This document shows, one piece after another, positions 1-64,000 of a stretch of 64,000 nt of DNA. Source of the DNA: Ostreococcus lucimarinus (lineage: Eukaryota). The notes below the pieces were generated by a model that searched no databases, was not told the origin of the DNA, and worked only from the letters and a program-made list of their open reading frames with translations. The stretch lies in NCBI GenBank assembly GCA_000092065.1, contig CP000583.1. One strand, given 5' to 3'. Each line of letters opens with the position of its first letter. The first letter of the stretch is position 1. The position numbers and the translations under genes are program-made.

Positions 1-1059
1 GATAGTCTTGTCTAAATCGCCCTTGATGTCTCGTGCGTCGCGGTTTCCGCCGCGAGCATCCGTTTTCGGTTTCTTTGCTCCGTCGCGCCAGTCCGGCTGT
101 AAATCCGCCGCTCGACGCTTCTGTCCTGGAGCGCCTAAATACGGGTTCGGGCCAGTATCTGGTGGAATCTTGCACAACAGCGCGCGATCCATCGCTGACC
201 CGGGTTCAATCTTCAACGCATGCATCCATTTCTCGCCGTCGGCGTTGCTGCAGTACGCAATGTTAATGAATCGCGTCACCCACGACTGAGCCGATGCTGG
301 ATCACTCGAGCCCGTTTTTACGTTAATGTATGGCTCACGCTCGAAGAAGAACGGATGCGAGCCCGCGAAGTGATACCTCGGCGCGAGCGTCAGCGCCAAC
401 GCCCGAGACACTGGACTGCCAGTCGAACTCGCGCTCTTTGCCTCGCTCCCAACCTCGCGTCCGTGCACGTCAAGCGTACCCGCGGGCCAATCGCGCGTGA
501 GCAACACATCCACGACATCATTCTTTGGCAATTCATCAAAACTCGCCTTCATGGACGTCACGTCATCCTCCGTCGTCTCGCCGTTTCGCTTCGCCGTCGA
601 TTTCCCAATAGCGCTCGCGTCCTCGTACGAAAGCACATCGAACCTTCCCGGCACCGACGCCACTTTCAACCCACGACAAAGTTCGTACACTCGCGATTCG
701 CTCATAAAATACACATTCGGCGCGATCTCGAGCAATCCTTTCTCCTTCGATCCATCCTTTGTCTCGCTCGCGCGTTTCGCCGCCGCCGAGCGCGCGAATT
801 CCAAACCCTTCTCTCCATCGGGATCGACAAAGTACACCGGCACCTCGCACGACTTCGTGCCGTCCTGGTACCCTCGCATCGTCTCCTCCGCTGCGTCGCC
901 GTCGTAGATCCTTCCCGCGACGAGGACGGCGTCGAAAGGTCCGGCTTTGGGATTGGCGTGCACGGTGTGCACGCGCGCGACGAGGTCGTCGAACGTCGCG
1001 CGCGCGTCCCCGGCGACGATGACGCGTTTGGCGGCATCGGCAGACGCCGCGGCGGACAT
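1..1059 (-). CDS. CWF19-like protein (Drn1/CWF19L1 family), N-terminal metallophosphatase-like domain; 3' part runs off the window edge
   Basis: My own minus-strand translation from the ATG (complement of cat at ~1057-1059) runs with no stop to position 1: MSAAASADAAKRVIVAGDARATFDDLVARVHTVHANPKAGPFDAVLVAGRIYDGDAAEE...CEVPVYFVDPDGEKG. It resembles the CWF19L1 N-terminus (LLACGDVEGKFDxLFxRVxxIQKKxGxFDLLLCVGNFF). It is absent from the ORF track because there is no stop codon inside the window. Confidence 0.55.
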   Translation of the reverse strand, partial: MSAAASADAAKRVIVAGDARATFDDLVARVHTVHANPKAGPFDAVLVAGRIYDGDAAEETMRGYQDGTKSCEVPVYFVDPDGEKGLEFARSAAAKRASETKDGSKEKGLLEIAPNVYFMSESRVYELCRGLKVASVPGRFDVLSYEDASAIGKSTAKRNGETTEDDVTSMKASFDELPKNDVVDVLLTRDWPAGTLDVHGREVGSEAKSASSTGSPVSRALALTLAPRYHFAGSHPFFFEREPYINVKTGSSDPASAQSWVTRFINIAYCSNADGEKWMHALKIEPGSAMDRALLCKIPPDTGPNPYLGAPGQKRRAADLQPDWRDGAKKPKTDARGGNRDARDIKGDLDKTI

Positions 1060-1223
1060 GGAGGCGCGGTCGATCGCGCGCGATCGCAGAGGTGCGGTCG
1101 CGCGCGGGATTCTGGCGAATGGTTCGTCCCTGGCGGCGCTTTTTGGCTGTTTTTGGCAGGAGGAGACGCCGCGGAGATTGGAGGGAGAAGATATGTTACA
1201 CGCCCGAGTGGAGCTGGGAAATA

Positions 1224-2024
1224 TTACGCGAGTCTCGGCGCGAGCCATCCGAGGGCGGCATCGATCCACTCGCCCTCGTGATGAATGTCGACGCTCTCGA
1301 AACCTTCGATGACGTCGTGCGCGACGCCGGCGGCTTCGAGTTGGCGAGCAAAGTCGCCGAGCTCGTTCGCAGTTTTGCTCCCGGGGATGAGAGCGATTCT
1401 AGACAATTCAGTGGCGTTGAGATGGTCGCGAACCCACGCGTCGCGTGCGATGGTGGTGACGTCGTACGGGGTCCAGTCGTCGTCTTGCGGGAACGCCTCG
1501 TTCCACGACCCCCAGTTCGCCTCGCGCTCGAGATCTTCGCGTCCCCACGCTCGCTCTATCATCTTAAACCCACCTAAGATCGGTACATCAGCGGCGATAA
1601 CGGCGTGAAATGCCGTTGGACGTCGCATGAGCAAACTCAGCGCCCCGTACGCGCCTGAACCAAAGCCAAGAAGCGACATCTTGCCCACGTTGTGCGCCGC
1701 CAAGAAGTGCGGCAACACCACCTTGAGCAAATAGCTCTCGTGGTTCATCGACGCCGAATCGTTCAGCCACGTCGGCGTGTTAAACGCCAACTCAACCAAA
1801 ATTACATCCTTCGCGTCGTTCCACTTCTTCTTTGCCACGCTCGACGTCAAAGATACCTTCCCCTCCCTCGGCCCGAATCCCGCCTCTCCCGGCACGCAAA
1901 TCAACGCGTCGTACGGCTCTTTCCTGTTCCCATCGTACCCTTTCGGCAACTTCACTCGATACCGCGTGGGTGTCGCCACCTTTGTCTTGACGTCGTAATC
2001 GTAATTCGCGTTCGGAAAGTGCAC
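1224..2024 (-). CDS. alpha/beta-hydrolase, putative esterase (esterase D / S-formylglutathione hydrolase-like family)
   Basis: 266-aa ORF with the nucleophile-elbow motif GFGSGAYGA (GxSxG) and the overall profile of the putative-esterase family. Confidence 0.6.
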   Translation of the reverse strand: MHFPNANYDYDVKTKVATPTRYRVKLPKGYDGNRKEPYDALICVPGEAGFGPREGKVSLTSSVAKKKWNDAKDVILVELAFNTPTWLNDSASMNHESYLLKVVLPHFLAAHNVGKMSLLGFGSGAYGALSLLMRRPTAFHAVIAADVPILGGFKMIERAWGREDLEREANWGSWNEAFPQDDDWTPYDVTTIARDAWVRDHLNATELSRIALIPGSKTANELGDFARQLEAAGVAHDVIEGFESVDIHHEGEWIDAALGWLAPRLA

Positions 2025-2468
2025 CCTGTGCGGTTGTAACGCATCAAAACTGCGCGCCGGCGCCGCGTCGGCGTCCCGGTCAGTCTCGCATTCAGCCGCT
2101 CATCCCCTCTCGCGTCGTTTCCGCGTCGTTTCCGCGTCGTCGTGGTTCCGCGCGCGGTCGACTCACCTCGAGTATTCGTGTTCAGCGCCGTACTCGTGCG
2201 CTTCGCGCAGCGTCGCGTTCCCCGGGACGTACGTCGTCGTCGCGTCCGCCGCGCCGTCCGCCGCCGCCGCGCGTGACGACGACGACGCGCGTCGTTTCGT
2301 CGCGCGGGCGTCGACGATGAGGCGCGAAAGAGCGCACTGCGGTCGTACGCTCGTCATCGCGCGCGCGGTCGACGCTCGGTCGCGCGCGGGCGAATGACGG
2401 TGGCGAATTCGGCGAAAAGAGGTTTTCGCACTCCAAAGGCTACGGCTGCGCGGGCTCGCGTCGGCTAG

Positions 2469-3755
2469 TTACTTTGACGAGGAGAATAGGCGTCGGCGCT
2501 TCTTAGCGCCGGTGTACGCACCGTGCTTGGCGATGGCGGTGTCGTCTTTGCTAGCGATGACGATCGTGGCGTTGGCGCCATCGTCGGTGGCGTTGACGGC
2601 GGCGACGACGAAGACGCCGTCGGGCGACGCGACGACGCGGTCGACGCCGGCGAGGGCGGAGGATCGAGCCTTTTCCAACACGACTGGTACGTTCGGGTCG
2701 GTGATGTCGACGACGACGATGGCACCGATACTTTTGGCGGCGACGTACGCGGTGGTGCCGTGGACGCTAACGTCGCGCGCGCCCGATAAATCTCGGTTCG
2801 CCGCCGGCGCTAACTCAAAGCCATCCGACGGTTCGTTCGGCGCGAGTCGCCCCGCGTGCACCCCGTTCAAATACTCGGGCGCGCCGTACGTCGAGCTGTT
2901 AAATATCGAAAACGTCCCCCCATTCAACGTCGGCGTCACCACGTACGTGTACGCGCGTTCGCCGCCCCCCACCCCCACGCACGCGCCGCTCGCGCTCTCC
3001 AACCGACTATCCTTGACGCTCCCGACGAGTTGCATCGTCCCCGCCGAGGTGTACTTTAACGTCGTCACTCTCCGCGTCATCCCGCTCATCGTCCGCAGCG
3101 TTTGCCTATCATACGGTCCTAACTGTATTTTATCGATTCCCGAGAGCTGATACGTCGATCCCGTGATCGTCGGCGCGTCGTTTTCGTTCGGATCCAACTT
3201 CACGAAGACCACCCGCGCGTGCGCTCGGCTCGCCACGAACGCCAGCGTCCCGTTCACCACCACCACATCCGTCGGCTCCGCGATTCTCGTCGCGTTCTTC
3301 ACCGCGTGTATCTGTCTCGCTTTCGTCGCTCGCGTTCCATCGCCATCGACGCCGTATATCAACAACGAATTCGTTCCCGCGCACGTCACCGCCAGGCGCG
3401 CTCGATTTCCCGCCGCGACGCCGTCCCGCGCGCTCTCGTACGCGAACAGCCCTTCGCACGGCGTCGCGTCCTCGTCGAGCGTCGCGATCGTCGTCAGCGT
3501 CACCGGCGACGTCGTGAGCGTCAGCGCGCTGATCGTTCGCGCGCCGAGGACGTACGCGATCGTCGACAGCGCCGACGGCGCGGACGACGCGTGCGCCGCG
3601 GGGGTGATGAATTCGACGGTTCGCGCGTCGACGTCGGCGAACGGAGACGCGATCTGCGTCAAATTCGCCGCGCGCGCGACGGCGCAGAGCGATGCGATGA
3701 CGACGCCGCGCGCGACGCGGGCGAGGCGCGGACGCGCCGACGCGCGAGGCGCCAT
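2469..3755 (-). CDS. secreted beta-propeller protein with LVIVD-type repeats (hypothetical)
   Basis: ORF 2469..3908; the likely start is MAPRASARPRLARVARGVVIASLCAVARA (a signal-peptide-like N-terminus) with the M near 3755. Repeated hydrophobic-strand motifs (VVVVDITDPNVPVVL, VFVVAAVNATDDG, TAYVAAKSIGAIVVVD) resemble LVIVD repeats. Confidence 0.4.
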   Translation of the reverse strand: MAPRASARPRLARVARGVVIASLCAVARAANLTQIASPFADVDARTVEFITPAAHASSAPSALSTIAYVLGARTISALTLTTSPVTLTTIATLDEDATPCEGLFAYESARDGVAAGNRARLAVTCAGTNSLLIYGVDGDGTRATKARQIHAVKNATRIAEPTDVVVVNGTLAFVASRAHARVVFVKLDPNENDAPTITGSTYQLSGIDKIQLGPYDRQTLRTMSGMTRRVTTLKYTSAGTMQLVGSVKDSRLESASGACVGVGGGERAYTYVVTPTLNGGTFSIFNSSTYGAPEYLNGVHAGRLAPNEPSDGFELAPAANRDLSGARDVSVHGTTAYVAAKSIGAIVVVDITDPNVPVVLEKARSSALAGVDRVVASPDGVFVVAAVNATDDGANATIVIASKDDTAIAKHGAYTGAKKRRRLFSSSK

Positions 3756-3904
3756 GTGACGCGCGACGACGACGGCGAGGCGAGACGCGACGCGCGAATC
3801 AAACGAAACGCGACGCGACGAACGATCGTCGCGCGAACGTCTCCGACGCGATCGAAAAGATGGGATGAAATAAGATGGGATGAATGAATGACGGGGGTCG
3901 AAGG

Positions 3905-4816
3905 TCACGGTCGACGCATCTTGCGAACGAGGTCGGGCTCGAGGTAGTCGACGCGCGGAATCGAACGCGCGACGCGCCGGCGAATCGGCGAAGACGGCGG
4001 TTCGATTCTGGGGACGTCGGCGATGACGTCGAGCGGAGATCTCGCGGGTGGACTGGCGTGCGTTTTGATGGTGGACGCTGGCGCCGGTGATGCGTCGCGA
4101 GGCGGTGGGGGAGAATTTTCCGGCGACGGCGGCGGCGCGAGCGGGCGCGGCGGCGAAAGCGCGAGCGGGCCGACGACTTTGCGTTCTTCGATCTCGTCGA
4201 ACCCGCTCGGACGTCGAAGCTTCGTCTTCAAGCTCGGCTCGGCGTAATTCAATACTTTCATGGCGTGTCTCGCGCGCAGGGCGCGTCGAGCCGTCTCTCC
4301 CACGGGTGTCGTCTGCTTGGGCTCTTTCGTTTTCGCCGTGGACTTGCCGATCGGTTTCTTCGCCTTGGCGCGCTTCTTCGGCGTCTGCTTCTTTATGACT
4401 CTACGCTCGATCGCCGCATCGCAGAGCGCGAGAGACAACTCACGCAACGTTTCCGCCGCTTCCGTCAACGACAAGCTTTCACTCTCACCACGCGCGTCGG
4501 AATCGGACGACGATGCGTCTTCGTCGCTCTCTTCGTCCGCGTAAACGTCGATCGATTTAGAAGCCTCGCGCCTCCCTCCACTCATTTTCGCCTTCTCCTT
4601 CGCGTGCGCGAGCTCGATTCTCAACCGACACACATCATCCCGCGCCGCGCGAAGCTCTTCGATCCACCGTCGCTTCTCCTCTTCCACAGTCGTTCGGACC
4701 ATTCGCAACGCAGTCGTCAACGTACGCTGGCTCGCCTCGGACGCTTCGGCGCGTTCCCGCGCCTCCGTCGTCTGCGCTCTCAGCTGCGCGAAACCGACCC
4801 GAACGCTTCCCGTCAA
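3905..4816 (-). CDS. SGO: shugoshin-like protein (N-terminal coiled coil plus two C-terminal SGO basic motifs)
   Basis: 303 aa with an N-terminal coiled coil (QRTLTTALRMVRTTVEEEKRRWIEELRAARDDVCRLRIELAHAKEK) and an acidic Ser-rich middle. It carries two copies of the shugoshin C-terminal motif: KVLNYAEPSLKTKLRRP and RVDYLEPDLVRKMRRP (compare the fungal and animal VNYKEPSLRTKLRR motif). Confidence 0.6.
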   Translation of the reverse strand: MTGSVRVGFAQLRAQTTEARERAEASEASQRTLTTALRMVRTTVEEEKRRWIEELRAARDDVCRLRIELAHAKEKAKMSGGRREASKSIDVYADEESDEDASSSDSDARGESESLSLTEAAETLRELSLALCDAAIERRVIKKQTPKKRAKAKKPIGKSTAKTKEPKQTTPVGETARRALRARHAMKVLNYAEPSLKTKLRRPSGFDEIEERKVVGPLALSPPRPLAPPPSPENSPPPPRDASPAPASTIKTHASPPARSPLDVIADVPRIEPPSSPIRRRVARSIPRVDYLEPDLVRKMRRP

Positions 4817-5284
4817 TCACGAGCACGCACGTCTATCCCTGCATTCCGTTTTCTTCCCCCCTTTCGCCGTCTCGAGCGCGAGAGCCCTCTCGCGTCGCGC
4901 GCGCCGATTCCAAAAATGATTCCAAAAATCCAGGCACTCTCGGGCTGTCTCGGACGCACCTTGGCGTTCGCGCGCGCGAGCTCGCCGTTCGCGCGCGCGA
5001 ACTTGGCGCACAGCGACGACGCGCTGCGAGGATTTCCCGCGTCCCGTCCCATCGTTTCGGCGTTCGATCGAGGCGCGCGGCGCGATCAACGCGAATCATT
5101 CATCGTCGTTCGCGCGCGCGCGAGTGACGAACGCGACGCCCGCATTCGCGATCTCGCGATCGATCGCGACACACCGCGGCGTCGGTGACGCGAGCGACGC
5201 GCGCGAACGCGAACGAATCGCGCGCGATCGATTCGGCTCGCGCGCGACGCGCGCGGCGGTCGACGACGGCGAGGCCGCGACGCG

Positions 5285-5847
5285 ATGGCGATGACGACGA
5301 TGGCGTCGACGACGACGATGCCGACCGTCGCGCGACGCGGTCGCGGACGGGACGCGCGCGCGAGAGGCGCCGCGATGGGATGCGCGCACCGTCGACGCGT
5401 CGTGACGCTCGCGGGAGGGAAACGCGGCGACGACGGGGAGGAGAAGGCGCAAGATGTGGACGAGCGGAGAGGGATGGATTGGGACGGGGCGTGGCGCGCG
5501 TTCAAGCGCGATTTCGTCGGCGACGACGCGAAGATGCCCGGAGATTTGGTGGAGAAGAAGTATCAAAATAATAGGTGCGCGCGCGCTCGCGAGGGAGGAC
5601 TCGGAAGGATCGAACGCGCGACGCGGGCGACTGACGAAGGACGCGTTTCGCCCGACGCAGACGCGCCCCGGACGCCGAGGCTAAACAGCAAATCTACGAC
5701 GACGAGGATCGCGTGTTAAACTTCGCGACGTCGCAAAAGGTGACGTTGGTGAGTTTAATCGCCGTCGCCGCGCTTTTATTCGTATTCATCGTCGTCATCG
5801 GACCGCCGCCGTCGGACGGGCGCTGCACGCTGCCGTGGTGCGGCTAG
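5285..5847 (+). CDS. small tail-anchored membrane protein (hypothetical), two exons
   Basis: Exon 1 is in ORF 5285..5719 (start uncertain: 5285 or the MDWDGAW Met at ~5474) and ends at 5574 with ...KMPGDLVEKKYQNN-AG. The donor is GTGCGCGCGC, the intron is 5575..5660 (86 nt) and the acceptor is CCCGACGCAG. Exon 2 (5661..5847) reads RAPDAEAKQQIYDDEDRVLNFATSQK-VTLVSLIAVAALLFVFIVVIG-PPPSDGRCTLPWCG, with the stop TAG at 5845-5847. The frame and splice phase are consistent, and the C-terminal TM helix is a tail anchor. Confidence 0.35.
5575..5660 (+). other. putative spliceosomal intron (86 nt, GT..AG)
   Basis: Donor AATAATAG|GTGCGCGCG and acceptor CGACGCAG|A. The length and the GTGCGCGCG donor are identical to the DHAD intron, and removing it joins the reading frame to a C-terminal TM exon. 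Confidence 0.35.
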
Positions 5848-6403
5848 CGCGTCGCGTCTGCCGTCCTGGACGCGCGTCGACGCCGCGTCCCGCGCTCGCG
5901 CGCGTAGACGTTGTCATCGCAGCGCGCCCATCGCTCGCCGCGTCCTCGTCCGCGCCCTCGCGCCGTCGTCGCGTCTCGCGCGCGCGCCTCGCGCGCGCGT
6001 GAGATTTTTCTTCGCATACTTAACTTCAAAAACGCCCATCAATGGTGATCACCACCGGACCCATCGCGCCGTCCGCGTCAGCATCTTCGCGCGCGCGCGT
6101 CGGTTGCTCCGTCCCCCGCCGCAATCTTCCCCGCACACGCCGACGTCCGCGACGCGCGCGCGCCGATCGCGCGACGAACCGCTCGCGCTCGCGTTCGTTC
6201 ACGCGCCCGAATCTCGCGCGCGCGCAAAACCGCGCGCGCGCGGACGCGAGACGCGGAAATCTCGACGATTGCGCGCGCCGACCCTCGCGCGCTTTTGAGT
6301 GTTCGCGCGACGTCGACGGGACGCCGCGACGCGCGCGCGCGATCGATCGCGAAGGAAACGCGAGGGAAGAAGAACGCGAGCGCGTGAACGCGCGGTGCGC
6401 GGC

Positions 6404-7441
6404 ATGGGGGCGTACACGTACGATAGCGCCACGCACGGGCCGCCGATCGGGGTCCCGAGGACGATTGGCAAGGCGCGGACGACGGCGCGCGGGGACGACG
6501 CGGAGGGCGATTCCGGTTCCGGACGCTCGAGCGATGCCCCGCTGTCGGTGAATGTTTTTGGAGGTGGGACACAGTTCGCGAGGTCGAGTCCGAGCGAGTC
6601 CGAGGTCGGCACGCCGGGTCGAGGGATGGAAGCTCCTCGAAACGGGACGGCGACGGCGAGGCCGCGCGGGCGCGCGTCGTCGGGTTCAAAGTCGCCGACG
6701 GATCTCAGCGAGACTGATTCAGAGCAAAGTAACACGGGGAAGGGTGATGGTGCGAACAAATTGGTGCATAAAGATTTGGTGACAAACTTGAAGGCGCAAG
6801 CGCGCAGACACGATTCGAGAACGTCGCTCTACAGAGGGGTTTCTCTGTTGCGGCAAACCGGCAAGTACCACGCGCAAATCAACGTGCAGCGGAAACAGTT
6901 GCATCTTGGTTTCTTTTTCAGCGAAGAAGAGGCCGCGCGGGCGTACGATCGGGCGGCAATATTCAAGGCTTCGGTAGAAGGCGGCACCATCTGTACAAAT
7001 ATGGACATCAACGATTACAAGGATGAAATTCCCACCTTGCAGGCGATGACGCAGCCCGAACTGTTACAAATGTTGCACGAGATGAAGCTGAAGAGTAACG
7101 AGAGTTCGGCGCCAAATTCGCCGCGAAAAGGAATTAAACCGCGCACAAGCACCAATTCCAAGCAAATGGCTCGCGAAAATCGATTGGATCGTAGTAACAG
7201 CGGCAGCATTGAGCACGTGATCATCAAGGCGAACTCGCAAGAGCCGCCGACGAGTCCGCGTTTTGACGCGTTAAACAGCGCCGTAGGTGTCGTCGAACGG
7301 GAACAGCAAGGCACTTTGAGTGTTGTCAATGTGGCTGCTTCAGTCACCGTGCAGCACACGTGTCCGGGTGTGATTGATTTACACATCAGCAAGCGTCGAA
7401 GGACGCGAATACAACCCAGACAAGCGCCCGCGGCAGCGTAA
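6404..7441 (+). CDS. AP2/ERF-domain transcription factor
   Basis: The ORF contains a canonical AP2 domain: YRGVSLLRQTGKYHAQINVQRKQLHLGFFFSEEEAARAYDRAAI (YRGV....W.A.I......LG.F...EEAARAYD.AA). The start is taken at MGAYTYD (6404); the upstream part of the ORF is GC-rich low complexity. Confidence 0.7.
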   Translation: MGAYTYDSATHGPPIGVPRTIGKARTTARGDDAEGDSGSGRSSDAPLSVNVFGGGTQFARSSPSESEVGTPGRGMEAPRNGTATARPRGRASSGSKSPTDLSETDSEQSNTGKGDGANKLVHKDLVTNLKAQARRHDSRTSLYRGVSLLRQTGKYHAQINVQRKQLHLGFFFSEEEAARAYDRAAIFKASVEGGTICTNMDINDYKDEIPTLQAMTQPELLQMLHEMKLKSNESSAPNSPRKGIKPRTSTNSKQMARENRLDRSNSGSIEHVIIKANSQEPPTSPRFDALNSAVGVVEREQQGTLSVVNVAASVTVQHTCPGVIDLHISKRRRTRIQPRQAPAAA

Positions 7442-7757
7442 ACTGGCGCCTCGACGTTGTCTCGAGGACGGTGACGCCGTGTGTAACGTTGAACGATTTT
7501 TGCTTTGAAGGTTCCTTCGTCTAATCGAATGGGCTGTTTTTTGTTTATTAAAAGGTCGCAAGGCCATATAGGATAGTTTTTGACCGAACCGCAGCTGCGC
7601 ACTTTTTGGCTCGCCGAGACCGACAGTCTCGGCTAGGCAAACAAGTGGCATCCTTCTCCCATGAAAGGAGTCGTGTGTAAATGTACGAAAAAGACAAAAT
7701 TTAAATAACTGGTGTTACTAGTGTTACAACCGCTCCGCGCGAACCTAGTTCTTCGAC

Positions 7758-8465
7758 CTACTTCTTCTTCGCTTTCTTTGAACCCTTGCCTTTGTTTGCC
7801 GACGCCGCGCGCTTTTTACCTCCGTCCTCCTTACCGTCTTCGCCGCCGTCCCCCTTATCACCCCCTGCCGCCGCCAAACTCGCCTTCAACAGATCTCCCG
7901 GCGAACCAACACCATCTTTAATCGCCTTCGCCGCCGTTTCCACGTCCACGCTCGCCTTTCGCCCGCCGGCGCTCGCCCCCCGCGCGCCGTCCCCGAGCCT
8001 CGCTCGCGTCTCCTCGATCTTCTTCCTGTACGCCTCCACCCGTTTCATCTCCTTCGCCGTCGCGTGCTTCTCCGGATCGACGCCTAGCGTCTTCAGGTAC
8101 ATCCCAAACAGCGCGACGATCGCGCGCGCGGCCTCGCAGTGCACCTCCGCGCGTTCCAACGGCCGCAGTTCCTTCGTCAGCGCCTTGCGGTCGGCGTCGA
8201 GAAACGGCTCGAGCGCGCGTTCGATCGCCTCCGTCGCCGCCTCAAACTCATCGAGCGCCTCGCGAGCGTCTTCAGGGAGCGCGTCATCGGCGACGGCGGG
8301 CATGGCGTCGCGCGCGCGCGTCGCAGCGTCGCGCAATGCCGTGGCGGCGGTGCCGCTGCCACCAGCGCGCGGCGCCACGTCACCACACAAAACGACGCGA
8401 CGACGCGCGCGCGCGACGAGACGCTCGAAAGCGCGCGCGAACGCGTCGAAATATATCGCCGCCAT
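7758..8465 (-). CDS. exosome-associated C1D/Rrp47 (Sas10/Utp3/C1D family) protein
   Basis: The segment LFGMYLKTLGVDPEKHATAKEMKRVEAYRKKIEE matches the Rrp47/C1D core (LFSYLKVNGVDTKEHPVMKELDRVKQYMDKIK). The tail is K/G-rich and basic. The start is taken at MAAIYFD. Confidence 0.55.
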   Translation of the reverse strand: MAAIYFDAFARAFERLVARARRRVVLCGDVAPRAGGSGTAATALRDAATRARDAMPAVADDALPEDAREALDEFEAATEAIERALEPFLDADRKALTKELRPLERAEVHCEAARAIVALFGMYLKTLGVDPEKHATAKEMKRVEAYRKKIEETRARLGDGARGASAGGRKASVDVETAAKAIKDGVGSPGDLLKASLAAAGGDKGDGGEDGKEDGGKKRAASANKGKGSKKAKKK

Positions 8466-8530
8466 TCGCTCGACGCCACCGAATCGCGCGCGAGAGACGG
8501 CGACGACGGCGATAAGATAAAGCGTCAACG
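8466..8530. promoter_or_regulatory. putative bidirectional promoter (Rrp47/C1D <-> HPPD), about 65 bp
   Basis: Head-to-head start codons only about 65 bp apart. Confidence 0.3.
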
Positions 8531-9814
8531 ATGGCGACCGTCCCGAGTAAACGAAAGTTGGTCGGGTGCGCGAACTTCGTGCGATCGAACCCGCTGAGCG
8601 ACGCGTTCGAGTGTGAAAAGTTTGACCACATCGAGTTTTGGTGCGGGGATGCGACGAACGCGGCGGCGAGGTTCGGGGTTGGCTTAGGCATGGGGCTGCG
8701 ATGCAAGAGCGACGCGACCACGGGGAACGGGACGTACGCGTCGTACGCGATGAAGTCGAACGATCTGACGTTCGTGTTCACCGCACCGTACGGAGTCGAG
8801 AGCGGAGGTAGTCGAGGGGAAGCGCCGCATCCGGGACACGAGGGACGGGCGATGATGCGATTTTTTGAGAAGCACGGGCTGGCGGCGCGCGCGGTGGGCG
8901 TGCGAGTCAAAGACGCGCGCGCGGCGTATGAGGAGGCAGTGAAACGTGGTGCGCGTGGCGTGCTGGCGCCGACGGTTTTGACACACACAGTAGACGACGG
9001 ATGTGCGAAGGGTGGACAAGTCATCGCGGAGATTGAGCTATATGGCGATGTCGTCTTGCGCTTCGTCAACGCGACGGATGGATTTGACGGAGACTTTCTG
9101 TGCAATTATTCGGCGACGCGCGATGCGCCAGATGTGTCGTATGGGTTGCAGCGCCTCGATCACGCCGTCGGTAACGTGCACGATTTGATCGAAACCGTGG
9201 ATTATATCACCAAAGTCACGGGCTTTCACGAGTTTGCTGAGTTCACGGCGGAGGACATCGGAACGATCGATAGCGGGTTGAATAGCATGGTGTTGGCAAA
9301 CAATAACGAGTACGTGTTATTGCCTGTGAACGAGCCGACGTTCGGGACGAAGCGGAAGAGTCAAATCCAAACATATCTTGAGCAAAACAATGGCCCTGGG
9401 TTGCAGCACTTGGCGTTGAAAACGGATGACATCTTTGCGACGGTGCGAGAAATGCGCAAGTACTCGCACTTGCGAGGCGGATTCGACTTTCAAGCGCCGG
9501 CAAGCGATGACTATTACAAGCAACTCAAGGCGAAAATCGGCGATGCTTTGAACGATGAGCAGTACGCGCTTGTCGAAGAGTTGGGTTTGCTCGTCGATAA
9601 GGACGACCAGGGCGTATTGATTCAGGTCTTCACGAAGCCCGTGGGCGACCGGCCGACGTTATTTTTAGAAATCATCCAGCGCATAGGCTGCATGCGTAGA
9701 AAAGCGGACTCGGAATCATTTGAGCAAGCAGCCGGATGCGGTGGGTTCGGCAAGGGTAATTTCTCCGAACTGTTCAAATCTATTGAAGCGTACGAAGCGA
9801 CGCTTCAAATTTAG
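8531..9814 (+). CDS. HPD: 4-hydroxyphenylpyruvate dioxygenase (HPPD)
   Basis: 427 aa with HPPD hallmarks: FDHIEFWCGDATN near the N-terminus, VLLPVNEP, HLALKTDDIF, LLQVFTKP and the C-terminal GFGKGNFSELFKSIE. Confidence 0.9.
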   Translation: MATVPSKRKLVGCANFVRSNPLSDAFECEKFDHIEFWCGDATNAAARFGVGLGMGLRCKSDATTGNGTYASYAMKSNDLTFVFTAPYGVESGGSRGEAPHPGHEGRAMMRFFEKHGLAARAVGVRVKDARAAYEEAVKRGARGVLAPTVLTHTVDDGCAKGGQVIAEIELYGDVVLRFVNATDGFDGDFLCNYSATRDAPDVSYGLQRLDHAVGNVHDLIETVDYITKVTGFHEFAEFTAEDIGTIDSGLNSMVLANNNEYVLLPVNEPTFGTKRKSQIQTYLEQNNGPGLQHLALKTDDIFATVREMRKYSHLRGGFDFQAPASDDYYKQLKAKIGDALNDEQYALVEELGLLVDKDDQGVLIQVFTKPVGDRPTLFLEIIQRIGCMRRKADSESFEQAAGCGGFGKGNFSELFKSIEAYEATLQI

Positions 9815-9909
9815 CCAGGCATTGTTATCAAACCATTTCTTATTCCTTACATTCTCGATTCTTTCTGGTTCGGCTAGGGCGCGCTACAATTCGCTAACTA
9901 TCAAAATGC

Positions 9910-11845
9910 TTAGATGAAAGCGAAAGGGTTATCGGTGCTATATTGCGCCGCCGTAGCCGTAGGCTGCGCCGTGCCTGGCGCGGCTACAGGCGCGTGTTGT
10001 ATGGGCGCAGGCTTCGAGATACTTGGTTGCGGCGAGTCCACGGGCGCAAACGAGAAGGAATCTCCTGCCGAATGAGCTTTGATGTCTTCAAACATCATCG
10101 CTTGATGCGTATCTGTGGCCGGCGCTGGCGGCTGCGAAACTGGCATCGGGAATCCCATGGGACCCAGATTCACCGGCTTCGCCGGCACTGGTGGCGGCGC
10201 CGCGGTGGCAACCGGCGCCACCGGAGTTACTGTTGGTGGCGCAGCCGGCGGCGGCTGAGATTCTTGGCTAGGCAAAGATCCAAAAACATCTGCTTCTGGG
10301 GCTTGCGATGGGACTGGCACCGCTTGTGCTGGAGGTGGCCCTGTCTTCGACTTTATTCCCGTCAATTCACCGAACGATGCGAATGGATCTGGCTGTTCCG
10401 GCTCCACCGGCGGTGCTTCCTGTTGCACTGGCGGTTGCTGCGACTGCTGCGGCATCGTTTGCGCGTTGACTGGAGCCATCACTTGCGGCGGCATCATTCC
10501 CGGCATTTGCATTTGCATTTGCGGCGGCATCATTCCCGGCATTTGTTGCATCTGCGGCGGCATCATTCCCGGCATTTGTTGCATCTGCGGCGGCATCATC
10601 CCCGGCATTTGTTGCATCTGCGGTGGCATCATTCCCGGCATTTGTTGCATCTGCGGCGGCATCATCCCCGGCATTTGTTGCATCTGGGGCGGCATCATTC
10701 CTGGCATTTGCATCTGGGGCGGCATTTGCGCTGGGTACTGCTGGATCCCTGGTGCGTTCACCCGCGGATGGACGTGCGGTTGCGGCGGAACCTGCGGCGA
10801 TAGGGTCCAAAAGTCTTCCTCTAAAGCAGGCCGAGATGCAGGCGCTGCAGGAGTCTCGACAGGCGCTGCGGGTGTCTCGATGGTCAAACCTCCGAACAAA
10901 TCAGATTGCTGCGTAGGTGCCGCCGGAGCTTGCGATACGGGCGCGACGCTCGCCGATTCTGGCACCGACGCGGCATACGATTGTTGGGCGACGGCTGGCG
11001 GTGGCTCAAACCCGAAGCTAGGTGCTTCTGCAGCTTGCGGTCGAGAGTCAAACGCGGCTGTCGCAAACGAAGTCCAATCCGCCCCGCTCGCCGGAGCCGG
11101 CGCGGCGGTTTGTTGCGGCGGCTGTGTGGTAGGCGCAACTTGAGCCGGCACCGGCGAATCAAATAAGCCGCCAAACAAATCTGGCGCTTTCGTCGCCGCC
11201 GGTTGTGCCGCCGGCGTCGCCGGAGCCACCTGACCCCCCACCGCGCTCCCCGCCCCGGCGTCGTCGTAGTACAACTTATCCACGAAAACAGCCTTGATCC
11301 ACACCTTTCCTCTCACTGTATTACCACTCTGCGGCAACGGTTCTGCCGGATTCCAGCGCGCTAAAAACGTCCGCCGCGCCGCCTCGTTGCCTTTCCTTCG
11401 CAACATCTCGACCTCATCTCCCGAGAACGTCGACGCACTGATGCTCTTAATCCTAAAATTGAAATCTCTGAATATCCCCGAGCATCTCGTGCACACGAAT
11501 ATTCCGAACGGCACGCACACCGAGCGAGGCGCCTGCGTCGCGGAGTCGTCGCGGTCAGTCATCCGCTGAACTCATCTCAACGTTCACGAGCATCCACGCG
11601 CGTTCCTTCGGTTTCGCGCCCGCGCGCGCGGTATACCGCGCGCAAAAGTAGCGCCGTCGCCGGCGCGCGCGCGCGGGGCGCCGCGCGCCGTTCGAGGGCG
11701 CGAAAGATGCGAAAGTCTCGTCGATAATCTCGTCGAAACACGACGAAGGACGCACCAAAGACCCCGGTCCGACGCACGAGAAGCACGTCTTATTCCCGGG
11801 CTCACGCGCGAGCGCGGTGAGCGCTTGCTCGTTCTTATCGTTCAT
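9910..11845 (-). CDS. ArfGAP-domain protein with a long Pro/Gln/Met-rich repetitive tail (AGFG/Hrb-like), two exons
   Basis: Exon 1 (11756..11845) reads MNDKNEQALTALAREPGNKTCFSCVGPGSL. Intron 11533..11755 has donor TTG|GTGCGT and acceptor GACGCAG|GCG, both phase 0. Exon 2 (9910..11532) reads APRSVCVPFGIFVCTRCSGIFRDFNFRIKSISASTFSGDEVEMLRRKGNEAARRTF, which is the ArfGAP C4 zinc finger. It is followed by (MPGMMPPQMQQ)n and P/A/Q-rich low complexity. The exact splice sites are uncertain. Confidence 0.6.
10484..10735. repeat. 33-nt coding tandem repeat (about 7.5 copies) encoding (MPGMMPPQMQQ)n
   Basis: Plus-strand unit cggcggcatcattcccggcatttgttgcatctg, repeated with few substitutions inside the ArfGAP gene. 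Confidence 0.8.
11533..11755 (-). other. putative spliceosomal intron (~223 nt) in the ArfGAP gene
   Basis: The ArfGAP zinc finger is split between two ORFs in different frames (11555..11845 and 9910..11562). Phase-0 GT..AG sites restore a continuous CxxC...GIFVCxxCSG motif. Confidence 0.4.
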
Positions 11846-11995
11846 CGTCTCGCGCGGGTGTCCCGTGCGGTGATGTGCGGCCCTCGAGCGCGCGCGCGCG
11901 GATTCTGTGACGAACGCGCGACGAGAGTCTCGTCACGAGACGACGACGCGCGTTCGACGCTACGTTTGGCTATGACAATTGTGCTAATTTTCGCG

Positions 11996-12721
11996 CTAAT
12001 CTTCGTCAAAGTATTTGTCCTCGGCGTCCTGGTCGATCTCGCGTCGCCAGTGAGCGTCGAGCGCGGCGTCGGCGTCGACGGAGAGGTAATCGAAACCGTC
12101 GTCGCCGCCGGCGAGAAAGCGCTCTCGCATGACGCGTTCAAAATCCGCCGCGCGCGACACGTACTCGGCCTGGGAGATGTACGTCCTCGACCGCCCGCGA
12201 GACGCTCTGTACTCATCGACGTCGACGATGAACGTCGCTTCTTCCGTCGCTTCCTCCGCCGTCGTCGCCGCTCGCCGCTCGCCGCGCGCGTCGCCGTCGC
12301 CGTCGCCGTCGCCGTCCACCGTCGCCCCATCCCATCCCTCGAACATCGCCCTGCGCCACGCCGCATCGCTCACCTTACCGTCCGTCTTCGCCGCCCCGCG
12401 TCCGACCGCGCGTCCGCTCGAGCTCGCGAACGCGTCTCCGAATCGCGCGTCGCTCGCGCTCGCGTCTCCAAACTCTTCCTCCCATCGCGCCTCCGCCGCC
12501 GCTCGAACCTCCCGCGCGCGCTCGCGCGCCAGTATCCGCTCTCCCGCGCCGTCCTCCGCCGCCGTCTCCGGCTCGGCGTCGCCCTTCCGCACGTCCACGC
12601 CGACGATTTCATCGAACGCGCGCGGGTCGCGCGCGCGCATCGAATCCACGCTAAAGTACCCGCTCGCGTCGAGCGCGACGCGCATGTGCGCGTATCGTCG
12701 ATTGCGACGGACGGAGGACAT
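11996..12721 (-). CDS. CCDC97-like protein
   Basis: MSSVRRNRRYAHMRVALDASGYFSVDSMRARDPRAFDEIVG matches the conserved CCDC97 core (RNRRY....L...G.YFS.E.MR.R.P). The start is taken at MSSVRRN; upstream of that the ORF is R-rich. Confidence 0.45.
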   Translation of the reverse strand: MSSVRRNRRYAHMRVALDASGYFSVDSMRARDPRAFDEIVGVDVRKGDAEPETAAEDGAGERILARERAREVRAAAEARWEEEFGDASASDARFGDAFASSSGRAVGRGAAKTDGKVSDAAWRRAMFEGWDGATVDGDGDGDGDARGERRAATTAEEATEEATFIVDVDEYRASRGRSRTYISQAEYVSRAADFERVMRERFLAGGDDGFDYLSVDADAALDAHWRREIDQDAEDKYFDED

Positions 12722-13079
12722 TTTCGTCGTCGCCCTCGACGCGCCGCGCGGCGCGTCGCGCTCCGCGGGCGCCGCGGCCGGCGCGCGCCGGCGCCGTCGC
12801 CGCTTTTTGTAATGCAAGACCTGTTTCAAATACCGGACCACGCGCGACCGACAGCTCGACGCCGACGCGCGACGACGCGCGCACACGCCGACGCGCGCGC
12901 GCGACGGACGCCGACGCGCGAGGACTCGCGCGCGATACTCGGGCGCGCATCGCGCGGCGACGACGCGCGCGCGGTGGACGACGACGACGACGACGCGACT
13001 CGACGGTGGATTTTGATTTTTGAAATTTCAAACCGACGCGCGCGAAGATTCGGGAAACGCGCGGACGCGAGCGACGAGG

Positions 13080-16000
13080 ATGGATCGCGCGATGGCGACG
13101 GTGGGCGACGCGGCGATGAAACGCCCGACGGCGGCGCGCGGACGGATCGATCGGATCGAGGTGGAGAATTTTAAGTCGTACAAGGGAAAGCATCAGATCG
13201 GACCTTTTAAATCCTTTACGAGCGTCGTGGGGCCGAACGGGAGCGGGAAGTCGAATCTTATGGATGCGATATCGTTCGTGCTCGGGGTGCGAAGCGCACA
13301 GTTGAGAGGGACGACGTTTAAGGATTTGATCTACACGGTGGACTTGGCGGATGCGAGTGAGAATAGACGAAGCGCTCGGGTGACGTTGGCGTACGAACCG
13401 GAGAATGAGCGAGAGATTTTGTTCTCGAGAGTCATCGAGGCGAGCGGGACGACGCATTACGAGATCGATAACCAACGATTGACGTCGGAGGAGTACAACG
13501 AACGATTGAAGTCGTACGGGATTCTGGTCAAGGCGCGAAACTTTTTGGTGTATCAGGGCGACATCGAGGCGGTGGCGCAGAAAACGCCGAAGGAGTTGAC
13601 GACGCTGATTGAACAAATTTCTGGTTCGGATGAGTACGCGGAGACGTATACGACGAACGAGCGGGCGAAGCAACGTGCCGAGGACGAAGCACACACGAGC
13701 TTTACTAAAAAGAAGTCTTTGATGACGCAGAAGAAGCAGATGCGCGAGCAAAAGGAAGAGGCGGAGAAGCACATGGCGCTTCAAGAACGCGTGAATCAGA
13801 TGAAGGTTGAAAGCACCCTGTTCAAGCTCTATCACATCGATGCCGACATAGACCGCGTTCGTGATGAGATGAGAAACGTGCGTGAAGTTCGCGACGAGCA
13901 CGTGGCTGCGAATGAGGAATCGCTCAAGGAATACGAGGACAAGCGCAAGGAGAAAATGACCAAGGATAAGACGCACTTGGCGCTCAACCGTAAGATTGAA
14001 GCGCTCAAGGGTACGATTTCCAGCCATGCGCCGCGCGTGAATCAGATCAAAGAAGAGACGACTCGAGTTCAGAAGAAATTGGAACTTGGACAGGCGCAAC
14101 TCACCAAGTCCAAGCGAGACGCGGAGAACCAAGCCAAGGAAATCGCAAACATGGAGCAACATTTGGCCAACATCGACAACGCCGAGGCGCTATTCGATCA
14201 AGACCAAAAGCGTCGAATGGAGCAAGATTCGAAGTTTGAATTGACGCCCGAACAACGAGCCGAGTACAACGCGAAGAAAATCGAATCAGGCGCGGCTACG
14301 TTCAAGTTGAAAACCGAACGCGATCAACTGATGTCTCAGCTCAACACAGATGAGGAGGCGGCGTCTCGTTTGTCGAGCAAGACCTCGGAGCTTCAATCTC
14401 GTCTTTCTTTCTTGGAAGAACAAGAAGAGCGCGAAGTTGATCGATCAAAGACGTTGCAACAGACTGAGACGGTCAACAAGGGAGAGCTGAAGAAACTTGA
14501 AAAGAAACTTAAGGAACTTGCCGATGAGAAGCGCACGGTGCGCAGCCGACAAGACCTCTTCAAGGAAAAGATTGACGCCCTCAACGCCAAGCTCCGAGAA
14601 GCCAAGGCCGACCGTAAGCAAAATGAACGCGAAACCAAGGCGCTCGAAGCTATTGCGACGATGAAGCGAATGTTCCCAGGTGTGCATGGTAGACTCACTG
14701 AGCTCATCAAGGTGACGCAAAAGAAGTATGAGCTCGCCGTCATCACTGTGCTCGGTCGTGAAGCCGATGCTGTCGTCGTTGAAGATGCTAAGACGGCGAA
14801 GGAGTGCATTCAGTATTTGAAAGAACAACGCATTCAATCGATGCAGTTCATTCCATTGAAGGAGATCAAAGTTCAAGCCATCAATGAACGCTTGCGTCAC
14901 CTCGGAGGCAGCTCTCGTTTGATTGTCGATGTTCTTCAGTTTGATAAGTCGCGCGAACGTGCCATTCTCTTCGCGTGTGGTGACACTGTGGTGTGTGATA
15001 CGCACGCTGAAGCGAAGAAGTTGGCCTTTAGCGGCGCGCAACGAATCAAGTCAGTGTCGCTGGATGGTACACTCGTCGACAAGAGTGGGCGTCTCACCGG
15101 TGGTTCTTCCTCAGGTTTAGCCGAGAAAGCGAACCGATTCAGTCGAATGGACGTCGAAAACACGCGCCAAGAGAAGATGAAACTCGAAGATGAGCTCGCC
15201 GCTATGAAGAGTCTGACTACGTTGATGCTCGAGGAGCAACAAGTGATCACGGAAAAGACGACGATTGAAAAGGACACGCAATTCTTGCAAGCCGATATGA
15301 AGGCGTTGAAGGATAAACTCGCCAAGTTAGCGCGCGACAAGGCTGTCATCGTCTCATCTCTCGAAGAATCCAAACCAGAACTTGTGGCGGCGCAGAAAGC
15401 GAGCAAAGAAGGCGCGGCCAAGGTTGCGGCGCTTGACAAACAAATTCACGCCATCATCGACGGAATTTACGCCTCGTTTGTCAAGACTCTCAATATTGCG
15501 AATATTCGCGTGTATGAGAACGAACACTTGATGCGCAAGCAGAAAGAAGCCGAAGAGAAGAGTAGATTTGCGTCACAACGCTCGAAGTGGAAGGAACAGC
15601 TCAATTATGAGAAGAGCCGCGACACCGAGGGCCCAGTCAAATCCGCCGAAGGCATGATCGCGAGATACAAAGCTGAACTCGCTGAGCTCGAAGCTTCGGC
15701 GGTGAATGCGATGAAAGAACTCGATGAATCGAAGAATAAGCTTGTGAAGATGGAAACTGAGCATCAACAAGCCAAGGCGCAAGCCAAGGCGCTCGAAAGT
15801 GACATTGTGGTGCTCAAGGAGAAGACTACGATGGCGGTGCAAGAAACAGCTCGACTCGACAAGAAGCTCTCTTCCAGCCAAAACGAAATCGATGCGCAGC
15901 GCGAGATTCGCAATGGTATCATCTCAAACGCGACGATGGAACAAATGGAACTTCCGCGCGTGCTCGCGCTCGGCGCTGGTGAAAACGACGGCGACGCCAT

Positions 16001-16793
16001 GGAAGTTGACGGCGAAACGTCCACCGCTGGGAACGTCGTCCTCGACTACTCCAACTTGAGGAGCGATTTGAAGCAAGTAAGCAAGTTTGAGCGCGAAGGC
16101 AAGGAGAATGAACTTAGAATCAAGATTGATGAGACTTCGATCGAGCTTGCTCGATTGGAGCCGAATATGAAGGCTCTCGAGCAGTACGAGACGATCAAGG
16201 AGAAGGAACGATTGCAGACGTTAGAATTAGAAGCGGCGAAAGAGCGAGTGAAAGAAGCGACCGACGCCTTCGAGGATGTGCGAAGTCGACGACGCTCCAT
16301 CTTCCTCGATGCTTTCCAGCATATCGCCGACTCTATCGACGTTCTGTACAAGGAGTTGACGCAAAGTGCGAGCCACCCGCTCGGCGGTCAGGCATACTTG
16401 AGCCTCGAAAGCAACGAAGATCCTTTCTTGCACGGTGTCAACTTCACCGCCATGCCGCCCACGAAGCGTTTCCGTGAAATGGAACAGCTTTCTGGCGGTG
16501 AGAAGACGATCGCTGCTGTTGCGCTCTTGTTCTCGATTCACTCTTACCGAAGCTCGCCGTTCTTTGTCCTCGACGAAGTCGACGCGGCGCTCGATAAGGT
16601 GAACGTCGAAAAGCTCGCCAAGTTCATGGCTGCGCGCTCGCATGGCAAGGATGGTAAGGATGGCACTCAGTCCATCGTAATTTCTTTGAAGGATTACTTT
16701 TACGACAAGGCGGATGCTCTCGTCGGCGTCACGCGAGACGTCTCGCAGGCGTGCTCCAAGGTGCTGACGTTTGATTTGACGCAATACGACTAA
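13080..16793 (+). CDS. SMC1: structural maintenance of chromosomes protein 1 (cohesin SMC1)
   Basis: The N-terminal Walker A head IEVENFKSYKGKHQIGPFKSFTSVVGPNGSGKSNLMDAISFVLGVRS, a long coiled coil, a hinge, and the C-terminal signature LSGGEKTIAAVALLFSIHSYRSSPFFVLDEVDAALDKVNV are all as in SMC1. The start is 13020 or a downstream Met (13080 or 13116). Confidence 0.9.
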   Translation: MDRAMATVGDAAMKRPTAARGRIDRIEVENFKSYKGKHQIGPFKSFTSVVGPNGSGKSNLMDAISFVLGVRSAQLRGTTFKDLIYTVDLADASENRRSARVTLAYEPENEREILFSRVIEASGTTHYEIDNQRLTSEEYNERLKSYGILVKARNFLVYQGDIEAVAQKTPKELTTLIEQISGSDEYAETYTTNERAKQRAEDEAHTSFTKKKSLMTQKKQMREQKEEAEKHMALQERVNQMKVESTLFKLYHIDADIDRVRDEMRNVREVRDEHVAANEESLKEYEDKRKEKMTKDKTHLALNRKIEALKGTISSHAPRVNQIKEETTRVQKKLELGQAQLTKSKRDAENQAKEIANMEQHLANIDNAEALFDQDQKRRMEQDSKFELTPEQRAEYNAKKIESGAATFKLKTERDQLMSQLNTDEEAASRLSSKTSELQSRLSFLEEQEEREVDRSKTLQQTETVNKGELKKLEKKLKELADEKRTVRSRQDLFKEKIDALNAKLREAKADRKQNERETKALEAIATMKRMFPGVHGRLTELIKVTQKKYELAVITVLGREADAVVVEDAKTAKECIQYLKEQRIQSMQFIPLKEIKVQAINERLRHLGGSSRLIVDVLQFDKSRERAILFACGDTVVCDTHAEAKKLAFSGAQRIKSVSLDGTLVDKSGRLTGGSSSGLAEKANRFSRMDVENTRQEKMKLEDELAAMKSLTTLMLEEQQVITEKTTIEKDTQFLQADMKALKDKLAKLARDKAVIVSSLEESKPELVAAQKASKEGAAKVAALDKQIHAIIDGIYASFVKTLNIANIRVYENEHLMRKQKEAEEKSRFASQRSKWKEQLNYEKSRDTEGPVKSAEGMIARYKAELAELEASAVNAMKELDESKNKLVKMETEHQQAKAQAKALESDIVVLKEKTTMAVQETARLDKKLSSSQNEIDAQREIRNGIISNATMEQMELPRVLALGAGENDGDAMEVDGETSTAGNVVLDYSNLRSDLKQVSKFEREGKENELRIKIDETSIELARLEPNMKALEQYETIKEKERLQTLELEAAKERVKEATDAFEDVRSRRRSIFLDAFQHIADSIDVLYKELTQSASHPLGGQAYLSLESNEDPFLHGVNFTAMPPTKRFREMEQLSGGEKTIAAVALLFSIHSYRSSPFFVLDEVDAALDKVNVEKLAKFMAARSHGKDGKDGTQSIVISLKDYFYDKADALVGVTRDVSQACSKVLTFDLTQYD

Positions 16794-16795
16794 CC

Positions 16796-16820
16796 ACGAC
16801 GACGACGACGACGACGACGT
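16796..16820. repeat. (GAC)n microsatellite immediately after the SMC1 stop
   Basis: The sequence cgacgacgacgacgacgacgacg lies just 3' of the SMC1 TAA. Confidence 0.8.
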
Positions 16821-17377
16821 TACGAAACGGCATTATAGAACTTTTTCACTTGTATTACAAATATATAGGATACGCTCACCACCCAACGCGCACCGCTCAC
16901 GGGAAATCTTCCGTCGCGCGAATGACTCTAATTCCGTCGTCGTCATCCACCGTCAACCTATACATCAAGTACGCGATCCCGAGCCCGAACGCCATGACTA
17001 CCGCGCCCTGCATCGCGAGCGGGATGCTTCGGCGGCGTCGTTCGGGATTCAATAATCCTGCGCGCGCTCCGCGTCAGTCATCGATCGAGCGTCGTGTTCG
17101 GGCGCGAAAACGTGTTGCGTCGAGGATGACGACGCCGCGAGCGGGCGCGCACATCGCGCGCGCGGCGTCGATGCCGACTTACCTGAGTCTTCGCTCGGAC
17201 TGGCGCCGTACATGGAGGACATGGTGCGCGCGACGACCGCCGCTGCGAGATGTGTCGCGCGAGCTTTAGTGTTCGGCGACGACGCTCGTCTTGATACGGG
17301 TGACTTTCGGCGCGCGCGCGGCGGTAGAGACGACGATCACTACGGAGTTGGCGATGTGATATTACTTATATTATTAC

Positions 17378-18325
17378 TCACTTGTCCTTGTTCATGAGCC
17401 CGCGGAAGAAACCGCTGGCTTTGCCCACGGCTTCGTTCACGGGCGACTTGGCTGCGATGGAGTTGTACAACGCCGCCTCTAAATCCGTTTGCTGAGGTCG
17501 CCGCTGCATCGCCCCGACCTGCGCGAACGCGCCCTTCTCTTTCACTAAGATTCGCCACGGCGTTCCCGCGGGCGCGCCTCCTCGCACGCACTTAAACACC
17601 GCGCCCTCGAGCGAAGACGCGAACATTGACGCTTGGATATTCAGCGGCAGGAACGAGTACACCACGACGAACGAATTCGCAAACGCCTCCACATCGCTCG
17701 GCGCCGCGTCGTCCACCCCAGCCTGTTGTCGCGACATCGACCACGCCAACCCCCCGTCGCCGTCGTGCTCCCACTCCACGTTCACGCACACCGTCGGCCT
17801 TCCCTCTCCCGCTCGACACTTGCGCATCGCCGCCTCCACCCGATCGCTCGGCACTCCGACCAACGCGATGATCCCATCCCTCGCCGCCGCGTCCGCCGCC
17901 GTCCACGCGTCATCCACGCTCACGCACTCCATCGCGCTTCCCATCTCTCGCGCCAGTTTCGCCGCGCTCGCCCTTCCGAACACCGCCGTCGCGTCTCTCG
18001 CGCCGTCGCCCAGCGTCCCCGTCGCCATCTCGATCAGCGCCGCGTCCGAGTCATCGTTCACCGGCAGCTCCACCGCCAACCGCGCCGGTTTCCCGACCGC
18101 TCGCCCGCTCGACCGTCGGCGCTTCGTCGCGCGCTTCGTCGACTTTTCGAGCGCGCGCTCGACGGCGACGCGCGCCTGGTCGTACGCCTCGGATTTCCCG
18201 CGCGGCGGCGCCGCGGCCTCGTCCGCGCCCGCGGCGCGCGCGACGACGCGACGCGCGACGCCGCGTCGTCGTCCGTCGCGCGCGGGCGCGACGCCGGGCG
18301 CGACGCGCGGCGTCGTCGCGCGCAT
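17378..18325 (-). CDS. hypothetical protein, possibly plastid DUF1995-like (LPA3-like)
   Basis: The C-terminal 315 aa of ORF 17378..18634 carry an Arg/Ala-rich transit-peptide-like N-terminus (MRATTPRVAPGVAPARDGRRRG), then LAVELPVNDDSDAALIEMA...VVVYSFLPLNI... with a DUF1995-like profile. The assignment is weak. The upstream third of the ORF is R-rich and not coding-like. Confidence 0.3.
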   Translation of the reverse strand: MRATTPRVAPGVAPARDGRRRGVARRVVARAAGADEAAAPPRGKSEAYDQARVAVERALEKSTKRATKRRRSSGRAVGKPARLAVELPVNDDSDAALIEMATGTLGDGARDATAVFGRASAAKLAREMGSAMECVSVDDAWTAADAAARDGIIALVGVPSDRVEAAMRKCRAGEGRPTVCVNVEWEHDGDGGLAWSMSRQQAGVDDAAPSDVEAFANSFVVVYSFLPLNIQASMFASSLEGAVFKCVRGGAPAGTPWRILVKEKGAFAQVGAMQRRPQQTDLEAALYNSIAAKSPVNEAVGKASGFFRGLMNKDK

Positions 18326-18928
18326 GCCTCTGACGCGCGATGCCGACGACCGCAGTCGGCGACGCGACGCGGCATGCTCACGCGCGGCGCGACCGCGGCG
18401 CGCGCGACGACGCGAGGGCCCGCGGCGCGATCGCGCGCGGCGACGGCGGCGCGACGGCCGAGGACGGCGCGCGCGAGGGCGTCCACGGATGATGATTCGA
18501 CGCGATCGTCGATGGACGACGGACGCGTGAATCGATTCGTCGAGCGCGAGAGCGGCGCGAAGAGGAGCGAGCGCGCGGTGGTTGGATTTTGGCAGACGTT
18601 CGCCGCGCGCGCGAGCGAGGCGAGACGGAAACACTTCGATGGACGCAAGACGGTGAGCTCGAAGGATGGGACAAAGGCGAAGTGAGCTTTTTTCGGCGTT
18701 CGAGCGAACGTTCGAGTGTGTATTAATTTCATGGACGCGTCATTATTGATTAGAGGACGACGCGGGATGGATGAGGTTTGAGGGCGCGACGCGCTTCGAC
18801 GGATGTTTTAATGATATTCATATTCAAATCCGGACTCGCCCGCGCTAATTCGTCTTGATTTTTGGGATTCCGCGGCGAACGCGCGCGCCCGGAGCGTGCT
18901 CGTTGAGTCGGTGCGTTATTCGACCGCG

Positions 18929-19555
18929 CTACTTTTGATTTTGAGGATTCTGCGGCGAGCGGGCCCAGAGTTTACTCATCAAGTCGGCGTATTGCTGCTT
19001 ACGCAGGCCCGGCTTTTCAGCCTTGAGTTCGGGGAGTTTTTCCGCCTCAAACGCAGCGTACGCAGCTTTACCGCTCAACGGCGCGGGCGACGCCGATCGC
19101 TCTTCGACCGTCAGCGCATCCAGCGCGGCGTCGACGCCGCTCGCCGAGACCACGTCGATACTTCTATTTTCGTTAGCTCGCAAAACCGCGTCGTCGTATT
19201 CGTCAGACTCTTGTATTTTTTGTTCAGCCTTTTTCGCCGCAAACTTCGCCTTGAGCCTCGCCTTGGCGTCCATCTCTTTCCCTTGCGCCAAATCATACGC
19301 CGTCACCTTCTTCGCCGGCGCCTTCTTCGCCCCCGAGAACGCCGCCTCTTCCTCCGCCGCCTGCCGTCTCGCCTCGGCGCGCGCCGCCGCCTTCGCGTCC
19401 GCCGCCGCCGCGTCCATCTCGGCGCGTTGCGCCGCCTTGCTCTTCTTTCCGTCCCCGTGCGCCGCCCAGTGCGCGTCTTCTTCCGCTTTTTTCGCCGCCG
19501 CGGACCGCTCGATCGCTTTCGTCGTCTCGCGTTCGTTTTTTTGCGCGCGGCGCAC
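18929..19555 (-). CDS. CCDC124 / Lso2-like ribosome-associated coiled-coil protein
   Basis: 208 aa that is K/A/E-rich. The C-terminus SGKAAYAAFEAEKLPELKAEKPGLRKQQYADLMSKLWARSPQNPQN matches the CCDC124 family (AAY.AFEE..LP.LK.E.PGLR.SQ....W..SP.NP.N). Confidence 0.7.
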   Translation of the reverse strand: MRRAQKNERETTKAIERSAAAKKAEEDAHWAAHGDGKKSKAAQRAEMDAAAADAKAAARAEARRQAAEEEAAFSGAKKAPAKKVTAYDLAQGKEMDAKARLKAKFAAKKAEQKIQESDEYDDAVLRANENRSIDVVSASGVDAALDALTVEERSASPAPLSGKAAYAAFEAEKLPELKAEKPGLRKQQYADLMSKLWARSPQNPQNQK

Positions 19556-19636
19556 GCTCGCCTGCGAGGTTGCGCGTCAGTCGAGTTTTCTTTCGGGTCG
19601 TGCGGATTCGCCTCGCCTCGTTCGCGCGCGAGGTCG

Positions 19637-19661
19637 GGCGAGCGAGCGAGCGAGCGAGCGA
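19637..19661. repeat. (GCGA)n microsatellite in the intergenic region
   Basis: gcgagcgagcgagcgagcgagcga. Confidence 0.7.
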
Positions 19662-19841
19662 TTCGCGCGAGCGCGCGCGCACCGTGGACGGCATGTCGAG
19701 TCGGCGCCGCGAGCGGCGGCGTGTGCGGCGACGGCGGGGACGCGCGCGAGCGTCGGCGACGGCGGTTCAAACGAGGGCTGAATACGTACGTTGTTTACAA
19801 ACGACGGCTAACGTCGAACAATGCGTATAAAAAGTCGCGCG

Positions 19842-20558
19842 CTACGCGGGAAGCGTTTCTAGGACGACGACGCCCGCGTCCGCGAGCTCCTTCTCGGCCG
19901 CCTCCATCGTTCCCGGCAACGCCACGCCCGCGCAACAATCCCGCACGACGTACGCGTCGTATCCCAATCGTTTCGCGTCTAACGCGGTGTACTTGACGCA
20001 AAAGTCGTACGCTAATCCGACGACGTACACGCGTTTGACGCCTTCCTTCTTGAGGTACTCATCCAGACCCGTATCGCTCCGTCGGTCGTTTTCAAAAAAC
20101 GCGCTGTACGAATCGACGTCCCGGTTGTGTCCTTTTCTCACCACCATCGCCCTCGCCGGCACCACTAAATCGTCGTGAAACGCGCATCCCCACGTCCCCT
20201 GCACGCAGTGATCGGGCCAGAGCGTCTGCGTCCCGTGCGCGAGCTCCACCTCGTCGTACGGCGCCTTCCCCGCGTGCGCGCTCGCGAAGCTCTCGTGTCC
20301 CGCCGGGTGATAATCCTGCGCGAACACCACCCTGTCGAACGCCTCGACGCACCTCGAGCACGCGCGCGCGACGCCGTCCCCCCCCCGCACCGTCAGCGCC
20401 CCGCTCGGCGCCGCGAAATCGTTCTGCACGTCGATCACGAGCAGCGCGCGGTCGCCCTGCGCGCCGAGCGCGCCCGTCGACGCGCCCGCGTCGCCGCGTC
20501 GTTCGTCCGCCGCCGTCGTCGCCAGCGCGAGCTCGCGCGCGGCGCGCACCCCGCGCAT
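19842..20558 (-). CDS. nicotinamidase / isochorismatase-family hydrolase (PncA-like)
   Basis: The C-terminal 238 aa of ORF 19842..21626, from MRGVRAA: ALLVIDVQNDFAAPSGALTVRGGDGV...VFAQDYHPAGH...TLWPDHCVQGTWGCAF...RVYVVGLAYDFCVKYTALDAKRLGYDAYVVRDCCAGV, typical of nicotinamidase. The rest of the long ORF is GC-rich antisense of the SMT gene. Confidence 0.8.
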   Translation of the reverse strand: MRGVRAARELALATTAADERRGDAGASTGALGAQGDRALLVIDVQNDFAAPSGALTVRGGDGVARACSRCVEAFDRVVFAQDYHPAGHESFASAHAGKAPYDEVELAHGTQTLWPDHCVQGTWGCAFHDDLVVPARAMVVRKGHNRDVDSYSAFFENDRRSDTGLDEYLKKEGVKRVYVVGLAYDFCVKYTALDAKRLGYDAYVVRDCCAGVALPGTMEAAEKELADAGVVVLETLPA

Positions 20559-20741
20559 CGCCGCGCGCGCCGGCGGTCGCGCGCGCCGCGGTGCGCCGCC
20601 GCGCGCGCGCTCGACGGTCGACTCGACGCGAATCGAATCGAATCGAATCGATCGCGCGACCGACGCGACGGCGATCGAGACGCGGCGATGCGACGCACAC
20701 CGCGACGCGGTGACGCGCGGCGACGCGACGCGAGCGCGACG
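20559..20741. promoter_or_regulatory. putative bidirectional promoter (nicotinamidase <-> SMT1), about 183 bp, containing a (CGAAT)5 repeat at ~20628-20654
   Basis: Divergent start codons at 20558 (minus) and 20742 (plus), with cgaatcgaatcgaatcgaatcga in between. Confidence 0.3.
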
Positions 20742-21839
20742 ATGGCGAGCGACGCGAAGGGCTTGACGCAGCTGTCGCTGATGGGCGGGAAGATCGCGAA
20801 GGGCGACACCGCGCGGGCGACGAAGGCGTACGAGGATTACTTTAAACACGAAGACGATTCGACGCGCACGGGGAACTACGCGGACGTGGTGAACAAGTAC
20901 TACGATCTCGCGACGTCGTTTTACGAGTACGGATGGGGGGAGTCGTTTCACTTCGCGCATCGGTACCGATGGGAGACGCTGCGGGAGTCGATCGCGAGGC
21001 ACGAGCATTACTTGGCGAGCAAGCTCGGCGTGCGAGGAGGGGATAAAGTGCTGGACGTCGGGTGCGGCGTCGGTGGACCGCTGCGAGAGATCGCGGCGTT
21101 CACGGGAGCGTCGGTGACGGGGTTGAATAATAATGCGTTTCAAATCTCGCGCGGGGAGACGATGAATCGAAGAACCGGACGACACGACGACTGCGACTTC
21201 GTCAAGGCGGATTTCATGAACATTCCCAAGCCGGATAACACCTACGACGGGGTGTATCAGATCGAGGCCACGTGCCACGCGCCCGATGCGGTGGGTTGTT
21301 ACTCTGAAATATTTCGCGTGTTGAAACCGGGGGGGATTTTCGCGTCGTACGAATGGTGCCTTACGGATGAATACGACGAAAAGAACCCCGAACACCGGGC
21401 GATTCGTCAAGATATCTTGCTCGGGAACGGTTTGCCGACGGCTAGAACGACGCACGAAGTCTTGGATGCGTTGAAAAAGGCTGGGTTTGAAATCCTCGAA
21501 GAAGAAGATTTGGTGAAAACCGCGGATATTCCGTGGTACGAACCGATCGACCCGTACCGCCGTTGGTCGCCGTTTCGCGACTTTTGGTCGTTCAAGACGA
21601 CGTCGTGGGGTCGTAACATCACGCATTACTTCGTTCTCGCTCTCGAGAAGGTGGGCATCGCGCCCAAGGGTAGCGTGAACGTGAGTACGTTCTTGAAGAA
21701 GGGTGCAGACGCGCTCGTTGCTGGGGGTAAGACGGGAACCTACACGGTGATGTACCTCACCGTCGCGCGCAAGCCGGAAGTTTCAAAGAAACTCAAGAAG
21801 TCCTTTTCCCGCAAGGCGTCGAGCGCGGCGGCTCAGTAG
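20742..21839 (+). CDS. SMT1: sterol 24-C-methyltransferase (SMT1/ERG6 family)
   Basis: From MASDAKG: YEDYFKHEDD...NKYYDLATSFYEYGWGESFHFAHRY and the SAM-binding VLDVGCGVGGP...YSEIFRVLKPGG, both classic for SMT1. The upstream part of ORF 20175.. is antisense of nicotinamidase. Confidence 0.9.
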   Translation: MASDAKGLTQLSLMGGKIAKGDTARATKAYEDYFKHEDDSTRTGNYADVVNKYYDLATSFYEYGWGESFHFAHRYRWETLRESIARHEHYLASKLGVRGGDKVLDVGCGVGGPLREIAAFTGASVTGLNNNAFQISRGETMNRRTGRHDDCDFVKADFMNIPKPDNTYDGVYQIEATCHAPDAVGCYSEIFRVLKPGGIFASYEWCLTDEYDEKNPEHRAIRQDILLGNGLPTARTTHEVLDALKKAGFEILEEEDLVKTADIPWYEPIDPYRRWSPFRDFWSFKTTSWGRNITHYFVLALEKVGIAPKGSVNVSTFLKKGADALVAGGKTGTYTVMYLTVARKPEVSKKLKKSFSRKASSAAAQ

Positions 21840-21966
21840 GCGACATGTAGATGTTATTTACAATGTTTCGTCTGTTTCATACCGCATACGGGGTACCAGT
21901 AGCCCGTTCATTATAATTATGCGTGCGTTTGTGATGTGCTTTTGCTCTTTTTTGGCGGGGCGATCC

Positions 21967-24030
21967 TTAAAGCTCGGTGCCGATGGACGCTTCAGCGTTC
22001 GCAATCGACACCTCCTTAACACTCGAAGCCCTTGCTAAAGTTTCCTTAATGGTTGCATCGCGCACCGCGTCGACTGCATCTTGCTGAGAAGCCGCGTTCG
22101 AGGCTTCTTTTTCAGCCTTCTTCTCGGCAATGGAGACTTGTTGCTCGAGCGCCTTTGCCGCCTTCGCGACTTCTTTCTCTGCCTTGGCTTCCTTTTCGGC
22201 TTGAATCTTCGCGGCTTCCTCGGCCTTGGCTTCAGCTTCTTGCTTCGCCTTGGCTTCTTCGGCAGCTTTTTTGGCTTCTTCGGCAGCCTTGCGAAGTAGT
22301 ACCTCTTGTTTTGCTTCATTTTCCTCTCGAATCGCGACTTGTCGAGCCTTCTCCGCCGCCTCGGCGGCTTCCTTTGCCTTGACTTCGGCTTCTTCCGCTT
22401 CCTTCATTTTCGCTTCAGCTTCAGCCTTGGAGACTTCGGCTTCTTTCTGGCTCGCATCTGCTTGGGAGAAATCGACCTCAGGAACCTCGATCACCTCTTC
22501 TGCTTCGGGCTCTTCAGCTGCGTCGCGGATTTGACGCGCCTTCACCGCTTTGATTGTCTTGTGCGCTTCGGTGACGATCGCACAGGCATTTTCAATCGCC
22601 ACAATGATAAATGAGTGGAAAGTGGAATCTTTCTTGATAAACAAATTATCAAAGCTCTCCTTGTGCGCGTTCAAATCTGCCACTGAGCGTTCTTTAGCGA
22701 TCGTGACGGCGTCTTGTGCGTCCTTGAGCGCGCCATTCCACGCCGCCTTATCATCGTTAAACTTGGCAAGTTTGTCGCCGATGGGCGGCATGACGAAGTT
22801 TGGCGCTTTACTTTTGTAAACGTTTTCTGCTCTTTCAAGAGCTCGTTCAGCTTTGACGATGTCAGACAACGACTTGACGTATGCAGTGGAATGAGAGGAG
22901 ACCGTGTTGCACTCCGTGTGAACGACTTGCTCGAACTCTTCGACCATGCGCTTGAATTCCTCGACGTCGATCTCACTCGTCAGAGCTTGAATCTTATCGT
23001 GAATCTCGGCCGCCGCTTTTTTCAGAGACTTGAAACCGTCGATCTTTTTGCATAATTCATCAGCGAAAATATTCATGCGATCCGGCCCGAAGATGAGTTT
23101 AATATACGGCACAAAATCTTGGAAGATGAGCGCCAAAGCCATGCCGTGACGCTTCATTTCGTCCAGTTTTGCGTTAATTTCGTTCAACTGCTCCGGAAGA
23201 CCGTTATCAACGATGGCATTTTTGGCGGCAGTGATGGCATCTGCAGCCGTGTAAGTGCGCTTCTTCAGCTTGGCATACGCAACAGAGTTGGCGCGCTCGA
23301 ACTTGGCCGCGGTGGCGATGGCCTCCTCACCCGTTCGCTCCCGCTTTTGCATGCACTTTTTCGCGAAATTTTCGAGCTCGGTAATCGTGCGCTTGAACAA
23401 CGGAACGAGAATCGATTCAACCTTGCCAGCGCACTCATTGATAGCCTTCTTCGCTTCTTGTAGCTTGATTTCCATCTCACCCTTCTTGATAGCGTTCTTT
23501 TCCTCATCCTTCGATGTCTTCAAAGCAAACCTGTAATCGTATTCGGACTTTTCGTACAGCTCGTACACGTTCCAAGCTTCTTCGATGACATCGATCGTCT
23601 CATCAATGCCTTCGATGAACGTCTCAGTCATGAAATTGACGTATTCGGCGTGCGCGGCGGAGGCGTTTTGCACTTGAAGCGCCACGTTTCGCAGTCGCTT
23701 CGAGCATTCCTCATTCGCATGGCAGTATTTACTCCAATGCATGAGCACGCTGTAATCCAACGGCAACGTCCCCGCCGACCACGCTTTCCAAAGCGCGATC
23801 TGTTCAAAAAGCATCTCTCGAATCACGCTCAGCCGCTTCGCCTTCGCCGCCGTCTCGGCGTCGAATTCGCACTTCACCAGCGCGTACTTGGTCAACTTCG
23901 CCTTCCGAGCCGCTTTCGCCGCCGCCGCGGACGACGCGCCGAGTCCATTCGACCATTGCGTTCCCGCGGCCGTCGCCAGCGTCCGCGCCTTATCCGCCGC
24001 CGCGTCCGGCAGCGAGTAACAGATTCCCAT
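21967..24030 (-). CDS. hypothetical long coiled-coil protein with N-terminal MGxxxS/C acylation motif and a Glu/Lys/Ala-rich C-terminal region
   Basis: 687 aa. The N-terminus MGICYSLP has G2, C4 and S6, a myristoylation/palmitoylation-type context. Most of the protein is predicted coiled coil, and the last ~170 aa are KAKEAAEAAEKARQ...-type low complexity. Its GC is lower than the flanks, and I recognise no conserved enzymatic domain. Confidence 0.55.
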   Translation of the reverse strand: MGICYSLPDAAADKARTLATAAGTQWSNGLGASSAAAAKAARKAKLTKYALVKCEFDAETAAKAKRLSVIREMLFEQIALWKAWSAGTLPLDYSVLMHWSKYCHANEECSKRLRNVALQVQNASAAHAEYVNFMTETFIEGIDETIDVIEEAWNVYELYEKSEYDYRFALKTSKDEEKNAIKKGEMEIKLQEAKKAINECAGKVESILVPLFKRTITELENFAKKCMQKRERTGEEAIATAAKFERANSVAYAKLKKRTYTAADAITAAKNAIVDNGLPEQLNEINAKLDEMKRHGMALALIFQDFVPYIKLIFGPDRMNIFADELCKKIDGFKSLKKAAAEIHDKIQALTSEIDVEEFKRMVEEFEQVVHTECNTVSSHSTAYVKSLSDIVKAERALERAENVYKSKAPNFVMPPIGDKLAKFNDDKAAWNGALKDAQDAVTIAKERSVADLNAHKESFDNLFIKKDSTFHSFIIVAIENACAIVTEAHKTIKAVKARQIRDAAEEPEAEEVIEVPEVDFSQADASQKEAEVSKAEAEAKMKEAEEAEVKAKEAAEAAEKARQVAIREENEAKQEVLLRKAAEEAKKAAEEAKAKQEAEAKAEEAAKIQAEKEAKAEKEVAKAAKALEQQVSIAEKKAEKEASNAASQQDAVDAVRDATIKETLARASSVKEVSIANAEASIGTEL

Positions 24031-24282
24031 CCTCGCGCGCGATCGAGATCCCGATCGCGATTTCGATCCGATTCAACGCCGACCTCGATCGACGCGTTCG
24101 ACGCGTTCGCGCGCGCGTCGCGGCGAAGTTCGGTGCGTTCGGCGCGAGCTCTCTCGGCGTCGAGCGCGCGCGGGCGTCGGCGTCGGCGCGCGTCGCGATT
24201 TGACGCGCTCGCCCCGCGGGCGTCGCGTCGTGCCGCGCATCGCGGCGCGCCGCGCGCGCGCCGACGCCCGCGGCGACGCGAC
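24031..24282. promoter_or_regulatory. putative bidirectional promoter (coiled-coil gene <-> TAD3)
   Basis: Divergent start codons about 250 bp apart. Confidence 0.25.
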
Positions 24283-25323
24283 ATGCCGGCGCGAACGTCG
24301 CTGGACGCGCGCGCGCCGCGCGGGATCCCGGCGAAGGCGCCGCGGGACGCGGACGCGGCGTTGCCGACGCGAAGATGCGTCGTGGCGACGGGAATTCCCG
24401 CGCGCGCGACGTCGGCGGTGCTCGCGAGCGCGCGGGCGGCGGCGCCGCTTCCGGCGTCGTTGGCGCACGTGAAGCGCGCGCGGGCGAGCGCGCGGACGAA
24501 GGGGACGACGGAGGTGGTGGTGAAGTTGGCGAGCGAGGGCGCGAGCGCGAGCGCGCGGGGAGACGCGGAAAGCGACGCCGCGGTGCGCGCGGACGTGCTG
24601 GAACGTCACGCGGATGTGATCGCGAGCGTCGTGTACGCAGACGTGCCCGCGGAAGGGCCGGAGGATAGGGAGACGTGGGAGAAGGCGTGCGCGATTTGGC
24701 CGGTGAGTTTGACGGCGCCGGCGGAACGCGAGACGGAGACGCCGAGCGACGAGGAGGCGGCGTATTTTAGAAAGTGGACGAAGCAGGCGTGCGAGGGGGC
24801 GAAAATGAGTGGAAATTGTGCGATTATAGTTGATCCAGCGCGTGATGTTGAGATCGCCCGGGGCGTGGATGAGTCGGCGACGCATCCGTTGCGACACGCC
24901 GTCATCGCCGCGGTCGATCTCGCGGCGAAGCGGGACGTCGCGATGTATCCGGAAAAGGAGCACGTAGAGGCTTTGATCGAGGCGAGACGGATGGAAAAGC
25001 TCGAACGCGACGCGCTCGAGATCGCGGGGGTTGGAGACGACGCAAAAAAACGGAAGCGCGAAGTACAAACGAAGGGCTCGGCGATGACAGAAATCATGGG
25101 TCGCCCGTACCTGTGCACGGGATACGACGTGTTTTTAGCGCGAGAGCCGTGCATCATGTGCGCGATGGGGCTCGTGCATTCGAGACTGAAACGCGTGGTA
25201 TTTGCCGTGTGCGATAATATCAATGGCGCGCTCAGCGGACCGAGTGGCATTCGCCGTCTACACGGCGTACGGAGCTTGAATCATCATTATAGCGTGTTTT
25301 CGTTCGATGCGGAAGAGATTTAG
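24283..25323 (+). CDS. TAD3: tRNA-specific adenosine-34 deaminase subunit TAD3/ADAT3-like (CDA-fold)
   Basis: From MPARTS (24283). The C-terminal deaminase-like zinc motif PCIMCAMGLVHSRLKRVVFAV with an upstream HPLRHAVIAAVD indicates the TAD3/ADAT3 pattern, which lacks the catalytic Glu. The upstream part of ORF 23650.. overlaps the antisense coiled-coil gene. Confidence 0.6.
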   Translation: MPARTSLDARAPRGIPAKAPRDADAALPTRRCVVATGIPARATSAVLASARAAAPLPASLAHVKRARASARTKGTTEVVVKLASEGASASARGDAESDAAVRADVLERHADVIASVVYADVPAEGPEDRETWEKACAIWPVSLTAPAERETETPSDEEAAYFRKWTKQACEGAKMSGNCAIIVDPARDVEIARGVDESATHPLRHAVIAAVDLAAKRDVAMYPEKEHVEALIEARRMEKLERDALEIAGVGDDAKKRKREVQTKGSAMTEIMGRPYLCTGYDVFLAREPCIMCAMGLVHSRLKRVVFAVCDNINGALSGPSGIRRLHGVRSLNHHYSVFSFDAEEI

Positions 25324-25381
25324 AAACCGTCGAAAAATATTAGTGTTATAGCAGTTGTATTCTAGATATAGGTCAAAACGG

Positions 25382-27345
25382 TCACAAGTCCGTGATGCAG
25401 CCTTCCGAAGCGCTGGCGACGAGCTTGCAGTACTTGTAGAGCGTACCCGACGTCGCTTCCAAAGGCGGCGCCTTCCACGCCGCTCGACGCTTTTCCCACT
25501 CGGCGTCGGTGACATCCGGCGCGTTGATGGTGCGAACTTCGGCATCAATTTCGATGATATCACCGTCCTTGATCAAACCGATGTTACCACCAACTTGCGC
25601 TTCCGGCGTAACGTGACCGATGACGAAACCGTGCGAGCCACCGGAGAATCGACCATCCGTGATGAGCGCGCAGTCGTTCCCGAGACCGGCACCCATGATG
25701 GCCGACGTCGGCGTGAGCATCTCCGGCATGCCCGGACCACCCTTCGGACCTTCGTAGCGAATGACGATGACGCTACCCTTGAAAGACTCGGAGTCTGCCG
25801 CCAAGGCCTCGAGCATTTCCTCTTCGCTATCGTAGCACTTCGCGAAGCCTTTAAAGTACAAGCCTTCCTTACCGGTGATCTTCGCCACGGAGCCTCCCTG
25901 GGCGATGTTGCCGTACAAGCATTGCAAGTGACCAGTCTTCTTGATGGGCGTGCTCACCGGGAGAATAACATCTTGCCCCGGCGTCAAATCCGGGCAGATG
26001 GCGAGGTTCTCGGCGAGGGTCTTACCGGTGACAGTCATGCAAGAACCGTCAATCATGCCTTCAGACATCAAATACTTCAACACCGCCGGAGTGCCGCCAA
26101 CCTTGTGGACGTCCTCCATGACGTACTTACCGGACGGCTTTAAGTCAGCGATGAACGGCGTCTTGTTGGAGACGGCTTGGAAGTCGTCCAGAGTCAATTT
26201 GATGCCGACAGAGTGCGCCATCGCGATCAAGTGAAGAACCGCGTTGGTGGAACCGCCGAGAGCGATGACGGTGACCATGGCGTTTTCGAACGCCGCGCGA
26301 GTCATGATGTCACGCGGCTTCAGGTCGATTTCGAGCAAATGCTTCATCGCAGCGCCAGCCATGAAACATTCATCCATCTTGAGAGGATCTTCCGCGGGAA
26401 TGGAGGAAGAATACGGAAGAGTCATGCCGAGAGCCTCGATGCAGCTGGCCATGGTGTTGGCGGTGTACATGCCGCCGCACGCGCCAGAGCCCGGGCAAGA
26501 GTTACGCACGATGTCTTTGCGCTGTTCCTCCGTGATAGCGCCGGTAACGAACTGTCCGTACGATTGGAACGCGGATACGATATCGAGTGTGCCACCATCC
26601 ACGGCGGAGTGGCCAGGGCGAATGGTACCGCCGTAAATCATCAGCGACGGGCGGTTCAATCGACCCATGGCCATGATCGTACCCGGCATGTTCTTATCGC
26701 ACCCCGGGAGAGAAATATTTCCGTCGTACCACTGTCCACCCATCACGGTCTCGATGCTATCCGCGATCAAATCCCGCGATTGCAACGAGAAGGACATGCC
26801 CGGCGTACCCATGGAAATCCCGTCCGACACCCCCACGGTGTTAAACTGAAAGCTCACCATATCCGCCGCCTTGACGCCTTCCGCCACTTTACCCGCCAGG
26901 TCCAGCAAGTGTTTGTTACAAGGGTTTCCCTGCCACCACACCGAGGACACGCCGATCTAGCGCCAACGACACGCGATTCCTTTCGTCAGTCGAGCCGTCG
27001 CCGCGCGTCTTCGCGCATTCCCTTCGCTTCGCTCGCGCGCACCTGCGGTTTGTTCATATCGGCCTCCGTCAGGCCCGTGGCGTACAGCATCGCCTGCGAC
27101 GCTCCTTGGCTCTTCGGTTGCGTGATCTTTCTCGACCACTTGTTCAAATCGCTCGCGTCGCCGTCGGGCATGATGACACCCGGTTGGTGCGCCGACGCGC
27201 GAACGGCGCGGCTTTTACGCGTCGCGGCGCGCGCGCGGGCGGGCGCGCACGCGGGAGCGATGCATTGCGCGGCGAACGGCATGTTACTGGCGAGTGAGCG
27301 CGAGTCGGCGCGAAACGCGGCGCGGAGTGGCGCCGATGGCGACAT
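25382..27345 (-). CDS. ILVD: dihydroxy-acid dehydratase (ILVD), two exons with organellar-type leader
   Basis: Exon 2 (25382..26956) contains [32 protein letters not shown] and the rest of DHAD. Exon 1 (27043 up to about 27282-27417) reads ...[35 protein letters not shown]. Intron 26957..27042 is 86 nt, with donor CCGCAG|GTGCGCGCGAGC and acceptor GGCGCTAG|ATCGGCGTG, both phase 0. The junction gives ...KPQ|[14 protein letters not shown], matching the DHAD consensus KPQIGISSVWYEGNTCN. The start Met is uncertain. Confidence 0.85.
26957..27042 (-). other. spliceosomal intron (86 nt, GT..AG) in the DHAD gene
   Basis: It restores collinearity with the conserved DHAD N-terminus. The frame and phase were checked against both ORF-track frames. 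Confidence 0.75.
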
Positions 27346-27410
27346 ACAGTTTACTTTTAGTGAGGGTTTCTCGCGCGAGGGCGAGACGGAGCTGTCGGCG
27401 AAGACGCCGA

Positions 27411-27449
27411 GAATCAAAGAAACAAAGAATCAAAGAATCAAGAGTCAAA
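27411..27449. repeat. AT-rich (AATCAAAG)-like repeat island
   Basis: The sequence gaatcaaagaaacaaagaatcaaagaatcaagagtcaaatcacaagg lies directly downstream of the MetAP1 stop and upstream of the DHAD start. It is an unusually AT-rich patch in a ~70% GC context and could be a poly(A) signal or promoter element. Confidence 0.5.
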
Positions 27450-28541
27450 TCACAAGGACGCGGCGGCCAAGCGACCGGTCAATAAATCAACGTCGACGTC
27501 GTCTTCGCCGATGAAAGGAAAGACGGCGGGGGAAGAGGGAAGACGAGCGGTGAGGACTTCGACGCCGTCGTCGGTGCACACCATGGTGTGCTCGTACTGC
27601 GCGCTTCGAGAACCGTCGCGGGTGACGGCGGTCCAGCCGTCGGGCCAGGTGATATCGCGCCAGTCGCCGAGGTTGATCATGGGCTCGATCGTGAAAGAGT
27701 GACCTTTTTTCATCGCGCCCACGGCTTTGTTGTTGGCGTAATGCGGAACGTTCGGGGCGCAGTGGAAGAGAGTGTTGATGCCGTGGCCGCAGTACGTCTT
27801 CACGACGGAACAGTTGTTTCGAGTGGCGTGTCCGGTGACGACGTCACCGATATCTCGATAGCGCGCGCCGGGTTTGACGGTGTCGATCCCTCGCCACAGG
27901 CACTCCAAAGCGACTTTGAGCAAGTGCTTTGATTTTTCATCTACGTCCTCGGGCTTGCCCACGAGGACGGTTTCGTTCAAGTCGCCGTGGTAGCCGTAAA
28001 TGTACGCCGTGACATCAATGTTCACGATATCCCCTTTTTCGAGCGGACGCGCGTCAGGAATACCGTGACAAATCACCTCGTTCACGGAGATGCAACAAGA
28101 CTTCGGAAAGCCGTAATAGTTGAGCGGCGACGGATACCCGCCGTGCGCGGTGATGTAGTTGTGGCAGATGCGATCGAGTTCGTCGGGAACGACGCCCGGG
28201 CGAATCGCGCGAACGACCGCGTCCAGCGCGCCTCGCGACACAATGCAACACTTGTGCAACAATTCCTTCTCGCTCGCGCTCAACTCGTGCATGACTTGTT
28301 GTAAACGAGACTCGGCTTCAGATTTCGGATACGACGTCTCGGCGTAATCCGTCTTCTCCACGTCCGCCGGCACGGGAAGCAACCCTCGAAAGTACCGCTC
28401 GTCGTGAGAAATCTTCGCCGGTCGCAAATCCCCGGTCCACTTAAAGTTTGGCAGCGTTTCGCTCCGCCCCGAACCTTTATCCGCGCAATACAACCACTGC
28501 GTCTCCTTCGTCGGCGCCTCCGGCGTACTCTTCGGCTTCAT
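27450..28541 (-). CDS. MAP1: methionine aminopeptidase type 1 (organellar-type MAP1, no N-terminal zinc finger)
   Basis: The C-terminal 363 aa of ORF 27450..29600, from MKPKSTPEAP, contain the full pita-bread fold: HGIPDARPLEKGDIVNIDVT, YHGDLNET, GHGINTLFHCAPNVPHY, FTIEPMIN and YEHTMVCTDDG. The N-terminal ~350 aa of the ORF are Arg/Ala-rich and non-coding-like. Confidence 0.85.
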   Translation of the reverse strand: MKPKSTPEAPTKETQWLYCADKGSGRSETLPNFKWTGDLRPAKISHDERYFRGLLPVPADVEKTDYAETSYPKSEAESRLQQVMHELSASEKELLHKCCIVSRGALDAVVRAIRPGVVPDELDRICHNYITAHGGYPSPLNYYGFPKSCCISVNEVICHGIPDARPLEKGDIVNIDVTAYIYGYHGDLNETVLVGKPEDVDEKSKHLLKVALECLWRGIDTVKPGARYRDIGDVVTGHATRNNCSVVKTYCGHGINTLFHCAPNVPHYANNKAVGAMKKGHSFTIEPMINLGDWRDITWPDGWTAVTRDGSRSAQYEHTMVCTDDGVEVLTARLPSSPAVFPFIGEDDVDVDLLTGRLAAASL

Positions 28542-29100
28542 CGCCCATATCGACGGCGCCGCCGGATCGCACACGCGCGCGTCCATCTCCAACTTACCCT
28601 TCCTAACTACTCCAAACCGCACGACGTTCGTCGAGCACGCCAACCCAACGCTCACGATCACCCCGAACGCGTCTTCGCCGTCGTCGCCCGCCGCGCACGC
28701 CCTCGCGTACGCCCTCGCGTCCTCCCTCTCCAGCCCGCACCCGATCGCGTCCTCCGCGTCGCTCGCGCCGACCATCCGCGCCTTTCGCGCGATCCCTCGC
28801 GCGCGCATCTCCGCGCTCTGCGTCGTCGACATCTCCAGCGCGCGCGTCAGCGCCTCCATCGCCGCGCGCGGGGCTTCGAAGAAGACGGCGCGCGCGCGCG
28901 CGCCATCGTCGTCCCCGCGCGCGCGCCTCGCGGCGTCCACGAGCGCGCGCGCGACGTCCGGATCCGAGAAGAGCGTCTCGCAGAACTTTTCCGCGGTTCG
29001 CGCGGCGTCGCGCGCGGCGTCGCGCATCGCCGGCGTCGCCATCGCGTCGAAAAGTGGCGCGCGTGTCCCGACGGCGCGGCACACCGCGACGGCGCGCGCG

Positions 29101-29934
29101 ATGGCGACGATCGCGCGCGACGGCGCGCGCGCGACGCGGGCGAACGTCGTCGGACGATCGGGCGTCGCGCGAGGCGCGCGAGGCGCGCGCGCGCGGACGC
29201 GAAGACGGACGGGCGCGCGCGCGAACGGACGGACGAACGGGACGGACCGCGCGCGCGACGCGGCGTCGACGAGCGAGGCGAGCGAGGCGGCGGCGGACGT
29301 GTTCATCGCGTGCGTGCCGCTGGAGGGGATGGAGCGGATCGACGGCGCGATGTTCGGCGAACGAGGAGGGCCGGCGGGGACGTCGCACTGGATGGTGCTC
29401 GTGAGACACGCGGGCGACGAACACGCGGCGGTGTATGATTTTTTGCCGAAGACGCCGAAATCACCGTTCACGGCGGCGAAATTGCTGAGTGGGAACAGCG
29501 TGGAGGGCGTGGTGCGGTCGAGACGCTTGGCGGGGGTGCCGGGACGGCGGTGCTGTCGCGTGGGAGGGACGCGCGCGGGACTGGGCGGACGCATCGCCAT
29601 CGAAGCCGCGATCGCGGCGTTTCACGAGCGATGGGACGCGGACGCGCTGCGCTTGGGGACGAATGATTGTCGGAATCATTCGGTGGAGTTGGCGCGGTGG
29701 TTGACGTGCGATTACGGGTACGGAATAGAGGTTTCGAGCGACGCGAAGGGGACGCTGACGTGTCGGCGAACGGCGACGCCGGCGACGGAGGAGGAGGACG
29801 AAGACGAGGGCAGCGTGGAAATCGTTCCCGTCGACGTCGAACGCGTCTCGCGCGACGTCGCGACGAACGCGTCTTCCAAGGATCGAAAGAACAAGAAGCA
29901 GAAGAAGAAGAAATCGAGCGGCGGTCCGCGTTGA
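29101..29934 (+). CDS. hypothetical protein, possibly PPPDE/DeSI-like permuted papain-fold peptidase
   Basis: 277-aa ORF. The core has a His context (HWMVLVRHAGDEHAAVYDFLP) followed by a Cys context (LGTNDCRNHSVELARWL), reminiscent of PPPDE (H...NC.HF). It has an R/A-rich leader and a K-rich tail (KDRKNKKQKKKK). The assignment is weak. Confidence 0.35.
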   Translation: MATIARDGARATRANVVGRSGVARGARGARARTRRRTGARANGRTNGTDRARDAASTSEASEAAADVFIACVPLEGMERIDGAMFGERGGPAGTSHWMVLVRHAGDEHAAVYDFLPKTPKSPFTAAKLLSGNSVEGVVRSRRLAGVPGRRCCRVGGTRAGLGGRIAIEAAIAAFHERWDADALRLGTNDCRNHSVELARWLTCDYGYGIEVSSDAKGTLTCRRTATPATEEEDEDEGSVEIVPVDVERVSRDVATNASSKDRKNKKQKKKKSSGGPR

Positions 29935-29999
29935 ATTGAAAGTTGAAAAAGTGTAGTAACCACCGAGTTGTTCGTCGACATTCCACGCCGCGCCGCGCC

Positions 30000-31424
30000 A
30001 TGGGCGTGCACCCCGCGGGGGTGCTGCCGAACGGAAACGCTTTGCTCCTTCCAAGCGCCGACGCCCGCGCGCTTCACGCGCGCAAAACCGCAGGTTTAGG
30101 CGCGCTCGCCGCGCTGGACGACGCGCTTTTACTCTCCGTCTTCGACCGCTTCACGCACGACGACGACGGCGCGAAGACGCTCGCGGCGCTTGCGTCGACG
30201 AGCAAAGCGTGTCGCGCGTTCGCGACGCACGAGGATCTTTGGAAGAGTTTGACGCTGAACGCGTACGGGGGCAAGTTTACGTTTCGAGGGCAGAGTTGGT
30301 TGGCGACGTTTCGAGCGGCGCGAGAGGCGCGAACGAGAAAGCGACCGCGCGAGGACGAAAAGGAAGAGAAAGATCGACGCACGATACAGTGCGAAATATT
30401 CAGCGATGTGCTGCATCAGCGGTACATGTGCGCGGCCATGGATGTGGAGTCGGAATGGGTCGCCGAGGCGTCGACCGTGCCGGAAGCGACGTCGACGATG
30501 AGCGTGGACGAATTCAGGGAAAAGTATGAGAGTTTGAATATCCCGGTCGTGATTCGGGGTGCCGCCAAAAATTGGCCTGCGATGAAGAAGTGGACGCGAC
30601 AAGCGCTGGTGCGGAAGTTCGGTGCGATCGATTTTACGGTGGGCGGGTATGAGATGGCGCTGAAGGATTTCTTTGCCTGCTCGGATGGATGCTCGGACGA
30701 CACTCCGCTTTACTTGTTCGACCCTTTGTTTGGAGAAAAGGCTCCCGAGCTCGCGAACGACTACACCGTGCCAGAGTATTTCGCTCGAGACGATTTATTC
30801 AAGCTCTTGAGCGACGACCGGCCGCATTATCGTTGGCTCATCGTCGGACCGTCCAAGAGCGGCTCCATCTTTCACAAGGATCCCAACGCGACTTCGGCGT
30901 GGAACGCTTGCATCACCGGTCGCAAGCGTTGGATAATGTTTAAGCCCAATCAAAATCCACCAGGCGTGTACCCTTCCGCGGACGGCGCCGAAGTCGCTCA
31001 GCCACACAGCCTCGTCGAATGGTTCACGTCGTTTTACGAGTTCGCGAACAAGGAGGGCGCGCTCGAGTGCGTGTGCGAACCCGGCGACGTGTTGTTCGTC
31101 CCGAGCGGATGGTGGCACATGGCGCTCAATCTCACCGAGTGCATCGCCATCACTCAAAACTACGTCAGCGTCGCAAATCTCCCCAAAGTTTTGGATTTTC
31201 TCGACACAAAGTGCGAAAACTTAGTCTCCGGCTTGGACAAAAATCGCCGCGGCGGCTTATCCGACCGCTTCGTCGCCGCCCTTCGCGCGTCCGGCGACGA
31301 CGCTTTGCTCGCCATCGTCGACGCGCACGCGCGCAAGAAGACAAGCGCGACGCAGAAGGCCAAATCCATCATCGGCGACGCCTTCGCCACCGCGTCTGCG
31401 AGCTCGTTCAGCTTCTCCTTTTAG
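30000..31424 (+). CDS. JmjC-domain protein, JMJD6-like, with F-box-like N-terminus
   Basis: The cupin/JmjC core RWLIVGPSKSGSIFHKDPNATSAWNACITGRKRWIMFKP...VLFVPSGWWHMALNLTECIAITQNYVS matches JMJD6 (YRWFVMGPPRSGTGIHIDP..TSAWNALVQGHKRW..FP...[23 protein letters not shown]), with the HxD...H iron ligands present. The N-terminus LDDALLLSVFDRF is F-box-like. Confidence 0.8.
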   Translation: MGVHPAGVLPNGNALLLPSADARALHARKTAGLGALAALDDALLLSVFDRFTHDDDGAKTLAALASTSKACRAFATHEDLWKSLTLNAYGGKFTFRGQSWLATFRAAREARTRKRPREDEKEEKDRRTIQCEIFSDVLHQRYMCAAMDVESEWVAEASTVPEATSTMSVDEFREKYESLNIPVVIRGAAKNWPAMKKWTRQALVRKFGAIDFTVGGYEMALKDFFACSDGCSDDTPLYLFDPLFGEKAPELANDYTVPEYFARDDLFKLLSDDRPHYRWLIVGPSKSGSIFHKDPNATSAWNACITGRKRWIMFKPNQNPPGVYPSADGAEVAQPHSLVEWFTSFYEFANKEGALECVCEPGDVLFVPSGWWHMALNLTECIAITQNYVSVANLPKVLDFLDTKCENLVSGLDKNRRGGLSDRFVAALRASGDDALLAIVDAHARKKTSATQKAKSIIGDAFATASASSFSFSF

Positions 31425-31428
31425 CCCG

Positions 31429-33330
31429 ATGTCAGTCACATTCAGCCCAGCCCGGTCGCGACGAATGCTGGCGCGGTCGACGTCACGCCCGCGATGCGGT
31501 CGCGCGCGCGCGTCACAACTCGCCTCTCGGACGCGCGCGTCGACGACGACGCGGACGATGACGACGGCGACGATGATCTCGACCGCGCGCGCGCCCGCGT
31601 CGGCGACGCGACGACGCGCGCGCGGCGTCGCGACGACGACGGCGACGCGACGCGCGGTGGCGACCGCGGCGGCGAACGAAAAGGCGAGCGTGAACGCGGC
31701 GACGGCTGAGCGCGACGCGACGACGACGATGGAAGCGAAGAACTGGGATCTTCCGCGCGCGCCGTACGAGGCCGGGAACGCACCGGCGAATGGGACGTGG
31801 GCGCCGACGAATCAAACGATTAAAGATTGGCGCTCGGTGTATCGCAACACGACGCTGAGCGTCACGGGCGAGGGCGAACCGAAGGCGACGATCGTCGGGG
31901 AGATCCCGAAAGAGTTGAAAGGGACGCTGTTTCGCAATGGACCGGGGTTGTTGGAGATTTACGGGAAGAAGCTGAATCAATTCTTCGATGGCGATGGGTT
32001 GGTGTACGCGGCGGCGTTTGAGAATGGCGACGTGAAATTCAGGCACAATTTTGTCGGCACAAAGGGATTCACCGAAGAGCAAGCGGCGCAAAAGATGATT
32101 TACAAGGGCGCTTTCGCGATTGGTAACCCCAAGGGTGATTCGCTTTACAACCCTTTCGATTTCGATGTTAAGAACGTGGCTAACACTGGCGTCGTCAACT
32201 GGGGCGGCGAGACGTACGCGTTGTGGGAAGGTGGCAAACCGCACAAGATGCGCTCGGAGGATTTGAAGACTGTCGGCGAGGTTGATGAAGTTCTCGGCAC
32301 GAAGCTTCGTGTGCCGCAAATGGCCGCGCACTACAGAATTTGGGAAGGTGCAACCGAGGAAGAGAAACGCCTGATCGGCTTTAGCATCGAAAGCCAAGCG
32401 TCTTTTCCGCAAAACGTCAACCGCGCCGCGTTTTACGAGTGGGACTCCCAAGGCAAGGCGACGGCTGTGAATAACTTTGACGTCCCGAACGCCACTTTTG
32501 GATTCTTTCACGATTGCCTCGTCACGGAGAACTGGTACTTTTTGTTCCAAAATCCCACGAGTTTGAACCCGCAAAAGCTTCTCACCGAGTACATGTTTGC
32601 CAAGTGCGCGTTGGCGGAGACGATTTGCATGGTGGATGGAAAGAGCGCAATTTTGCACTGCTTGCCTCGCACGGAGAAGGCGCGTAAGATTGGACAAAAG
32701 GCCATCGAGCTCAAACCGCAATTCTTCTTTCACCACATCAACGCATTCGAGCGCGAGAACGGCGACGTCGTCTTGGACTCCTTGCCTTGGGTCTTTATGG
32801 ACTTTTCGATGAATCTCGACTCGGTGAATCCGGCGTTTTTCAACGGTGGTTCCAGAGTCGAGTACACGCGATTCGTTGTCAATCCAGTGCGTGAGACGTG
32901 CAAGCAGACGGTATTGAACAATCGTGTTGGGGAATTTCCGACGATGAACAACAAGTTTGTTGGTCGTAAATACACGCACGCTTACAGCGCGGGAACCATC
33001 GTCAAGGATGACGTCAAGTGGGGCCCGAATCAGTGCTTGGTGAAACATACCACGGACCCGAACAGCGAGGCGCCGGCGCAAGAGCAAGTTTGGTACTATG
33101 GCGAACGGTGTTTTGTGCAGGAACCGATCTTTGCGCCACGTCCTGGAGCGACAAAGGAAGACGAGGGATGGATTCTGCAAGTCGTGAACGACGCCGGCGC
33201 AGAGACGTCGACGCTCCACATCTTCGACGCGTTGGACATCACGAAGGGACCGGTTGCAAGCGTGCTGTTCGAGGGCGAGCACTTGCCGCCAGGACTCCAC
33301 GGCATGTGGGCGCAAGACGCTGTGTATTAG
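31429..33330 (+). CDS. carotenoid cleavage dioxygenase (CCD/RPE65 family), with transit-peptide-like leader
   Basis: FFDGDGLVYAAAFENGDVKF, FFFHHINAFERENGDVVLD (the FHH.NA.E motif) and the conserved His/Glu positions indicate the CCD family. The S/T/R/A-rich N-terminus is plastid-transit-like. The true start may be a downstream Met, because the ORF begins 5 nt after the JmjC stop. Confidence 0.8.
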   Translation: MSVTFSPARSRRMLARSTSRPRCGRARASQLASRTRASTTTRTMTTATMISTARAPASATRRRARGVATTTATRRAVATAAANEKASVNAATAERDATTTMEAKNWDLPRAPYEAGNAPANGTWAPTNQTIKDWRSVYRNTTLSVTGEGEPKATIVGEIPKELKGTLFRNGPGLLEIYGKKLNQFFDGDGLVYAAAFENGDVKFRHNFVGTKGFTEEQAAQKMIYKGAFAIGNPKGDSLYNPFDFDVKNVANTGVVNWGGETYALWEGGKPHKMRSEDLKTVGEVDEVLGTKLRVPQMAAHYRIWEGATEEEKRLIGFSIESQASFPQNVNRAAFYEWDSQGKATAVNNFDVPNATFGFFHDCLVTENWYFLFQNPTSLNPQKLLTEYMFAKCALAETICMVDGKSAILHCLPRTEKARKIGQKAIELKPQFFFHHINAFERENGDVVLDSLPWVFMDFSMNLDSVNPAFFNGGSRVEYTRFVVNPVRETCKQTVLNNRVGEFPTMNNKFVGRKYTHAYSAGTIVKDDVKWGPNQCLVKHTTDPNSEAPAQEQVWYYGERCFVQEPIFAPRPGATKEDEGWILQVVNDAGAETSTLHIFDALDITKGPVASVLFEGEHLPPGLHGMWAQDAVY

Positions 33331-33432
33331 GATTTAGCAGTACACCAAGGAGTGTAATTTATTAAAAGATCAATTGTGCGTAATTAATGGATACATGGCG
33401 GCGAGCGAGCGAGCGACAGAGAACGTGTTAAT

Positions 33433-34509
33433 TCAACATTCATCAAACCGTTCGGTCGACGGTTTGGGCACCGCTGGCGGCGGTAAAAGACTGTGATTTA
33501 CGTCTGGTCCGAGTTGCAGAGCGCGACTCCAGCATTCTTCGGGTAAAATCATCGTGCACATGTCGTCCGTGCACCCGCTCAAGCCTTCTTTCGACTCTTG
33601 CGCGAGGACGTAACACTCCTTGGTGTGCATCGACGCCTCGATTGAAATTGAATCCCGTCTTTCCAAAATGATCGGCTGCGAGTTCGACGGGTTCGCGATA
33701 CGTTCGTACTCTGCCACGGTCCAATGAAACCAGCGCATGAGAAACAAGCGCAAGGTCAAACCGTGAGTGCACAAAATCATATTCGCGTCTTCTGGAAATC
33801 GGCCTGCGTCGATGTCGCGCACCATGTGGTCTGAAAACATCGTGATTCTATCGTACACATCCGCACCGCTTTCTCCGTTCGGAAAGCGATAGAAGAACCG
33901 TCCGAACCGATGTCTTTCGAGTTTTTCGGCCTGCTTGCGTTCGTAATCTTGGAAGTTCCCAAAATCTTGCTCGCGCAACTGCGGCTCTTCTCGAACGCCC
34001 AAAATCTGTCTTCCCGAGAAGGCTTTGGCGATGCCGATGGCCGTCTCCTTCGACCGACGATACGGTGAGATGTAAAAGAACAGTTTATAATCATCCCCAT
34101 CCGCGTCCATCATATCTCGAAGCTCTCGCCCCGTGCTTTCCGCCTGTTCGTGTCCTCGCGCCGTCAACCGCACTTGCGAATCCGGCGTCCGCGTGTACTC
34201 GCTCTCGTCCACGTTCCCCTCGGACTCACCGTGCCGCACGAGCACGATCCTCCGCGGGAGTTTTCTCGTCGTGCTCCCGTACGCGTACGTCGGTTCACCG
34301 ACCAAGAAATGCTCCGGGCCCGCCCCTCGCACCGCGCTCGCCGCGCGGTTTTCGTCCCGCGCGGCGTCGCGCGCGAACGCCGCATCGCTCGTTCGCGGAT
34401 CCACCGCGTCCCGCCGCGTCGTCGTCGTCGACCGCCGTCTCGGCGTCGCGCGCGCGCGACGTCCGCGCGTCGTCGTCGTCGACGCCGAGATCGCGCGCGC
34501 GCGCGCCAT
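33433..34509 (-). CDS. histidine phosphatase superfamily protein (phosphoglycerate mutase-like)
   Basis: RIVLVRHGESEGNVDESEYTRTPDSQVRLTARGHEQAE shows the RHGxxxxN catalytic motif. The C-terminal region fits the PGAM-like fold. The N-terminus is S/T/R-rich and the start Met is uncertain. Confidence 0.7.
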   Translation of the reverse strand: MARARAISASTTTTRGRRARATPRRRSTTTTRRDAVDPRTSDAAFARDAARDENRAASAVRGAGPEHFLVGEPTYAYGSTTRKLPRRIVLVRHGESEGNVDESEYTRTPDSQVRLTARGHEQAESTGRELRDMMDADGDDYKLFFYISPYRRSKETAIGIAKAFSGRQILGVREEPQLREQDFGNFQDYERKQAEKLERHRFGRFFYRFPNGESGADVYDRITMFSDHMVRDIDAGRFPEDANMILCTHGLTLRLFLMRWFHWTVAEYERIANPSNSQPIILERRDSISIEASMHTKECYVLAQESKEGLSGCTDDMCTMILPEECWSRALQLGPDVNHSLLPPPAVPKPSTERFDEC

Positions 34510-34700
34510 CGTCCACTGCGGCGTCGCGCCGCGCGGCGACGCGTCGGGACGCGCGTCTCACACACGGATCACACGGGATCGTCGCGCCGGATCGCGACGC
34601 GATCGCGCCGTTCGCGACGCGCTCGACGCGCGCGCGCGGTAAAGCGCGACGCGAACCTCGCGCGGAGACTTCCTGCGCCGCTCGGACGCGCTCGACGACG

Positions 34701-35039
34701 ATGCGGACGATCGCGCGCGTCGCGGGCGTCGCGAACGCGCGCCGAGTCGCGACGCCACGTCAGCGCGCGCGACGCGCGGCGTCGACGGTCGCGACGCGCG
34801 CGAAGGAGGCGAACGCGGCGTCGGAGACGGTGGACGACGTCGCGCTGGGCATGGAGCCGTGTCTCGTGGGATGGGCGGATAAGGACGCGAACGGGGCGGA
34901 CGTGTACTGCTGCGAACAACCGGGGGGCGAAGTCGCGTGCCAAGTCGCGGACACGACGGAGAAGGTGGAGTGCGCGATCATCGAGGACGAGGAGACGGGA
35001 GAGATGACGGTGGATTGCTCGAAGATCGAGAGGGCGTGA
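34701..35039 (+). CDS. hypothetical small Cys-containing protein with R/A-rich presequence
   Basis: 112 aa from MRTIARVAGVANARR...: ...GMEPCLVGWADKDANGADVYCCEQPGGEVACQVADTTEKVECAIIEDEETGEMTVDCSKIERA. No recognisable family. The upstream part of ORF 34065.. is antisense of the phosphatase gene. Confidence 0.25.
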   Translation: MRTIARVAGVANARRVATPRQRARRAASTVATRAKEANAASETVDDVALGMEPCLVGWADKDANGADVYCCEQPGGEVACQVADTTEKVECAIIEDEETGEMTVDCSKIERA

Positions 35040-35185
35040 GATAGTGGACGTCGCGTCGCGCGCGCGCGCTGTAAGTTATGCGGAGAATATCGCTCTCGCC
35101 GTCGCGCGCGACTCGCGCTCGCGACTGTGTCTTTTTCTCAACTATATTAAAACTGGGGTTCCTAATGGCGACTCGCGCGCTCGAA

Positions 35186-36139
35186 TCAATGCTTCGCCGC
35201 GGCCGCCCGCTGCTTCTTCTCGTCCGCTTTCTTAATGTCGCGCCTGATTTGACCGATGACGAGCGGACGCAAGACGAAGGCTTGAAACAAGAACAGGGGG
35301 AGAATCCAAATCTTGTGCTTGTTGTTCGGGTCGAGCTTCTTGCCAGCCTTGCCGTGGTCGTACTCGTAGCCATCCTTCGAGCACGCCATTTCTACCATCG
35401 TGCTCACCATGTCCGATAACCAAGGTCGATCGTTGACAACCTTCTCTCCGTTGCCGTTCGTCTTGCATCGAGATCCGTTTTCGATGAGCGCGAACGGAAG
35501 CGCCAAGTTGGGCATGTTCAGCGTCGACCGAATCGCCTTGCGGTATTGCTCCACGCGAGCGTTGACGAATTCTTCGTACGGTCTACCGTCCGTCGGCGTG
35601 GTTTGAGCGTGCGAGAACCCGAGCACTGTGCGTTCCCAAAGTTCCGCCCCAAAGTTTTCAGCCAACGAAGTGAAAATCGCCTTGTCCGCGTTGTCCACTC
35701 TCCACGTGTCCAAACGGTCAGTGAACACGAACGCATCCACCTTGCGCCCGTTCAGCGCCGCGCGAAGCGCCATGAGTCCTCGCGCGCTGACGGAATCACC
35801 CTCGAGCAACCCCGGAGTGTCTAAAACGTTCAGCGTGAATCCCGCCGCGACGCGTCCCGCGAGCAACGGTCGCACGTTCTCCGGTTGAAACGGCGAGCTC
35901 GGCGCCACTCGCTCGTTCAACAGCGTGTTCACCGTCGACGATTTCCCTACGCCTTGTTTCCCGATGAAAATCACCGTCATCTCGTTCACGTTACGCTCCC
36001 GGAGCTTACCGAGCGTCTCCAACAGCGCGCTCTGCGTCGCCGCCGGCATCGAGCTCAGCCCGACCCATTCCTTCGGTCCGAGCACCGGCGCCGCCGCCTG
36101 CGCCGGCTGTCCTTCGCCGCCCTCCTCGGTTCCTTCCAC
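35186..36139 (-). CDS. TOC34: Toc34-like plastid outer-envelope translocon GTPase (AIG1/Toc-type)
   Basis: MTVIFIGKQGVGKSSTVNTLLNERVAPSSPFQPENVRPLLAGRVAAGFTLNVLDTPGLLEGD...DAFVFTDRLDTWRVDNADK...GFSHAQTTPTDGRPYEEF is near-collinear with plant Toc34 (LTILVMGKGGVGKSSTVNSIIGERVVSISPFQSEGPRPVMVSRSRAGFTLNIIDTPGLIEG...LYVDRLDAYRVDNLDK...LTHAQFSPPDGLPYDEF). A C-terminal TM anchor is present. Confidence 0.85.
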   Translation of the reverse strand: MEGTEEGGEGQPAQAAAPVLGPKEWVGLSSMPAATQSALLETLGKLRERNVNEMTVIFIGKQGVGKSSTVNTLLNERVAPSSPFQPENVRPLLAGRVAAGFTLNVLDTPGLLEGDSVSARGLMALRAALNGRKVDAFVFTDRLDTWRVDNADKAIFTSLAENFGAELWERTVLGFSHAQTTPTDGRPYEEFVNARVEQYRKAIRSTLNMPNLALPFALIENGSRCKTNGNGEKVVNDRPWLSDMVSTMVEMACSKDGYEYDHGKAGKKLDPNNKHKIWILPLFLFQAFVLRPLVIGQIRRDIKKADEKKQRAAAAKH

Positions 36140-36521
36140 GCCTGCGTCACCATCGCGCGTCGCGCGCCCGTTCGTCAGTCACCGCGCGCGTCGAGAGCGC
36201 GCCGATCGACGACGCGCGCAGAGAACCCTAAAGCGGCGCGCACGCCATTCATCGCGTCGCGCGTCGCGTCGAACCGCGATCGCGCCCGCGCGCACCTTCG
36301 CCTTCGCTCGAGACGTAATCTTCGTCTTCGCTGTACTCTTCCTCGCTCATCGTGGCTCGCGCGCGCGCGGGAAAGTGCGGGCGAGGCGCCTCGTTCGACC
36401 GTCCCGAGGTCGGGACGCCGCGCGCGCGACGAACGCGCTCGTTCACAACGCTAATTCTACGACGACGCGTCGCGCGCTCGCGCCCGCGCGCGCTTCTGGC
36501 GTCATCCGAGTTTCGAGGCGT

Positions 36522-36884
36522 TCATCCCTCGCGCCACTGCCTCGCGCACTTGACGCACTTGTAAAACACCGACATCGGCTCGTCCGCGCTCCTGATTTGT
36601 ATCTGCATAAAGTACGCCTCGTCGTGCGCGCACCCCGGGCACGTCGCCGACGTCTTATCCACGTTTCGCCACGCGTCGTCGCCGCCCAAGACGTCGTCCA
36701 CGGTCTTCTTTCGCGCGTCCACGCGCTGTTTCACGCCGTCGACGACGTCGTACGCGTACGGGCACGACGCGCAGCGCAGCCGGACGGCGCCGCCGACGCC
36801 CGCGCCGGCGCCGGACGTCGACGCGTCCGCGGCGCCGCGCTCGAGGAGCAACAGATTCGCGCACGTCGGGCAAAAGGTGAGCAT
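36522..36884 (-). CDS. RNA polymerase small subunit with N-terminal zinc ribbon and C-terminal TFIIS-type zinc ribbon (RPC11/RPA12/RPB9 family)
   Basis: 120 aa: MLTFCPTCANLLL...CASCPY... followed by TCPGCAHDEAYFMQIQIRSADEPMSVFYKCVKCARQWRE, the TFIIS-type C4 ribbon with the SADE motif. The upstream part of ORF ..37163 is R/A-rich. Confidence 0.7.
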   Translation of the reverse strand: MLTFCPTCANLLLLERGAADASTSGAGAGVGGAVRLRCASCPYAYDVVDGVKQRVDARKKTVDDVLGGDDAWRNVDKTSATCPGCAHDEAYFMQIQIRSADEPMSVFYKCVKCARQWREG

Positions 36885-37106
36885 GGCGCGCGACGACGCC
36901 GGCGCCGCGCGACGACGCGCGACGACGCGCGATGCGAGGCGAAGAGTGACGCGCGGCGGTCGAGCGGCAGTGCTCGCCTCGCGACCGCGCGCGCGACGCG
37001 CGACGCGCGCGACGCGCTCGACGCGCGTTCGAGCGCGTCGACGCGCGCGCGTCGACGCGCGACGCGACGCGGGCGCGACGCGCGCGCGCGGTGAATTCGC
37101 ATTCGG

Positions 37107-40100
37107 TTGGAACGCGGGACGATGCGCGGCGCGCCGCCGTCGCCGTCGTGGTACGGCGCGCACGCGGCGTGCGCGACGCGCGATGGTGGTTTAGTCTACG
37201 CGTCGGATAAGGCGGTGTGCGTGCTGGACGGGGAGACGGGCGCGGTGCGAGGACTCGTGGGGACGAAGGCGCGGGCGCTCGCGGTGTGCGCGGCGACGAC
37301 GAGCGAGACGCGGGAGGGCGAGGACGACGAGGGAGGAGGCGCGCGCGAGGTCGTCGTGTGCGGGTGCGCGGATAAGGTTTTGAGGACGCTCGACGCGCGC
37401 GCGATGGCGTTCGTGGGGAAGACGATGACGGGAGGACATAAACACGAGGTGACGGCGACGTGCGCGCGGGGCGCGGGCGAAGTCGCGAGCGGATGTCGAG
37501 ACGGGACGGTGGCGGTCTGGCGCGTGCTGGGGAACGGATCGCCGACGTGCGCGTACAAAGCGATCGATGGACCGATCACGTGCATGGCCGCGGTTGGGGA
37601 CGTGATCGCGGTGGGAGGGGCGAATGGGACGGTGTGCGCGCTCAACGCGAGGAGCGGCGCGACGCATCGCGTGGCGGCGAGCGGATACGGGGAGATCACG
37701 TCGCTCGCGTGGACGACGGGTGGCGTGGGAGAGGGAGAGACGAAGGATCTTTTAGCTGTGGGTAGTCGAGAGAGACGAGTGACGATATGGGCCTTGGAGG
37801 GTGACAAGCTCGTGAACACGCACGAGTTGAGATTGCCGAAACCAAAGGCGGCGCTGAGCGAAGCGCAACGCGGTCGCGTGTGGGTCGCCGTCGCGTGGTC
37901 GCCGCGCGCGAGCGGTGATGACAAAGGTGACAATGAGTGCGTGGAATTAGTTACGTCTGGACAAGGTGGGGATTTGCTTTCGTGGCGCGTACCTTTGAAA
38001 TTCGGCGACGGCGTGGAAGAAGTGACGGAGGCGAAAACGTTTGGGCCGAGAGACGTCGCGCACACTCGAACGGTGTTCACCATCGATATTGCCGACGACA
38101 CGTGTTGGAGTACGAGTTTAGATAGGAAAGTAGCGTGTTGGGACTTGGAGACGGTCGAGCAGCGGTGGTCGTTCACCGCACTAGGTGGATACGTGTACGA
38201 TTTAGCGACGGACGCCGAAGATCCATTCGCGGTGGCCATCGCGTGCGGCGATGGAACCGTGCACGGGTGGGATCTGTCTCCCACGCTGTCCAGTGGGTTA
38301 GGAGAGTCACTTCTTTGGAAAGGGATTCCAAACACAAAAGTCACAGCTATCGCGCGGAAGCCGCGAAGCGAAGTCGTAGCGTTCGGCCTCGACGACGGAC
38401 GCGTCGGATGCTTTGACGTGACAACCGGAAAGTTTGCGTGCTACCCCGAGTGTCACGGTGCATCGGTACGCGCACTGCAGTGGTTTGAAATATGCAACGT
38501 CGGTGAAGAGTCTGGCACGTTCACGCTCACGAGTTTGGGTGCGGATGGGTCGTTGTGGCGGTGGATGGAAACATTTGACCCGGCGTCGTGCGACACGAAA
38601 AAATCTGGCATAGTCGACGCGCGGAAATTCGGCAAGTACCTCGACTTGGCACGCCTGTGCGGTGGAGAAACCGCGAAGGATACTCGAAGCATCGAAGCAT
38701 TCGACTATTCAAGTGTTTTCGGGCGATTTGCGATCGGCTGGTCAGACGGTGAATTGAGCGCGCATGATTTTGGTGAAGAAAAGTGGCGCCGGCGAGAACA
38801 CAGTAAGAGCGTTTCTCGCGTGAAATGGCATCCTGAATGCGACGACGATGCGAGCGACTTCACCGCTTGGCTCGCCACTTCTTCAACGAGTGGAAGTGTC
38901 ATCATACATGGTGTAGGTGGTGATGTTATTTGCGCGCTTCCACGTGCCGCGGTCTACGACATTGCGTGGTCGCAACAAAAGAGCGTCGCGCTTTTGGCGT
39001 GCGCTCTCCACGGCGCCATCAAAGTTTGGCGCATCGATAAGACTGTGAATGAATTTCATCCGGTGAATATCGCGGTACTGCGTGGTCATTTTGGCAAGGT
39101 GATGTGTGTACAGTTTGCGACGCACGATGACGAGACGATCATCAGCGGGGGCGACGATAAAACTTTCCGAGTGTGGCGTTACAAGGATGACGAGCACGCG
39201 CCGCGCGAAAACGAAACGCCGGCGAATAAGGACTCAGCCGCGGTGGTCGATGAAAACGCAGCGTGCGAGTCGCCTACAAAGTCGTCGAAGACACAAAAAC
39301 CGTGTGTGGTGAAGACGAAAAAGGTTAGATCGAGCGGTCTCAGTGGGGCGTTGCTCAAGCCGTCGCACGAGGAAAGCACGCCAACAGGAATACGCGCGAG
39401 CCAGGAAGCCGTCGTCGCTCTTGCTCGTCGCGCGTACAAAGGCGCCAACGATCCGTTGAGCGCAAACGAATTGAAGTATGGACCGAGTGGCTTGGGTTTG
39501 TATGAAGACGCCGACGCGGCGATGGCGCTGCTGATGAACGAGGCCAGGCTCGCATCGGATGAAAATCCGTCGACGCACGAACTCGAGCGCGCGGTGGCGC
39601 TGCACATGTATCGAGGCGATTACGCACACGCCGCGGCGACAGTCTTGCAAGCGAGCGAGGCGCCAATTTCACACGAGCTCATGTCGCTCTTTGTCGGCGG
39701 TGGATACGACGTGTGGTCCATCGTAGCTGCCGCGCAACGCGAGCGATTAGAAATCGCGGGCGAGCATCAGCTCGCGGCGATGGTATCGCTGTCCTTGCAC
39801 GACGTGCGAGGCGCGATTCAGACACTCAGACGTGGCGGTTTGGTTCGAGATGCCGCCGCACTCGCCGCCGCCAGACTCTTACCGACGGACGAACTATTAC
39901 TCGATACGAGACGAGAGCTCGCCGCCGTGGAAGAAACGCGCGGAGGGATGGAGTCCGCCGCCAAGGCGCACATCTCCATCCGCGCTCCCGCCGCCGCAGT
40001 TCGCGCGCTCATTCGCGCCGACGCCGGCGGCGCGCTCGCCGCCGCCAATCTCGCCCTCGAGTGTGGTTTAACCGGTCCACAGGAACGTCGAACCATCGTT

Positions 40101-40295
40101 CGAGCCGCCCTCGAGCTCGCCGAGACCGACGATTTCGATCGCGCCGTCGCGATGCTCGCCGACCTCGCCGCGATTCTCCGGCGCCGAGATTCCGACGTCG
40201 CCGTGACCGACGCCATCACCGCCGCCACCGCGCCCGATTCTCGCGTCGCCGTCGAGCTCACGCGGCGCCTTCGCGCCCTCGAGCTCGACGCGTAG
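37107..40295 (+). CDS. WD40-repeat protein, Gemin5-like
   Basis: 1062 aa. The N-terminus APPSPSWYGAHAACATRDGGLVYASDKAVCVLDGETG is strikingly similar to the Gemin5 N-terminus ([31 protein letters not shown]). Multiple WD40 blades follow (GHKHEVTA...WRV, WDLETV, ...), then an alpha-helical, TPR-like C-terminal half, matching the Gemin5 architecture. Confidence 0.6.
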   Translation: MERGTMRGAPPSPSWYGAHAACATRDGGLVYASDKAVCVLDGETGAVRGLVGTKARALAVCAATTSETREGEDDEGGGAREVVVCGCADKVLRTLDARAMAFVGKTMTGGHKHEVTATCARGAGEVASGCRDGTVAVWRVLGNGSPTCAYKAIDGPITCMAAVGDVIAVGGANGTVCALNARSGATHRVAASGYGEITSLAWTTGGVGEGETKDLLAVGSRERRVTIWALEGDKLVNTHELRLPKPKAALSEAQRGRVWVAVAWSPRASGDDKGDNECVELVTSGQGGDLLSWRVPLKFGDGVEEVTEAKTFGPRDVAHTRTVFTIDIADDTCWSTSLDRKVACWDLETVEQRWSFTALGGYVYDLATDAEDPFAVAIACGDGTVHGWDLSPTLSSGLGESLLWKGIPNTKVTAIARKPRSEVVAFGLDDGRVGCFDVTTGKFACYPECHGASVRALQWFEICNVGEESGTFTLTSLGADGSLWRWMETFDPASCDTKKSGIVDARKFGKYLDLARLCGGETAKDTRSIEAFDYSSVFGRFAIGWSDGELSAHDFGEEKWRRREHSKSVSRVKWHPECDDDASDFTAWLATSSTSGSVIIHGVGGDVICALPRAAVYDIAWSQQKSVALLACALHGAIKVWRIDKTVNEFHPVNIAVLRGHFGKVMCVQFATHDDETIISGGDDKTFRVWRYKDDEHAPRENETPANKDSAAVVDENAACESPTKSSKTQKPCVVKTKKVRSSGLSGALLKPSHEESTPTGIRASQEAVVALARRAYKGANDPLSANELKYGPSGLGLYEDADAAMALLMNEARLASDENPSTHELERAVALHMYRGDYAHAAATVLQASEAPISHELMSLFVGGGYDVWSIVAAAQRERLEIAGEHQLAAMVSLSLHDVRGAIQTLRRGGLVRDAAALAAARLLPTDELLLDTRRELAAVEETRGGMESAAKAHISIRAPAAAVRALIRADAGGALAAANLALECGLTGPQERRTIVRAALELAETDDFDRAVAMLADLAAILRRRDSDVAVTDAITAATAPDSRVAVELTRRLRALELDA

Positions 40296-40506
40296 TTCTC
40301 GCGTCGCCGACGCGACGCGACGCGTGTAGCAGCCCAAACCAACCGTCCCCAGTAACCGTCAATCCTCCGCCGCGTCACATCGAGCCGCGCGCCTCGCCGA
40401 CGCCGACGCGCGCGCGACGCCGAAGCGCGCGCGAAGCGCGACGACGCGCGCGAGGCGACGCGCGACGTCGCGCGACGCCGACGTCGGCCCGGCGGCGGCG
40501 CCGCAG

Positions 40507-43500
40507 ATGCCGGTGACCTCGTACCGGAGCGCGAGCGCCGAACTCCTGGACGCCGATCTCGTCGCGCGCGCGCGGACGTGCGACGCGCGCGCGTTTAACG
40601 CGTTCGTGAACGCGCTGGAGTCGCTGCGAGAGCGATGCGCGAGGGATGGAACGTGGTCGGAGACGCTGGCGGCGGCGAGGTGCCTGAAAGCCGCGGGCGC
40701 GGGATTCCCAGTCGACGTCCATGATGTGGAACGCGCGTTCTACGTCTCGGAGGCGTTCGCGAGGGAGTGCGTGGGGGTGGATGATGAGTGCGCGCACGAG
40801 TGGTGCGTTGGATTGTGCGCGCTGATTGATCGATACGGGGAGGATTTGGGCGGCGTCGTATGCCACTGGGAGCCGATGTTCGCGCGCGTGGAAACGTTTT
40901 TGCAGAGCGATGCGAAAGCGTATTCGGGATATGGATCGTGTAGTGCCACTCGTGCGCGTTACATGACTCTCGTGCGAAAGTGCCGTCGGTTTTTCCCGGA
41001 TGGCGCGGCGAGAGCGATTTGGGAGCGCGTGGCGGAGGATTGTCGAGCGACGGAGGACGCGAAATGCTTCGCCGGTTTAGGATTGCTACATTTGTTTACG
41101 CCGTGCATGCAAATGTCGACACCGTGTAGTGATGAATTGTTTTTCGTAGAGATGATGAATGGGGAGTGGGTGACGCTGTCGCATGCGTTAGGATCGAGTA
41201 GTTTCTGGACGTCGGGTTGGATTTCGATGTTTTCGCAGCTGGCAAAACACGACTTGAAGGGAAAAATCAACTGGAAAGGCGTGTACGATGATATGCTGAC
41301 GGTTACTTTACGTGTCATGGAACTACCGATCGGCGGTATCGAAGGGCGTCGTTCGTTCGGCCGTAAGGTGAGTTTCAAAGCCGCTATGACGTTTGGTTCG
41401 CAGCTCGAATCGCGTCGCGTGCGTACGGTGGCAAAACTCTTAGTTTACCGAGCGATGTGCGACGACGCAGTGGTTGAGTACATCGCAAAAATAATCGATT
41501 ATATCGAGCATTTTTACCACCCGAGCAGCAGCGGATCCTTTAGCGGTAATCTAGCATCTTTCCTGAGGTATCTCATCAAGTACACAAACAAATTTGTGGG
41601 GTACGAAAAACGAGTAGTACGGCCGGAGGTTCTGGCACGTTTGGTACCGGTATTCAAGCGCATAACGGACAGAGCAGTGTTCTCAAAGTCGTCTGATCTT
41701 CGGCGATACGCCGCCATCGGCATAGGTCGATTGGCGTATATGAACCCTGAACTGATATTGCCCAGCGTCATGTCACGATTTGAGGAAGCTTTAGCGCACG
41801 AAACGGCTACTCGTCAGCTCGTGCCCGCTATGAATTGTCTCACTCTATGTGTGCGACAAATTATGCTGCTTCCAACGAATACGATTTTCCAGGATGATCA
41901 GGAAGCGTATGTCAATGTCAGTGAGTTTCTTGCGTCTGCGCTCAACGCCGCTCTTCCGGGGATCGACGTTAATGATTCATCGAAAACATGTGCGACTTTG
42001 AGATTCTTTTGTGTAGTGGTCACGAATTTACCGAGATTAGTAGATGTGGGTGAAAACGGTGCGGTGTCGTGCGTCCCGATCTTATGGTCAGAGTGGACGG
42101 TGCACTTTCTTGAGCGACTGTTCACCCTGTTTGAACATTTACAACCGGACACACACGGTAGTAAGTCAGACGCCGCCGATGCGTTTAAGGGTGGTGCGCG
42201 ACACGCGGCTGGATTTCTGTTGTCTACGTCTACCATGTACTCTCCACTTCTTCGAATTTTATTCGAAAGGCTCGATCCGAGTATTCGAAGCGTCGCCATC
42301 ATGCGAGTAGCGGCGTTTATTCGCGACAACACTTTACCTGAAATTTGTGAAGAGGTCGCGCGCCTAGTCTCCGCCGCGCTTTTCGCAGATACCGAATTAG
42401 TGATTCGAGAGATCTTGCGTCCAGCTATGGTCGCGCTGGATGAAGATTTGGATTTTGAAGGTGAACTCTCAACGACGGCGGAAGCTCGCATCTTTTGGAA
42501 CTCTTGCATCTTGACAAAATGCACGGTAGCTTCAAGAGAAGCGGCACTCGCATTACGCGAAGACTTTATGAACGTGACTCGCAAGATGTTCAAAGTTAGC
42601 GAGACCTGTCGAAATCTTGATCTCATGTCTTATGCTGAACTGCATGTTAGTGCGATACTGAAAGGTCTGCTCTCTGTTGAAGTCATCGACACAGTCAAGG
42701 ACGAAGTCGAGGGAGATTCCGTTACTGATTGGGTCAATTTGAAGTGGAGACTCGATCAAGGCGGTAATGTGATTGGCGAGCAACACTTACCGACGCCTTT
42801 ATCGTGGCGTTTGCCAGGTGAAGGTGAGTTTGTAGTCGCGCAGGCAATGATTGATGAATTTCTCGTGGCGCCGGCGCACGCGTTACTCCAAGTGACGAAC
42901 GAAGATGCGATGGATTGCGACGACGCGTCTTCATCGAAGGATTGGATTAGGACGAATGTGTCAATGATGGTTGGTGCCTTGGGTGGACTCGAAGATAGGC
43001 TGAAAGACTTTTCGGACTCTGATTCAGCGCTGTTGATTACTGGACACGCGTTACCTTTCACAGACTCAACGCCCCGGACGTTGGCAGCAAGAGCACTTGT
43101 AGCGGCAATTCAAAAGACTGGTGCCGATGACACAGATACATTGAGTTTGATTTGCTCTGCGGCGAAAGCGGTGGTAAATCCCGCTCGATCTTCGTACAAG
43201 TTTCAGAAAAAGTCACTCGCTGCGTTGAACTCGATTGGATACTACTTTACACAGCCCAAAACAGGTGGGCAGCATAGCAGATACCCGAGATGGTTCGTTG
43301 CAGAGAAAGCTCGGCTGAGTTTGCACTGGCGCAACGCAATGTCCGTTTACTTTTCAGGATCTGCGTCGCCGTTCAACTTGACTGGTCCATCTTCAGATGT
43401 GAGTCGTAATGCTTTGCTGGGCTCCCTTCAAGATTTAGCCTTGAGCAAATATGTGAGCGTCCGATGCTCCGCGCTACCCGTCGTGCAGGGACTGTCTGAT

Positions 43501-45705
43501 CGATATCCGAAGGAAATCGTTCCTTTCGTCGAATTATCTGTAAAATCTCTCGCAAAGAGCGAAGAAGATGAAGACAAATGTATCGCAGCTTGTGAAGCTT
43601 TGAAAGCGCACGAAGCGCTCGGAGAGTTGTTTCGGAACGAAAGTGTGTTCGTGCCGTTCGTTGAGGCGTTGTTGGGAAGCTCGCATCACGGTACAGAAAA
43701 GGCCCAGAATGCGATCGGCGCACTTTTCTTACATTTCGCTTTATTGTTTACTCGTGGCCTATTTCATCCAAAACCACGGATTGGCATCACAGTTCTCCAA
43801 GAACGACTGCTCGCATCGCTGAAATCCGAAACTGCATTGCACTGGAGCTACGAGATGATGACAAACGCGATGAGTGTGTTTTTCGTAGACTCGCAGGATG
43901 ACCCGAAGTTTCTCGCGAGCGCAACGGAGCAGTTTATGCGGAGTATCCTCGGCGACTTGAAAGTTGTGAGGTTCCCAGCCATGTGCGCACTCCTTATGAT
44001 GAGTCGATACGAGTGTTTTGAATCGAATTGTGCGCCGATGATTCTGCGTATGATGAGCGCTGATCCAGAGTCGTCGTGTAAGTCGTTACTCGATAGTTTC
44101 GGTATCGCACACTCTGCAATCGACAACAGCGAGTCTCGCGGTAGAACCAATGGAAAAGCTGACGCTCTAATGCAAGCCGCCGAGTCGTTGTACGGTTTCG
44201 CACAGGAAATGTCTTCCGGCGGTGCAGACTGGCCAACTTCAAGGGCAGCTGACTTTTTACCACAGTCTGGTGCTTTCATCACTGCTGTCGCAAGATTTTG
44301 GCAGCTTCTCACTCGCATCGCTCCCGTTGAACTCACTACCGGTCTGCGAGCAGCCATAAAGCAAACTTCTGACGACAGCGATCGAAGTGAGAGATGCGCA
44401 ATTTCGGAAGCACTCGCTGGGGCGTTGGCGTCGCGTTCCATCACGGAAATCGATCGTCAATGGATGCAAGACACTTTCCTCAAGTACGCTTTAGATGCTC
44501 CCACCGATCAAAGAGAAGAATGGCTTAAAGGAGCGGCATGGTGCACGGATAGTGGCAATGAGAATGTTTCCGATAGCCTTCTTCGGCATCTCAGTTCAAC
44601 GCCGATGGGCACTGTGGCACAAACGGCGCGAGGGCTTGAGCTCACGCGCGTCTGCATCGCCCAGCTCGGTCACGGCCGGGGTATGGATATAAAACAATCA
44701 CTCATGGATCTCCTTGCGGATCCAACCGCTTCCCCGCTCGCGCATGAAAGCCGTCTTGTTCGCGAGACTGGCGCACAACTTGCGGCGTCTCTGCTTGCGG
44801 AATGCGATCAAGCGCTCAACGCCGCTCGTTCCAAACTCATCACCCTGTTCACGGCAGACATAGAAAATGTCGTCAATCGCGCGTTGTTGTCTGATCCAGC
44901 GCAGCCAGATGCGATCATGACACCTTCGAGAAATGCTCTCGAAGGGATCTTTTACACTTTCCTCGAACTCGTTCGTCGCGGCGATGCGTTGACAGTGGAG
45001 CCCAGTATACCTTTGATTCTTCGAGCCGCGCTACGCACCGCAGAATCCAAGGACAAAGATTTCGCCATGGTCTCCAAGCTCACCATCGCTTACTTGAAGT
45101 ATCTGAACTTTGAAAAGGTAGAGTTGCGAGCATTCACAGAGGTTCTTGGTGAGACAACACGCGATGACAATTGGCACACGCGCGCCGCAACGCTGCGATA
45201 CATCCAGGCTTTGATTTACCATCACGCTTTTACCATCGATTCGGGCTTGTTCGCGATGTTGCGCGAATGTGTTCTCGAAGCGTTGCACGACAAGCAACTG
45301 GAAGTCGCGCAATTGGCGTCGCACACACTGATGATTTTCTTGAAGGGCGTCGGCGCGGCTGATGAATCAACGTTGCGTGACAGATTTCTCAAAATCGTCA
45401 GCGTGCGACTCCCATCGGACGCCAACTCTGAGCTCATCATGCACAAACACGCGGCAGTATTAGGTTTGTCCGCGTGCGTTCTCTCCAACCCGTACGAAGT
45501 TCCCAGTTGGATGCCTGAAGTCATGGAGGCGCTCGGTTTCGCATCGCTCGAACCGTCGCCGATCAAGCAAGCCACCCAACACACGTTCGCGGAATTCAAA
45601 AAGACTCATCAGGACGCATGGACCCAAACTCGCGCCGCGTTTACGCACGAGCAATGGGAAAACGTTTCATTAGGTTTAGATCTCGCGCCTAGCTACATCA
45701 TTTAG
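40507..45705 (+). CDS. proteasome activator Blm10/PA200 (PSME4) homolog
   Basis: 1732-aa HEAT/ARM-like protein in a single exon. The C-terminal segment EFKKTHQDAWTQTRAAFTHEQ matches the conserved PA200 C-terminal block (FKKTHQDNWHEHKQQFTDDQ). The size and helical-repeat composition fit Blm10/PA200. GC drops to about 50% in the gene body. Confidence 0.75.
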   Translation: MPVTSYRSASAELLDADLVARARTCDARAFNAFVNALESLRERCARDGTWSETLAAARCLKAAGAGFPVDVHDVERAFYVSEAFARECVGVDDECAHEWCVGLCALIDRYGEDLGGVVCHWEPMFARVETFLQSDAKAYSGYGSCSATRARYMTLVRKCRRFFPDGAARAIWERVAEDCRATEDAKCFAGLGLLHLFTPCMQMSTPCSDELFFVEMMNGEWVTLSHALGSSSFWTSGWISMFSQLAKHDLKGKINWKGVYDDMLTVTLRVMELPIGGIEGRRSFGRKVSFKAAMTFGSQLESRRVRTVAKLLVYRAMCDDAVVEYIAKIIDYIEHFYHPSSSGSFSGNLASFLRYLIKYTNKFVGYEKRVVRPEVLARLVPVFKRITDRAVFSKSSDLRRYAAIGIGRLAYMNPELILPSVMSRFEEALAHETATRQLVPAMNCLTLCVRQIMLLPTNTIFQDDQEAYVNVSEFLASALNAALPGIDVNDSSKTCATLRFFCVVVTNLPRLVDVGENGAVSCVPILWSEWTVHFLERLFTLFEHLQPDTHGSKSDAADAFKGGARHAAGFLLSTSTMYSPLLRILFERLDPSIRSVAIMRVAAFIRDNTLPEICEEVARLVSAALFADTELVIREILRPAMVALDEDLDFEGELSTTAEARIFWNSCILTKCTVASREAALALREDFMNVTRKMFKVSETCRNLDLMSYAELHVSAILKGLLSVEVIDTVKDEVEGDSVTDWVNLKWRLDQGGNVIGEQHLPTPLSWRLPGEGEFVVAQAMIDEFLVAPAHALLQVTNEDAMDCDDASSSKDWIRTNVSMMVGALGGLEDRLKDFSDSDSALLITGHALPFTDSTPRTLAARALVAAIQKTGADDTDTLSLICSAAKAVVNPARSSYKFQKKSLAALNSIGYYFTQPKTGGQHSRYPRWFVAEKARLSLHWRNAMSVYFSGSASPFNLTGPSSDVSRNALLGSLQDLALSKYVSVRCSALPVVQGLSDRYPKEIVPFVELSVKSLAKSEEDEDKCIAACEALKAHEALGELFRNESVFVPFVEALLGSSHHGTEKAQNAIGALFLHFALLFTRGLFHPKPRIGITVLQERLLASLKSETALHWSYEMMTNAMSVFFVDSQDDPKFLASATEQFMRSILGDLKVVRFPAMCALLMMSRYECFESNCAPMILRMMSADPESSCKSLLDSFGIAHSAIDNSESRGRTNGKADALMQAAESLYGFAQEMSSGGADWPTSRAADFLPQSGAFITAVARFWQLLTRIAPVELTTGLRAAIKQTSDDSDRSERCAISEALAGALASRSITEIDRQWMQDTFLKYALDAPTDQREEWLKGAAWCTDSGNENVSDSLLRHLSSTPMGTVAQTARGLELTRVCIAQLGHGRGMDIKQSLMDLLADPTASPLAHESRLVRETGAQLAASLLAECDQALNAARSKLITLFTADIENVVNRALLSDPAQPDAIMTPSRNALEGIFYTFLELVRRGDALTVEPSIPLILRAALRTAESKDKDFAMVSKLTIAYLKYLNFEKVELRAFTEVLGETTRDDNWHTRAATLRYIQALIYHHAFTIDSGLFAMLRECVLEALHDKQLEVAQLASHTLMIFLKGVGAADESTLRDRFLKIVSVRLPSDANSELIMHKHAAVLGLSACVLSNPYEVPSWMPEVMEALGFASLEPSPIKQATQHTFAEFKKTHQDAWTQTRAAFTHEQWENVSLGLDLAPSYII

Positions 45706-45779
45706 TACTGATTTCTTTGCCGGCGGTCATCGTCTCGTCGACGTCGCTGCGCGCGCGCGGCGTCACTCCGTCGCGCGCT

Positions 45780-46459
45780 ATGAGCGACCAAACCGCAACC
45801 GCAACCGATGCTGAATCCTCGTACACCATTTACGGTCACCCACCGCACCATCAAGTCGAAGGCCACCACCCGCGACCCGAGATCGAACACGCGAGGACGC
45901 AAGTTTGTTTCAAATGTGGATTCTTCTTCAACCCGCTACAAGGCGCCGGCAACGCGCCCGGGCAGAGGATGTGTCCGACGTGCGCGGCGGGGTCGAACCC
46001 GCTGCACGCCACGAGCGCACCGCAGCAGCAGTCCTTGATTTTGTGCCCAGGGTGGTGAGTGCACGCGCGAGCGACGCGCGACGCGTTTCGTGGGTGTCGA
46101 CAAACGACTAACGACGCGCGCTCGGCGCCGGTTCGTATCGCAGCAGAAGCGTGTTGATGCGACCGCCACCGCCGCATCCGATCGCGATGTGCGGACAGTG
46201 TCAACGGATTTTGAAGCTTCCGGAGCACGTCGATGCGCATTACTCACCGCCGCGCGAACCGCCGCTGGTACAGACGGCGCAAAATCTCCACGGTGTCAGA
46301 CCGCCGCCAGGATTTGGTGGACCAGCTGCGACGCAACTGTCCGTCGTCGCGTGCATCTGTCCGAGCTGTTCGAGCGTTGTTCAAGCCCCTTTGAGCGCAC
46401 CGATTTGTAAGTGTGGAAACTGCGGTCAGCCTATGCGTGTGCCGACGGCGATCGCTTAG
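45780..46459 (+). CDS. LSD1-type zinc-finger protein (three C-x2-C-x16/17-C-x2-C fingers), two exons
   Basis: Exon 1 (45780..46054) ends ...LILCPG. Intron 46055..46143 is 89 nt, with donor TGG|GTGAGT and acceptor TATCGCAG|, phase 2. Exon 2 is 46144..46459. The splice creates a Cys codon (TG+C) and yields fingers CFKCGFFFNPLQGAGNAPGQRMCPTC, CPGCRSVLMRPPPPHPIAMCGQC and CPSCSSVVQAPLSAPICKCGNC (compare LSD1: CxGCRxLLxYPxGAxSVxCAxC). Confidence 0.5.
46055..46143 (+). other. putative spliceosomal intron (89 nt, GTGAGT..CAG)
   Basis: It joins ORFs 45717..46058 and 46151..46459 with consistent phase, and completes the second LSD1-type finger across the junction. Confidence 0.5.
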
Positions 46460-47290
46460 ATATGATTTGAGACGAGATTGAAGCTCGTCGAGCGTTTATG
46501 AGAATTGGTTGATTGATTCCGCGGCACCGCGGCACCGTGGCACGAGTACTCACAATAATGGTCGCATTATCGAATGGGGTGTTGGAATGTTAAAATTCGA
46601 TCGCATAGGGCGCGCGTGTTATCATGAGTTAAGGATTTCGAGCGATCGAGTCAAGCCTCGCCTACATCGACGCCTCCCCGATCGCGTCGCGCGGAATCGA
46701 CGACGCCTCTGACGTCGAAATTACCTTTCGTTCCGGCACCCGCTCCCGTCCCCGCTCTCTCTCATTTCTTGCTTCTCGAATTTTAACCCGAAGTCGCACC
46801 CATCGTCGCTTCTGCGCCTCGAGCCACCGAGCGCGATCGGACAGCCAAAGCGATCGGTACGATTCCGCCTCGTCGGCGCGCGCGTATGTGCTACTCTTCT
46901 TCACCGCGGCGTGCGGGACAGCGAGCCCGAACGCCCGCGCGCGCTCGACCGCGCGCGCATCCACGTGCCCCGCAGATGGCGCCGAACCGGCGATCCGCGA
47001 CGTCGTACGGTCGCGACCGCCGCGCGGCGTCGAGGCGAAGAAGGAAGCTTTGATTTGCTCTTCGTATCCATCGAGCCCAAATCTTCGTCGTTGCGCCACG
47101 TCTCGCACGATGTCCGAGGCGTTGAATGCGCGAGCGTGGTTGTGAGTGTGACTGTGATTGTGGTCGTTTGCGCGTCGCGTTGCGTTGGGTGGGATCAGGG
47201 TCATCGTCGCGCGAGCGTTGATGTGTAGCCGATAGCGGCGTCGCGTCAATGATATAGATATTGTGGTATTGAATGCGAACGCCGAAAGAT

Positions 47291-48064
47291 TTACGCGCCG
47301 AGCGCCAAGGTGAGCTCGGCTTCGCACGCGAGCTCGTCTCCAACGAAGCATTGACCCTTCATTTTCGCGATCCCGAAACGCTTGTTGAGCTTGGTGAGGA
47401 CAACCTTCATGACGAGGGTGTCACCCGGAACCACGGGACGACGGAACTTGACGCCGTCGATCCCGGCGAAGAAGAATTGCTTTTGGGTACCGCCAGCGCC
47501 TGCGTCGTGCGTCAAAATCGTGATCGCGTCAGTCAGTCGTCATTATTCGTGCGCGCTACGACGATGCGTCGCTTCGTCGATGCGAATCACTAATGCGGCG
47601 AGGCGACGCGGCGAGCGATTCGTTCGCCAACCGACGCGCGCGCGCTTGAATCGAATCTCACCTTCTTCACCAGGTTCCAACATCACCAACCCACCGACCT
47701 GCGCCATAGCTTCCACCATCAACACCCCCGGCATGATCGGTCGCTGCGGAAAGTGTCCCGGGAAGAAGTTATCGTTGATGGTCACGTTCTTCACGCCGAT
47801 GGCGTACGACCCGACCTCGATCTCCACCACGCGGTCCACGAGCAGGAACGGATATCGGTGCGGGAGCAAGTTCATGATGGCGTCGATGTCCATGGCCGCT
47901 GGAAGGTTCTTTCCCATGCCCTTGGCCGAAGAACCGGGCTCCGGCGCGTCCGCGGCGGCCGCGACGGCGACGCGACGAGCCTGAGACTTGACCTTGGTCG
48001 CGGACGTTCGACGAACGTTGGCGACGCGAGGCGCGATGAGAGCGGCTTGGCACTGCGCGAGCAT
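47291..48064 (-). CDS. FABZ: 3-hydroxyacyl-ACP dehydratase FabZ (plastid type II FAS), two exons
   Basis: Exon 1 (47662..48064): the transit-like [31 protein letters not shown]... followed by [21 protein letters not shown]...[36 protein letters not shown]. Intron 47500..47661 is 162 nt, with donor GAAGAAG|GTGAGATTCG and acceptor GACGCAG|GC, phase 1. Exon 2 (47291..47499): [69 protein letters not shown]. Confidence 0.8.
47500..47661 (-). other. spliceosomal intron (162 nt, GTGAGA..CAG) in FabZ
   Basis: The hotdog-fold motifs are split across ORFs 47543..48187 and 47291..47515. Frame and phase were checked. Confidence 0.7.
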
Positions 48065-48272
48065 GATGATAGAGTGGTTTAAGTGCGTTGGGCGCGGTTT
48101 GAGAGGGCGCGAGACGGCTCGAGGGCGTCGCGGTGTGCGAAATGCGAAGTGGATAAAGTGTTTAACAGTCGAGGCGAGCCGGGACACTTTTCGCGGCGGA
48201 TGCGGAATTCATTCGTTCGTCGATATCGACTCGCTAATACAAAAGATTGACTACGTGACGGTGGAGGACGAG

Positions 48273-49658
48273 TTAATAAATGTAAGGGATCAGACGATAC
48301 TTGACGATGGCGCAGTACTTTTTCCAGTCGTCTCCGTATTTTTCCTCGCACGCTTCGCCATCGCGACCGTCTCTATGTACCAATAGAATGCCAAAGTATA
48401 TGACGTAAAAGTAAGGGACGAGGTGAGAGAAACCACACGGTAAGCACCACGCCCACGCCATAATCCAATCGCCGAGGTAATTGACGTGGCGGCAGACGCC
48501 CCACCAACCGCTGACGATGAGCTTCGTGCCTCGCTTGGTTTGCAACGTCTTCAGATGCTTCACTCTAGGGTCGTTGGGGTTGGTCCGAAACAGGTTCTTT
48601 TGAGAATTCGCGCCGCGAAACACCCAGTAGCCGACGCACTGCACGGCAAAGATGGCGACGAGGTGAGCGTTGGAGAGCTCGACGGCGTGTTCGAGAATGT
48701 ACCGGCACTGCAACGAGTACGTGAATGGCACCCACACCAAATCTCCAAAAGCGAGCATGAAACCGAACCCGTCGGTGGTGATGTCCATCGTGGTCAAGAT
48801 TGCCGGTTCGTTCCACAGCGCGTCGATGACGTACGCCCCTTGAAACACGCACACCATAATCATCGGCGCGGAGACGGCGCCGACGCGCGCGTACTGCTTC
48901 GCGGCGAAACCTAAATCCAACAGCAACCATCCGATCAAACCGGGCGTGAGTTCACAGAAAACCTTCAAGTCAAACGCTCCGTTCAAGATCCTCGGATTCA
49001 GCTCACGCCCTATGAAAAAGTCGTACGCCGCGTTGCCGCTGTTTCCGCCCTTCGCGAGCGTCTTCCCTTTCGCAAACGAGCTCGCGTACAAATACGCCGA
49101 CAGCGCGTACGCCAACACCACCATGGCCGTGAGCATCGACAAAAAGTTATCGTGCACGGACGCCAAATCGAACCAACCCGCCTTGGTACCGATCGCGCCC
49201 GCGACCGCGGTGGCCGCCAAGACGCGAAACCCGTTGAGCTTGTACGTCAGCCGCGTTCCGTCCGGCAACGCGACGCCCTGTTTCTTCTGCCCCGGAATCA
49301 CCGCGTGCGCGACGACCGTGAACGCCATCCATCCGTACGCGGCGACGGCGCCGTCGACGCTCCACAGCGGCATGTGCTTCGGGAACCCCGGGAACGCGCC
49401 GCCTCGCGCGAGCTTCGAAACCTCCGCGCACCCATCCTCGTTGCACGCGTACGCGAGAAAGTAGCACACCAGCGGCAGCGCGACCGTGATCGCGAGCGCG
49501 CCGATCGGTCCGCCGAACTCGTAGTGCGTCGTCGTCGGCGCGTCGCGCGCGCGAGCCTTTTCGGATGACGCGGCGCGCGTCGTCGTCGCGCGTTCGGCGA
49601 CGCCGCGCGACGACCCGCGCGCGCGCGTCGAGGGCGCGCGACGCGCGGACGCGGGCAT
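48273..49658 (-). CDS. sterol reductase (ERG4/ERG24 family; delta7-sterol reductase/DWF5-like)
   Basis: 461-aa polytopic membrane protein ending LIVSGWWGVCRHVNYLGDWIMAWAWCLPCGF...LLVHRDGRDGEACEEKYGDDWKKYCAIVKYRLIPYIY, the sterol reductase family signature (LLxSGWWGxxRHxxYxxD). Confidence 0.85.
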   Translation of the reverse strand: MPASARRAPSTRARGSSRGVAERATTTRAASSEKARARDAPTTTHYEFGGPIGALAITVALPLVCYFLAYACNEDGCAEVSKLARGGAFPGFPKHMPLWSVDGAVAAYGWMAFTVVAHAVIPGQKKQGVALPDGTRLTYKLNGFRVLAATAVAGAIGTKAGWFDLASVHDNFLSMLTAMVVLAYALSAYLYASSFAKGKTLAKGGNSGNAAYDFFIGRELNPRILNGAFDLKVFCELTPGLIGWLLLDLGFAAKQYARVGAVSAPMIMVCVFQGAYVIDALWNEPAILTTMDITTDGFGFMLAFGDLVWVPFTYSLQCRYILEHAVELSNAHLVAIFAVQCVGYWVFRGANSQKNLFRTNPNDPRVKHLKTLQTKRGTKLIVSGWWGVCRHVNYLGDWIMAWAWCLPCGFSHLVPYFYVIYFGILLVHRDGRDGEACEEKYGDDWKKYCAIVKYRLIPYIY

Positions 49659-49729
49659 CGCGCGCGTTCGTTCCGTCGCGCGTCGGTGTCTGTCGAGCGC
49701 GGCGCGGGCGCGCGATGCGGCGATTCGTC

Positions 49730-49772
49730 CGACCGACCGGTCGACCGACCGACCGCGACCGACCGACCGATC
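49730..49772. repeat. (GACC)n-like simple repeat in the intergenic region
   Basis: cgaccgaccggtcgaccgaccgaccgcgaccgaccgaccgatcgacg. Confidence 0.6.
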
Positions 49773-49858
49773 GACGCGACGGCGCGCGACGCGCGCGGAG
49801 AACGACGCGCGCCGACAGACGCCGACGCGCGACGGAACGATCGTCGCGCGAGGTCGAA

Positions 49859-51943
49859 ATGCGCGCGCGCGCGGACCGCGCGACGGAGCGCGACGCGCTG
49901 CTGGCGTCGAGCGGAGACGCGACCGCGAGGGGTGTTGCGGATGGTGTTGGGCTCGGCGCGAACGACGAGGAACGCGCGCGCGACGCGACGAAGGCGCCGA
50001 CGCGGACGTGGACGCGCGCGAGGATCGGTGGCGTCGCGAGCGCGGGCGCGGCGACGCTCGCGATGATGGCGGTGGTGGCGCGGCGAGGGGGGTGGGACGC
50101 GCTCGGATTCCTCGACGACTCGGCGTACGGCGAATCGCCGCGATGGCGAGGACATCACGGGAAGGGCACGCTGTTGCCGCCGAAGCCGAGGAACGGGGAG
50201 ATTCGTCAGCCTCGAACGTTTACGATGTATGATCACTGTTTGTCGAGGGAGGTCAGGGAGTGGGCTTATGAGAAAGACTTTTGGAATTTCGCGCGTCGCA
50301 GCGGCAAGGTGGTGCGGCACAACTACGGCTCGCCAGATTTTTTCAATTACGAAAAGGGGATCGAGATGACGCGCGAAGAGATCGCGGATGGTTTGTATGC
50401 GTGGCAAGTAAACACGACTGGACACCGCGATGGTACGGATTGGGAGTTTGGATTCGCGATGGAAAACGACAAGGGAGATTACTTGTACGAAATCGGCAAG
50501 GGCACCGAGAACATGCCGTTGTCGTTCACCACGTGTTCGCAGCGATATGGTGATTTCTTCAACAGAAATATCCAAAACGAGCGTGACAAATCACATATCT
50601 CGTATGTTTTCGGTACTTGCCACGCTCAATGCCCGGCTGATTACCACGATTCGTCGTACAGTTCGCAGCCGTTGACGGGTACGATTCCCGCAAACGGGAC
50701 ACCACTCGACTTACAGGAGCAGCGAGACGCGCGCCTCGTCAAGCCATTGACGATTATGATGTTCCATGAGTCCAATGATGTGGAAGAACTGACGGGACTG
50801 AATCCGCATCTGCGCGTCGCGTTGCAAATGGACACGTCTCACAACCCGACACAGCAGTCCGTGCGTTGGATCGCCGGCGGCGTTGACTACTTTCGAAAGT
50901 TTATCAAAATGGTCAAGGTAGAGATATACATCAACACCGTTGGTGACACACCGAGAGCGTTCATAAAAATCATCGGCGCTAAGCGGTACAGGTTTGGTTT
51001 CGATAAGGGGTACGAATACGAAGAAAAGCAAAACCGAGACTGGCGCATCTTTGGCAAAGGCTCGAAGGAAGAATACAGAGGCTGCACCAAAGTTTATTGC
51101 GACCCTTCGCGATATGACCTCACGAAATTCTGGAACGATGCCGAAGCTGATATGCATGGCTTGGCGTTGCGTCAAATGCAGTACAAGAATCTCGTCGTTG
51201 GCGATTCCGCGCCCGTGGATTACAGTGTCACTACTGCTATCGATGGTATTGGCGGGAATAATCTTTTGACATGGGCCGCCCGCGCGAACACGGCGAAAGG
51301 TCACCTACTGGCCGCAAAGGGTCAATGGGGGCCAGATTTGGACGTTCGTCGCGTCATCGTGAAGGCTGGTACCATTTGCTCCCTGTCCACAAACATGGGC
51401 AACTGCATGTACGGCATCGCTCAGTCGTTCAATCCAGGCACCACGGGTTCTTGGCACAGCAGGGACTGGAAGCTCGGCACATACACGGGACCGACTAAGT
51501 ATCGCAAACAATGGGTTCTCGCGTCGCTCGTCGGCTACGGGTGGAAGATGGTCCGCATTGAAATTTATCAAGAGGATGGCGCGCTGTACGCTGTCACCAT
51601 TGATTGCTCAAACGACCATTCGCAAGAAGCCTCAGAGTACACCTCCACCACCGGTGACGGTTTGCTGAACGATTTATCGCAGCGATACCGAAACCCTTCT
51701 AATCACTGGCTCGCAGATGCTCCCACGTATCCCACCGGTCTTCGAGCGTATGAAAATTTCGACGATACGACAAGAAAAATCCTCAACCTTGGCGGTCTCT
51801 ATTACGACCTCGCCGGCGATATGCGTCCGTCGCTCACGGGATTGGAAGAAATCTACACCACTCTCGAGATCGAGGAAGCGTTGTCCGAGGACTCGGAGGA
51901 TCCCTCAGAAGTCGCCCCCACGGCCACGGCGTCGAGACGGTGA
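49859..51943 (+). CDS. hypothetical type II membrane protein with large W/Y/G-rich lumenal domain (no recognised family)
   Basis: From MRARADRA (49859): a short Arg-rich cytosolic N-terminus, one TM helix (IGGVASAGAATLAMMAVVA), then ~600 aa lacking low complexity. GC drops to about 50% from ~50200 onward. The upstream part of ORF 49565.. is antisense of the sterol reductase start. Confidence 0.5.
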   Translation: MRARADRATERDALLASSGDATARGVADGVGLGANDEERARDATKAPTRTWTRARIGGVASAGAATLAMMAVVARRGGWDALGFLDDSAYGESPRWRGHHGKGTLLPPKPRNGEIRQPRTFTMYDHCLSREVREWAYEKDFWNFARRSGKVVRHNYGSPDFFNYEKGIEMTREEIADGLYAWQVNTTGHRDGTDWEFGFAMENDKGDYLYEIGKGTENMPLSFTTCSQRYGDFFNRNIQNERDKSHISYVFGTCHAQCPADYHDSSYSSQPLTGTIPANGTPLDLQEQRDARLVKPLTIMMFHESNDVEELTGLNPHLRVALQMDTSHNPTQQSVRWIAGGVDYFRKFIKMVKVEIYINTVGDTPRAFIKIIGAKRYRFGFDKGYEYEEKQNRDWRIFGKGSKEEYRGCTKVYCDPSRYDLTKFWNDAEADMHGLALRQMQYKNLVVGDSAPVDYSVTTAIDGIGGNNLLTWAARANTAKGHLLAAKGQWGPDLDVRRVIVKAGTICSLSTNMGNCMYGIAQSFNPGTTGSWHSRDWKLGTYTGPTKYRKQWVLASLVGYGWKMVRIEIYQEDGALYAVTIDCSNDHSQEASEYTSTTGDGLLNDLSQRYRNPSNHWLADAPTYPTGLRAYENFDDTTRKILNLGGLYYDLAGDMRPSLTGLEEIYTTLEIEEALSEDSEDPSEVAPTATASRR

Positions 51944-52071
51944 GCGCTGCGCGCCGCGACGATGGAGGGCGTCACTGAATAAATGTCACTGTAATAAATT
52001 CTCATACACGTTTTTGTCACCGACCACACTTCATCGTATCGATATGAAATAATCACTCATTCTAGACATGG

Positions 52072-54624
52072 CTAATAGGGATCGACGTTCGGGCAATTTT
52101 GCGCCCAGTGTCCTCGTTCACCGCACTTGAAGCACGCGTTGTCGTTGCCGTCGCGCTCGGCGCGCGTTCTACGTCGCCCACCGTTTGCGGCAGCGCCGCG
52201 GCCTCCCGCTCGGCCACCACGACCTCTTCCGCGACCGGCACCGTTCACTTGCGGTGGAGCTTGACGCACGGGAGATACTCTCGCGACAGGTTGTTCTTCC
52301 GCTTGACAAGCGCGCAAAAATTGCTGGAACTCTCCACTGCAAAACACGCATCCGCTCCAACGTTGCATGTGCTGCTGGCCCGCAGGCATGTGGATGAGAG
52401 CAAACTTGAATAGCAGTAACTGACTTTGACATCGACACGATTCGGGTTCGATGGTAATGTTTCGCGTGCACTTGGGCATGACTACTCTGTGAGCACAATG
52501 TGCCGCCTCGCACGAAACCGTGAATGTTGAAATATTTCTCGCCCCTATCGTCGATCGCAACGTGGATTCGCCTTGACAACTCGGACAACGCTCTCGAACA
52601 ACACCAACAACATCACCTGCCATTTGTTGAGCAACGTTTACTCTTGCATTATTCACGTGTCCATTCATATGCTCGACTCCGCCGCCACGATCTCCGCCGT
52701 TCATGTACGATCCGACGGTGTTTGTCAACATGTTTTCATCAGTCGCGACACGGTCGTAAGCTTGCAGCATAGTTTGTAAATGCAGTCGCAAACCTGCGTT
52801 GGGATCCATCCGGTTGTGTGCGACAGCGTCTACATCCGCTTCCATCTTTGCTCGTTTCGTCGGCAGCCACATGTCCGCGACTCCCATTCGATCGTAGGCG
52901 AGAACCAGCGCTTCCCCTAGCTCTGTCGGCATCAATCTGTTATCGCCCACTTTTCGAGCGTATCCTCGTTCGCCAACTACTTTTTCTATGTGCTGCGCCT
53001 GCGTAGCGTCTGTTCCGATCATGTGTGACTCCATGAGCGAAAGCAAATCCACCTCGCTGAGATAATCTGGAGGTCTCGTCGATCCTTCGTGTAAATTCAG
53101 AGTTGGGACAAATTGTTCTCCTGGGGTGTACACAGGCAGCGTGCTATTGCCCCAGTTATCGTAAGTCGGCGCTAACCGTGGACCTTCAGGAGGACCAGGG
53201 CCGTAGATATCCAAATAGTTACGTTCACGAATCATCACGCCTGTCGCACGGAAGGTTTCGCCGGCGATGTCGACATCCACGTGCGTCTTCAACGCCACAG
53301 CTGGATATGAACATGTGGCCAAAAAGTGCCTGCAGACGAACTCGTACACTTTAGGGGCGTTGTGGTTTTTGTTGCGCATTTGAGCGTACTGTGCATCCGT
53401 GGCGAGCTTGGTTGGGTAGATGGGGGGATGCGCTTTGTCATCCTTGGTGCCGCCCGGAGGTCGTCGAAACTGCCCGCCTGTCGTCAATCGCTCGACGTAA
53501 AAACCAAACTGCGGGTGCTGATGCATCTCGCGCAGCGTTCCATCGTAATCGAAATCATTTGGAAATTTGTCTGTCTCCGTGCGCGGATAAGAGATGAAAC
53601 CATCGTTGTACAAGTCCTCAGCAATCTTCATAATTTGCTCGGGGGAAATGCGCAACACTCTATTCAAGCGCTTTTGCATCTCAATGGTGTTCAAGGGATG
53701 CGGTGGCCAACGTTTGCTTTCTTGCCCGTCCACGTCGATGACAGTGGCAGAGTTGGCCCGCACGCACAGGTCATGCAACGCAGAGGCGAAAGCACGATCG
53801 AACAACCTTCCGCGGCTCCATTCAAACTGCGTCGTTGTGCCTTCGCGAGAATGCGAACACTTGATGGCCCAGAAATCTTCGCTCACGTGCGCATCAATGT
53901 CCCACTTCCTTTGCACGATGAAACCGAGCGTGGGAAATTGACACGGCCCGTACGACACGATCGATTTGCCTTTATCGTCTACCGGCAGCCCCACGCCTGC
54001 GCGCTGCAACGCCAACGTGTTGAATCGCGTAAACGCCGCGCCGAGTCTCAAATCCAACTCCATGCGCATATCTACCGCCTTGGACTCGTGTTGGTTCGGT
54101 TCCACGAGATTCGTCAACGCTCGGTCGGCATCACCCCGACTCAGCGCCGAAAACCGCGCTCGAAACGCAGCGATGCCCCGATTCGCTTCTCGACACGCCG
54201 CGAGCACCTCAAACGCGATATTCTCTCCCTCGCGATCGCAATCCAACCATAAAATCACCGAATCGCACCCTCGCGCCTCTCGTTTCACATTATCAGCCAC
54301 CTGTCTCTTATCCTCCGGCACCCGCTTCGCCACCGCCGCGTTCACGAGCAGCTCTCGCGGATCGACGCCGTTCCACCGTCTGTGCCTGTCGTCGGCGAAT
54401 TCAAAATTACTCAAGTGCCCCGTCACCGACGTGAACACCATCGTCACCCGCCGACCGCGCACTTCGTACGGGAATTCCCAGACTTTATTATACCTCGACG
54501 TCCCTTCGCGCGCGCTCGCGCGTCCGTTCGACAGCACGCGCGAGATCTCTTTCGCCACCGATGGTTTCTCAGCCACGTTCAACACGCGCGCGCCGATCGC
54601 TCCGCGCGCGCTCTGGCGCTGCAT
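52072..54624 (-). CDS. TOP3A: DNA topoisomerase III alpha (type IA) with C-terminal RGG box and CCHC zinc knuckle
   Basis: The Toprim N-terminus VLNVAEKPSVAKEISRVLS...YNKVWEFPY, the type IA core, and a C-terminal GRGRGGRAGGRGAAANGGRRR plus CFKCGERGHWAQNCPN. Confidence 0.9.
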   Translation of the reverse strand: MQRQSARGAIGARVLNVAEKPSVAKEISRVLSNGRASAREGTSRYNKVWEFPYEVRGRRVTMVFTSVTGHLSNFEFADDRHRRWNGVDPRELLVNAAVAKRVPEDKRQVADNVKREARGCDSVILWLDCDREGENIAFEVLAACREANRGIAAFRARFSALSRGDADRALTNLVEPNQHESKAVDMRMELDLRLGAAFTRFNTLALQRAGVGLPVDDKGKSIVSYGPCQFPTLGFIVQRKWDIDAHVSEDFWAIKCSHSREGTTTQFEWSRGRLFDRAFASALHDLCVRANSATVIDVDGQESKRWPPHPLNTIEMQKRLNRVLRISPEQIMKIAEDLYNDGFISYPRTETDKFPNDFDYDGTLREMHQHPQFGFYVERLTTGGQFRRPPGGTKDDKAHPPIYPTKLATDAQYAQMRNKNHNAPKVYEFVCRHFLATCSYPAVALKTHVDVDIAGETFRATGVMIRERNYLDIYGPGPPEGPRLAPTYDNWGNSTLPVYTPGEQFVPTLNLHEGSTRPPDYLSEVDLLSLMESHMIGTDATQAQHIEKVVGERGYARKVGDNRLMPTELGEALVLAYDRMGVADMWLPTKRAKMEADVDAVAHNRMDPNAGLRLHLQTMLQAYDRVATDENMLTNTVGSYMNGGDRGGGVEHMNGHVNNARVNVAQQMAGDVVGVVRERCPSCQGESTLRSTIGARNISTFTVSCEAAHCAHRVVMPKCTRNITIEPESCRCQSQLLLFKFALIHMPAGQQHMQRWSGCVFCSGEFQQFLRACQAEEQPVARVSPVRQAPPQVNGAGRGRGRGGRAGGRGAAANGGRRRTRAERDGNDNACFKCGERGHWAQNCPNVDPY

Positions 54625-54887
54625 CGCGCTCGCTCGCTACGCGCGTCTTCTGCGGTCGTCGCGAGCGTCGAGCGCGGAATCACGCGTCGAGCGCGCGAAG
54701 CATCGCGTCGTCGAATGCGGAACTGAGCACCTCGCGCTCGGTTCCGCCAGTGCGCCGCGCGCGACGTTCGCGAGCACGCGCGCGCGCGAGCGCGACGCCG
54801 CGCGCGCGTGGTGTGACGGTTGAGACGCGCGCGAGCGGTAAACGCGCCGAACGCGACGTTGAACGGGGCGATTGATTGATTTGACTC

Positions 54888-56537
54888 ATGGCTAACCGTC
54901 GACCCATGAACGCGGCGCAACGACGCTACGACGCCTGGCGCGCGGCGCTGCTCGGAGAGGAAACGCAAGAAGAGATGTTCTTTCGTCGCGTGGCGTACGA
55001 ACGCGCGAGGACGCGCGCGCTCGGAGCCAAGTGGGCGAGAGGGGATGACGTCGACGCGGCGAACGAAGACGCGCGCCGAAGCGTCGCGATGGACGTCGAG
55101 CGATTGCCGAACGAAGACCCCGTGCGAGCGTCGCAAATGTGCGTGACGGCGCTGAAGAGGATATTGCTGACGCACGCGTGTGGAAGCGGAGGGAAGCGAG
55201 GATATAGGCAGGGGATGCACGAGGTGGCTTCGATGGTGTTGGAGACGCGCGCTTCGGCGGCAGAGTATTCAAAGGCGGCGACGGGGACGGTGCGATGGGA
55301 TCGTCGGGACGATGAGGAGAAATACGACGACGGTGATGGATTGTTTGCGACGACGTCGTACGATGAGCGCGAAATTGCGAGCGCAGGGTCGAGAGATTAT
55401 CGATTCGTCGAGCACGACGCGCACGCGCTATTCGAGGCGTTCATGGGAGACGCTCGCAGCGAACGGGACGACGAGCGCTTGGCGTTGGGGACGTATTACG
55501 AAGACGCCACGACGCCGACGTCGCCAATTTGCGCGGCGTTCCGTAGAATAGAAAACGCGCTGCGTTCGTTGGATGAAAATTTGGCGAAAAAGTTAGTCAA
55601 GATGGAAGTCGAGCCGCAGCTGTATTTGCTTCGGTGGTTGCGGCTCGGCTTTGGGCGCGAATTCCACCGTCGAGATGTCTTGACTTTGTGGGATGCGATA
55701 TTCGAGTCGTTGTCGGCCACGATCGGAGAGAACGGGGAGACCATGTCGAGTCGCGACTTTTACGAAGGTATCGCGGTGAGTGTGTTGATGACGATGCGAA
55801 ACGATATCTTGAGCCTCGACGATTTCGGCGCCGTGATGAGTCGATTGCAAAACGTGCCGCCGGGGATTCAAATGCAACACATGGTCGCGCGTGCGAAGGC
55901 GATGGCTGTCACTGGATTACTCAAGTACGATGAAACGGATGGGATGAAGATCTTCACGTCGCGAAAGCCTCCGCATCGATCATCACCGAATCGTCTCGTC
56001 GTGCCCCATATTCGCGGGAAGGCACCCCCGAGCGTCCAGACGATCGCGCGTTGGGACAGCGACGCCAGCGTGGACGGAAGCATCGACAGTCTGAGCGTCC
56101 AAGCCGATGACGACGACGACGACGCGCGAGAAGACACATCATCCTCGCGACCGGCGAGCGACGCAATCGAGCGCGTGGAATCGCTGACGTTGCGCGTTCC
56201 TTCGCCGACGACGACGCGCCGCGCGCCCACCGCCGACGACGACGACCCATTCACGGGTTCAATCTTCGCCGCGACTCCATCGATTCCATCCCACGCCGAT
56301 TCTCCCACCGCCTCCGTCCTCCGCGAGACGTCTTCGCGCATCAACGACGCCCTCGGCGTCGCCCGCGCGCCTCCCGCGGCGTCGAGCGCCCGTTCGCGCG
56401 CCGACGCCGCCGACCACCTCCGCCTCGCCCTCGCCGCGCTCAACGACGCCATCGCCGCGTCTCCCGAGCGCGAGGTCCACGTCCTCGCCGCCGACGCCGC
56501 GGCGCTCGCCGCGTCCGCGCTCGAGCGTCTCGAATAG
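54888..56537 (+). CDS. TBC-domain Rab GTPase-activating protein
   Basis: The Arg-finger context (RRSVAMDVERLPNED, compare IxxDxxR) and Gln-finger context (GYRQGMHEVASMVL, compare YxQGM) sit in a helical ~330-aa domain. The C-terminus is Ser/Ala/Asp-rich low complexity. Confidence 0.65.
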   Translation: MANRRPMNAAQRRYDAWRAALLGEETQEEMFFRRVAYERARTRALGAKWARGDDVDAANEDARRSVAMDVERLPNEDPVRASQMCVTALKRILLTHACGSGGKRGYRQGMHEVASMVLETRASAAEYSKAATGTVRWDRRDDEEKYDDGDGLFATTSYDEREIASAGSRDYRFVEHDAHALFEAFMGDARSERDDERLALGTYYEDATTPTSPICAAFRRIENALRSLDENLAKKLVKMEVEPQLYLLRWLRLGFGREFHRRDVLTLWDAIFESLSATIGENGETMSSRDFYEGIAVSVLMTMRNDILSLDDFGAVMSRLQNVPPGIQMQHMVARAKAMAVTGLLKYDETDGMKIFTSRKPPHRSSPNRLVVPHIRGKAPPSVQTIARWDSDASVDGSIDSLSVQADDDDDDAREDTSSSRPASDAIERVESLTLRVPSPTTTRRAPTADDDDPFTGSIFAATPSIPSHADSPTASVLRETSSRINDALGVARAPPAASSARSRADAADHLRLALAALNDAIAASPEREVHVLAADAAALAASALERLE

Positions 56538-56720
56538 CCAAGTCGCGATCCCCCCTCGCGCGTCGAGGGGGGGGGAACAGAGACGATCCATCTCCTCGAC
56601 GTCGCCCCGAGCCGTCGCGCGCGCGCGACCGCAATATCTCGCGCGCGATCTCGGACGCGCGTCTCGCGGGTGCGTGAAAAAAGCGACGGAACGCGCGCGC
56701 GCGACGCGCGATTCGCGATT

Positions 56721-56723
<3 letters not shown>

Positions 56724-56762
<39 letters not shown>
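56724..56762. repeat. (GACGCG)6 simple repeat in a CpG-rich intergenic region
   Basis: cgcgacgcgacgcgacgcgacgcgacgcgacgcgcg, upstream of the membrane-protein gene. GACGCG-type motifs recur in most intergenic regions of the window. Confidence 0.7.
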
Positions 56763-56763
<1 letters not shown>

Positions 56764-56862
56764 ATCGCGCGCGAATCGCCCGCGGCCATCGAGCGCTGAC
56801 TCATTAACTGACGAATTCACGAAACGCAGACGCGCGACGCGGAACGCGGAACGCGCGACGCG

Positions 56863-59154
56863 ATGGCCGACGTCGAGAGTGGAAAAACGAACGTCGCTCG
56901 CGTGCGCGACGATGAGGTCGCGCGCGCGGGACGAAGGACGGGCTGGGCGCTGGTCGCGCTGTCGGCGCTCATGGCGGCGTTTTGCCTGAGCCTGATGGCC
57001 GTCTTCGCGAAGGAGATGGCGGACGTCGCGGGAGATCACTGCGCCGAGTACGGGGTGTCGTTCAGTGGAGATGGGTCGACGTGTCAGTACGTGAAGGAAA
57101 ACTGGTGCGCGGCGATTAATACCGCGGGCGGCTCGGTGAGCGTCGGGTGCTCGTCGGGGGCGACGTTCGCGGACCCGGAAACGTACACGCAAAATACGTG
57201 TCCGCAAGGATGCTCTGGGGCGTGCGATGGAAGCGCTAGCGATACGAACGCTGCGGTCGCGTCGTGGAAGTCTCAGATCAAGCGGCTGCAGCAGTGCTAC
57301 GCCAACTCTCCGAAGTCTCGTCAGTGCTTGCCGACCGTGGATACCGACGGCAGTTTGGCCAACTACCGAGGTTTCAAGGCGGCGCATCCATCGCTCGGAT
57401 TGGGCGGAAGTACGGCTTTTATCGCGCGAGACGCGTTTTTGGACGCCTGCGATGCACAATTAGTGTACGCAAACCGTCGCCAAACCGGAGGATACGGTGT
57501 TTTGGCCATGATGTGCGTCGCGCTTCTCGTCTGGATTATCAGGTGCGCGCTCACTTTGCGAAAGCCGAATTACTCAAAGCGTCCTCGAGAGACGGAAATG
57601 AAGCCTCTCACGACGTTCAGCGAGAAGAAAAGCTTCAACAACCGTTATCACCCGGATTCAGTGTGGATATGGTACTCTTTCGTGACGGCCATGTTCGGTT
57701 TCGCCGTGCAATTATACTCCTTCTACACGCCGACGACGACGGACATTCGCATCCCAATCGCGCAAGGGGTGTGGATCACCTTGGAGATCGTCACCCGCGC
57801 TGTTTTGACGCTCTTGGACAAGTTCACCTTGGTCGAGGCGAGTGCTATCTTCTTTGACATCGGTTTCTCCACCGTGGGTTTCACCGCGCTTTTGGAACCC
57901 TTCTTCGAGCCAAAGATTACGGACACACTTCCCGAAGTCGACGAATCCATCACGGATTACGCTTTGGCCATTCGAGTCGTTTCTTTCATCTATCCGCTCT
58001 GCGCTTCGTCGTTGAAGGTGCGAGATCTTTACGTCGACAACTTCTGGCCCGCCCCCGCCACGGCCAAGGCGATGACGGAAAAGAAGCGATCGTTCAAGAG
58101 GACCATCATCAAGCTCGTCTTGCTCGGTTTGCAACTCGGCGCCGCCATGTCTGTGTACGGCATTATGGGCAACAAAGAGCTCTGCCATCAATTCCGCACG
58201 TGTGCTCGCGGTAGTTGTACCCCCAACGTACCCGTCGGTGCGCCTCTCGATGCGGAACTCTTCGGCGGAGGCTCTACCGGTGATAATATGAAGTATGCCG
58301 CTCGCATGATCTCGGACGATGGCACGATGATCTGGCGTTGGGGAATCAACTCGAACACGCAAATGAAGATGACCAAGTCGGGCGGCAAGTTATACGCTGA
58401 CCTTAAATTTGCTATCCCGAACGGCGCGACGGAGAACGGCGTCTCGATTCCAGGCAATGGGGCGACCTATACCGTCAGCGGACTCACAGCCCCGACTTCA
58501 GCGTGTGGTACTCGCTACGAAGTCCAGTGCCAAGAGGTGAACCCGCGTCACTCCTTCTCGTATATGACGGGCAAGTACGAATGGGTCAAGTACAACACAT
58601 CGGCGTACAAGTTTGTCGCGAGACACGACTACGAACAGACGACTGGTTCTCCCTCTTGCTTCGGCGCCTCGACGCAGTGGTGGAAAGACAACGGCATGTT
58701 TGTCGGCGGTCCGGAAGCCGTCGTCGGAGGCACGGCGCAAAATCCAGATCTTGGATTCGTCTTCGAGGAGCAAAAGTGCTGGTACACAGCAGGAGGCACA
58801 ACGACTTTTACCAAGTACTGCTTGGTTGCGCCCGCTTACCTCGGTGTCTTTAAACCGTTCGGTCGCGCATCCGTCGTTGGTTCGTGGACATGGTCGAACT
58901 CGGGCTCGTCGATGCCGACCACGTGGGGCACGTCTGCGCTCGACTTCAGGTTGGTCATGAACGAGAACCAAATCATCGCCGCCGGCGGCTCTAGCTCGGG
59001 CAGCGCTGGCGCTGGCGGTTGCCCGACGTCCTTCAGCGCGTCGGCGCCGTGTCCGTGCCCTCCGGCGGGCGTCACATGTACCGCTCCCGGCGCCGGCGCG
59101 TGCACCCAAAACAACGGCTGCCCGAGCTTTTACACGGCGCCGACCGGCAAGTAA
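56863..59154 (+). CDS. hypothetical polytopic membrane protein with Cys/Gly-rich C-terminal ectodomain
   Basis: 763 aa with at least 6 predicted TM helices (for example GVLAMMCVALLVWIIRCALTL and IIKLVLLGLQLGAAMSVYGIMG). The large C-terminal domain is rich in W/C/G and ends CPCPPAGVTCTAPGAGACTQNNGCP. No family recognised. Confidence 0.55.
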   Translation: MADVESGKTNVARVRDDEVARAGRRTGWALVALSALMAAFCLSLMAVFAKEMADVAGDHCAEYGVSFSGDGSTCQYVKENWCAAINTAGGSVSVGCSSGATFADPETYTQNTCPQGCSGACDGSASDTNAAVASWKSQIKRLQQCYANSPKSRQCLPTVDTDGSLANYRGFKAAHPSLGLGGSTAFIARDAFLDACDAQLVYANRRQTGGYGVLAMMCVALLVWIIRCALTLRKPNYSKRPRETEMKPLTTFSEKKSFNNRYHPDSVWIWYSFVTAMFGFAVQLYSFYTPTTTDIRIPIAQGVWITLEIVTRAVLTLLDKFTLVEASAIFFDIGFSTVGFTALLEPFFEPKITDTLPEVDESITDYALAIRVVSFIYPLCASSLKVRDLYVDNFWPAPATAKAMTEKKRSFKRTIIKLVLLGLQLGAAMSVYGIMGNKELCHQFRTCARGSCTPNVPVGAPLDAELFGGGSTGDNMKYAARMISDDGTMIWRWGINSNTQMKMTKSGGKLYADLKFAIPNGATENGVSIPGNGATYTVSGLTAPTSACGTRYEVQCQEVNPRHSFSYMTGKYEWVKYNTSAYKFVARHDYEQTTGSPSCFGASTQWWKDNGMFVGGPEAVVGGTAQNPDLGFVFEEQKCWYTAGGTTTFTKYCLVAPAYLGVFKPFGRASVVGSWTWSNSGSSMPTTWGTSALDFRLVMNENQIIAAGGSSSGSAGAGGCPTSFSASAPCPCPPAGVTCTAPGAGACTQNNGCPSFYTAPTGK

Positions 59155-59390
59155 CCGACGCCTCCGCCGCGTCGAATCTCCAAGAACTTCTCCAACTTTT
59201 CAAGCGTGTCGATCTCCCGCACCGCGGAGAAGAAAATCAAGTCAACAATGGTAACGATAAGGATTTCACCAGTCCGGCCACGATCAAGCAAGTAAAGTAA
59301 CCCACTCCGCTCCGACGCGTTTGTCAATCCAACGCGCCGACGTATGTATACCAGCCGCCGCCACGCGCCTCGCACACACCGTCGCGCGCG

Positions 59391-60986
59391 ATGTCCGCAT
59401 CCTCCCGCAAGCGTAAACCCGACGCCGCGACGCTCCTAGAGACTCGCACGGACGCCGCCCGCATCGTCAGCGCGCTCCTCGCCGCCGCATCCCGACGCCA
59501 ACGCGGCTCGAGCATCAAATCGCTCACGCTCGCCGCGAACGTTCAACACAAACGCGCGACGCACGCGGTGACGTGTGAGACGATAAAACGCGTTAAAATA
59601 ATCAAACGTCTGTTTGCGGAATGTGCCGATGCGTCGGGCGCGCTCGAAGCGCTAGCGAGCGATGCGAGAACGGTGTCCAAAGGGAAAGACGGGGACGACG
59701 CGTGGAGAGCGCGAGGCGAGGCGTACGTGTACGCGTACGATTTGATGTTTGGTGATTCCAGACAGTTGGATCGATGGCGAGGGAACGATGGGGGGTGTGA
59801 TGTCGTGCGAGGTAATGCGGTAGCGTTGAAAGAAGCGCTCGAACGCGCGATGGCGCGAGAAGGGGTGAAGACGGTGAAGGAATTCGAGGACAAGAGCGTC
59901 GCGAGCGCGGCGCGGTATTCGCGCACGGCGAGGGTGAATACGCTGAAAACGACGGTGGATGAAGCGATGGAGGCGTTTCGAGAGGATGGATACGAGTGCG
60001 CGGTGGATTCTTTGATCGATACGCTGTTGGTTTTTCCCGCGGGGACGGATTTGCACGCGCACAAACTCGTAAAGACGGGCGCGGTGGTTTTGCAAGGACG
60101 GGCGAGTTGCTTACCGGCCGTTGCGTTAGCGCCCGAACGCGGGTGGGCGTGCATTGACGGTTGTGCCGCGCCTGGGAATAAGACGACGCAGTTGGCGGCG
60201 TTGGTCGGGCGTGAGGGTGGAGTGTACGCATTCGACGCCGACGCGAGACGATTGAAGCGATTGAAGGAGAACGCGGCGACGACGGGGAGTCAAGGGATTA
60301 TTCGAGCAAAGTGCCAAGACTTTCTCACGGTGGATCCAGGTAACACCGTGTACGCAAGCGTGCGAGCGCTGTTACTCGATCCATCGTGCTCGGGGTCGGG
60401 AACGGAGGTCAATCGCGGAGATATCATGCTCCGCGACGCCTTAGATGAAGACGACGTGGAAGAAATCGACGCCGAAGCCGACGCCGACGAAGAGCGCGTC
60501 GACAAGCTCGCTGCGTTTCAAAAGTCAGTATTAAAACACGCGTTCTGTTTCCCCGAAGTCGAGCGCGTGTCGTACAGCACATGCAGCGTGCACGAGAAGG
60601 AAAACGAAGAAGTTGTTCGCGACGTCATGGACGTTGCCGTGGAACACGGTTTTAAGCTTGCCCACGCGCTTCCAAAGTGGCATCGCAGAGGTATCGCCAT
60701 CGACGGATTGTCCACCGAGGACGCGCGATGCCTCATTCGAGCCGATCCGATCGAAGACGACATGGAGGGGTTTTTTGTCGCCATCTTTGAGCGAGACGTC
60801 GAACGCACGCGAAGCAAGGGTATTGGGTTGCCCGCTTCGAATCCGAACGCCGCCGAATCGGCGCTTCAACACAAGAAGAAGCGACCCGCCCTGGACGCTT
60901 CGACGGCGCGGCCGGTGTACGCCGCCGCGAAGTCGTCCAAGAAAAAGTCAAAGAGCGGTGGCAAACCGACGCCACTGTTCAGATGA
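59391..60986 (+). CDS. NSUN5: NOL1/NOP2/Sun-family rRNA (cytosine-C5)-methyltransferase, NSUN5/Rcm1-like
   Basis: The SAM-MTase motifs GWACIDGCAAPGNKTTQLAAL, VYAFDADARRLKRLKENA and LLDPSCSGSGT, plus the two catalytic Cys contexts (DPSCSG and YSTCSVHEKENEEVV), are typical of NSUN5. Confidence 0.85.
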   Translation: MSASSRKRKPDAATLLETRTDAARIVSALLAAASRRQRGSSIKSLTLAANVQHKRATHAVTCETIKRVKIIKRLFAECADASGALEALASDARTVSKGKDGDDAWRARGEAYVYAYDLMFGDSRQLDRWRGNDGGCDVVRGNAVALKEALERAMAREGVKTVKEFEDKSVASAARYSRTARVNTLKTTVDEAMEAFREDGYECAVDSLIDTLLVFPAGTDLHAHKLVKTGAVVLQGRASCLPAVALAPERGWACIDGCAAPGNKTTQLAALVGREGGVYAFDADARRLKRLKENAATTGSQGIIRAKCQDFLTVDPGNTVYASVRALLLDPSCSGSGTEVNRGDIMLRDALDEDDVEEIDAEADADEERVDKLAAFQKSVLKHAFCFPEVERVSYSTCSVHEKENEEVVRDVMDVAVEHGFKLAHALPKWHRRGIAIDGLSTEDARCLIRADPIEDDMEGFFVAIFERDVERTRSKGIGLPASNPNAAESALQHKKKRPALDASTARPVYAAAKSSKKKSKSGGKPTPLFR

Positions 60987-61083
60987 TTTCGGCTCGGCCG
61001 GCGCGAGAAAACTAGTATTAGGAAAGGAATATCGTTAGCATTAGAATAGCTAGATGTAGTAGTAGCGCGGCGGAAGACGTCGT

Positions 61084-61863
61084 TTAGTCTTCTTCCCAGG
61101 TCAACGCCTCCTTGACGTACTTGACGCCGAGCCCGAGCGACGTCAACGCGATGGGCGCCGCGCCCGCTTGCCAAGGCATATCCGGCGCGTACGCCACCCC
61201 ACGAGACATCAACGCCGCCGCGAGCGGAATCGAGCACACCGCGAGCAATTCGCCGTTCACAATCTTCGTGATTCGCGTCGCCAACTTTTCGCTCATCGGC
61301 TCCACTTCGCCCTTCGCCTTGGCCGCCGCGCGTCCGATAATTTTAATCGTCGGGAACAACGACGAGCTCCCCATCACGGTGAACAGCCACATCTTCACCC
61401 AGAAAATCGGTTCATGACTGTAGAACTCCCATCCTTTACCGTATTCCGTCGCTCGCAGGTACCCGGTGTACAGCACCAGCACTCCCGCGATGCCGTAGAT
61501 GGAATCCGCGACGACGAGTCGCTGTTCCTCCGCTTCGCTCATCCCAGCCTTCACCGTCCACTTCTCCGTCGTCAGCGCCCCGACGACCAAGACGAGACCC
61601 AAGTAGTGTCCGTACGCCGCGAACGCGCTCGCCACCGGGTCCACCGCGGCGTGCGCCGCGCCGGCGGCGAGCGTCGTCGCGAGCGCCGGCGTCGCCACCG
61701 CGAGCATCTTTTTCGCATCCTCGGCGCGCGTTTCGAGCGACACCGCATCGCGATCGCCGCGCGCGGGCGCGCGCGCGCGCGCGGCGACGCATCGTCGCGT
61801 CGTCGCGCGGGCGAACGACGCGCGGGGCGTCGTCTTGAGCGCGTTCGTGGATAACGAAAGCAT
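61084..61863 (-). CDS. hypothetical organelle-targeted membrane protein (no confident family)
   Basis: From MLSLSTNALKTTPRASFARATTRRCVAARARA (transit-like). Several TM helices: GLVLVVGALTTEKW, IAGVLVLYTGYL, IFWVKMWLFTVMGSS and LAVCSIPLAAALMS. The upstream part of the ORF is R-rich. Confidence 0.4.
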   Translation of the reverse strand: MLSLSTNALKTTPRASFARATTRRCVAARARAPARGDRDAVSLETRAEDAKKMLAVATPALATTLAAGAAHAAVDPVASAFAAYGHYLGLVLVVGALTTEKWTVKAGMSEAEEQRLVVADSIYGIAGVLVLYTGYLRATEYGKGWEFYSHEPIFWVKMWLFTVMGSSSLFPTIKIIGRAAAKAKGEVEPMSEKLATRITKIVNGELLAVCSIPLAAALMSRGVAYAPDMPWQAGAAPIALTSLGLGVKYVKEALTWEED

Positions 61864-62054
61864 GGCGACGCGCGAGAGAATGACGTCGGCACGGAGTGGA
61901 TAAAGCGTCCCGCGCCTCTCCGCGACGCGCGACGCGCGCGACGACGGCGCGGACGACGGCGTCGCGCGGCGTCGCATTCGAGCGCGCGCGCGCGCGCGCG
62001 CCCGCGCGCGCGAGCGGGCGTCGACGCGGAACGCGCGCGCGTCGAGCGCGCGCG
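61864..62054. promoter_or_regulatory. putative bidirectional promoter (membrane protein <-> alpha/beta hydrolase)
   Basis: Divergent start codons about 190 bp apart, in (GCGCGC)-rich sequence. Confidence 0.25.
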
Positions 62055-62936
62055 ATGGGAGAGCGGTACGACGCGGCGAGCGCGCGCGAGATGTACGCGG
62101 ACGGATGCGCGTCGAGCGAGGCGCGCGCGTGCGTCGTCGTCGTGCCCGGTCTCGGCGACGGGCCGGCGTCGCTGTCGTACGTCGCGCGAGGGTCGGCGTT
62201 GGAGGCGCGGTGCGCGTCGACGGCGCGCGCGCTGATTCGGTTCGAGCTGTCGACCTCGTACGAGGGCTACGGGACGCGACGGCTGCGCGACGACGCGCGC
62301 GATATCGACGCGGTGATTCGGGCGCTGCGCGTCAAGTTTCCGCTCGCGACGTCGTTCGCGTTGGTCGGGCACTCCACGGGGTGTCAATCGATATGTCACT
62401 ACCTGGCGAGCGGTTACGACTCGGCGTCGGCGGTGGATCGAATCGTGTTGCAGGCTGGCGTGAGCGATCGGGATTGGTACGACGCGGATTGCGGGCGCGA
62501 GGTGATGCGAGAGTGGGTGGCGCGCGCGCGGGAGATGGCGCCGGATGATTTGATGCCGGCGGACACGCCGGGAACGTACGGCGTCGCGACCAACGCGAGA
62601 AGGTTTCTCAGCCTCGCGAGCGCGGGAGGCGACGACGATTGGTTTTCGCTCGACATCTTCGACGGCTCGTCGGGCGAAGGGGTGGAGTCGTCGAAAATCG
62701 TGCGCAAGTTGGGCGCTGGTGCGTGCGCTCGCGTCGACGTGCGTTTGGTCGTTTCGACGGCGGATGAGTACGTGCCGTACGATAGAGACGTCGTCGTCGC
62801 GCACAACGAACGCATCCGCGACGCTTTCGCACGCGTGGCGAAGAGCGCGCGCACGCATTACATCGAGGCGAACCACGATTTGAGCGACATGGCCGAGAAA
62901 GACGCGCCCGGTTTCGTCGATTTCGTCTTGTCATAG
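62055..62936 (+). CDS. alpha/beta-hydrolase, DUF1749-like (GHSTG nucleophile)
   Basis: From MGERYD (62055): ACVVVVPGLGDGPAS...FALVGHSTGCQSICHYL..., with a Ser nucleophile elbow. Overall similarity to the DUF1749/UPF0613 esterase-like family. Confidence 0.55.
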   Translation: MGERYDAASAREMYADGCASSEARACVVVVPGLGDGPASLSYVARGSALEARCASTARALIRFELSTSYEGYGTRRLRDDARDIDAVIRALRVKFPLATSFALVGHSTGCQSICHYLASGYDSASAVDRIVLQAGVSDRDWYDADCGREVMREWVARAREMAPDDLMPADTPGTYGVATNARRFLSLASAGGDDDWFSLDIFDGSSGEGVESSKIVRKLGAGACARVDVRLVVSTADEYVPYDRDVVVAHNERIRDAFARVAKSARTHYIEANHDLSDMAEKDAPGFVDFVLS

Positions 62937-62997
62937 AAAGAATAGCGGCTAGATTTGCTAGTGTACAATATGTTTCTGTGCGGTTCAATTTCTCTGT

Positions 62998-63789
62998 TCA
63001 GCGCCGTCTTGCTGGCGCTTTCTTTTTATCTTTCGCCTTGCCCAAGCCCAAGCCGAAGAGCGCTTCCGCCTCTTTCTCCTTCGCTTCTTCGCGTTCGCGC
63101 GCGCGGCGCTCATCCTCTGTTTCTTCTCGCTCGTAAACGCTCGCGGCGTACGCCTGCGGCGCACCCCGTTTCTTCGGCGACTTAATCTTCGCGTTCGCGT
63201 TCAATCCCACGACGAACTGCTTCCTAAACGATTTGAAATTCGTCTTAGATTCCGGCGACGACGCCTTCGTCTCCGCGACGGCGACGCGAGGCGCGAAACC
63301 AATCGTCACCGTCTCCGCCTCCCCCAAAACCTCCACGCCCCTGCGTTCGCGACTTCGCATCATCTCCCCCCCATCATCCGTCACCAACACCGGCGCGATC
63401 GCATCGTCATCCGGTTCCGTCGCGCTCCCTTCGTCCGGCTCCGTCGCGCTCGCGTCGTCCTCCTCGAACCGCGCTCGCACGTACGTCCCCCCCCTCCCCA
63501 CCGCGATCTCCACCGCGCCGTCCTCTCGCGACATCACGCGCGTCCACTCGCTCGAGACCGCTCTCCCGCCCTCGCGCGCGCGCGTGCCGTGCGTCGAGCC
63601 CAGGTCTCGACACTCCAACGCGTGCCCGACTGTTCGAAATTCGCAGTGCCGCCTCGACGTCGTCGCGTCGCCCTCGCCCGTGCGAAGCGTCGCGCTCGCG
63701 TGCCGCCCGACGACGACGACGCCGTCCCGCGCGTTTTTCGCGCACGTCGCGCGCGACCGTCCGTCCGCCGTCTCGACGACGAACGGCAT
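62998..63789 (-). CDS. FHA-domain protein
   Basis: N-terminal FHA core VVVGRHASATLRTGEGDATTSRRHCEFRTVGHALECRDLGSTHGTRAREGG (the GR...SR.H......DLGS.HGT pattern), followed by acidic repeats (SATEPDEG x2) and a basic K/E-rich tail. Confidence 0.55.
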   Translation of the reverse strand: MPFVVETADGRSRATCAKNARDGVVVVGRHASATLRTGEGDATTSRRHCEFRTVGHALECRDLGSTHGTRAREGGRAVSSEWTRVMSREDGAVEIAVGRGGTYVRARFEEDDASATEPDEGSATEPDDDAIAPVLVTDDGGEMMRSRERRGVEVLGEAETVTIGFAPRVAVAETKASSPESKTNFKSFRKQFVVGLNANAKIKSPKKRGAPQAYAASVYEREETEDERRAREREEAKEKEAEALFGLGLGKAKDKKKAPARRR

Positions 63790-64000
63790 CGTCGATCGCG
63801 CCTCGATGTGACGCCGGGCGCTCGCGAGCGCGCGCCTTTTCTCCTCGCGCTCGAGCCCTTCGTCGCCGCGCGCGGGCGCGCGCGGCCGCCGACCGTCGCG
63901 CGTCGCTCACCGCTCGTCGTGCACGATGTGCGCGCCCCCGCGCAGGGCGTCGAAGAGCTCGAGCGCGGCCCGAACCGCGTTCCCGGACGTTCTCGACGTG

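Follow-up and report, generated by a model that had tools for sequence, protein, structure and literature searches.

In the 64,000-nucleotide stretch of the Ostreococcus lucimarinus genome analysed here (contig CP000583.1; hereafter, the window), we identified on the minus strand the open reading frame (ORF) of 303 codons at 3905..4816 that the original prediction had described as a shugoshin homologue with two copies of the C-terminal SGO motif. This ORF starts with TTG directly 3' of a stop codon and, therefore, cannot be a complete gene; it is exon 2 of a two-exon gene, the spliced product of which is a shugoshin of 323 amino acids. When all GT..AG pairs were enumerated, one gene model stood out. 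In this model, exon 1 (4960..5052, minus strand; ATG at 5052..5050) encodes M1-K31 (SLCAKFARANGELARANAK / MGRDAGNPRSASSLCAKFARANGELARANAK) and is followed by a phase-0 intron of 176 nt (4784..4959, minus strand; AAG/GTGCGT ... TTTCGCGCAG/CTG) and by exon 2 (3905..4783, minus strand), which encodes L32-P323 and the stop codon at 3905..3907; the first 11 codons of the ORF are intron read-through. Exon 1, which lies outside the interval 3905-4816 of the original prediction, encodes the beginning of the coiled coil and the segment nearest to the Shugoshin_N core (N-x-E-L-A-x-x-N). Apart from the splice enumeration, this exon is supported by orthologues and transcripts, the exon and the position of the intron being kept in four species. 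Its sequence ('NLCARFA.VNAELARAN..') is kept upstream of the orthologues in O. tauri (contig L002) and in two further contigs (L003 and L006), and the intron is found at the same codon in the latter two (191 nt in L003 and 84 nt in L006), restoring the frame in both; the O. tauri contig has the same donor, AAG/GTGCGT, and its acceptor was not located. A contig from a sister strain differs from the window by an 8-nt and a 1-nt indel within the intron.

The exact 323-aa product is recorded as P0301 and is present on three short contigs, L007, L008 and L009, each stemming from a sequencing run of its own. All three match the window with 100% identity as far as 4960, and the match picks up again between 4783 and 4785 (junction AACGCCAAG/CTGAGAGCG), the intron being missing from each of them. 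They are spliced transcripts, each with both motifs in one ORF, and show that the shugoshin gene is expressed and spliced. The original prediction had allowed for two separate genes or for an unrecognised intron that takes away one of the copies; such an intron does exist, but it is located upstream of both motifs, so that neither is removed. The reference annotation (XP_001416998.1 / A4RUQ0, a 'predicted protein' of 265 aa) takes the internal Met58 as its start, so that residues 1-57 are missing, and the annotated O. tauri model (252 aa) is likewise truncated N-terminally, starting at MRTALG. Because both annotations miss the exon with the most conserved coiled-coil segment, any search for PP2A-binding residues would be misled by them. 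Elsewhere in the window, the translation of the ORF at 21967..24030 is identical to XP_001417005.1 of O. lucimarinus strain CCE9901. The GC content of the window is approximately 60-66%, and the shugoshin region, at 66%, contains many overlapping spurious ORFs; those on the plus strand (e.g., 4265..5188) were rejected as GC-rich artefacts, given that the conservation and transcript evidence is all on the minus strand.

We compared the protein to the Pfam families Shugoshin_C (PF07557) and Shugoshin_N (PF07558). Motif 1 matched Shugoshin_C above the gathering cutoff of 23.3 bits, with 29.2 bits in the ORF, 27.7 bits in the spliced protein and 31.1 bits for the segment alone. The nearest named homologue is the O. 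tauri protein 'Shugoshin, C-terminal' (P0018; E = 9e-31, 42% identity over 84% of the query), and a downstream LVIVD-repeat gene is common to the shugoshin loci of the two species. Together with the predicted arrangement of a helix followed by disorder, this orthology and synteny bear out the proposed homology, and the assignment of the locus as the O. lucimarinus gene of the shugoshin family of centromere-cohesion protectors holds at the level of sequence comparison. Shugoshin_N did not match the spliced protein at E <= 10, and the only other Pfam matches to the N-terminus were to generic coiled-coil families and fell below their cutoffs (Rootletin, 20.3 bits vs. 36). A home-made HMM of the fungal Sgo1 N-terminus gave a weak score of 6.3 bits, in which KFARANGELARANAK of exon 1 was aligned to the core RRFIRQNRELAKNNS; this likeness is suggestive, and N22 and N28 are candidates for the conserved PP2A-binding Asn of the Shugoshin_N type.

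In the AF2 model, which was built on an alignment of 13 orthologous sequences, residues 8-98 (4583..5031, minus strand, spanning the intron) form a long N-terminal helix and predicted coiled coil (pLDDT 86-97 for the block) that is unbroken across the exon junction and contains the orthologue-invariant residues V60, R61, E67, K68, W71, L85, E88, L89 and A90. The N-terminal coiled coil that had been proposed thus has a counterpart in this predicted helix, the sequence support for it being only suggestive, but its most shugoshin-like part lies in exon 1, outside the ORF. The acidic middle of the protein, also proposed, corresponds to a Ser-rich patch (DVYADEESDEDASSSDSD / DVYADEESDEDASSSDSDARGESES, residues 110-134; 4475..4549, minus strand) that is predicted to be disordered. 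It is followed by a conserved second helix (LTEAAETLRELSLALCDAAIERRVIKK, residues 137-163; 4388..4468, minus strand; AF2 helix 129-164, pLDDT 70-89 for the block), in which AAE-x-L-x-x-L is invariant in the orthologues. The two motifs are separated by a Pro/Ser-rich, predicted disordered linker (4073..4171, minus strand) that is poorly conserved, varies in length and contains a C5 run (at approximately 4111) that is the site of a frameshift in some environmental contigs. Further downstream lies the element SPLDVIADVP (residues 280-289; 4010..4039, minus strand; short AF2 helix 281-286). Its residues S280, P281 and P289 do not vary among Mamiellales, and, judging from the alignment, the element may serve as a CDK (S-P) site or for docking. 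Outside the helices 8-98, 129-164 and 192-212 and the short helix 281-286, AF2 predicts disorder. Such an arrangement of helices and disorder agrees with the one given for shugoshins in a review (PMC4301718). No recognisable chromatin-targeting module besides the SGO motifs was found in this very short shugoshin.

Both SGO peptides that had been predicted, KVLNYAEPSLKTKLRRP and RVDYLEPDLVRKMRRP, are present in the ORF, at a greater distance than the 'about 60 residues' originally given: the Tyr residues of the two motifs are 100 residues apart. Motif 1 (YAEPSLKTKLRR; core peptide KVLNYAEPSLKTKLRRP at 4208..4258, minus strand) is internal and forms a block with GETARRALRARHAMK, a conserved helical extension of 14 residues that has no equivalent in motif 2 (GETARRALRARHAMK-VLNYAEPSLKTKLRRP, residues 193-223; 4208..4300, minus strand). 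The block is nearly invariant in the 13 orthologous sequences, the AF2 helix 192-212 lies just ahead of the core, and an HMM built from non-Mamiellales instances only gives motif 1 a score of 30.4 bits. Motif 2 (YLEPDLVRKMRR; core peptide RVDYLEPDLVRKMRRP at 3908..3955, minus strand) ends one residue short of the stop codon, at the extreme C-terminus as had been claimed, and the stop codon comes immediately after the core peptide; with the upstream basic stretch (IRRRVARSIP-RVDYLEPDLVRKMRRP, residues 298-323), it occupies 3908..3985 on the minus strand.

When all six frames of the window were scanned with a relaxed version of the motif, [YF].[ED]P.[LIVM]..K[LMIV]R[RK], there were 2 matches, each of them within the shugoshin gene. 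The expected count is approximately 4e-6 per protein of such composition, and, of 200,000 shuffles, just one contained a match; the repetition of the motif is, therefore, not due to chance. Both motifs are present in all full-length relatives, which represent at least 7 lineages of 36-52% identity and which we took to be Mamiellales (O. tauri and O. lucimarinus being the named ones), and motif 2 aligns column for column with the second motif of all 9 other full-length Mamiellales orthologues. Across 13 Mamiellales sequences with 36-92% overall identity, Y, E, P, L, K, R and R are invariant in both copies, and the linker is barely alignable. Pfam finds two Shugoshin_C stretches in each of the five orthologues tested (P0018, P0015, P0016, P0010 and P0021); motif 2 alone scores 30.1, 27.9, 23.4, 29.4 and 19.3 bits in these proteins, with 4 of the 5 passing the cutoff of 23.3. 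The alignments and profile scores thus show two bona fide SGO motifs, both kept across Mamiellales.

The second copy of O. lucimarinus itself is less readily recognised. In the O. lucimarinus protein, Pfam reports a single Shugoshin_C stretch, and motif 2, whether alone or padded with a tail, gave nothing at E <= 10. The assignment of only one of the two segments to Shugoshin_C, which had been named as evidence against the duplication, is thus formally the outcome in this species, where motif 1 is above the cutoff and motif 2 has no match, but it is not the outcome in the orthologues. With the non-Mamiellales HMM, motif 2 scores 9.1 bits, compared to 21.9-31.2 bits for the orthologues; the 43.9 bits obtained with the family HMM are circular, this HMM having been trained on the same family, and were given no weight. 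Replacement of Leu312 with Ala (L312A) raises the Pfam score to 19.4 bits, and the upstream context of an orthologue yields 23.5 bits, above the cutoff of 23.3. The silence of Pfam is, therefore, explained by two lineage-specific changes, Leu312 and the upstream basic context. All residues of motif 2 that are invariant in the orthologues (Y311, E313, P314, L316, K319, M320, R321 and R322) are kept, and, on this alignment, the O. lucimarinus motif 2 is best described as a diverged yet homologous SGO motif, the most diverged one in the family.

According to a review of the family, shugoshins are characterised by an N-terminal coiled coil and a single SGO motif (PMC4301718). Our full-text literature searches found no paper that describes two or duplicated SGO motifs in a shugoshin, and a bioinformatic survey of shugoshins makes no mention of repeats or of two copies (PMC5134366); in the literature searched, the two-motif variant of this known family appears undescribed, though it is visible in database domain matches. 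To this extent, the original statement that described shugoshins have a single such basic region stands, but ferns, oomycetes and other lineages have the double layout as well. Comparison of a motif-only profile to 1.84 billion representative proteins gave 176 matches at E <= 0.001, in which the motifs were counted by regular expression and HMM. This profile is biased to 'NYAEPSL' and, therefore, under-samples plant, animal and yeast shugoshins, so that the survey proves that two-motif proteins exist, their true frequency not being derivable from it. Approximately 110 of the 176 matches are Sgo1 proteins of filamentous fungi with one mid-protein motif and a distinct conserved tail. Beyond Mamiellales, two-motif proteins were found in Ceratopteris richardii, Phytophthora fragariae, P. 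rubi and Peronospora destructor and among further proteins (P0027, P0033 and P0042/P0120; a homologue search with P0120 matched only P0120 itself). A follow-up search detected the double layout in most of the ferns sampled, the internal copy being degenerate in Adiantum. Pfam finds two stretches in 3 fern, 2 oomycete and 3 further-lineage proteins, and one stretch in two angiosperm proteins. The two-motif proteins all combine an internal copy with a terminal one that stops 1-8 residues short of the C-terminus, and the spacing ranges from 66 to 340 residues. As far as these domain matches reach, the double layout is not special to O. lucimarinus and is a recurrent architectural variant of a known family.

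The likeness between copies differs among the lineages. The two oomycete copies are alike at 6.3 of 8 variable positions, a near-identity that points either to concerted evolution or to a duplication of separate and more recent origin. In Mamiellales, the signatures of the two copies are stable and distinct (EPSLK.K in the internal copy vs. EP[DN]L[VI][HR]K in the terminal one), and the duplication is, therefore, older than the Mamiellales radiation. Between Mamiellales and ferns, internal copies agree at 3.3, terminal copies at 2.3, and internal with terminal copies at 1.4 of the 8 variable positions, which is a weak hint of an old duplication in the green lineage, eight positions being too few to rely on. 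Some lineage-specific residues are common to both copies: Y-[AT]-EP in Mamiellales, YKEP in ferns, and EPKLNTKLR in oomycetes.

The functions of the SGO motif and of the coiled coil are known from studies in yeast, animals and plants (PMC4301718). In Schizosaccharomyces pombe, mutants affecting localisation (K298I/L299) or PP2A (N29I) have been reported (10.1101/2025.09.22.677724). The literature consulted contained no experimental structure of an SGO motif on a nucleosome, the placement being presented there as a low-confidence AF3 model only (PMC12624148). If the O. lucimarinus protein works like the shugoshins studied in other organisms, its N-terminal coiled coil would dimerise and serve as a docking site for PP2A-B56, the CPC or both, and its SGO motifs would each bind nucleosomes with the Bub1-phosphorylated C-terminal tail of H2A. 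With two motifs per chain, and four per dimer, on a flexible linker of 66-340 residues, reading of this mark could become multivalent and of higher avidity, the motifs engaging both H2A tails of a single nucleosome or the tails of neighbouring nucleosomes. Such multivalent reading of Bub1-phosphorylated H2A is the interpretation we prefer, with moderate confidence. It would suit a very short shugoshin in which no other chromatin-targeting module was found, and the recurrence of the layout with one internal and one terminal copy across lineages argues for a selective advantage of having both. The lineage-specific residues shared by the two copies are what a common ligand, itself specific to the lineage, would lead one to expect; they could equally fit independent recent duplications, which are clearly possible in oomycetes. 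Against multivalent reading, the helical extension of motif 1, without a counterpart in motif 2, could indicate that the two motifs have different partners. The position of the O. lucimarinus motif 2 below the Pfam reporting level, with its low score in the independent HMM, and the failure to detect Shugoshin_N also count on this side.

A difference in partners is the core of the main alternative, which we consider possible, if rather doubtful, namely, that the copies are sub-functionalised, only the terminal motif reading phospho-H2A and the internal motif, together with its amphipathic extension GETARRALRARHAMK, binding a new partner (cohesin, CPC, importin as an NLS, or DNA). As could be expected under this assumption, motif 1 lies within a near-invariant block of 31 residues with a predicted helix at 192-212 and motif 2 does not; the terminal copy occupies the canonical position, and in the orthologues it fits the whole of the Pfam model, with R-P-x-R-R upstream as part of the match; the Pfam alignment runs from model position 1 or 2 for the orthologue motif 2 vs. 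position 4 for motif 1. The copy-specific signatures are consistent across the clade, and the same-position similarity between Mamiellales and ferns (3.3 and 2.3) exceeds the cross similarity (1.4). However, these similarity statistics rest on the 8 variable positions, the oomycete copies are almost identical, which does not suggest different partners there, and the seven core residues do not differ between the copies, among them the K and L that correspond to residues required for centromere localisation in S. pombe.

Alternatively, copy 2 of O. lucimarinus could be a decaying relic, inherited from an ancestor with two motifs and no longer functional, which we regard as improbable. It is the lowest-scoring second copy in the family, without a Pfam match and with 9.1 bits where orthologues reach 21.9-31.2, and it has Leu in place of the Ala, Thr or Val of the other Mamiellales clades along with a non-canonical upstream stretch; in addition, the cluster representative P0001 has Ser for the invariant Pro314 (YLESDL), and in four environmental variants a frameshift located between the motifs leads to the loss of copy 2. 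Yet all family-invariant residues are intact in the window sequence and in strains P0002 and P0003, and these three sequences, which diverge by 8-11% in their other parts, agree fully in copy 2 and in the 14 residues ahead of it. The frameshifts are at differing positions in the GC-rich, homopolymer-containing linker, and the one that was checked is a change from C5 to C4, which is typical of an assembly error; the intact sequence is present on more than 100 contigs (P0300 and P0299), and 3 of 3 transcript contigs are intact. Far less probable, to the point of being negligible, is an artefact, in which a chance or low-complexity match, the fusion of two genes by the ORF call, or an intron removing one copy gave the appearance of a repeat. 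The high GC content (66%) and the many overlapping spurious ORFs of the region, the non-ATG start of the ORF and the existence of an intron might raise this suspicion, but six-frame translation of the 64 kb gives two matches to the pattern and no more, a match appeared in just 1 of 200,000 shuffles, both copies are conserved in the orthologues, and the intron is upstream of both motifs, with three spliced contigs encoding both in one 323-aa ORF. The shuffles and the spliced transcripts refute a chance match, a fusion of genes, and the loss of a copy through an intron.

A more far-reaching interpretation can be considered: shugoshins with one internal and one C-terminal motif would be old and, in lineages other than opisthokonts (green algae, ferns, oomycetes and further protists), widespread, the two motifs acting together as a bivalent reader of the two Bub1-phosphorylated H2A tails on one nucleosome or on adjacent ones, the single-motif forms of yeast, animals and angiosperms would be simplified, and targeting would depend on avidity. 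We consider this general scenario unlikely. A conserved natural two-motif form in small proteins (250-350 aa) offers a compact system to test valency in centromere targeting, and domain diagrams drawn from yeast and animal shugoshins fall short of the diversity of the family. Should the second motif prove dispensable, the finding would be that of an ordinary orthologue with a redundant linear motif.

Comparison of the O. lucimarinus protein to the shugoshin / MEI-S332 family at large (S. pombe Sgo1/Sgo2, S. cerevisiae Sgo1, human SGO1/SGO2 and Drosophila MEI-S332) shows a predicted N-terminal coiled-coil helix, a long disordered remainder and a Y-x-E-P-x-L-x-x-K-[LM]-R-R motif in common, whereas it has two SGO motifs instead of one, is much shorter (323 aa), and lacks a detectable Shugoshin_N. 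The Sgo1 proteins of Pezizomycotina (approximately 110 representatives) have an almost identical core, NYAEP[SN]L..KMRR, but differ in their single mid-protein motif, a clear N-terminus of the Shugoshin_N type (RQNRELAK) and the C-terminal tail RRRSMM[LV]. Among land plants, the angiosperm representatives, Ricinus SHUGOSHIN 1 and Musa shugoshin-1-like, have the C-terminal copy only, whereas fern shugoshins (Ceratopteris richardii KAH7427946 and Adiantum spp.) resemble the O. lucimarinus protein in combining an internal SYKEPSLK.K[LM]R[QR] with a C-terminal SYKEP[SP]L.TKMRR, differing from it in a plant-type KKLSDITN box at the N-terminus and in an internal copy that usually ends in RQ. The shugoshin-like proteins of oomycetes (Phytophthora fragariae/rubi and Peronospora destructor) likewise have an N-terminal coiled coil and two Shugoshin_C stretches, approximately 70 residues apart, but their copies are nearly identical (SYAEPKLNTKLR[RQ]GD), and copy 2, near the C-terminus, is followed by a tail of 8 residues. 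The O. tauri protein P0018 and the other Mamiellales orthologues (42-52% identity) are syntenic with the O. lucimarinus shugoshin and have the same architecture, in which the two motifs are accompanied by an EAAE-x-LR-x-L helix and an SP-x-[DE]-I element; the O. lucimarinus protein is set apart by its more diverged copy 2 (VDYLEP).

Comparison of the minus-strand shugoshin gene with the Ostreococcus lucimarinus CCE9901 reference protein (XP_001416998.1 / A4RUQ0) shows that the reference model is truncated in the 5' part of the gene (window 4703..5052, minus strand). The reference protein, named 'predicted protein' in its record, has 265 aa and begins at the internal Met58; the model lacks all of exon 1 together with the first 26 codons of exon 2. 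The O. tauri shugoshin model shows the same kind of truncation. The Pfam scans gave no match to any PH family, despite the UniRef name 'PH domain-containing protein' for A4RUQ0.

The adjacent downstream gene is also transcribed from the minus strand (window 2469..3755) and encodes an LVIVD-repeat-type protein, as indicated by a Pfam match to its O. tauri ortholog; its likely ATG, at ~3755, is separated from the shugoshin stop by only ~150 nt. L007, one of the spliced shugoshin transcript contigs, runs on to window 3394, far inside this neighbour, and its extent therefore reflects either overlapping transcripts or read-through. The upstream neighbour is an ORF on the plus strand (window 6299..7441) with a segment recognised by eye as AP2/ERF-type DNA-binding (YRGVS...GKYHAQI...LGFF..EEEAARAYD), which is consistent with a green-lineage genome.

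The linker between the internal and C-terminal SGO motifs (window 4073..4171, minus strand) is the region of frameshifts in environmental homologs. In 4 such homologs (P0005, P0006, P0008 and P0009), a frameshift between the motifs, at a site that differs among them, results in the loss of motif 2, the C-terminal copy. In contig L001, the frameshift is a single C5-to-C4 change in a C5 run (window ~4111). Such frameshifts are probably assembly errors in a GC-rich homopolymer stretch; real truncating alleles are a possible alternative explanation. Motif 2 of the cluster representative, P0001, carries Ser in place of Pro314.

Among the homologous proteins, filamentous-fungal Sgo1 (within P0029-P0166) end in a tail of the form R-x-x-R-x-(A/S)-x-RR(R/K)SMM(L/V), which is strongly conserved and lies ~150-320 residues C-terminal to the single SGO motif. 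Besides that motif, the tail provides another conserved basic element, of a different kind. In Peronospora destructor CAI5743227.1 (P0079), the N-terminal half is shugoshin-like with two motifs and is fused to an entire Ser/Thr protein kinase domain (272.6 bits with Pfam Pkinase); the record represents either neighbouring genes joined in the gene model or a true shugoshin-kinase fusion. On visual inspection, the segment 'RR.S.R(F/L)KS.E.EP(S/T)EN' occurs at residues ~200-225 of Ricinus SHUGOSHIN 1 (P0206) and three times in a Musa protein (P0205). By the same inspection, the internal SGO motif of fern shugoshins occupies about the same position as these angiosperm SGO1-like segments, which may have arisen by degeneration of an internal SGO copy.

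All Mamiellales orthologs share a conserved element between the two motifs, SP-x-[DE]-I-[IVF]-x-x-[VIL]-P (window 4010..4039, minus strand), in which the Ser-Pro is invariant. This sequence pattern could mark a candidate CDK phospho-site or docking motif. Human SGO1 contains a cohesin-binding site that is CDK-dependent, and the SP element may be comparable to that site in position.

What the first reader, a model, noticed from the sequence alone, without database searches (positions are those of the whole stretch)
13020..54624. A 5'-to-3' GC gradient within genes: GC-rich intergenic DNA and 5' ends, with ~50% GC in the bodies of long genes
Read directly, intergenic DNA and the first ~150-400 nt of ORFs are about 70% GC and extremely CpG-rich, as (GCGCGC) and (GACGCG) tracts. 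The bodies and 3' parts of long genes drop to roughly 48-55% GC with many A/T-ending codons. This holds for SMC1 from ~13200, PA200 from ~40900, the coiled-coil gene at 22000-23900, TOP3A, and the membrane-protein genes at 50200-51900 and 57000-59000. Short genes stay GC-rich throughout (Rrp47, nicotinamidase, the Pol zinc-ribbon subunit). The gradient follows gene orientation on both strands. This is the reverse of the usual pattern of AT-richer intergenic DNA, and it resembles promoter-proximal GC-biased gene conversion gradients described in some plants and animals. It also explains the many spurious Arg/Ala-rich antisense ORFs.
Basis: seen in the sequence. Interest (0 to 1): 0.55.

Follow-up and report, generated by a model that had tools for sequence, protein, structure and literature searches.

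The report
Promoter-centred CpG islands in Ostreococcus genes
In this stretch of the tiny marine green alga Ostreococcus lucimarinus, every gene start sits in an extremely CpG-rich island.

Summary
GC in 100-nt windows falls with distance from the nearest start codon (rho -0.64; 0 of 2000 circular shifts as extreme). The fit runs from about 0.72 to 0.52 with a decay length near 570 nt. In 20 of 21 genes of at least 900 nt, GC3 is higher in the first 300 nt.

Two corrections apply. Only promoter-side spacers are GC-rich (divergent 0.73, tandem 0.66); 3'-3' spacers are the most AT-rich DNA (0.47). About 80% of the gradient is a CpG gradient: 21.8 versus 9.4-10.4 CpG per 100 nt, with TpG/CpA rising in step. 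Fourfold sites that cannot form CpG barely change (0.67 to 0.59).

The window is Ostreococcus lucimarinus. Published methylomes of this genus show CpG methylation absent at the ATG and about 30% in gene bodies. Metagenome haplotypes show CpG transitions 4-8 times more frequent per CpG in bodies than near starts. Allele frequencies do not favour W-to-S changes.

The best reading is hyper-CpG islands (o/e 1.7-2.0) plus methylation-linked CpG loss in bodies, with at most a minor context-free GC bias. The genus-wide excess of CpG is unexplained. This is a new variant of known kinds, of moderate interest.

The parts
12000..13167 (.). CpG island over the divergent CCDC97 | SMC1 promoter
   Evidence: GC 0.70, 23.3 CpG per 100 nt, o/e 1.91; spacer GC 0.715
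13080..16793 (+). SMC1 gene: weak 5' peak, then a low-GC body
   Evidence: Pfam SMC_N and hinge. GC/GC3 per 300 nt run 0.58/0.72, 0.54/0.74, 0.50/0.70, then about 0.50/0.6
17553..18670 (.). CpG island over the 5' end of the DUF1995 gene
   Evidence: GC 0.72, 22.4 CpG per 100 nt
20095..20905 (.). CpG island over the divergent nicotinamidase | sterol methyltransferase promoter
   Evidence: GC 0.71, 22.3 CpG per 100 nt; spacer GC 0.786
21840..21966 (.). AT-rich convergent 3'-3' spacer (SMT | coiled-coil gene)
   Evidence: GC 0.449; sequence shown
21967..24030 (-). Coiled-coil gene with a 5'-to-3' gradient on the minus strand
   Evidence: GC 0.63 to 0.47-0.55; GC3 rho -0.66, p = 8e-4
23788..24810 (.). 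CpG island over the divergent coiled-coil | deaminase promoter
   Evidence: GC 0.72, 22.8 CpG per 100 nt
31213..31909 (.). CpG island of the CCD (RPE65) promoter, overlapping the 3' end of the JmjC gene
   Evidence: GC 0.68, 21.8 CpG per 100 nt; gene callers start CCD downstream of 31429
33331..33432 (.). AT-rich convergent spacer (CCD | histidine phosphatase)
   Evidence: GC 0.412
36567..37788 (.). CpG island over the divergent RPB9-like | Gemin5-like promoter
   Evidence: GC 0.71, 22.4 CpG per 100 nt; spacer GC 0.793
37122..40295 (+). Gemin5-like WD40 gene with a U-shaped profile, because the PA200 promoter abuts its 3' end
   Evidence: GC 0.73, 0.70, 0.59 ... 0.53 ... 0.67, 0.72; last 300 nt 0.72 against mid-gene 0.57
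39793..40821 (.). CpG island of the PA200 promoter and 5' end
   Evidence: GC 0.70, 21.1 CpG per 100 nt
40507..45705 (+). PA200 (PSME4) gene: the clearest case, plateau reached by about 600 nt
   Evidence: GC 0.69, 0.58, then 0.47-0.56; GC3 0.85 to about 0.5. Orthologues in 7 taxa keep the 5' peak
48273..49658 (-). ERG24 sterol reductase: monotonic GC3 decay inside a fully conserved domain
   Evidence: GC3 0.90, 0.87, 0.79, 0.77, 0.58; rho -0.87, p = 3e-5
49143..50251 (.). CpG island over the divergent ERG24 | membrane-protein promoter, with a ~238-nt indel polymorphism
   Evidence: GC 0.72, 23.4 CpG per 100 nt; indel at about 49892
51944..52071 (.). AT-rich convergent spacer (membrane protein | TOP3A)
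   Evidence: GC 0.453
52072..54624 (-). TOP3A gene with a gradient on the minus strand
   Evidence: GC3 0.80 to 0.45-0.52; rho -0.73, p = 1e-5
54417..55215 (.). CpG island over the divergent TOP3A | TBC promoter
   Evidence: GC 0.67, 20.4 CpG per 100 nt
55984..57190 (.). CpG island of the membrane-protein (763 aa) promoter, covering the 3' end of the TBC gene
   Evidence: GC 0.70, 21.5 CpG per 100 nt; TBC last 300 nt GC 0.74 against mid-gene 0.54

Best explanation
The window is nuclear DNA of Ostreococcus lucimarinus, a compact and almost intron-less green-algal genome.

What is there. Each promoter and 5' end lies in a 0.3-1.4 kb 'hyper-CpG island' with GC 0.65-0.72, 20-26 CpG per 100 nt and CpG o/e 1.7-2.0. 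GC decays on both sides with a length scale of about 0.5 kb to about 0.52 in gene bodies. Terminator-side spacers are AT-rich.

Proposed mechanism, in two layers.
1. Shown here plus published methylomes: CpG methylation is absent around the ATG and covers about 30% of CpGs in gene bodies. Body CpGs turn over to TpG/CpA 4-8 times faster than 5'-proximal CpGs. This lowers CpG density, and with it GC, GC3 and the Ala/Arg content of proteins, with distance from the promoter.
2. Inferred: a genome-wide force favours CpG over TpG/CpA everywhere. It keeps CpG above expectation even in bodies, and it is seen nearly unopposed in the unmethylated 5' zone. Its nature is unknown; it could be selection or a CpG-specific repair or conversion bias.

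A context-free G+C-favouring component, possibly gBGC, accounts for only about a fifth of the gradient.
For: Species: ERG24, the coiled-coil protein and the DUF1995 protein are identical to O. lucimarinus CCE9901 proteins XP_001417012/005/002.

CpG specificity:
- CpG per 100 nt falls 21.8 to 9.4 while TG+CA rises 6.4 to 13.0.
- CpG o/e falls 1.86 to 1.43 while CA/TG o/e rises 0.60 to 1.01.
- At fourfold sites the G+C odds ratio between proximal and distal zones is 3.9-7.5 in CpG-capable contexts and 1.41 in non-CpG contexts.
- PA200 orthologues show the same pattern.

Faster CpG turnover in bodies:
- In an unbaited 21-kb region, a 2.4%-divergent haplotype was compared with the population consensus. 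CpG-transition differences per CpG site were 0.90% (<300 nt from an ATG), 1.22% (300-900 nt) and 3.41% (>900 nt); OR 3.9, p = 2e-8.
- At fourfold sites the values were 0.6% against 4.7% (OR 7.6, p = 3e-5). Distal CpG at 4.7% exceeds distal non-CpG at 0.8% (p = 2e-4).
- An independent polymorphism set gives the same contrast. CpG fourfold SNPs per kb are 9.7 proximal and 19.3 distal; non-CpG SNPs per kb are about 17 and about 4.
- Polarised CpG-to-TpG SNPs per kb of CpG sites are 4.0, 5.7 and 9.5.
- The roughly 4-fold mutability ratio times the 1.4-fold context-free factor reproduces the observed 4-7-fold odds ratio.

Published methylomes:
- O. tauri has 5mCG of about 6% at the ATG, rising within 200-300 bp to 31-33% in bodies, with 12% in intergenic DNA (bioRxiv 10.64898/2026.07.10.737489).
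- In Ostreococcus and Micromonas, 6mA replaces 5mC on the first nucleosomes after the TSS. Prasinophytes combine high 5mCG with CpG enrichment (PMC12695648).

Conservation: the gradient is kept in O. tauri and two other syntenic taxa at 63-65% protein identity, so it is a maintained equilibrium.
Against: - Gene bodies are not CpG-depleted in absolute terms (o/e 1.4). Body CpG-capable fourfold sites are no less G+C-rich than non-CpG sites (0.63-0.66 against 0.59). Deamination alone therefore cannot be the whole story, and an unidentified CpG-favouring force has to be assumed.
- The published methylation plateau is reached at about 300 bp, whereas CpG density keeps falling to about 1 kb.
- No methylation data were analysed for this locus. 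The link rests on published metagene profiles, mostly from the sister species.
- In another green alga (Prasinoderma), methylated C was not detectably hypermutable (PMC11884799).
- Low-GC outlier regions of Mamiellales are less methylated, not more. At chromosome scale GC therefore follows something else, namely recombination.
- Haplotypes are metagenome consensus contigs, the counts are tens of events, and the 30.5-64 kb set was ascertained through identical proteins.
- No nucleosome-scale periodicity of CpG density was detected.
Confidence: 0.55

Rival explanations
1. Promoter-hotspot GC-biased gene conversion. Meiotic breaks concentrate in nucleosome-free promoters, and heteroduplex repair favours G/C. 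GC therefore peaks at promoters and decays over a conversion-tract length. The CpG emphasis would arise because T:G mismatches in a CpG context are repaired to C:G by a glycosylase (a CpG-biased form of gene conversion).
For: - The peak is symmetric and promoter-centred, with a decay length of about 0.57 kb that spills into upstream genes.
- A small but significant non-CpG gradient exists: 0.67 to 0.59 at fourfold sites, and GAG/(GAA+GAG) 0.71 to 0.42.
- In the 5' zone S-to-S changes are relatively common and S-to-W changes rare at fourfold sites: 11:18 against 4:27 distally.
- S-to-W SNPs outnumber W-to-S SNPs 2:1 in all zones, so some fixation bias is needed to hold GC.
- Literature for O. 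tauri: mutational GC equilibrium 37% against 59% observed (PMC5455958); site-frequency spectrum compatible with gBGC and chromosome GC correlated with recombination (PMC5498103); low GC in non-recombining outlier regions.
- Stable promoter hotspots would explain the conservation across species.
Against: - A context-free W-to-S bias predicts equal gradients in CpG and non-CpG contexts and CpG o/e near 1. Observed are 3.9-7.5-fold against 1.4-fold odds ratios, CpG o/e 1.86 and CC/GG o/e 0.50.
- Non-CpG sites are flat in PA200 of 5 of 7 taxa.
- Derived W-to-S alleles are at lower, not higher, frequency than S-to-W alleles (0.30 against 0.43, p = 0.04). The S-allele frequency does not differ between zones (p = 0.47).
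- No fine-scale recombination map is available. The four-gamete analysis was uninformative.
Confidence: 0.22
2. Functional CpG islands maintained by selection. With an effective population size near 1e7, weak selection keeps dense unmethylated CpG or (CG)n arrays at promoters. Possible functions are nucleosome exclusion, binding of CpG-reading factors, or Z-DNA-prone tracts that absorb supercoiling between closely packed divergent genes. The coding 5' ends are carried along.
For: - CpG is enriched far above expectation: o/e 2.02 and 26 CpG per 100 nt in divergent spacers.
- (CG)3 hexamers are 1.8-fold over a first-order Markov expectation.
- CpG sites in the 5' zone are the least variable class. 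They show 9.1 CpG-transition SNPs per kb of CpG sites, against 24.4 SNPs of all types per kb at non-CpG sites. CpG transitions are 0.6% against 1.8% for non-CpG at fourfold sites.
- All 36 gene starts lie in an island.
- The peak amplitude is conserved in several species.
Against: - The enrichment extends 500 nt or more into coding sequence and into the 3' ends of neighbouring genes. It changes protein composition (Ala 16.9% to 10.3%, Arg 11.8% to 5.7%), which looks like a by-product rather than a target.
- The amplitude is lower where the N-terminus is a conserved domain (SMC1 0.58, ArfGAP 0.55, against 0.73-0.78 elsewhere).
- Some promoters lack a strong peak (FabA, NSUN5, DHAD).
- No factor or function has been tested.
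Confidence: 0.15
3. Annotation or protein-level artefact. The GC-rich '5' ends' would be promoter DNA wrongly included in over-extended ORFs. Alternatively they would reflect Ala/Arg-rich targeting peptides and disordered N-termini rather than a DNA-level gradient.
For: - Stop codons are rare in GC-rich DNA, and several first-ATG models are longer than the gene callers' models: M24 716 against 530 aa, and the membrane protein 792 against 672-741 aa.
- N-terminal 100 codons are rich in Ala and Arg.
Against: - Codon periodicity persists in the first 150 nt (GC3 0.82, GC1 0.65, GC2 0.61).
- The gradient is present at synonymous sites inside N-terminal conserved domains (SMC1, TOP3A, ERG24, ArfGAP).
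- It is also present in non-coding promoter spacers and across codon boundaries: C3 is 0.68 when the next base is G and 0.23 otherwise.
- It persists with the callers' shorter models.
Confidence: 0.03
4. A regional isochore. The low-GC genes would form a contiguous low-GC block like the Mamiellales outlier chromosome regions.
For: Low-GC outlier regions exist in all Mamiellales.
Against: GC oscillates between about 0.50 and 0.75 more than a dozen times along 64 kb, in register with gene starts. The window mean of 60% equals the standard-chromosome value.
Confidence: 0.01

Closest known systems
5'-to-3' GC3 gradients in plant genes (grasses and other GC-rich angiosperms; PMC4684703, PMC5460877, PMC4316631)
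   Same: GC and GC3 are highest at the start codon and decline along the gene. Short genes are GC-rich and long genes GC-poor. The amino-acid composition follows the same trend.
   Different: - The gradient here is about 80% CpG-specific, and CpG is over-represented (o/e 1.4-2.0).
- The genes are intron-less, so exon structure plays no part.
- The peak is symmetric around the promoter and invades the neighbouring gene.
- Allele-frequency data here do not show the W-to-S advantage invoked for plants.
Vertebrate promoter CpG islands flanked by methylated DNA
   Same: An unmethylated, CpG-dense, GC-rich zone of about 1 kb is centred on the transcription start. CpG-to-TpG turnover is higher in the methylated flanks (measured here as 4-8-fold).
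   Different: - Vertebrate islands are merely not depleted (o/e about 0.6-1) and sit in a CpG-poor genome (o/e about 0.2).
- Here islands reach o/e about 2 and methylated gene bodies are still at 1.4.
- Here all 36 modelled gene starts in the window lie in an island, and islands occupy about 42% of the sequence.
- Methylation is by DNMT5, in nucleosome linkers, and covers only about 30% of body CpGs (literature).
Gene-body-methylation CpG depletion in invertebrates (low CpG o/e in methylated genes)
   Same: CpG content of coding sequence tracks the historical methylation state.
   Different: In invertebrates the contrast is between genes (a bimodal o/e distribution), and methylated genes fall below 1. 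Here the contrast is within every gene and never falls below 1.
Stable promoter recombination hotspots with gBGC footprints (yeast, birds, dogs; own knowledge, not checked here)
   Same: GC peaks are centred on promoters, conserved between species, and decay over roughly a conversion-tract length.
   Different: Recombination was not measured here. The context dependence and the allele frequencies do not fit plain gBGC.
Genome-wide CpG enrichment of prasinophytes (Huff & Zilberman 2014, as cited in PMC12695648 and PMC11884799)
   Same: The same organisms and the same unexpected combination of CpG methylation with CpG excess.
   Different: Those reports, as far as I could read them, give a genome-wide ratio. 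The strong positional structure (islands at every start, decay into bodies, AT-rich terminators) and its consequence for GC, GC3 and protein composition were not found in the searchable literature.

Membership tests
gBGC-driven 5'-3' GC gradient | GC3 declines with distance from the start codon, in the orientation of each gene | tested here: met
   20 of 21 genes; Wilcoxon p = 2e-6; rho -0.64; 0 of 2000 shifts as extreme
gBGC-driven 5'-3' GC gradient | The W-to-S bias is independent of sequence context, so the gradient is similar at sites that cannot form CpG | tested here: not met
   Non-CpG fourfold sites 0.67 to 0.59, against CpG-capable sites 0.87-0.93 to 0.63-0.66. Flat in PA200 of 5 of 7 taxa. 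CC/GG o/e 0.50 in the peak
gBGC-driven 5'-3' GC gradient | Derived W-to-S alleles segregate at higher frequency than S-to-W alleles, especially near the hotspot | tested here: not met
   Derived-allele frequency is 0.30 for W-to-S and 0.43 for S-to-W (p = 0.04, 136 W/S SNPs). There is no zone difference in S-allele frequency (p = 0.47). Power is low and the haplotypes are consensus contigs
gBGC-driven 5'-3' GC gradient | Recombination or conversion events are concentrated at promoters | tested here: inconclusive
   The four-gamete test gives Rm = 51 in 33 kb, but the intervals follow SNP density and metagenome contigs may be chimeric
Promoter CpG island with methylated flanks | CpG density and GC peak at the transcription or translation start | tested here: met
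   36 of 36 gene starts lie inside islands of at least 250 nt, defined as merged 200-nt sliding windows with GC >= 0.65 and >= 16 CpG per 100 nt; most merged islands have GC 0.65-0.72 and 18-23 CpG per 100 nt, a few fall slightly lower (down to GC 0.62 and 14 CpG per 100 nt). The peak is at 0 to +100 nt
Promoter CpG island with methylated flanks | The island is unmethylated and the flanking gene body is methylated | not testable with these tools
   Published metagene profiles exist for O. tauri (6% at the ATG, 31-33% in bodies) and for Ostreococcus and Micromonas. No per-locus data were available
Promoter CpG island with methylated flanks | The CpG-to-TpG/CpA rate is higher in the flanks than in the island | tested here: met
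   CpG transitions per CpG site are 3.41% against 0.90% (p = 2e-8). At fourfold sites they are 4.7% against 0.6% (p = 3e-5). Polymorphism shows the same contrast
Promoter CpG island with methylated flanks | The flanks are CpG-depleted (o/e well below 1) | tested here: not met
   Body CpG o/e is 1.38-1.46
Mamiellales low-GC outlier region (isochore-like) | A contiguous block of tens to hundreds of kb with GC 10-15 points lower, and rich in introns and transposable elements | tested here: not met
   GC alternates per gene. The window mean is 60.3% and the genes are essentially intron-less

The most novel reading that the evidence does not exclude
A CpG-specific fixation bias builds islands with twice the expected CpG at every promoter of a 13-Mb genome. 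The bias could be repair of T:G mismatches to C:G in recombination heteroduplex by a 5mC/T glycosylase ('CpG-biased gene conversion'), or selection for unmethylated CpG arrays. It keeps CpG above expectation even in methylated gene bodies and pulls the N-termini of most proteins towards Ala and Arg. In this reading, methylation-linked decay only modulates that bias.
Probability: 0.25. Interest if true: 0.7.

Novelty: new variant of a known kind. Interest (0 to 1): 0.45.

Why it matters
It shows that in one of the smallest free-living eukaryotes, base composition, codon usage and even N-terminal amino-acid content are set largely by position relative to the promoter, not by the gene.

It joins two literatures that have been separate for this group: the GC-content and gBGC work, and the DNMT5 linker-methylation and 6mA work.

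It sharpens an open puzzle: why a CpG-methylating genome has a CpG excess. The 5' islands show the CpG-favouring force almost unopposed, so they are the place to measure it.

Practical consequences:
- Gene finders will over-extend ORFs and call spurious Ala/Arg-rich ORFs in the islands.
- Codon-usage or GC3-based inferences (expression, horizontal transfer, selection) in Mamiellophyceae need to control for distance from the start codon and for CpG context.

Tried and rejected
- Nucleosome-scale periodicity of CpG density in long genes: autocorrelation and a periodogram gave no convincing 170-190 nt signal.
- Localising recombination with the four-gamete test on 19 metagenome haplotypes: Rm = 51, but the intervals track SNP density and the contigs may be chimeric, so it was not used.
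- S-allele frequency by zone and the major-allele S:W ratio: no difference.
- SNP density by zone (17.8, 10.2 and 5.6 per kb): not used as evidence for a mutation or recombination gradient. The 30.5-64 kb haplotypes were ascertained through identical PA200, TOP3A and ERG24 proteins, which depresses diversity in exactly the long gene bodies. In the unbaited region the gradient in SNP density is weak (10.0, 6.3 and 7.3 per kb).
- 3'-end rise in tandem against convergent genes: the direction is as expected (+0.11 against +0.04 GC), but with n = 4 against 9, p = 0.2.
- Naming the species of the orthologous loci: cluster members carry no organism names. L011, L012, L033 and L034 remain 'Ostreococcus-like'.
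- Huff & Zilberman 2014 could not be read, so its content is cited only through papers that quote it.
- The look-up of the CCD protein failed. The HPPD look-up gave only 3 short or partial contigs.
- Literature searches for a described 5'-3' GC or CpG gradient, or CpG islands, in Ostreococcus or Mamiellophyceae found nothing specific. One search was rejected for syntax, and one Pfam call failed on coordinates.

Full report
**What the window is.** The 64-kb window is 60.3% GC, with CpG o/e 1.66 and CC/GG o/e 0.62. It is densely packed with essentially intron-less genes on both strands. Pfam assigns SMC1, PA200/PSME4, TOP3A, a Gemin5-like WD40 protein, ERG24, sterol methyltransferase, HPPD, a carotenoid cleavage dioxygenase, DUF1995, a Toc34-like AIG1 GTPase, Rrp47/C1D, an RPB9/TFIIS-type zinc-ribbon protein, an isochorismatase-type nicotinamidase and others. 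Three proteins are identical to predicted proteins of Ostreococcus lucimarinus CCE9901: XP_001417012, XP_001417005 and XP_001417002. The same haplotype family occurs in hundreds of marine metagenome contigs of up to 0.98 Mb. I used 36 gene models, taken from ORFs, a codon-usage score, Pfam and the metagenome gene calls.

- In 150-nt bins from the ATG, mean GC falls 0.69 to 0.54, GC3 0.82 to 0.60, GC1 0.65 to 0.56, GC2 0.61 to 0.43 and CpG o/e 1.83 to 1.3-1.45.
- Of 21 genes of at least 900 nt, 20 have a negative rank correlation of GC3 with position, and 20 have higher GC3 in the first 300 nt than in the rest (Wilcoxon p = 2e-6).
- Over all 100-nt windows, GC against distance to the nearest start codon gives rho -0.64. 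An exponential fit has base 0.52, amplitude 0.20 and decay length about 570 nt (R2 0.41). None of 2000 circular shifts of the annotation came close; the null mean was 0.02 with sd 0.09.
- The pattern is per gene, not a block. With a simple island definition (200-nt windows with GC >= 0.65 and >= 16 CpG per 100 nt), 37 islands cover 42% of the window and contain all 36 gene starts.
- It is not an ORF-extension artefact. Codon periodicity is present in the first bin. Genes whose conserved domain starts at the N-terminus (SMC1, TOP3A, ERG24, ArfGAP) show the gradient at third positions. ERG24, conserved end to end, falls monotonically in GC3 from 0.90 to 0.58.

**Three corrections to the description.**
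- 'GC-rich intergenic DNA' is true only where a promoter is present. Divergent 5'-5' spacers average 0.73 GC, tandem spacers 0.66, and convergent 3'-3' spacers 0.47, the lowest values in the window. Mann-Whitney tests on GC in a 300-nt window centred on each spacer (0.723, 0.650 and 0.553) give p = 3e-4 and 4e-3. The convergent spacers carry TGTAA-like motifs.
- The peak is roughly symmetric about the start codon: 0.71 at 0 to +100 nt, 0.58 at -800 nt and 0.56 at +600 nt. It invades the 3' end of an upstream tandem gene. Gemin5, TBC and the 763-aa membrane protein rise again to 0.68-0.74 in their last 300 nt (too few genes for significance).
- The gradient is mainly a CpG gradient, as the next section shows.

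**Anatomy of the gradient.**
- CpG density is 21.8 per 100 nt within 250 nt of a start codon, so 44% of all bases lie in CpGs. It is 26 per 100 nt in divergent spacers and 9.4 beyond 1.5 kb. TG+CA rises 6.4 to 13.0 per 100 nt over the same range.
- CpG o/e falls 1.86 to 1.43, CA/TG o/e rises 0.60 to 1.01, and CC/GG is most depleted (0.50) where CpG is highest.
- At fourfold-degenerate third positions, G+C falls 0.92 to 0.66 when position 2 is C and 0.87 to 0.63 when the next base is G. It falls only 0.67 to 0.59 when neither neighbour allows a CpG.
- In odds, the proximal/distal ratio is 3.9-7.5 for CpG-capable sites and 1.41 for non-CpG sites. About 80% of the effect on a log scale is therefore CpG-specific and about 20% is context-free. 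Dinucleotide bookkeeping gives the same split. CpG falls by 11.4 per 100 nt, which as CpG-to-TpG/CpA exchange would remove 11.4 G+C, out of the 14.4-point GC drop (about 79%).
- The preference acts across codon boundaries. C3 is 0.68 before G and 0.23 otherwise. It also acts in non-coding promoter DNA, where CGCGCG, GCGCGC and GACGCG head the list of over-represented hexamers. It is therefore a DNA-level property, not a codon-level one.
- Proteins follow. Ala falls 16.9% to 10.3% and Arg 11.8% to 5.7% between the first 100 codons and the region beyond codon 300. The 5' peak is lower where the N-terminus is a conserved domain (SMC1 0.58, ArfGAP 0.55) than where it is not (0.73-0.78).
There are 127 non-model ORFs of at least 150 codons. 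They are GC-richer, have 35% Ala+Arg, and cluster near starts.

**Conservation.** PA200 orthologues at 53-65% protein identity were found and their loci fetched. The syntenic O. tauri locus and another taxon (L012) have the same structure: rho -0.56 and -0.65, with decay lengths of 770 and 580 nt. A more distant relative (L011) has a much flatter profile, with CpG-rich bodies. All seven PA200 orthologues keep a 5' peak. In five of them the fourfold-site gradient is confined to CpG-capable contexts (0.73-0.91 to 0.50-0.61) while non-CpG contexts are flat or reversed. Synonymous sites are saturated at this divergence, so the profile is an actively maintained equilibrium.

**Evidence on mechanism from variation: first data set.** For 30.5-64 kb, 18 metagenome contigs plus the window gave 344 SNPs. 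These contigs were ascertained through identical PA200, TOP3A or ERG24 proteins, so I use only within-zone contrasts. At fourfold sites, CpG sites carry 9.7 SNPs per kb near starts against about 17 at non-CpG sites. Beyond 900 nt the values are 19.3 against about 4.

**Evidence on mechanism from variation: second data set.** For 7.5-28.3 kb, ten contigs were fetched through the short DUF1995 gene, so the long genes are unbaited. One contig (L042) is 2.4% divergent and serves as a close outgroup.
- Against the population consensus, CpG-transition differences per CpG site are 0.90%, 1.22% and 3.41% in the <300, 300-900 and >900 nt zones (OR 3.9, p = 2e-8). Non-CpG divergence falls over the same zones, 2.49% to 1.39%.
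- At fourfold sites, CpG transitions are 0.6% near starts and 4.7% in bodies (OR 7.6, p = 3e-5). In bodies they exceed non-CpG transitions six-fold (p = 2e-4). Near starts they are, if anything, rarer than non-CpG transitions.
- Polarised CpG-to-TpG SNPs per kb of CpG sites rise 4.0, 5.7 and 9.5.
- Body CpGs therefore turn over about 4-8 times faster than 5' CpGs. That matches the CpG-specific factor needed by the composition (2.8-5.3-fold).
- The polarised SNPs show S-to-W:W-to-S of about 2:1 in all zones. Derived W-to-S alleles are at lower frequency than S-to-W alleles (0.30 against 0.43, p = 0.04). This is the opposite of what gBGC predicts, although power is low.

**Link to published epigenomics.**
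- In O. tauri, 5mC is almost only in CG. It is about 6% at the ATG, rises within 200-300 bp to a 31-33% plateau in bodies, and is 12% in intergenic DNA. 6mA peaks at the ATG (bioRxiv 10.64898/2026.07.10.737489).
- In Ostreococcus and Micromonas, 6mA replaces 5mC on the first nucleosomes after the TSS. Prasinophytes are noted for combining high 5mCG with CpG enrichment, attributed to Huff & Zilberman 2014 (PMC12695648; also PMC11884799).
- The CpG-rich zone found here coincides in position and approximate size with that unmethylated domain.

**Most likely mechanism.** A position-dependent CpG mutability is set by the methylation landscape. The rate difference is shown here; the methylation comes from the literature. 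This mutability is superimposed on a genome-wide force that favours CpG over TpG/CpA. That force is inferred, because even methylated bodies stay at o/e 1.4 and unmethylated 5' zones reach about 2. A small context-free G+C bias, possibly gBGC, is also present.

gBGC is plausible as a chromosome-scale force in this genus. The mutational GC equilibrium is 37% against 59% observed, GC correlates with recombination, and non-recombining outlier regions are GC-poor (PMC5455958, PMC5498103). It does not account for the context dependence seen within genes.

What I cannot explain is the CpG-favouring force itself. Candidates are selection on CpG arrays in a species with an effective population size near 1e7, or a CpG-specific mismatch-repair or conversion bias. 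DEMETER-like glycosylases are reported in Ostreococcus (PMC9861306).

**Comparison with known systems and novelty.**
- In shape the pattern works like the 5'-3' GC3 gradients of grasses (PMC4684703, PMC5460877). It fails two defining tests of a gBGC gradient: context independence and a W-to-S frequency advantage.
- It works like vertebrate CpG islands, with an unmethylated, CpG-dense promoter zone and faster CpG decay in methylated flanks. It fails the criterion that the flanks be CpG-depleted, and the islands are enriched rather than merely spared.
- It is not an isochore or an outlier region.
- Six literature searches found genome-wide CpG enrichment and TSS hypomethylation for these algae. 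They found no description of the within-gene GC/CpG gradient, the promoter/terminator asymmetry of spacers, or their effect on codon and amino-acid usage. The central paper (Huff & Zilberman 2014) could not be read, so prior description cannot be excluded.
- I rate it a new variant of known kinds, of moderate interest. Most of the interest lies in the unexplained CpG excess that the 5' islands expose.

Noticed in passing
window 9815-9909, 21840-21966, 25324-25381, 33331-33432, 51944-52071, 62937-62997: Convergent 3'-3' spacers are the most AT-rich DNA in the window (33-49% GC). They carry TGTAA-like motifs, the poly(A) signal type of green algae.
   Followed up: partly
window ~49892 (ERG24 | membrane-protein promoter) and 56557-56744 (TBC | 763-aa gene spacer): Large indel polymorphisms among O. 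lucimarinus haplotypes (~238 nt, and 29-66 nt) lie inside CpG-rich promoter spacers. One is a CGCGAAT-type short repeat.
   Followed up: no
window 16796-16820: A (GAC)8 microsatellite lies directly after the SMC1 stop codon. The 584-nt SMC1 | DUF1995 'convergent' spacer also holds a CpG island (16960-17358) with no annotated gene start, possibly a small unannotated gene or ncRNA promoter.
   Followed up: no
window 25382-27345 (-): The dihydroxy-acid dehydratase ORF starts right at the conserved domain. A separate 119-aa ORF (26986-27345) lies upstream on the same strand and is called as its own gene in metagenomes. It is probably a first exon encoding the transit peptide, followed by a short intron.
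   Followed up: no
window 31424-31909: The JmjC stop codon and the first ATG of the CCD ORF are 4 nt apart. Gene callers start CCD 43-76 codons downstream. The CCD promoter island therefore overlaps the 3' coding end of JmjC.
   Followed up: partly
L011:1-25499 (ERZ27296389 k141_575114): This syntenic relative (PA200 55% identical) has an almost flat GC/CpG profile: rho -0.16 and 15 CpG per 100 nt in gene bodies. It is a natural contrast for testing the methylation explanation. The species is unidentified.
   Followed up: partly
L042:1-20948 (ERZ10646630 contig_19421), window 7.5-28.3 kb: One metagenome haplotype is 2.4% divergent from all other O. lucimarinus-like contigs, which differ from one another by 0.1-0.5%. 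This suggests a cryptic sister lineage. It was used here as an outgroup.
   Followed up: partly
window, all genes (fourfold sites in non-CpG context): Along genes, G-ending codons fall (0.44 to 0.27) while C-ending codons rise (0.23 to 0.32). The G/C strand asymmetry of the coding strand therefore changes with distance from the start codon, independently of CpG.
   Followed up: no
window 7.5-28.3 kb, 5' zones: Most differences at CpG sites near gene starts are transversions (62 of 85). S-to-S changes are relatively common there even at fourfold sites (11 of 30 differences, against 4 of 31 in bodies). This could be real C-to-G exchange in (CG)n tracts or a filter against S-to-W changes.
   Followed up: partly
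window 29043-29934: The first-ATG model of the M24 aminopeptidase (716 aa) is 186 codons longer than the 530-aa model used by nearly all gene calls. A 277-aa plus-strand ORF (29101-29934) with a good codon score and no Pfam hit overlaps that stretch. The real content of this 0.9-kb island is unclear.
   Followed up: no
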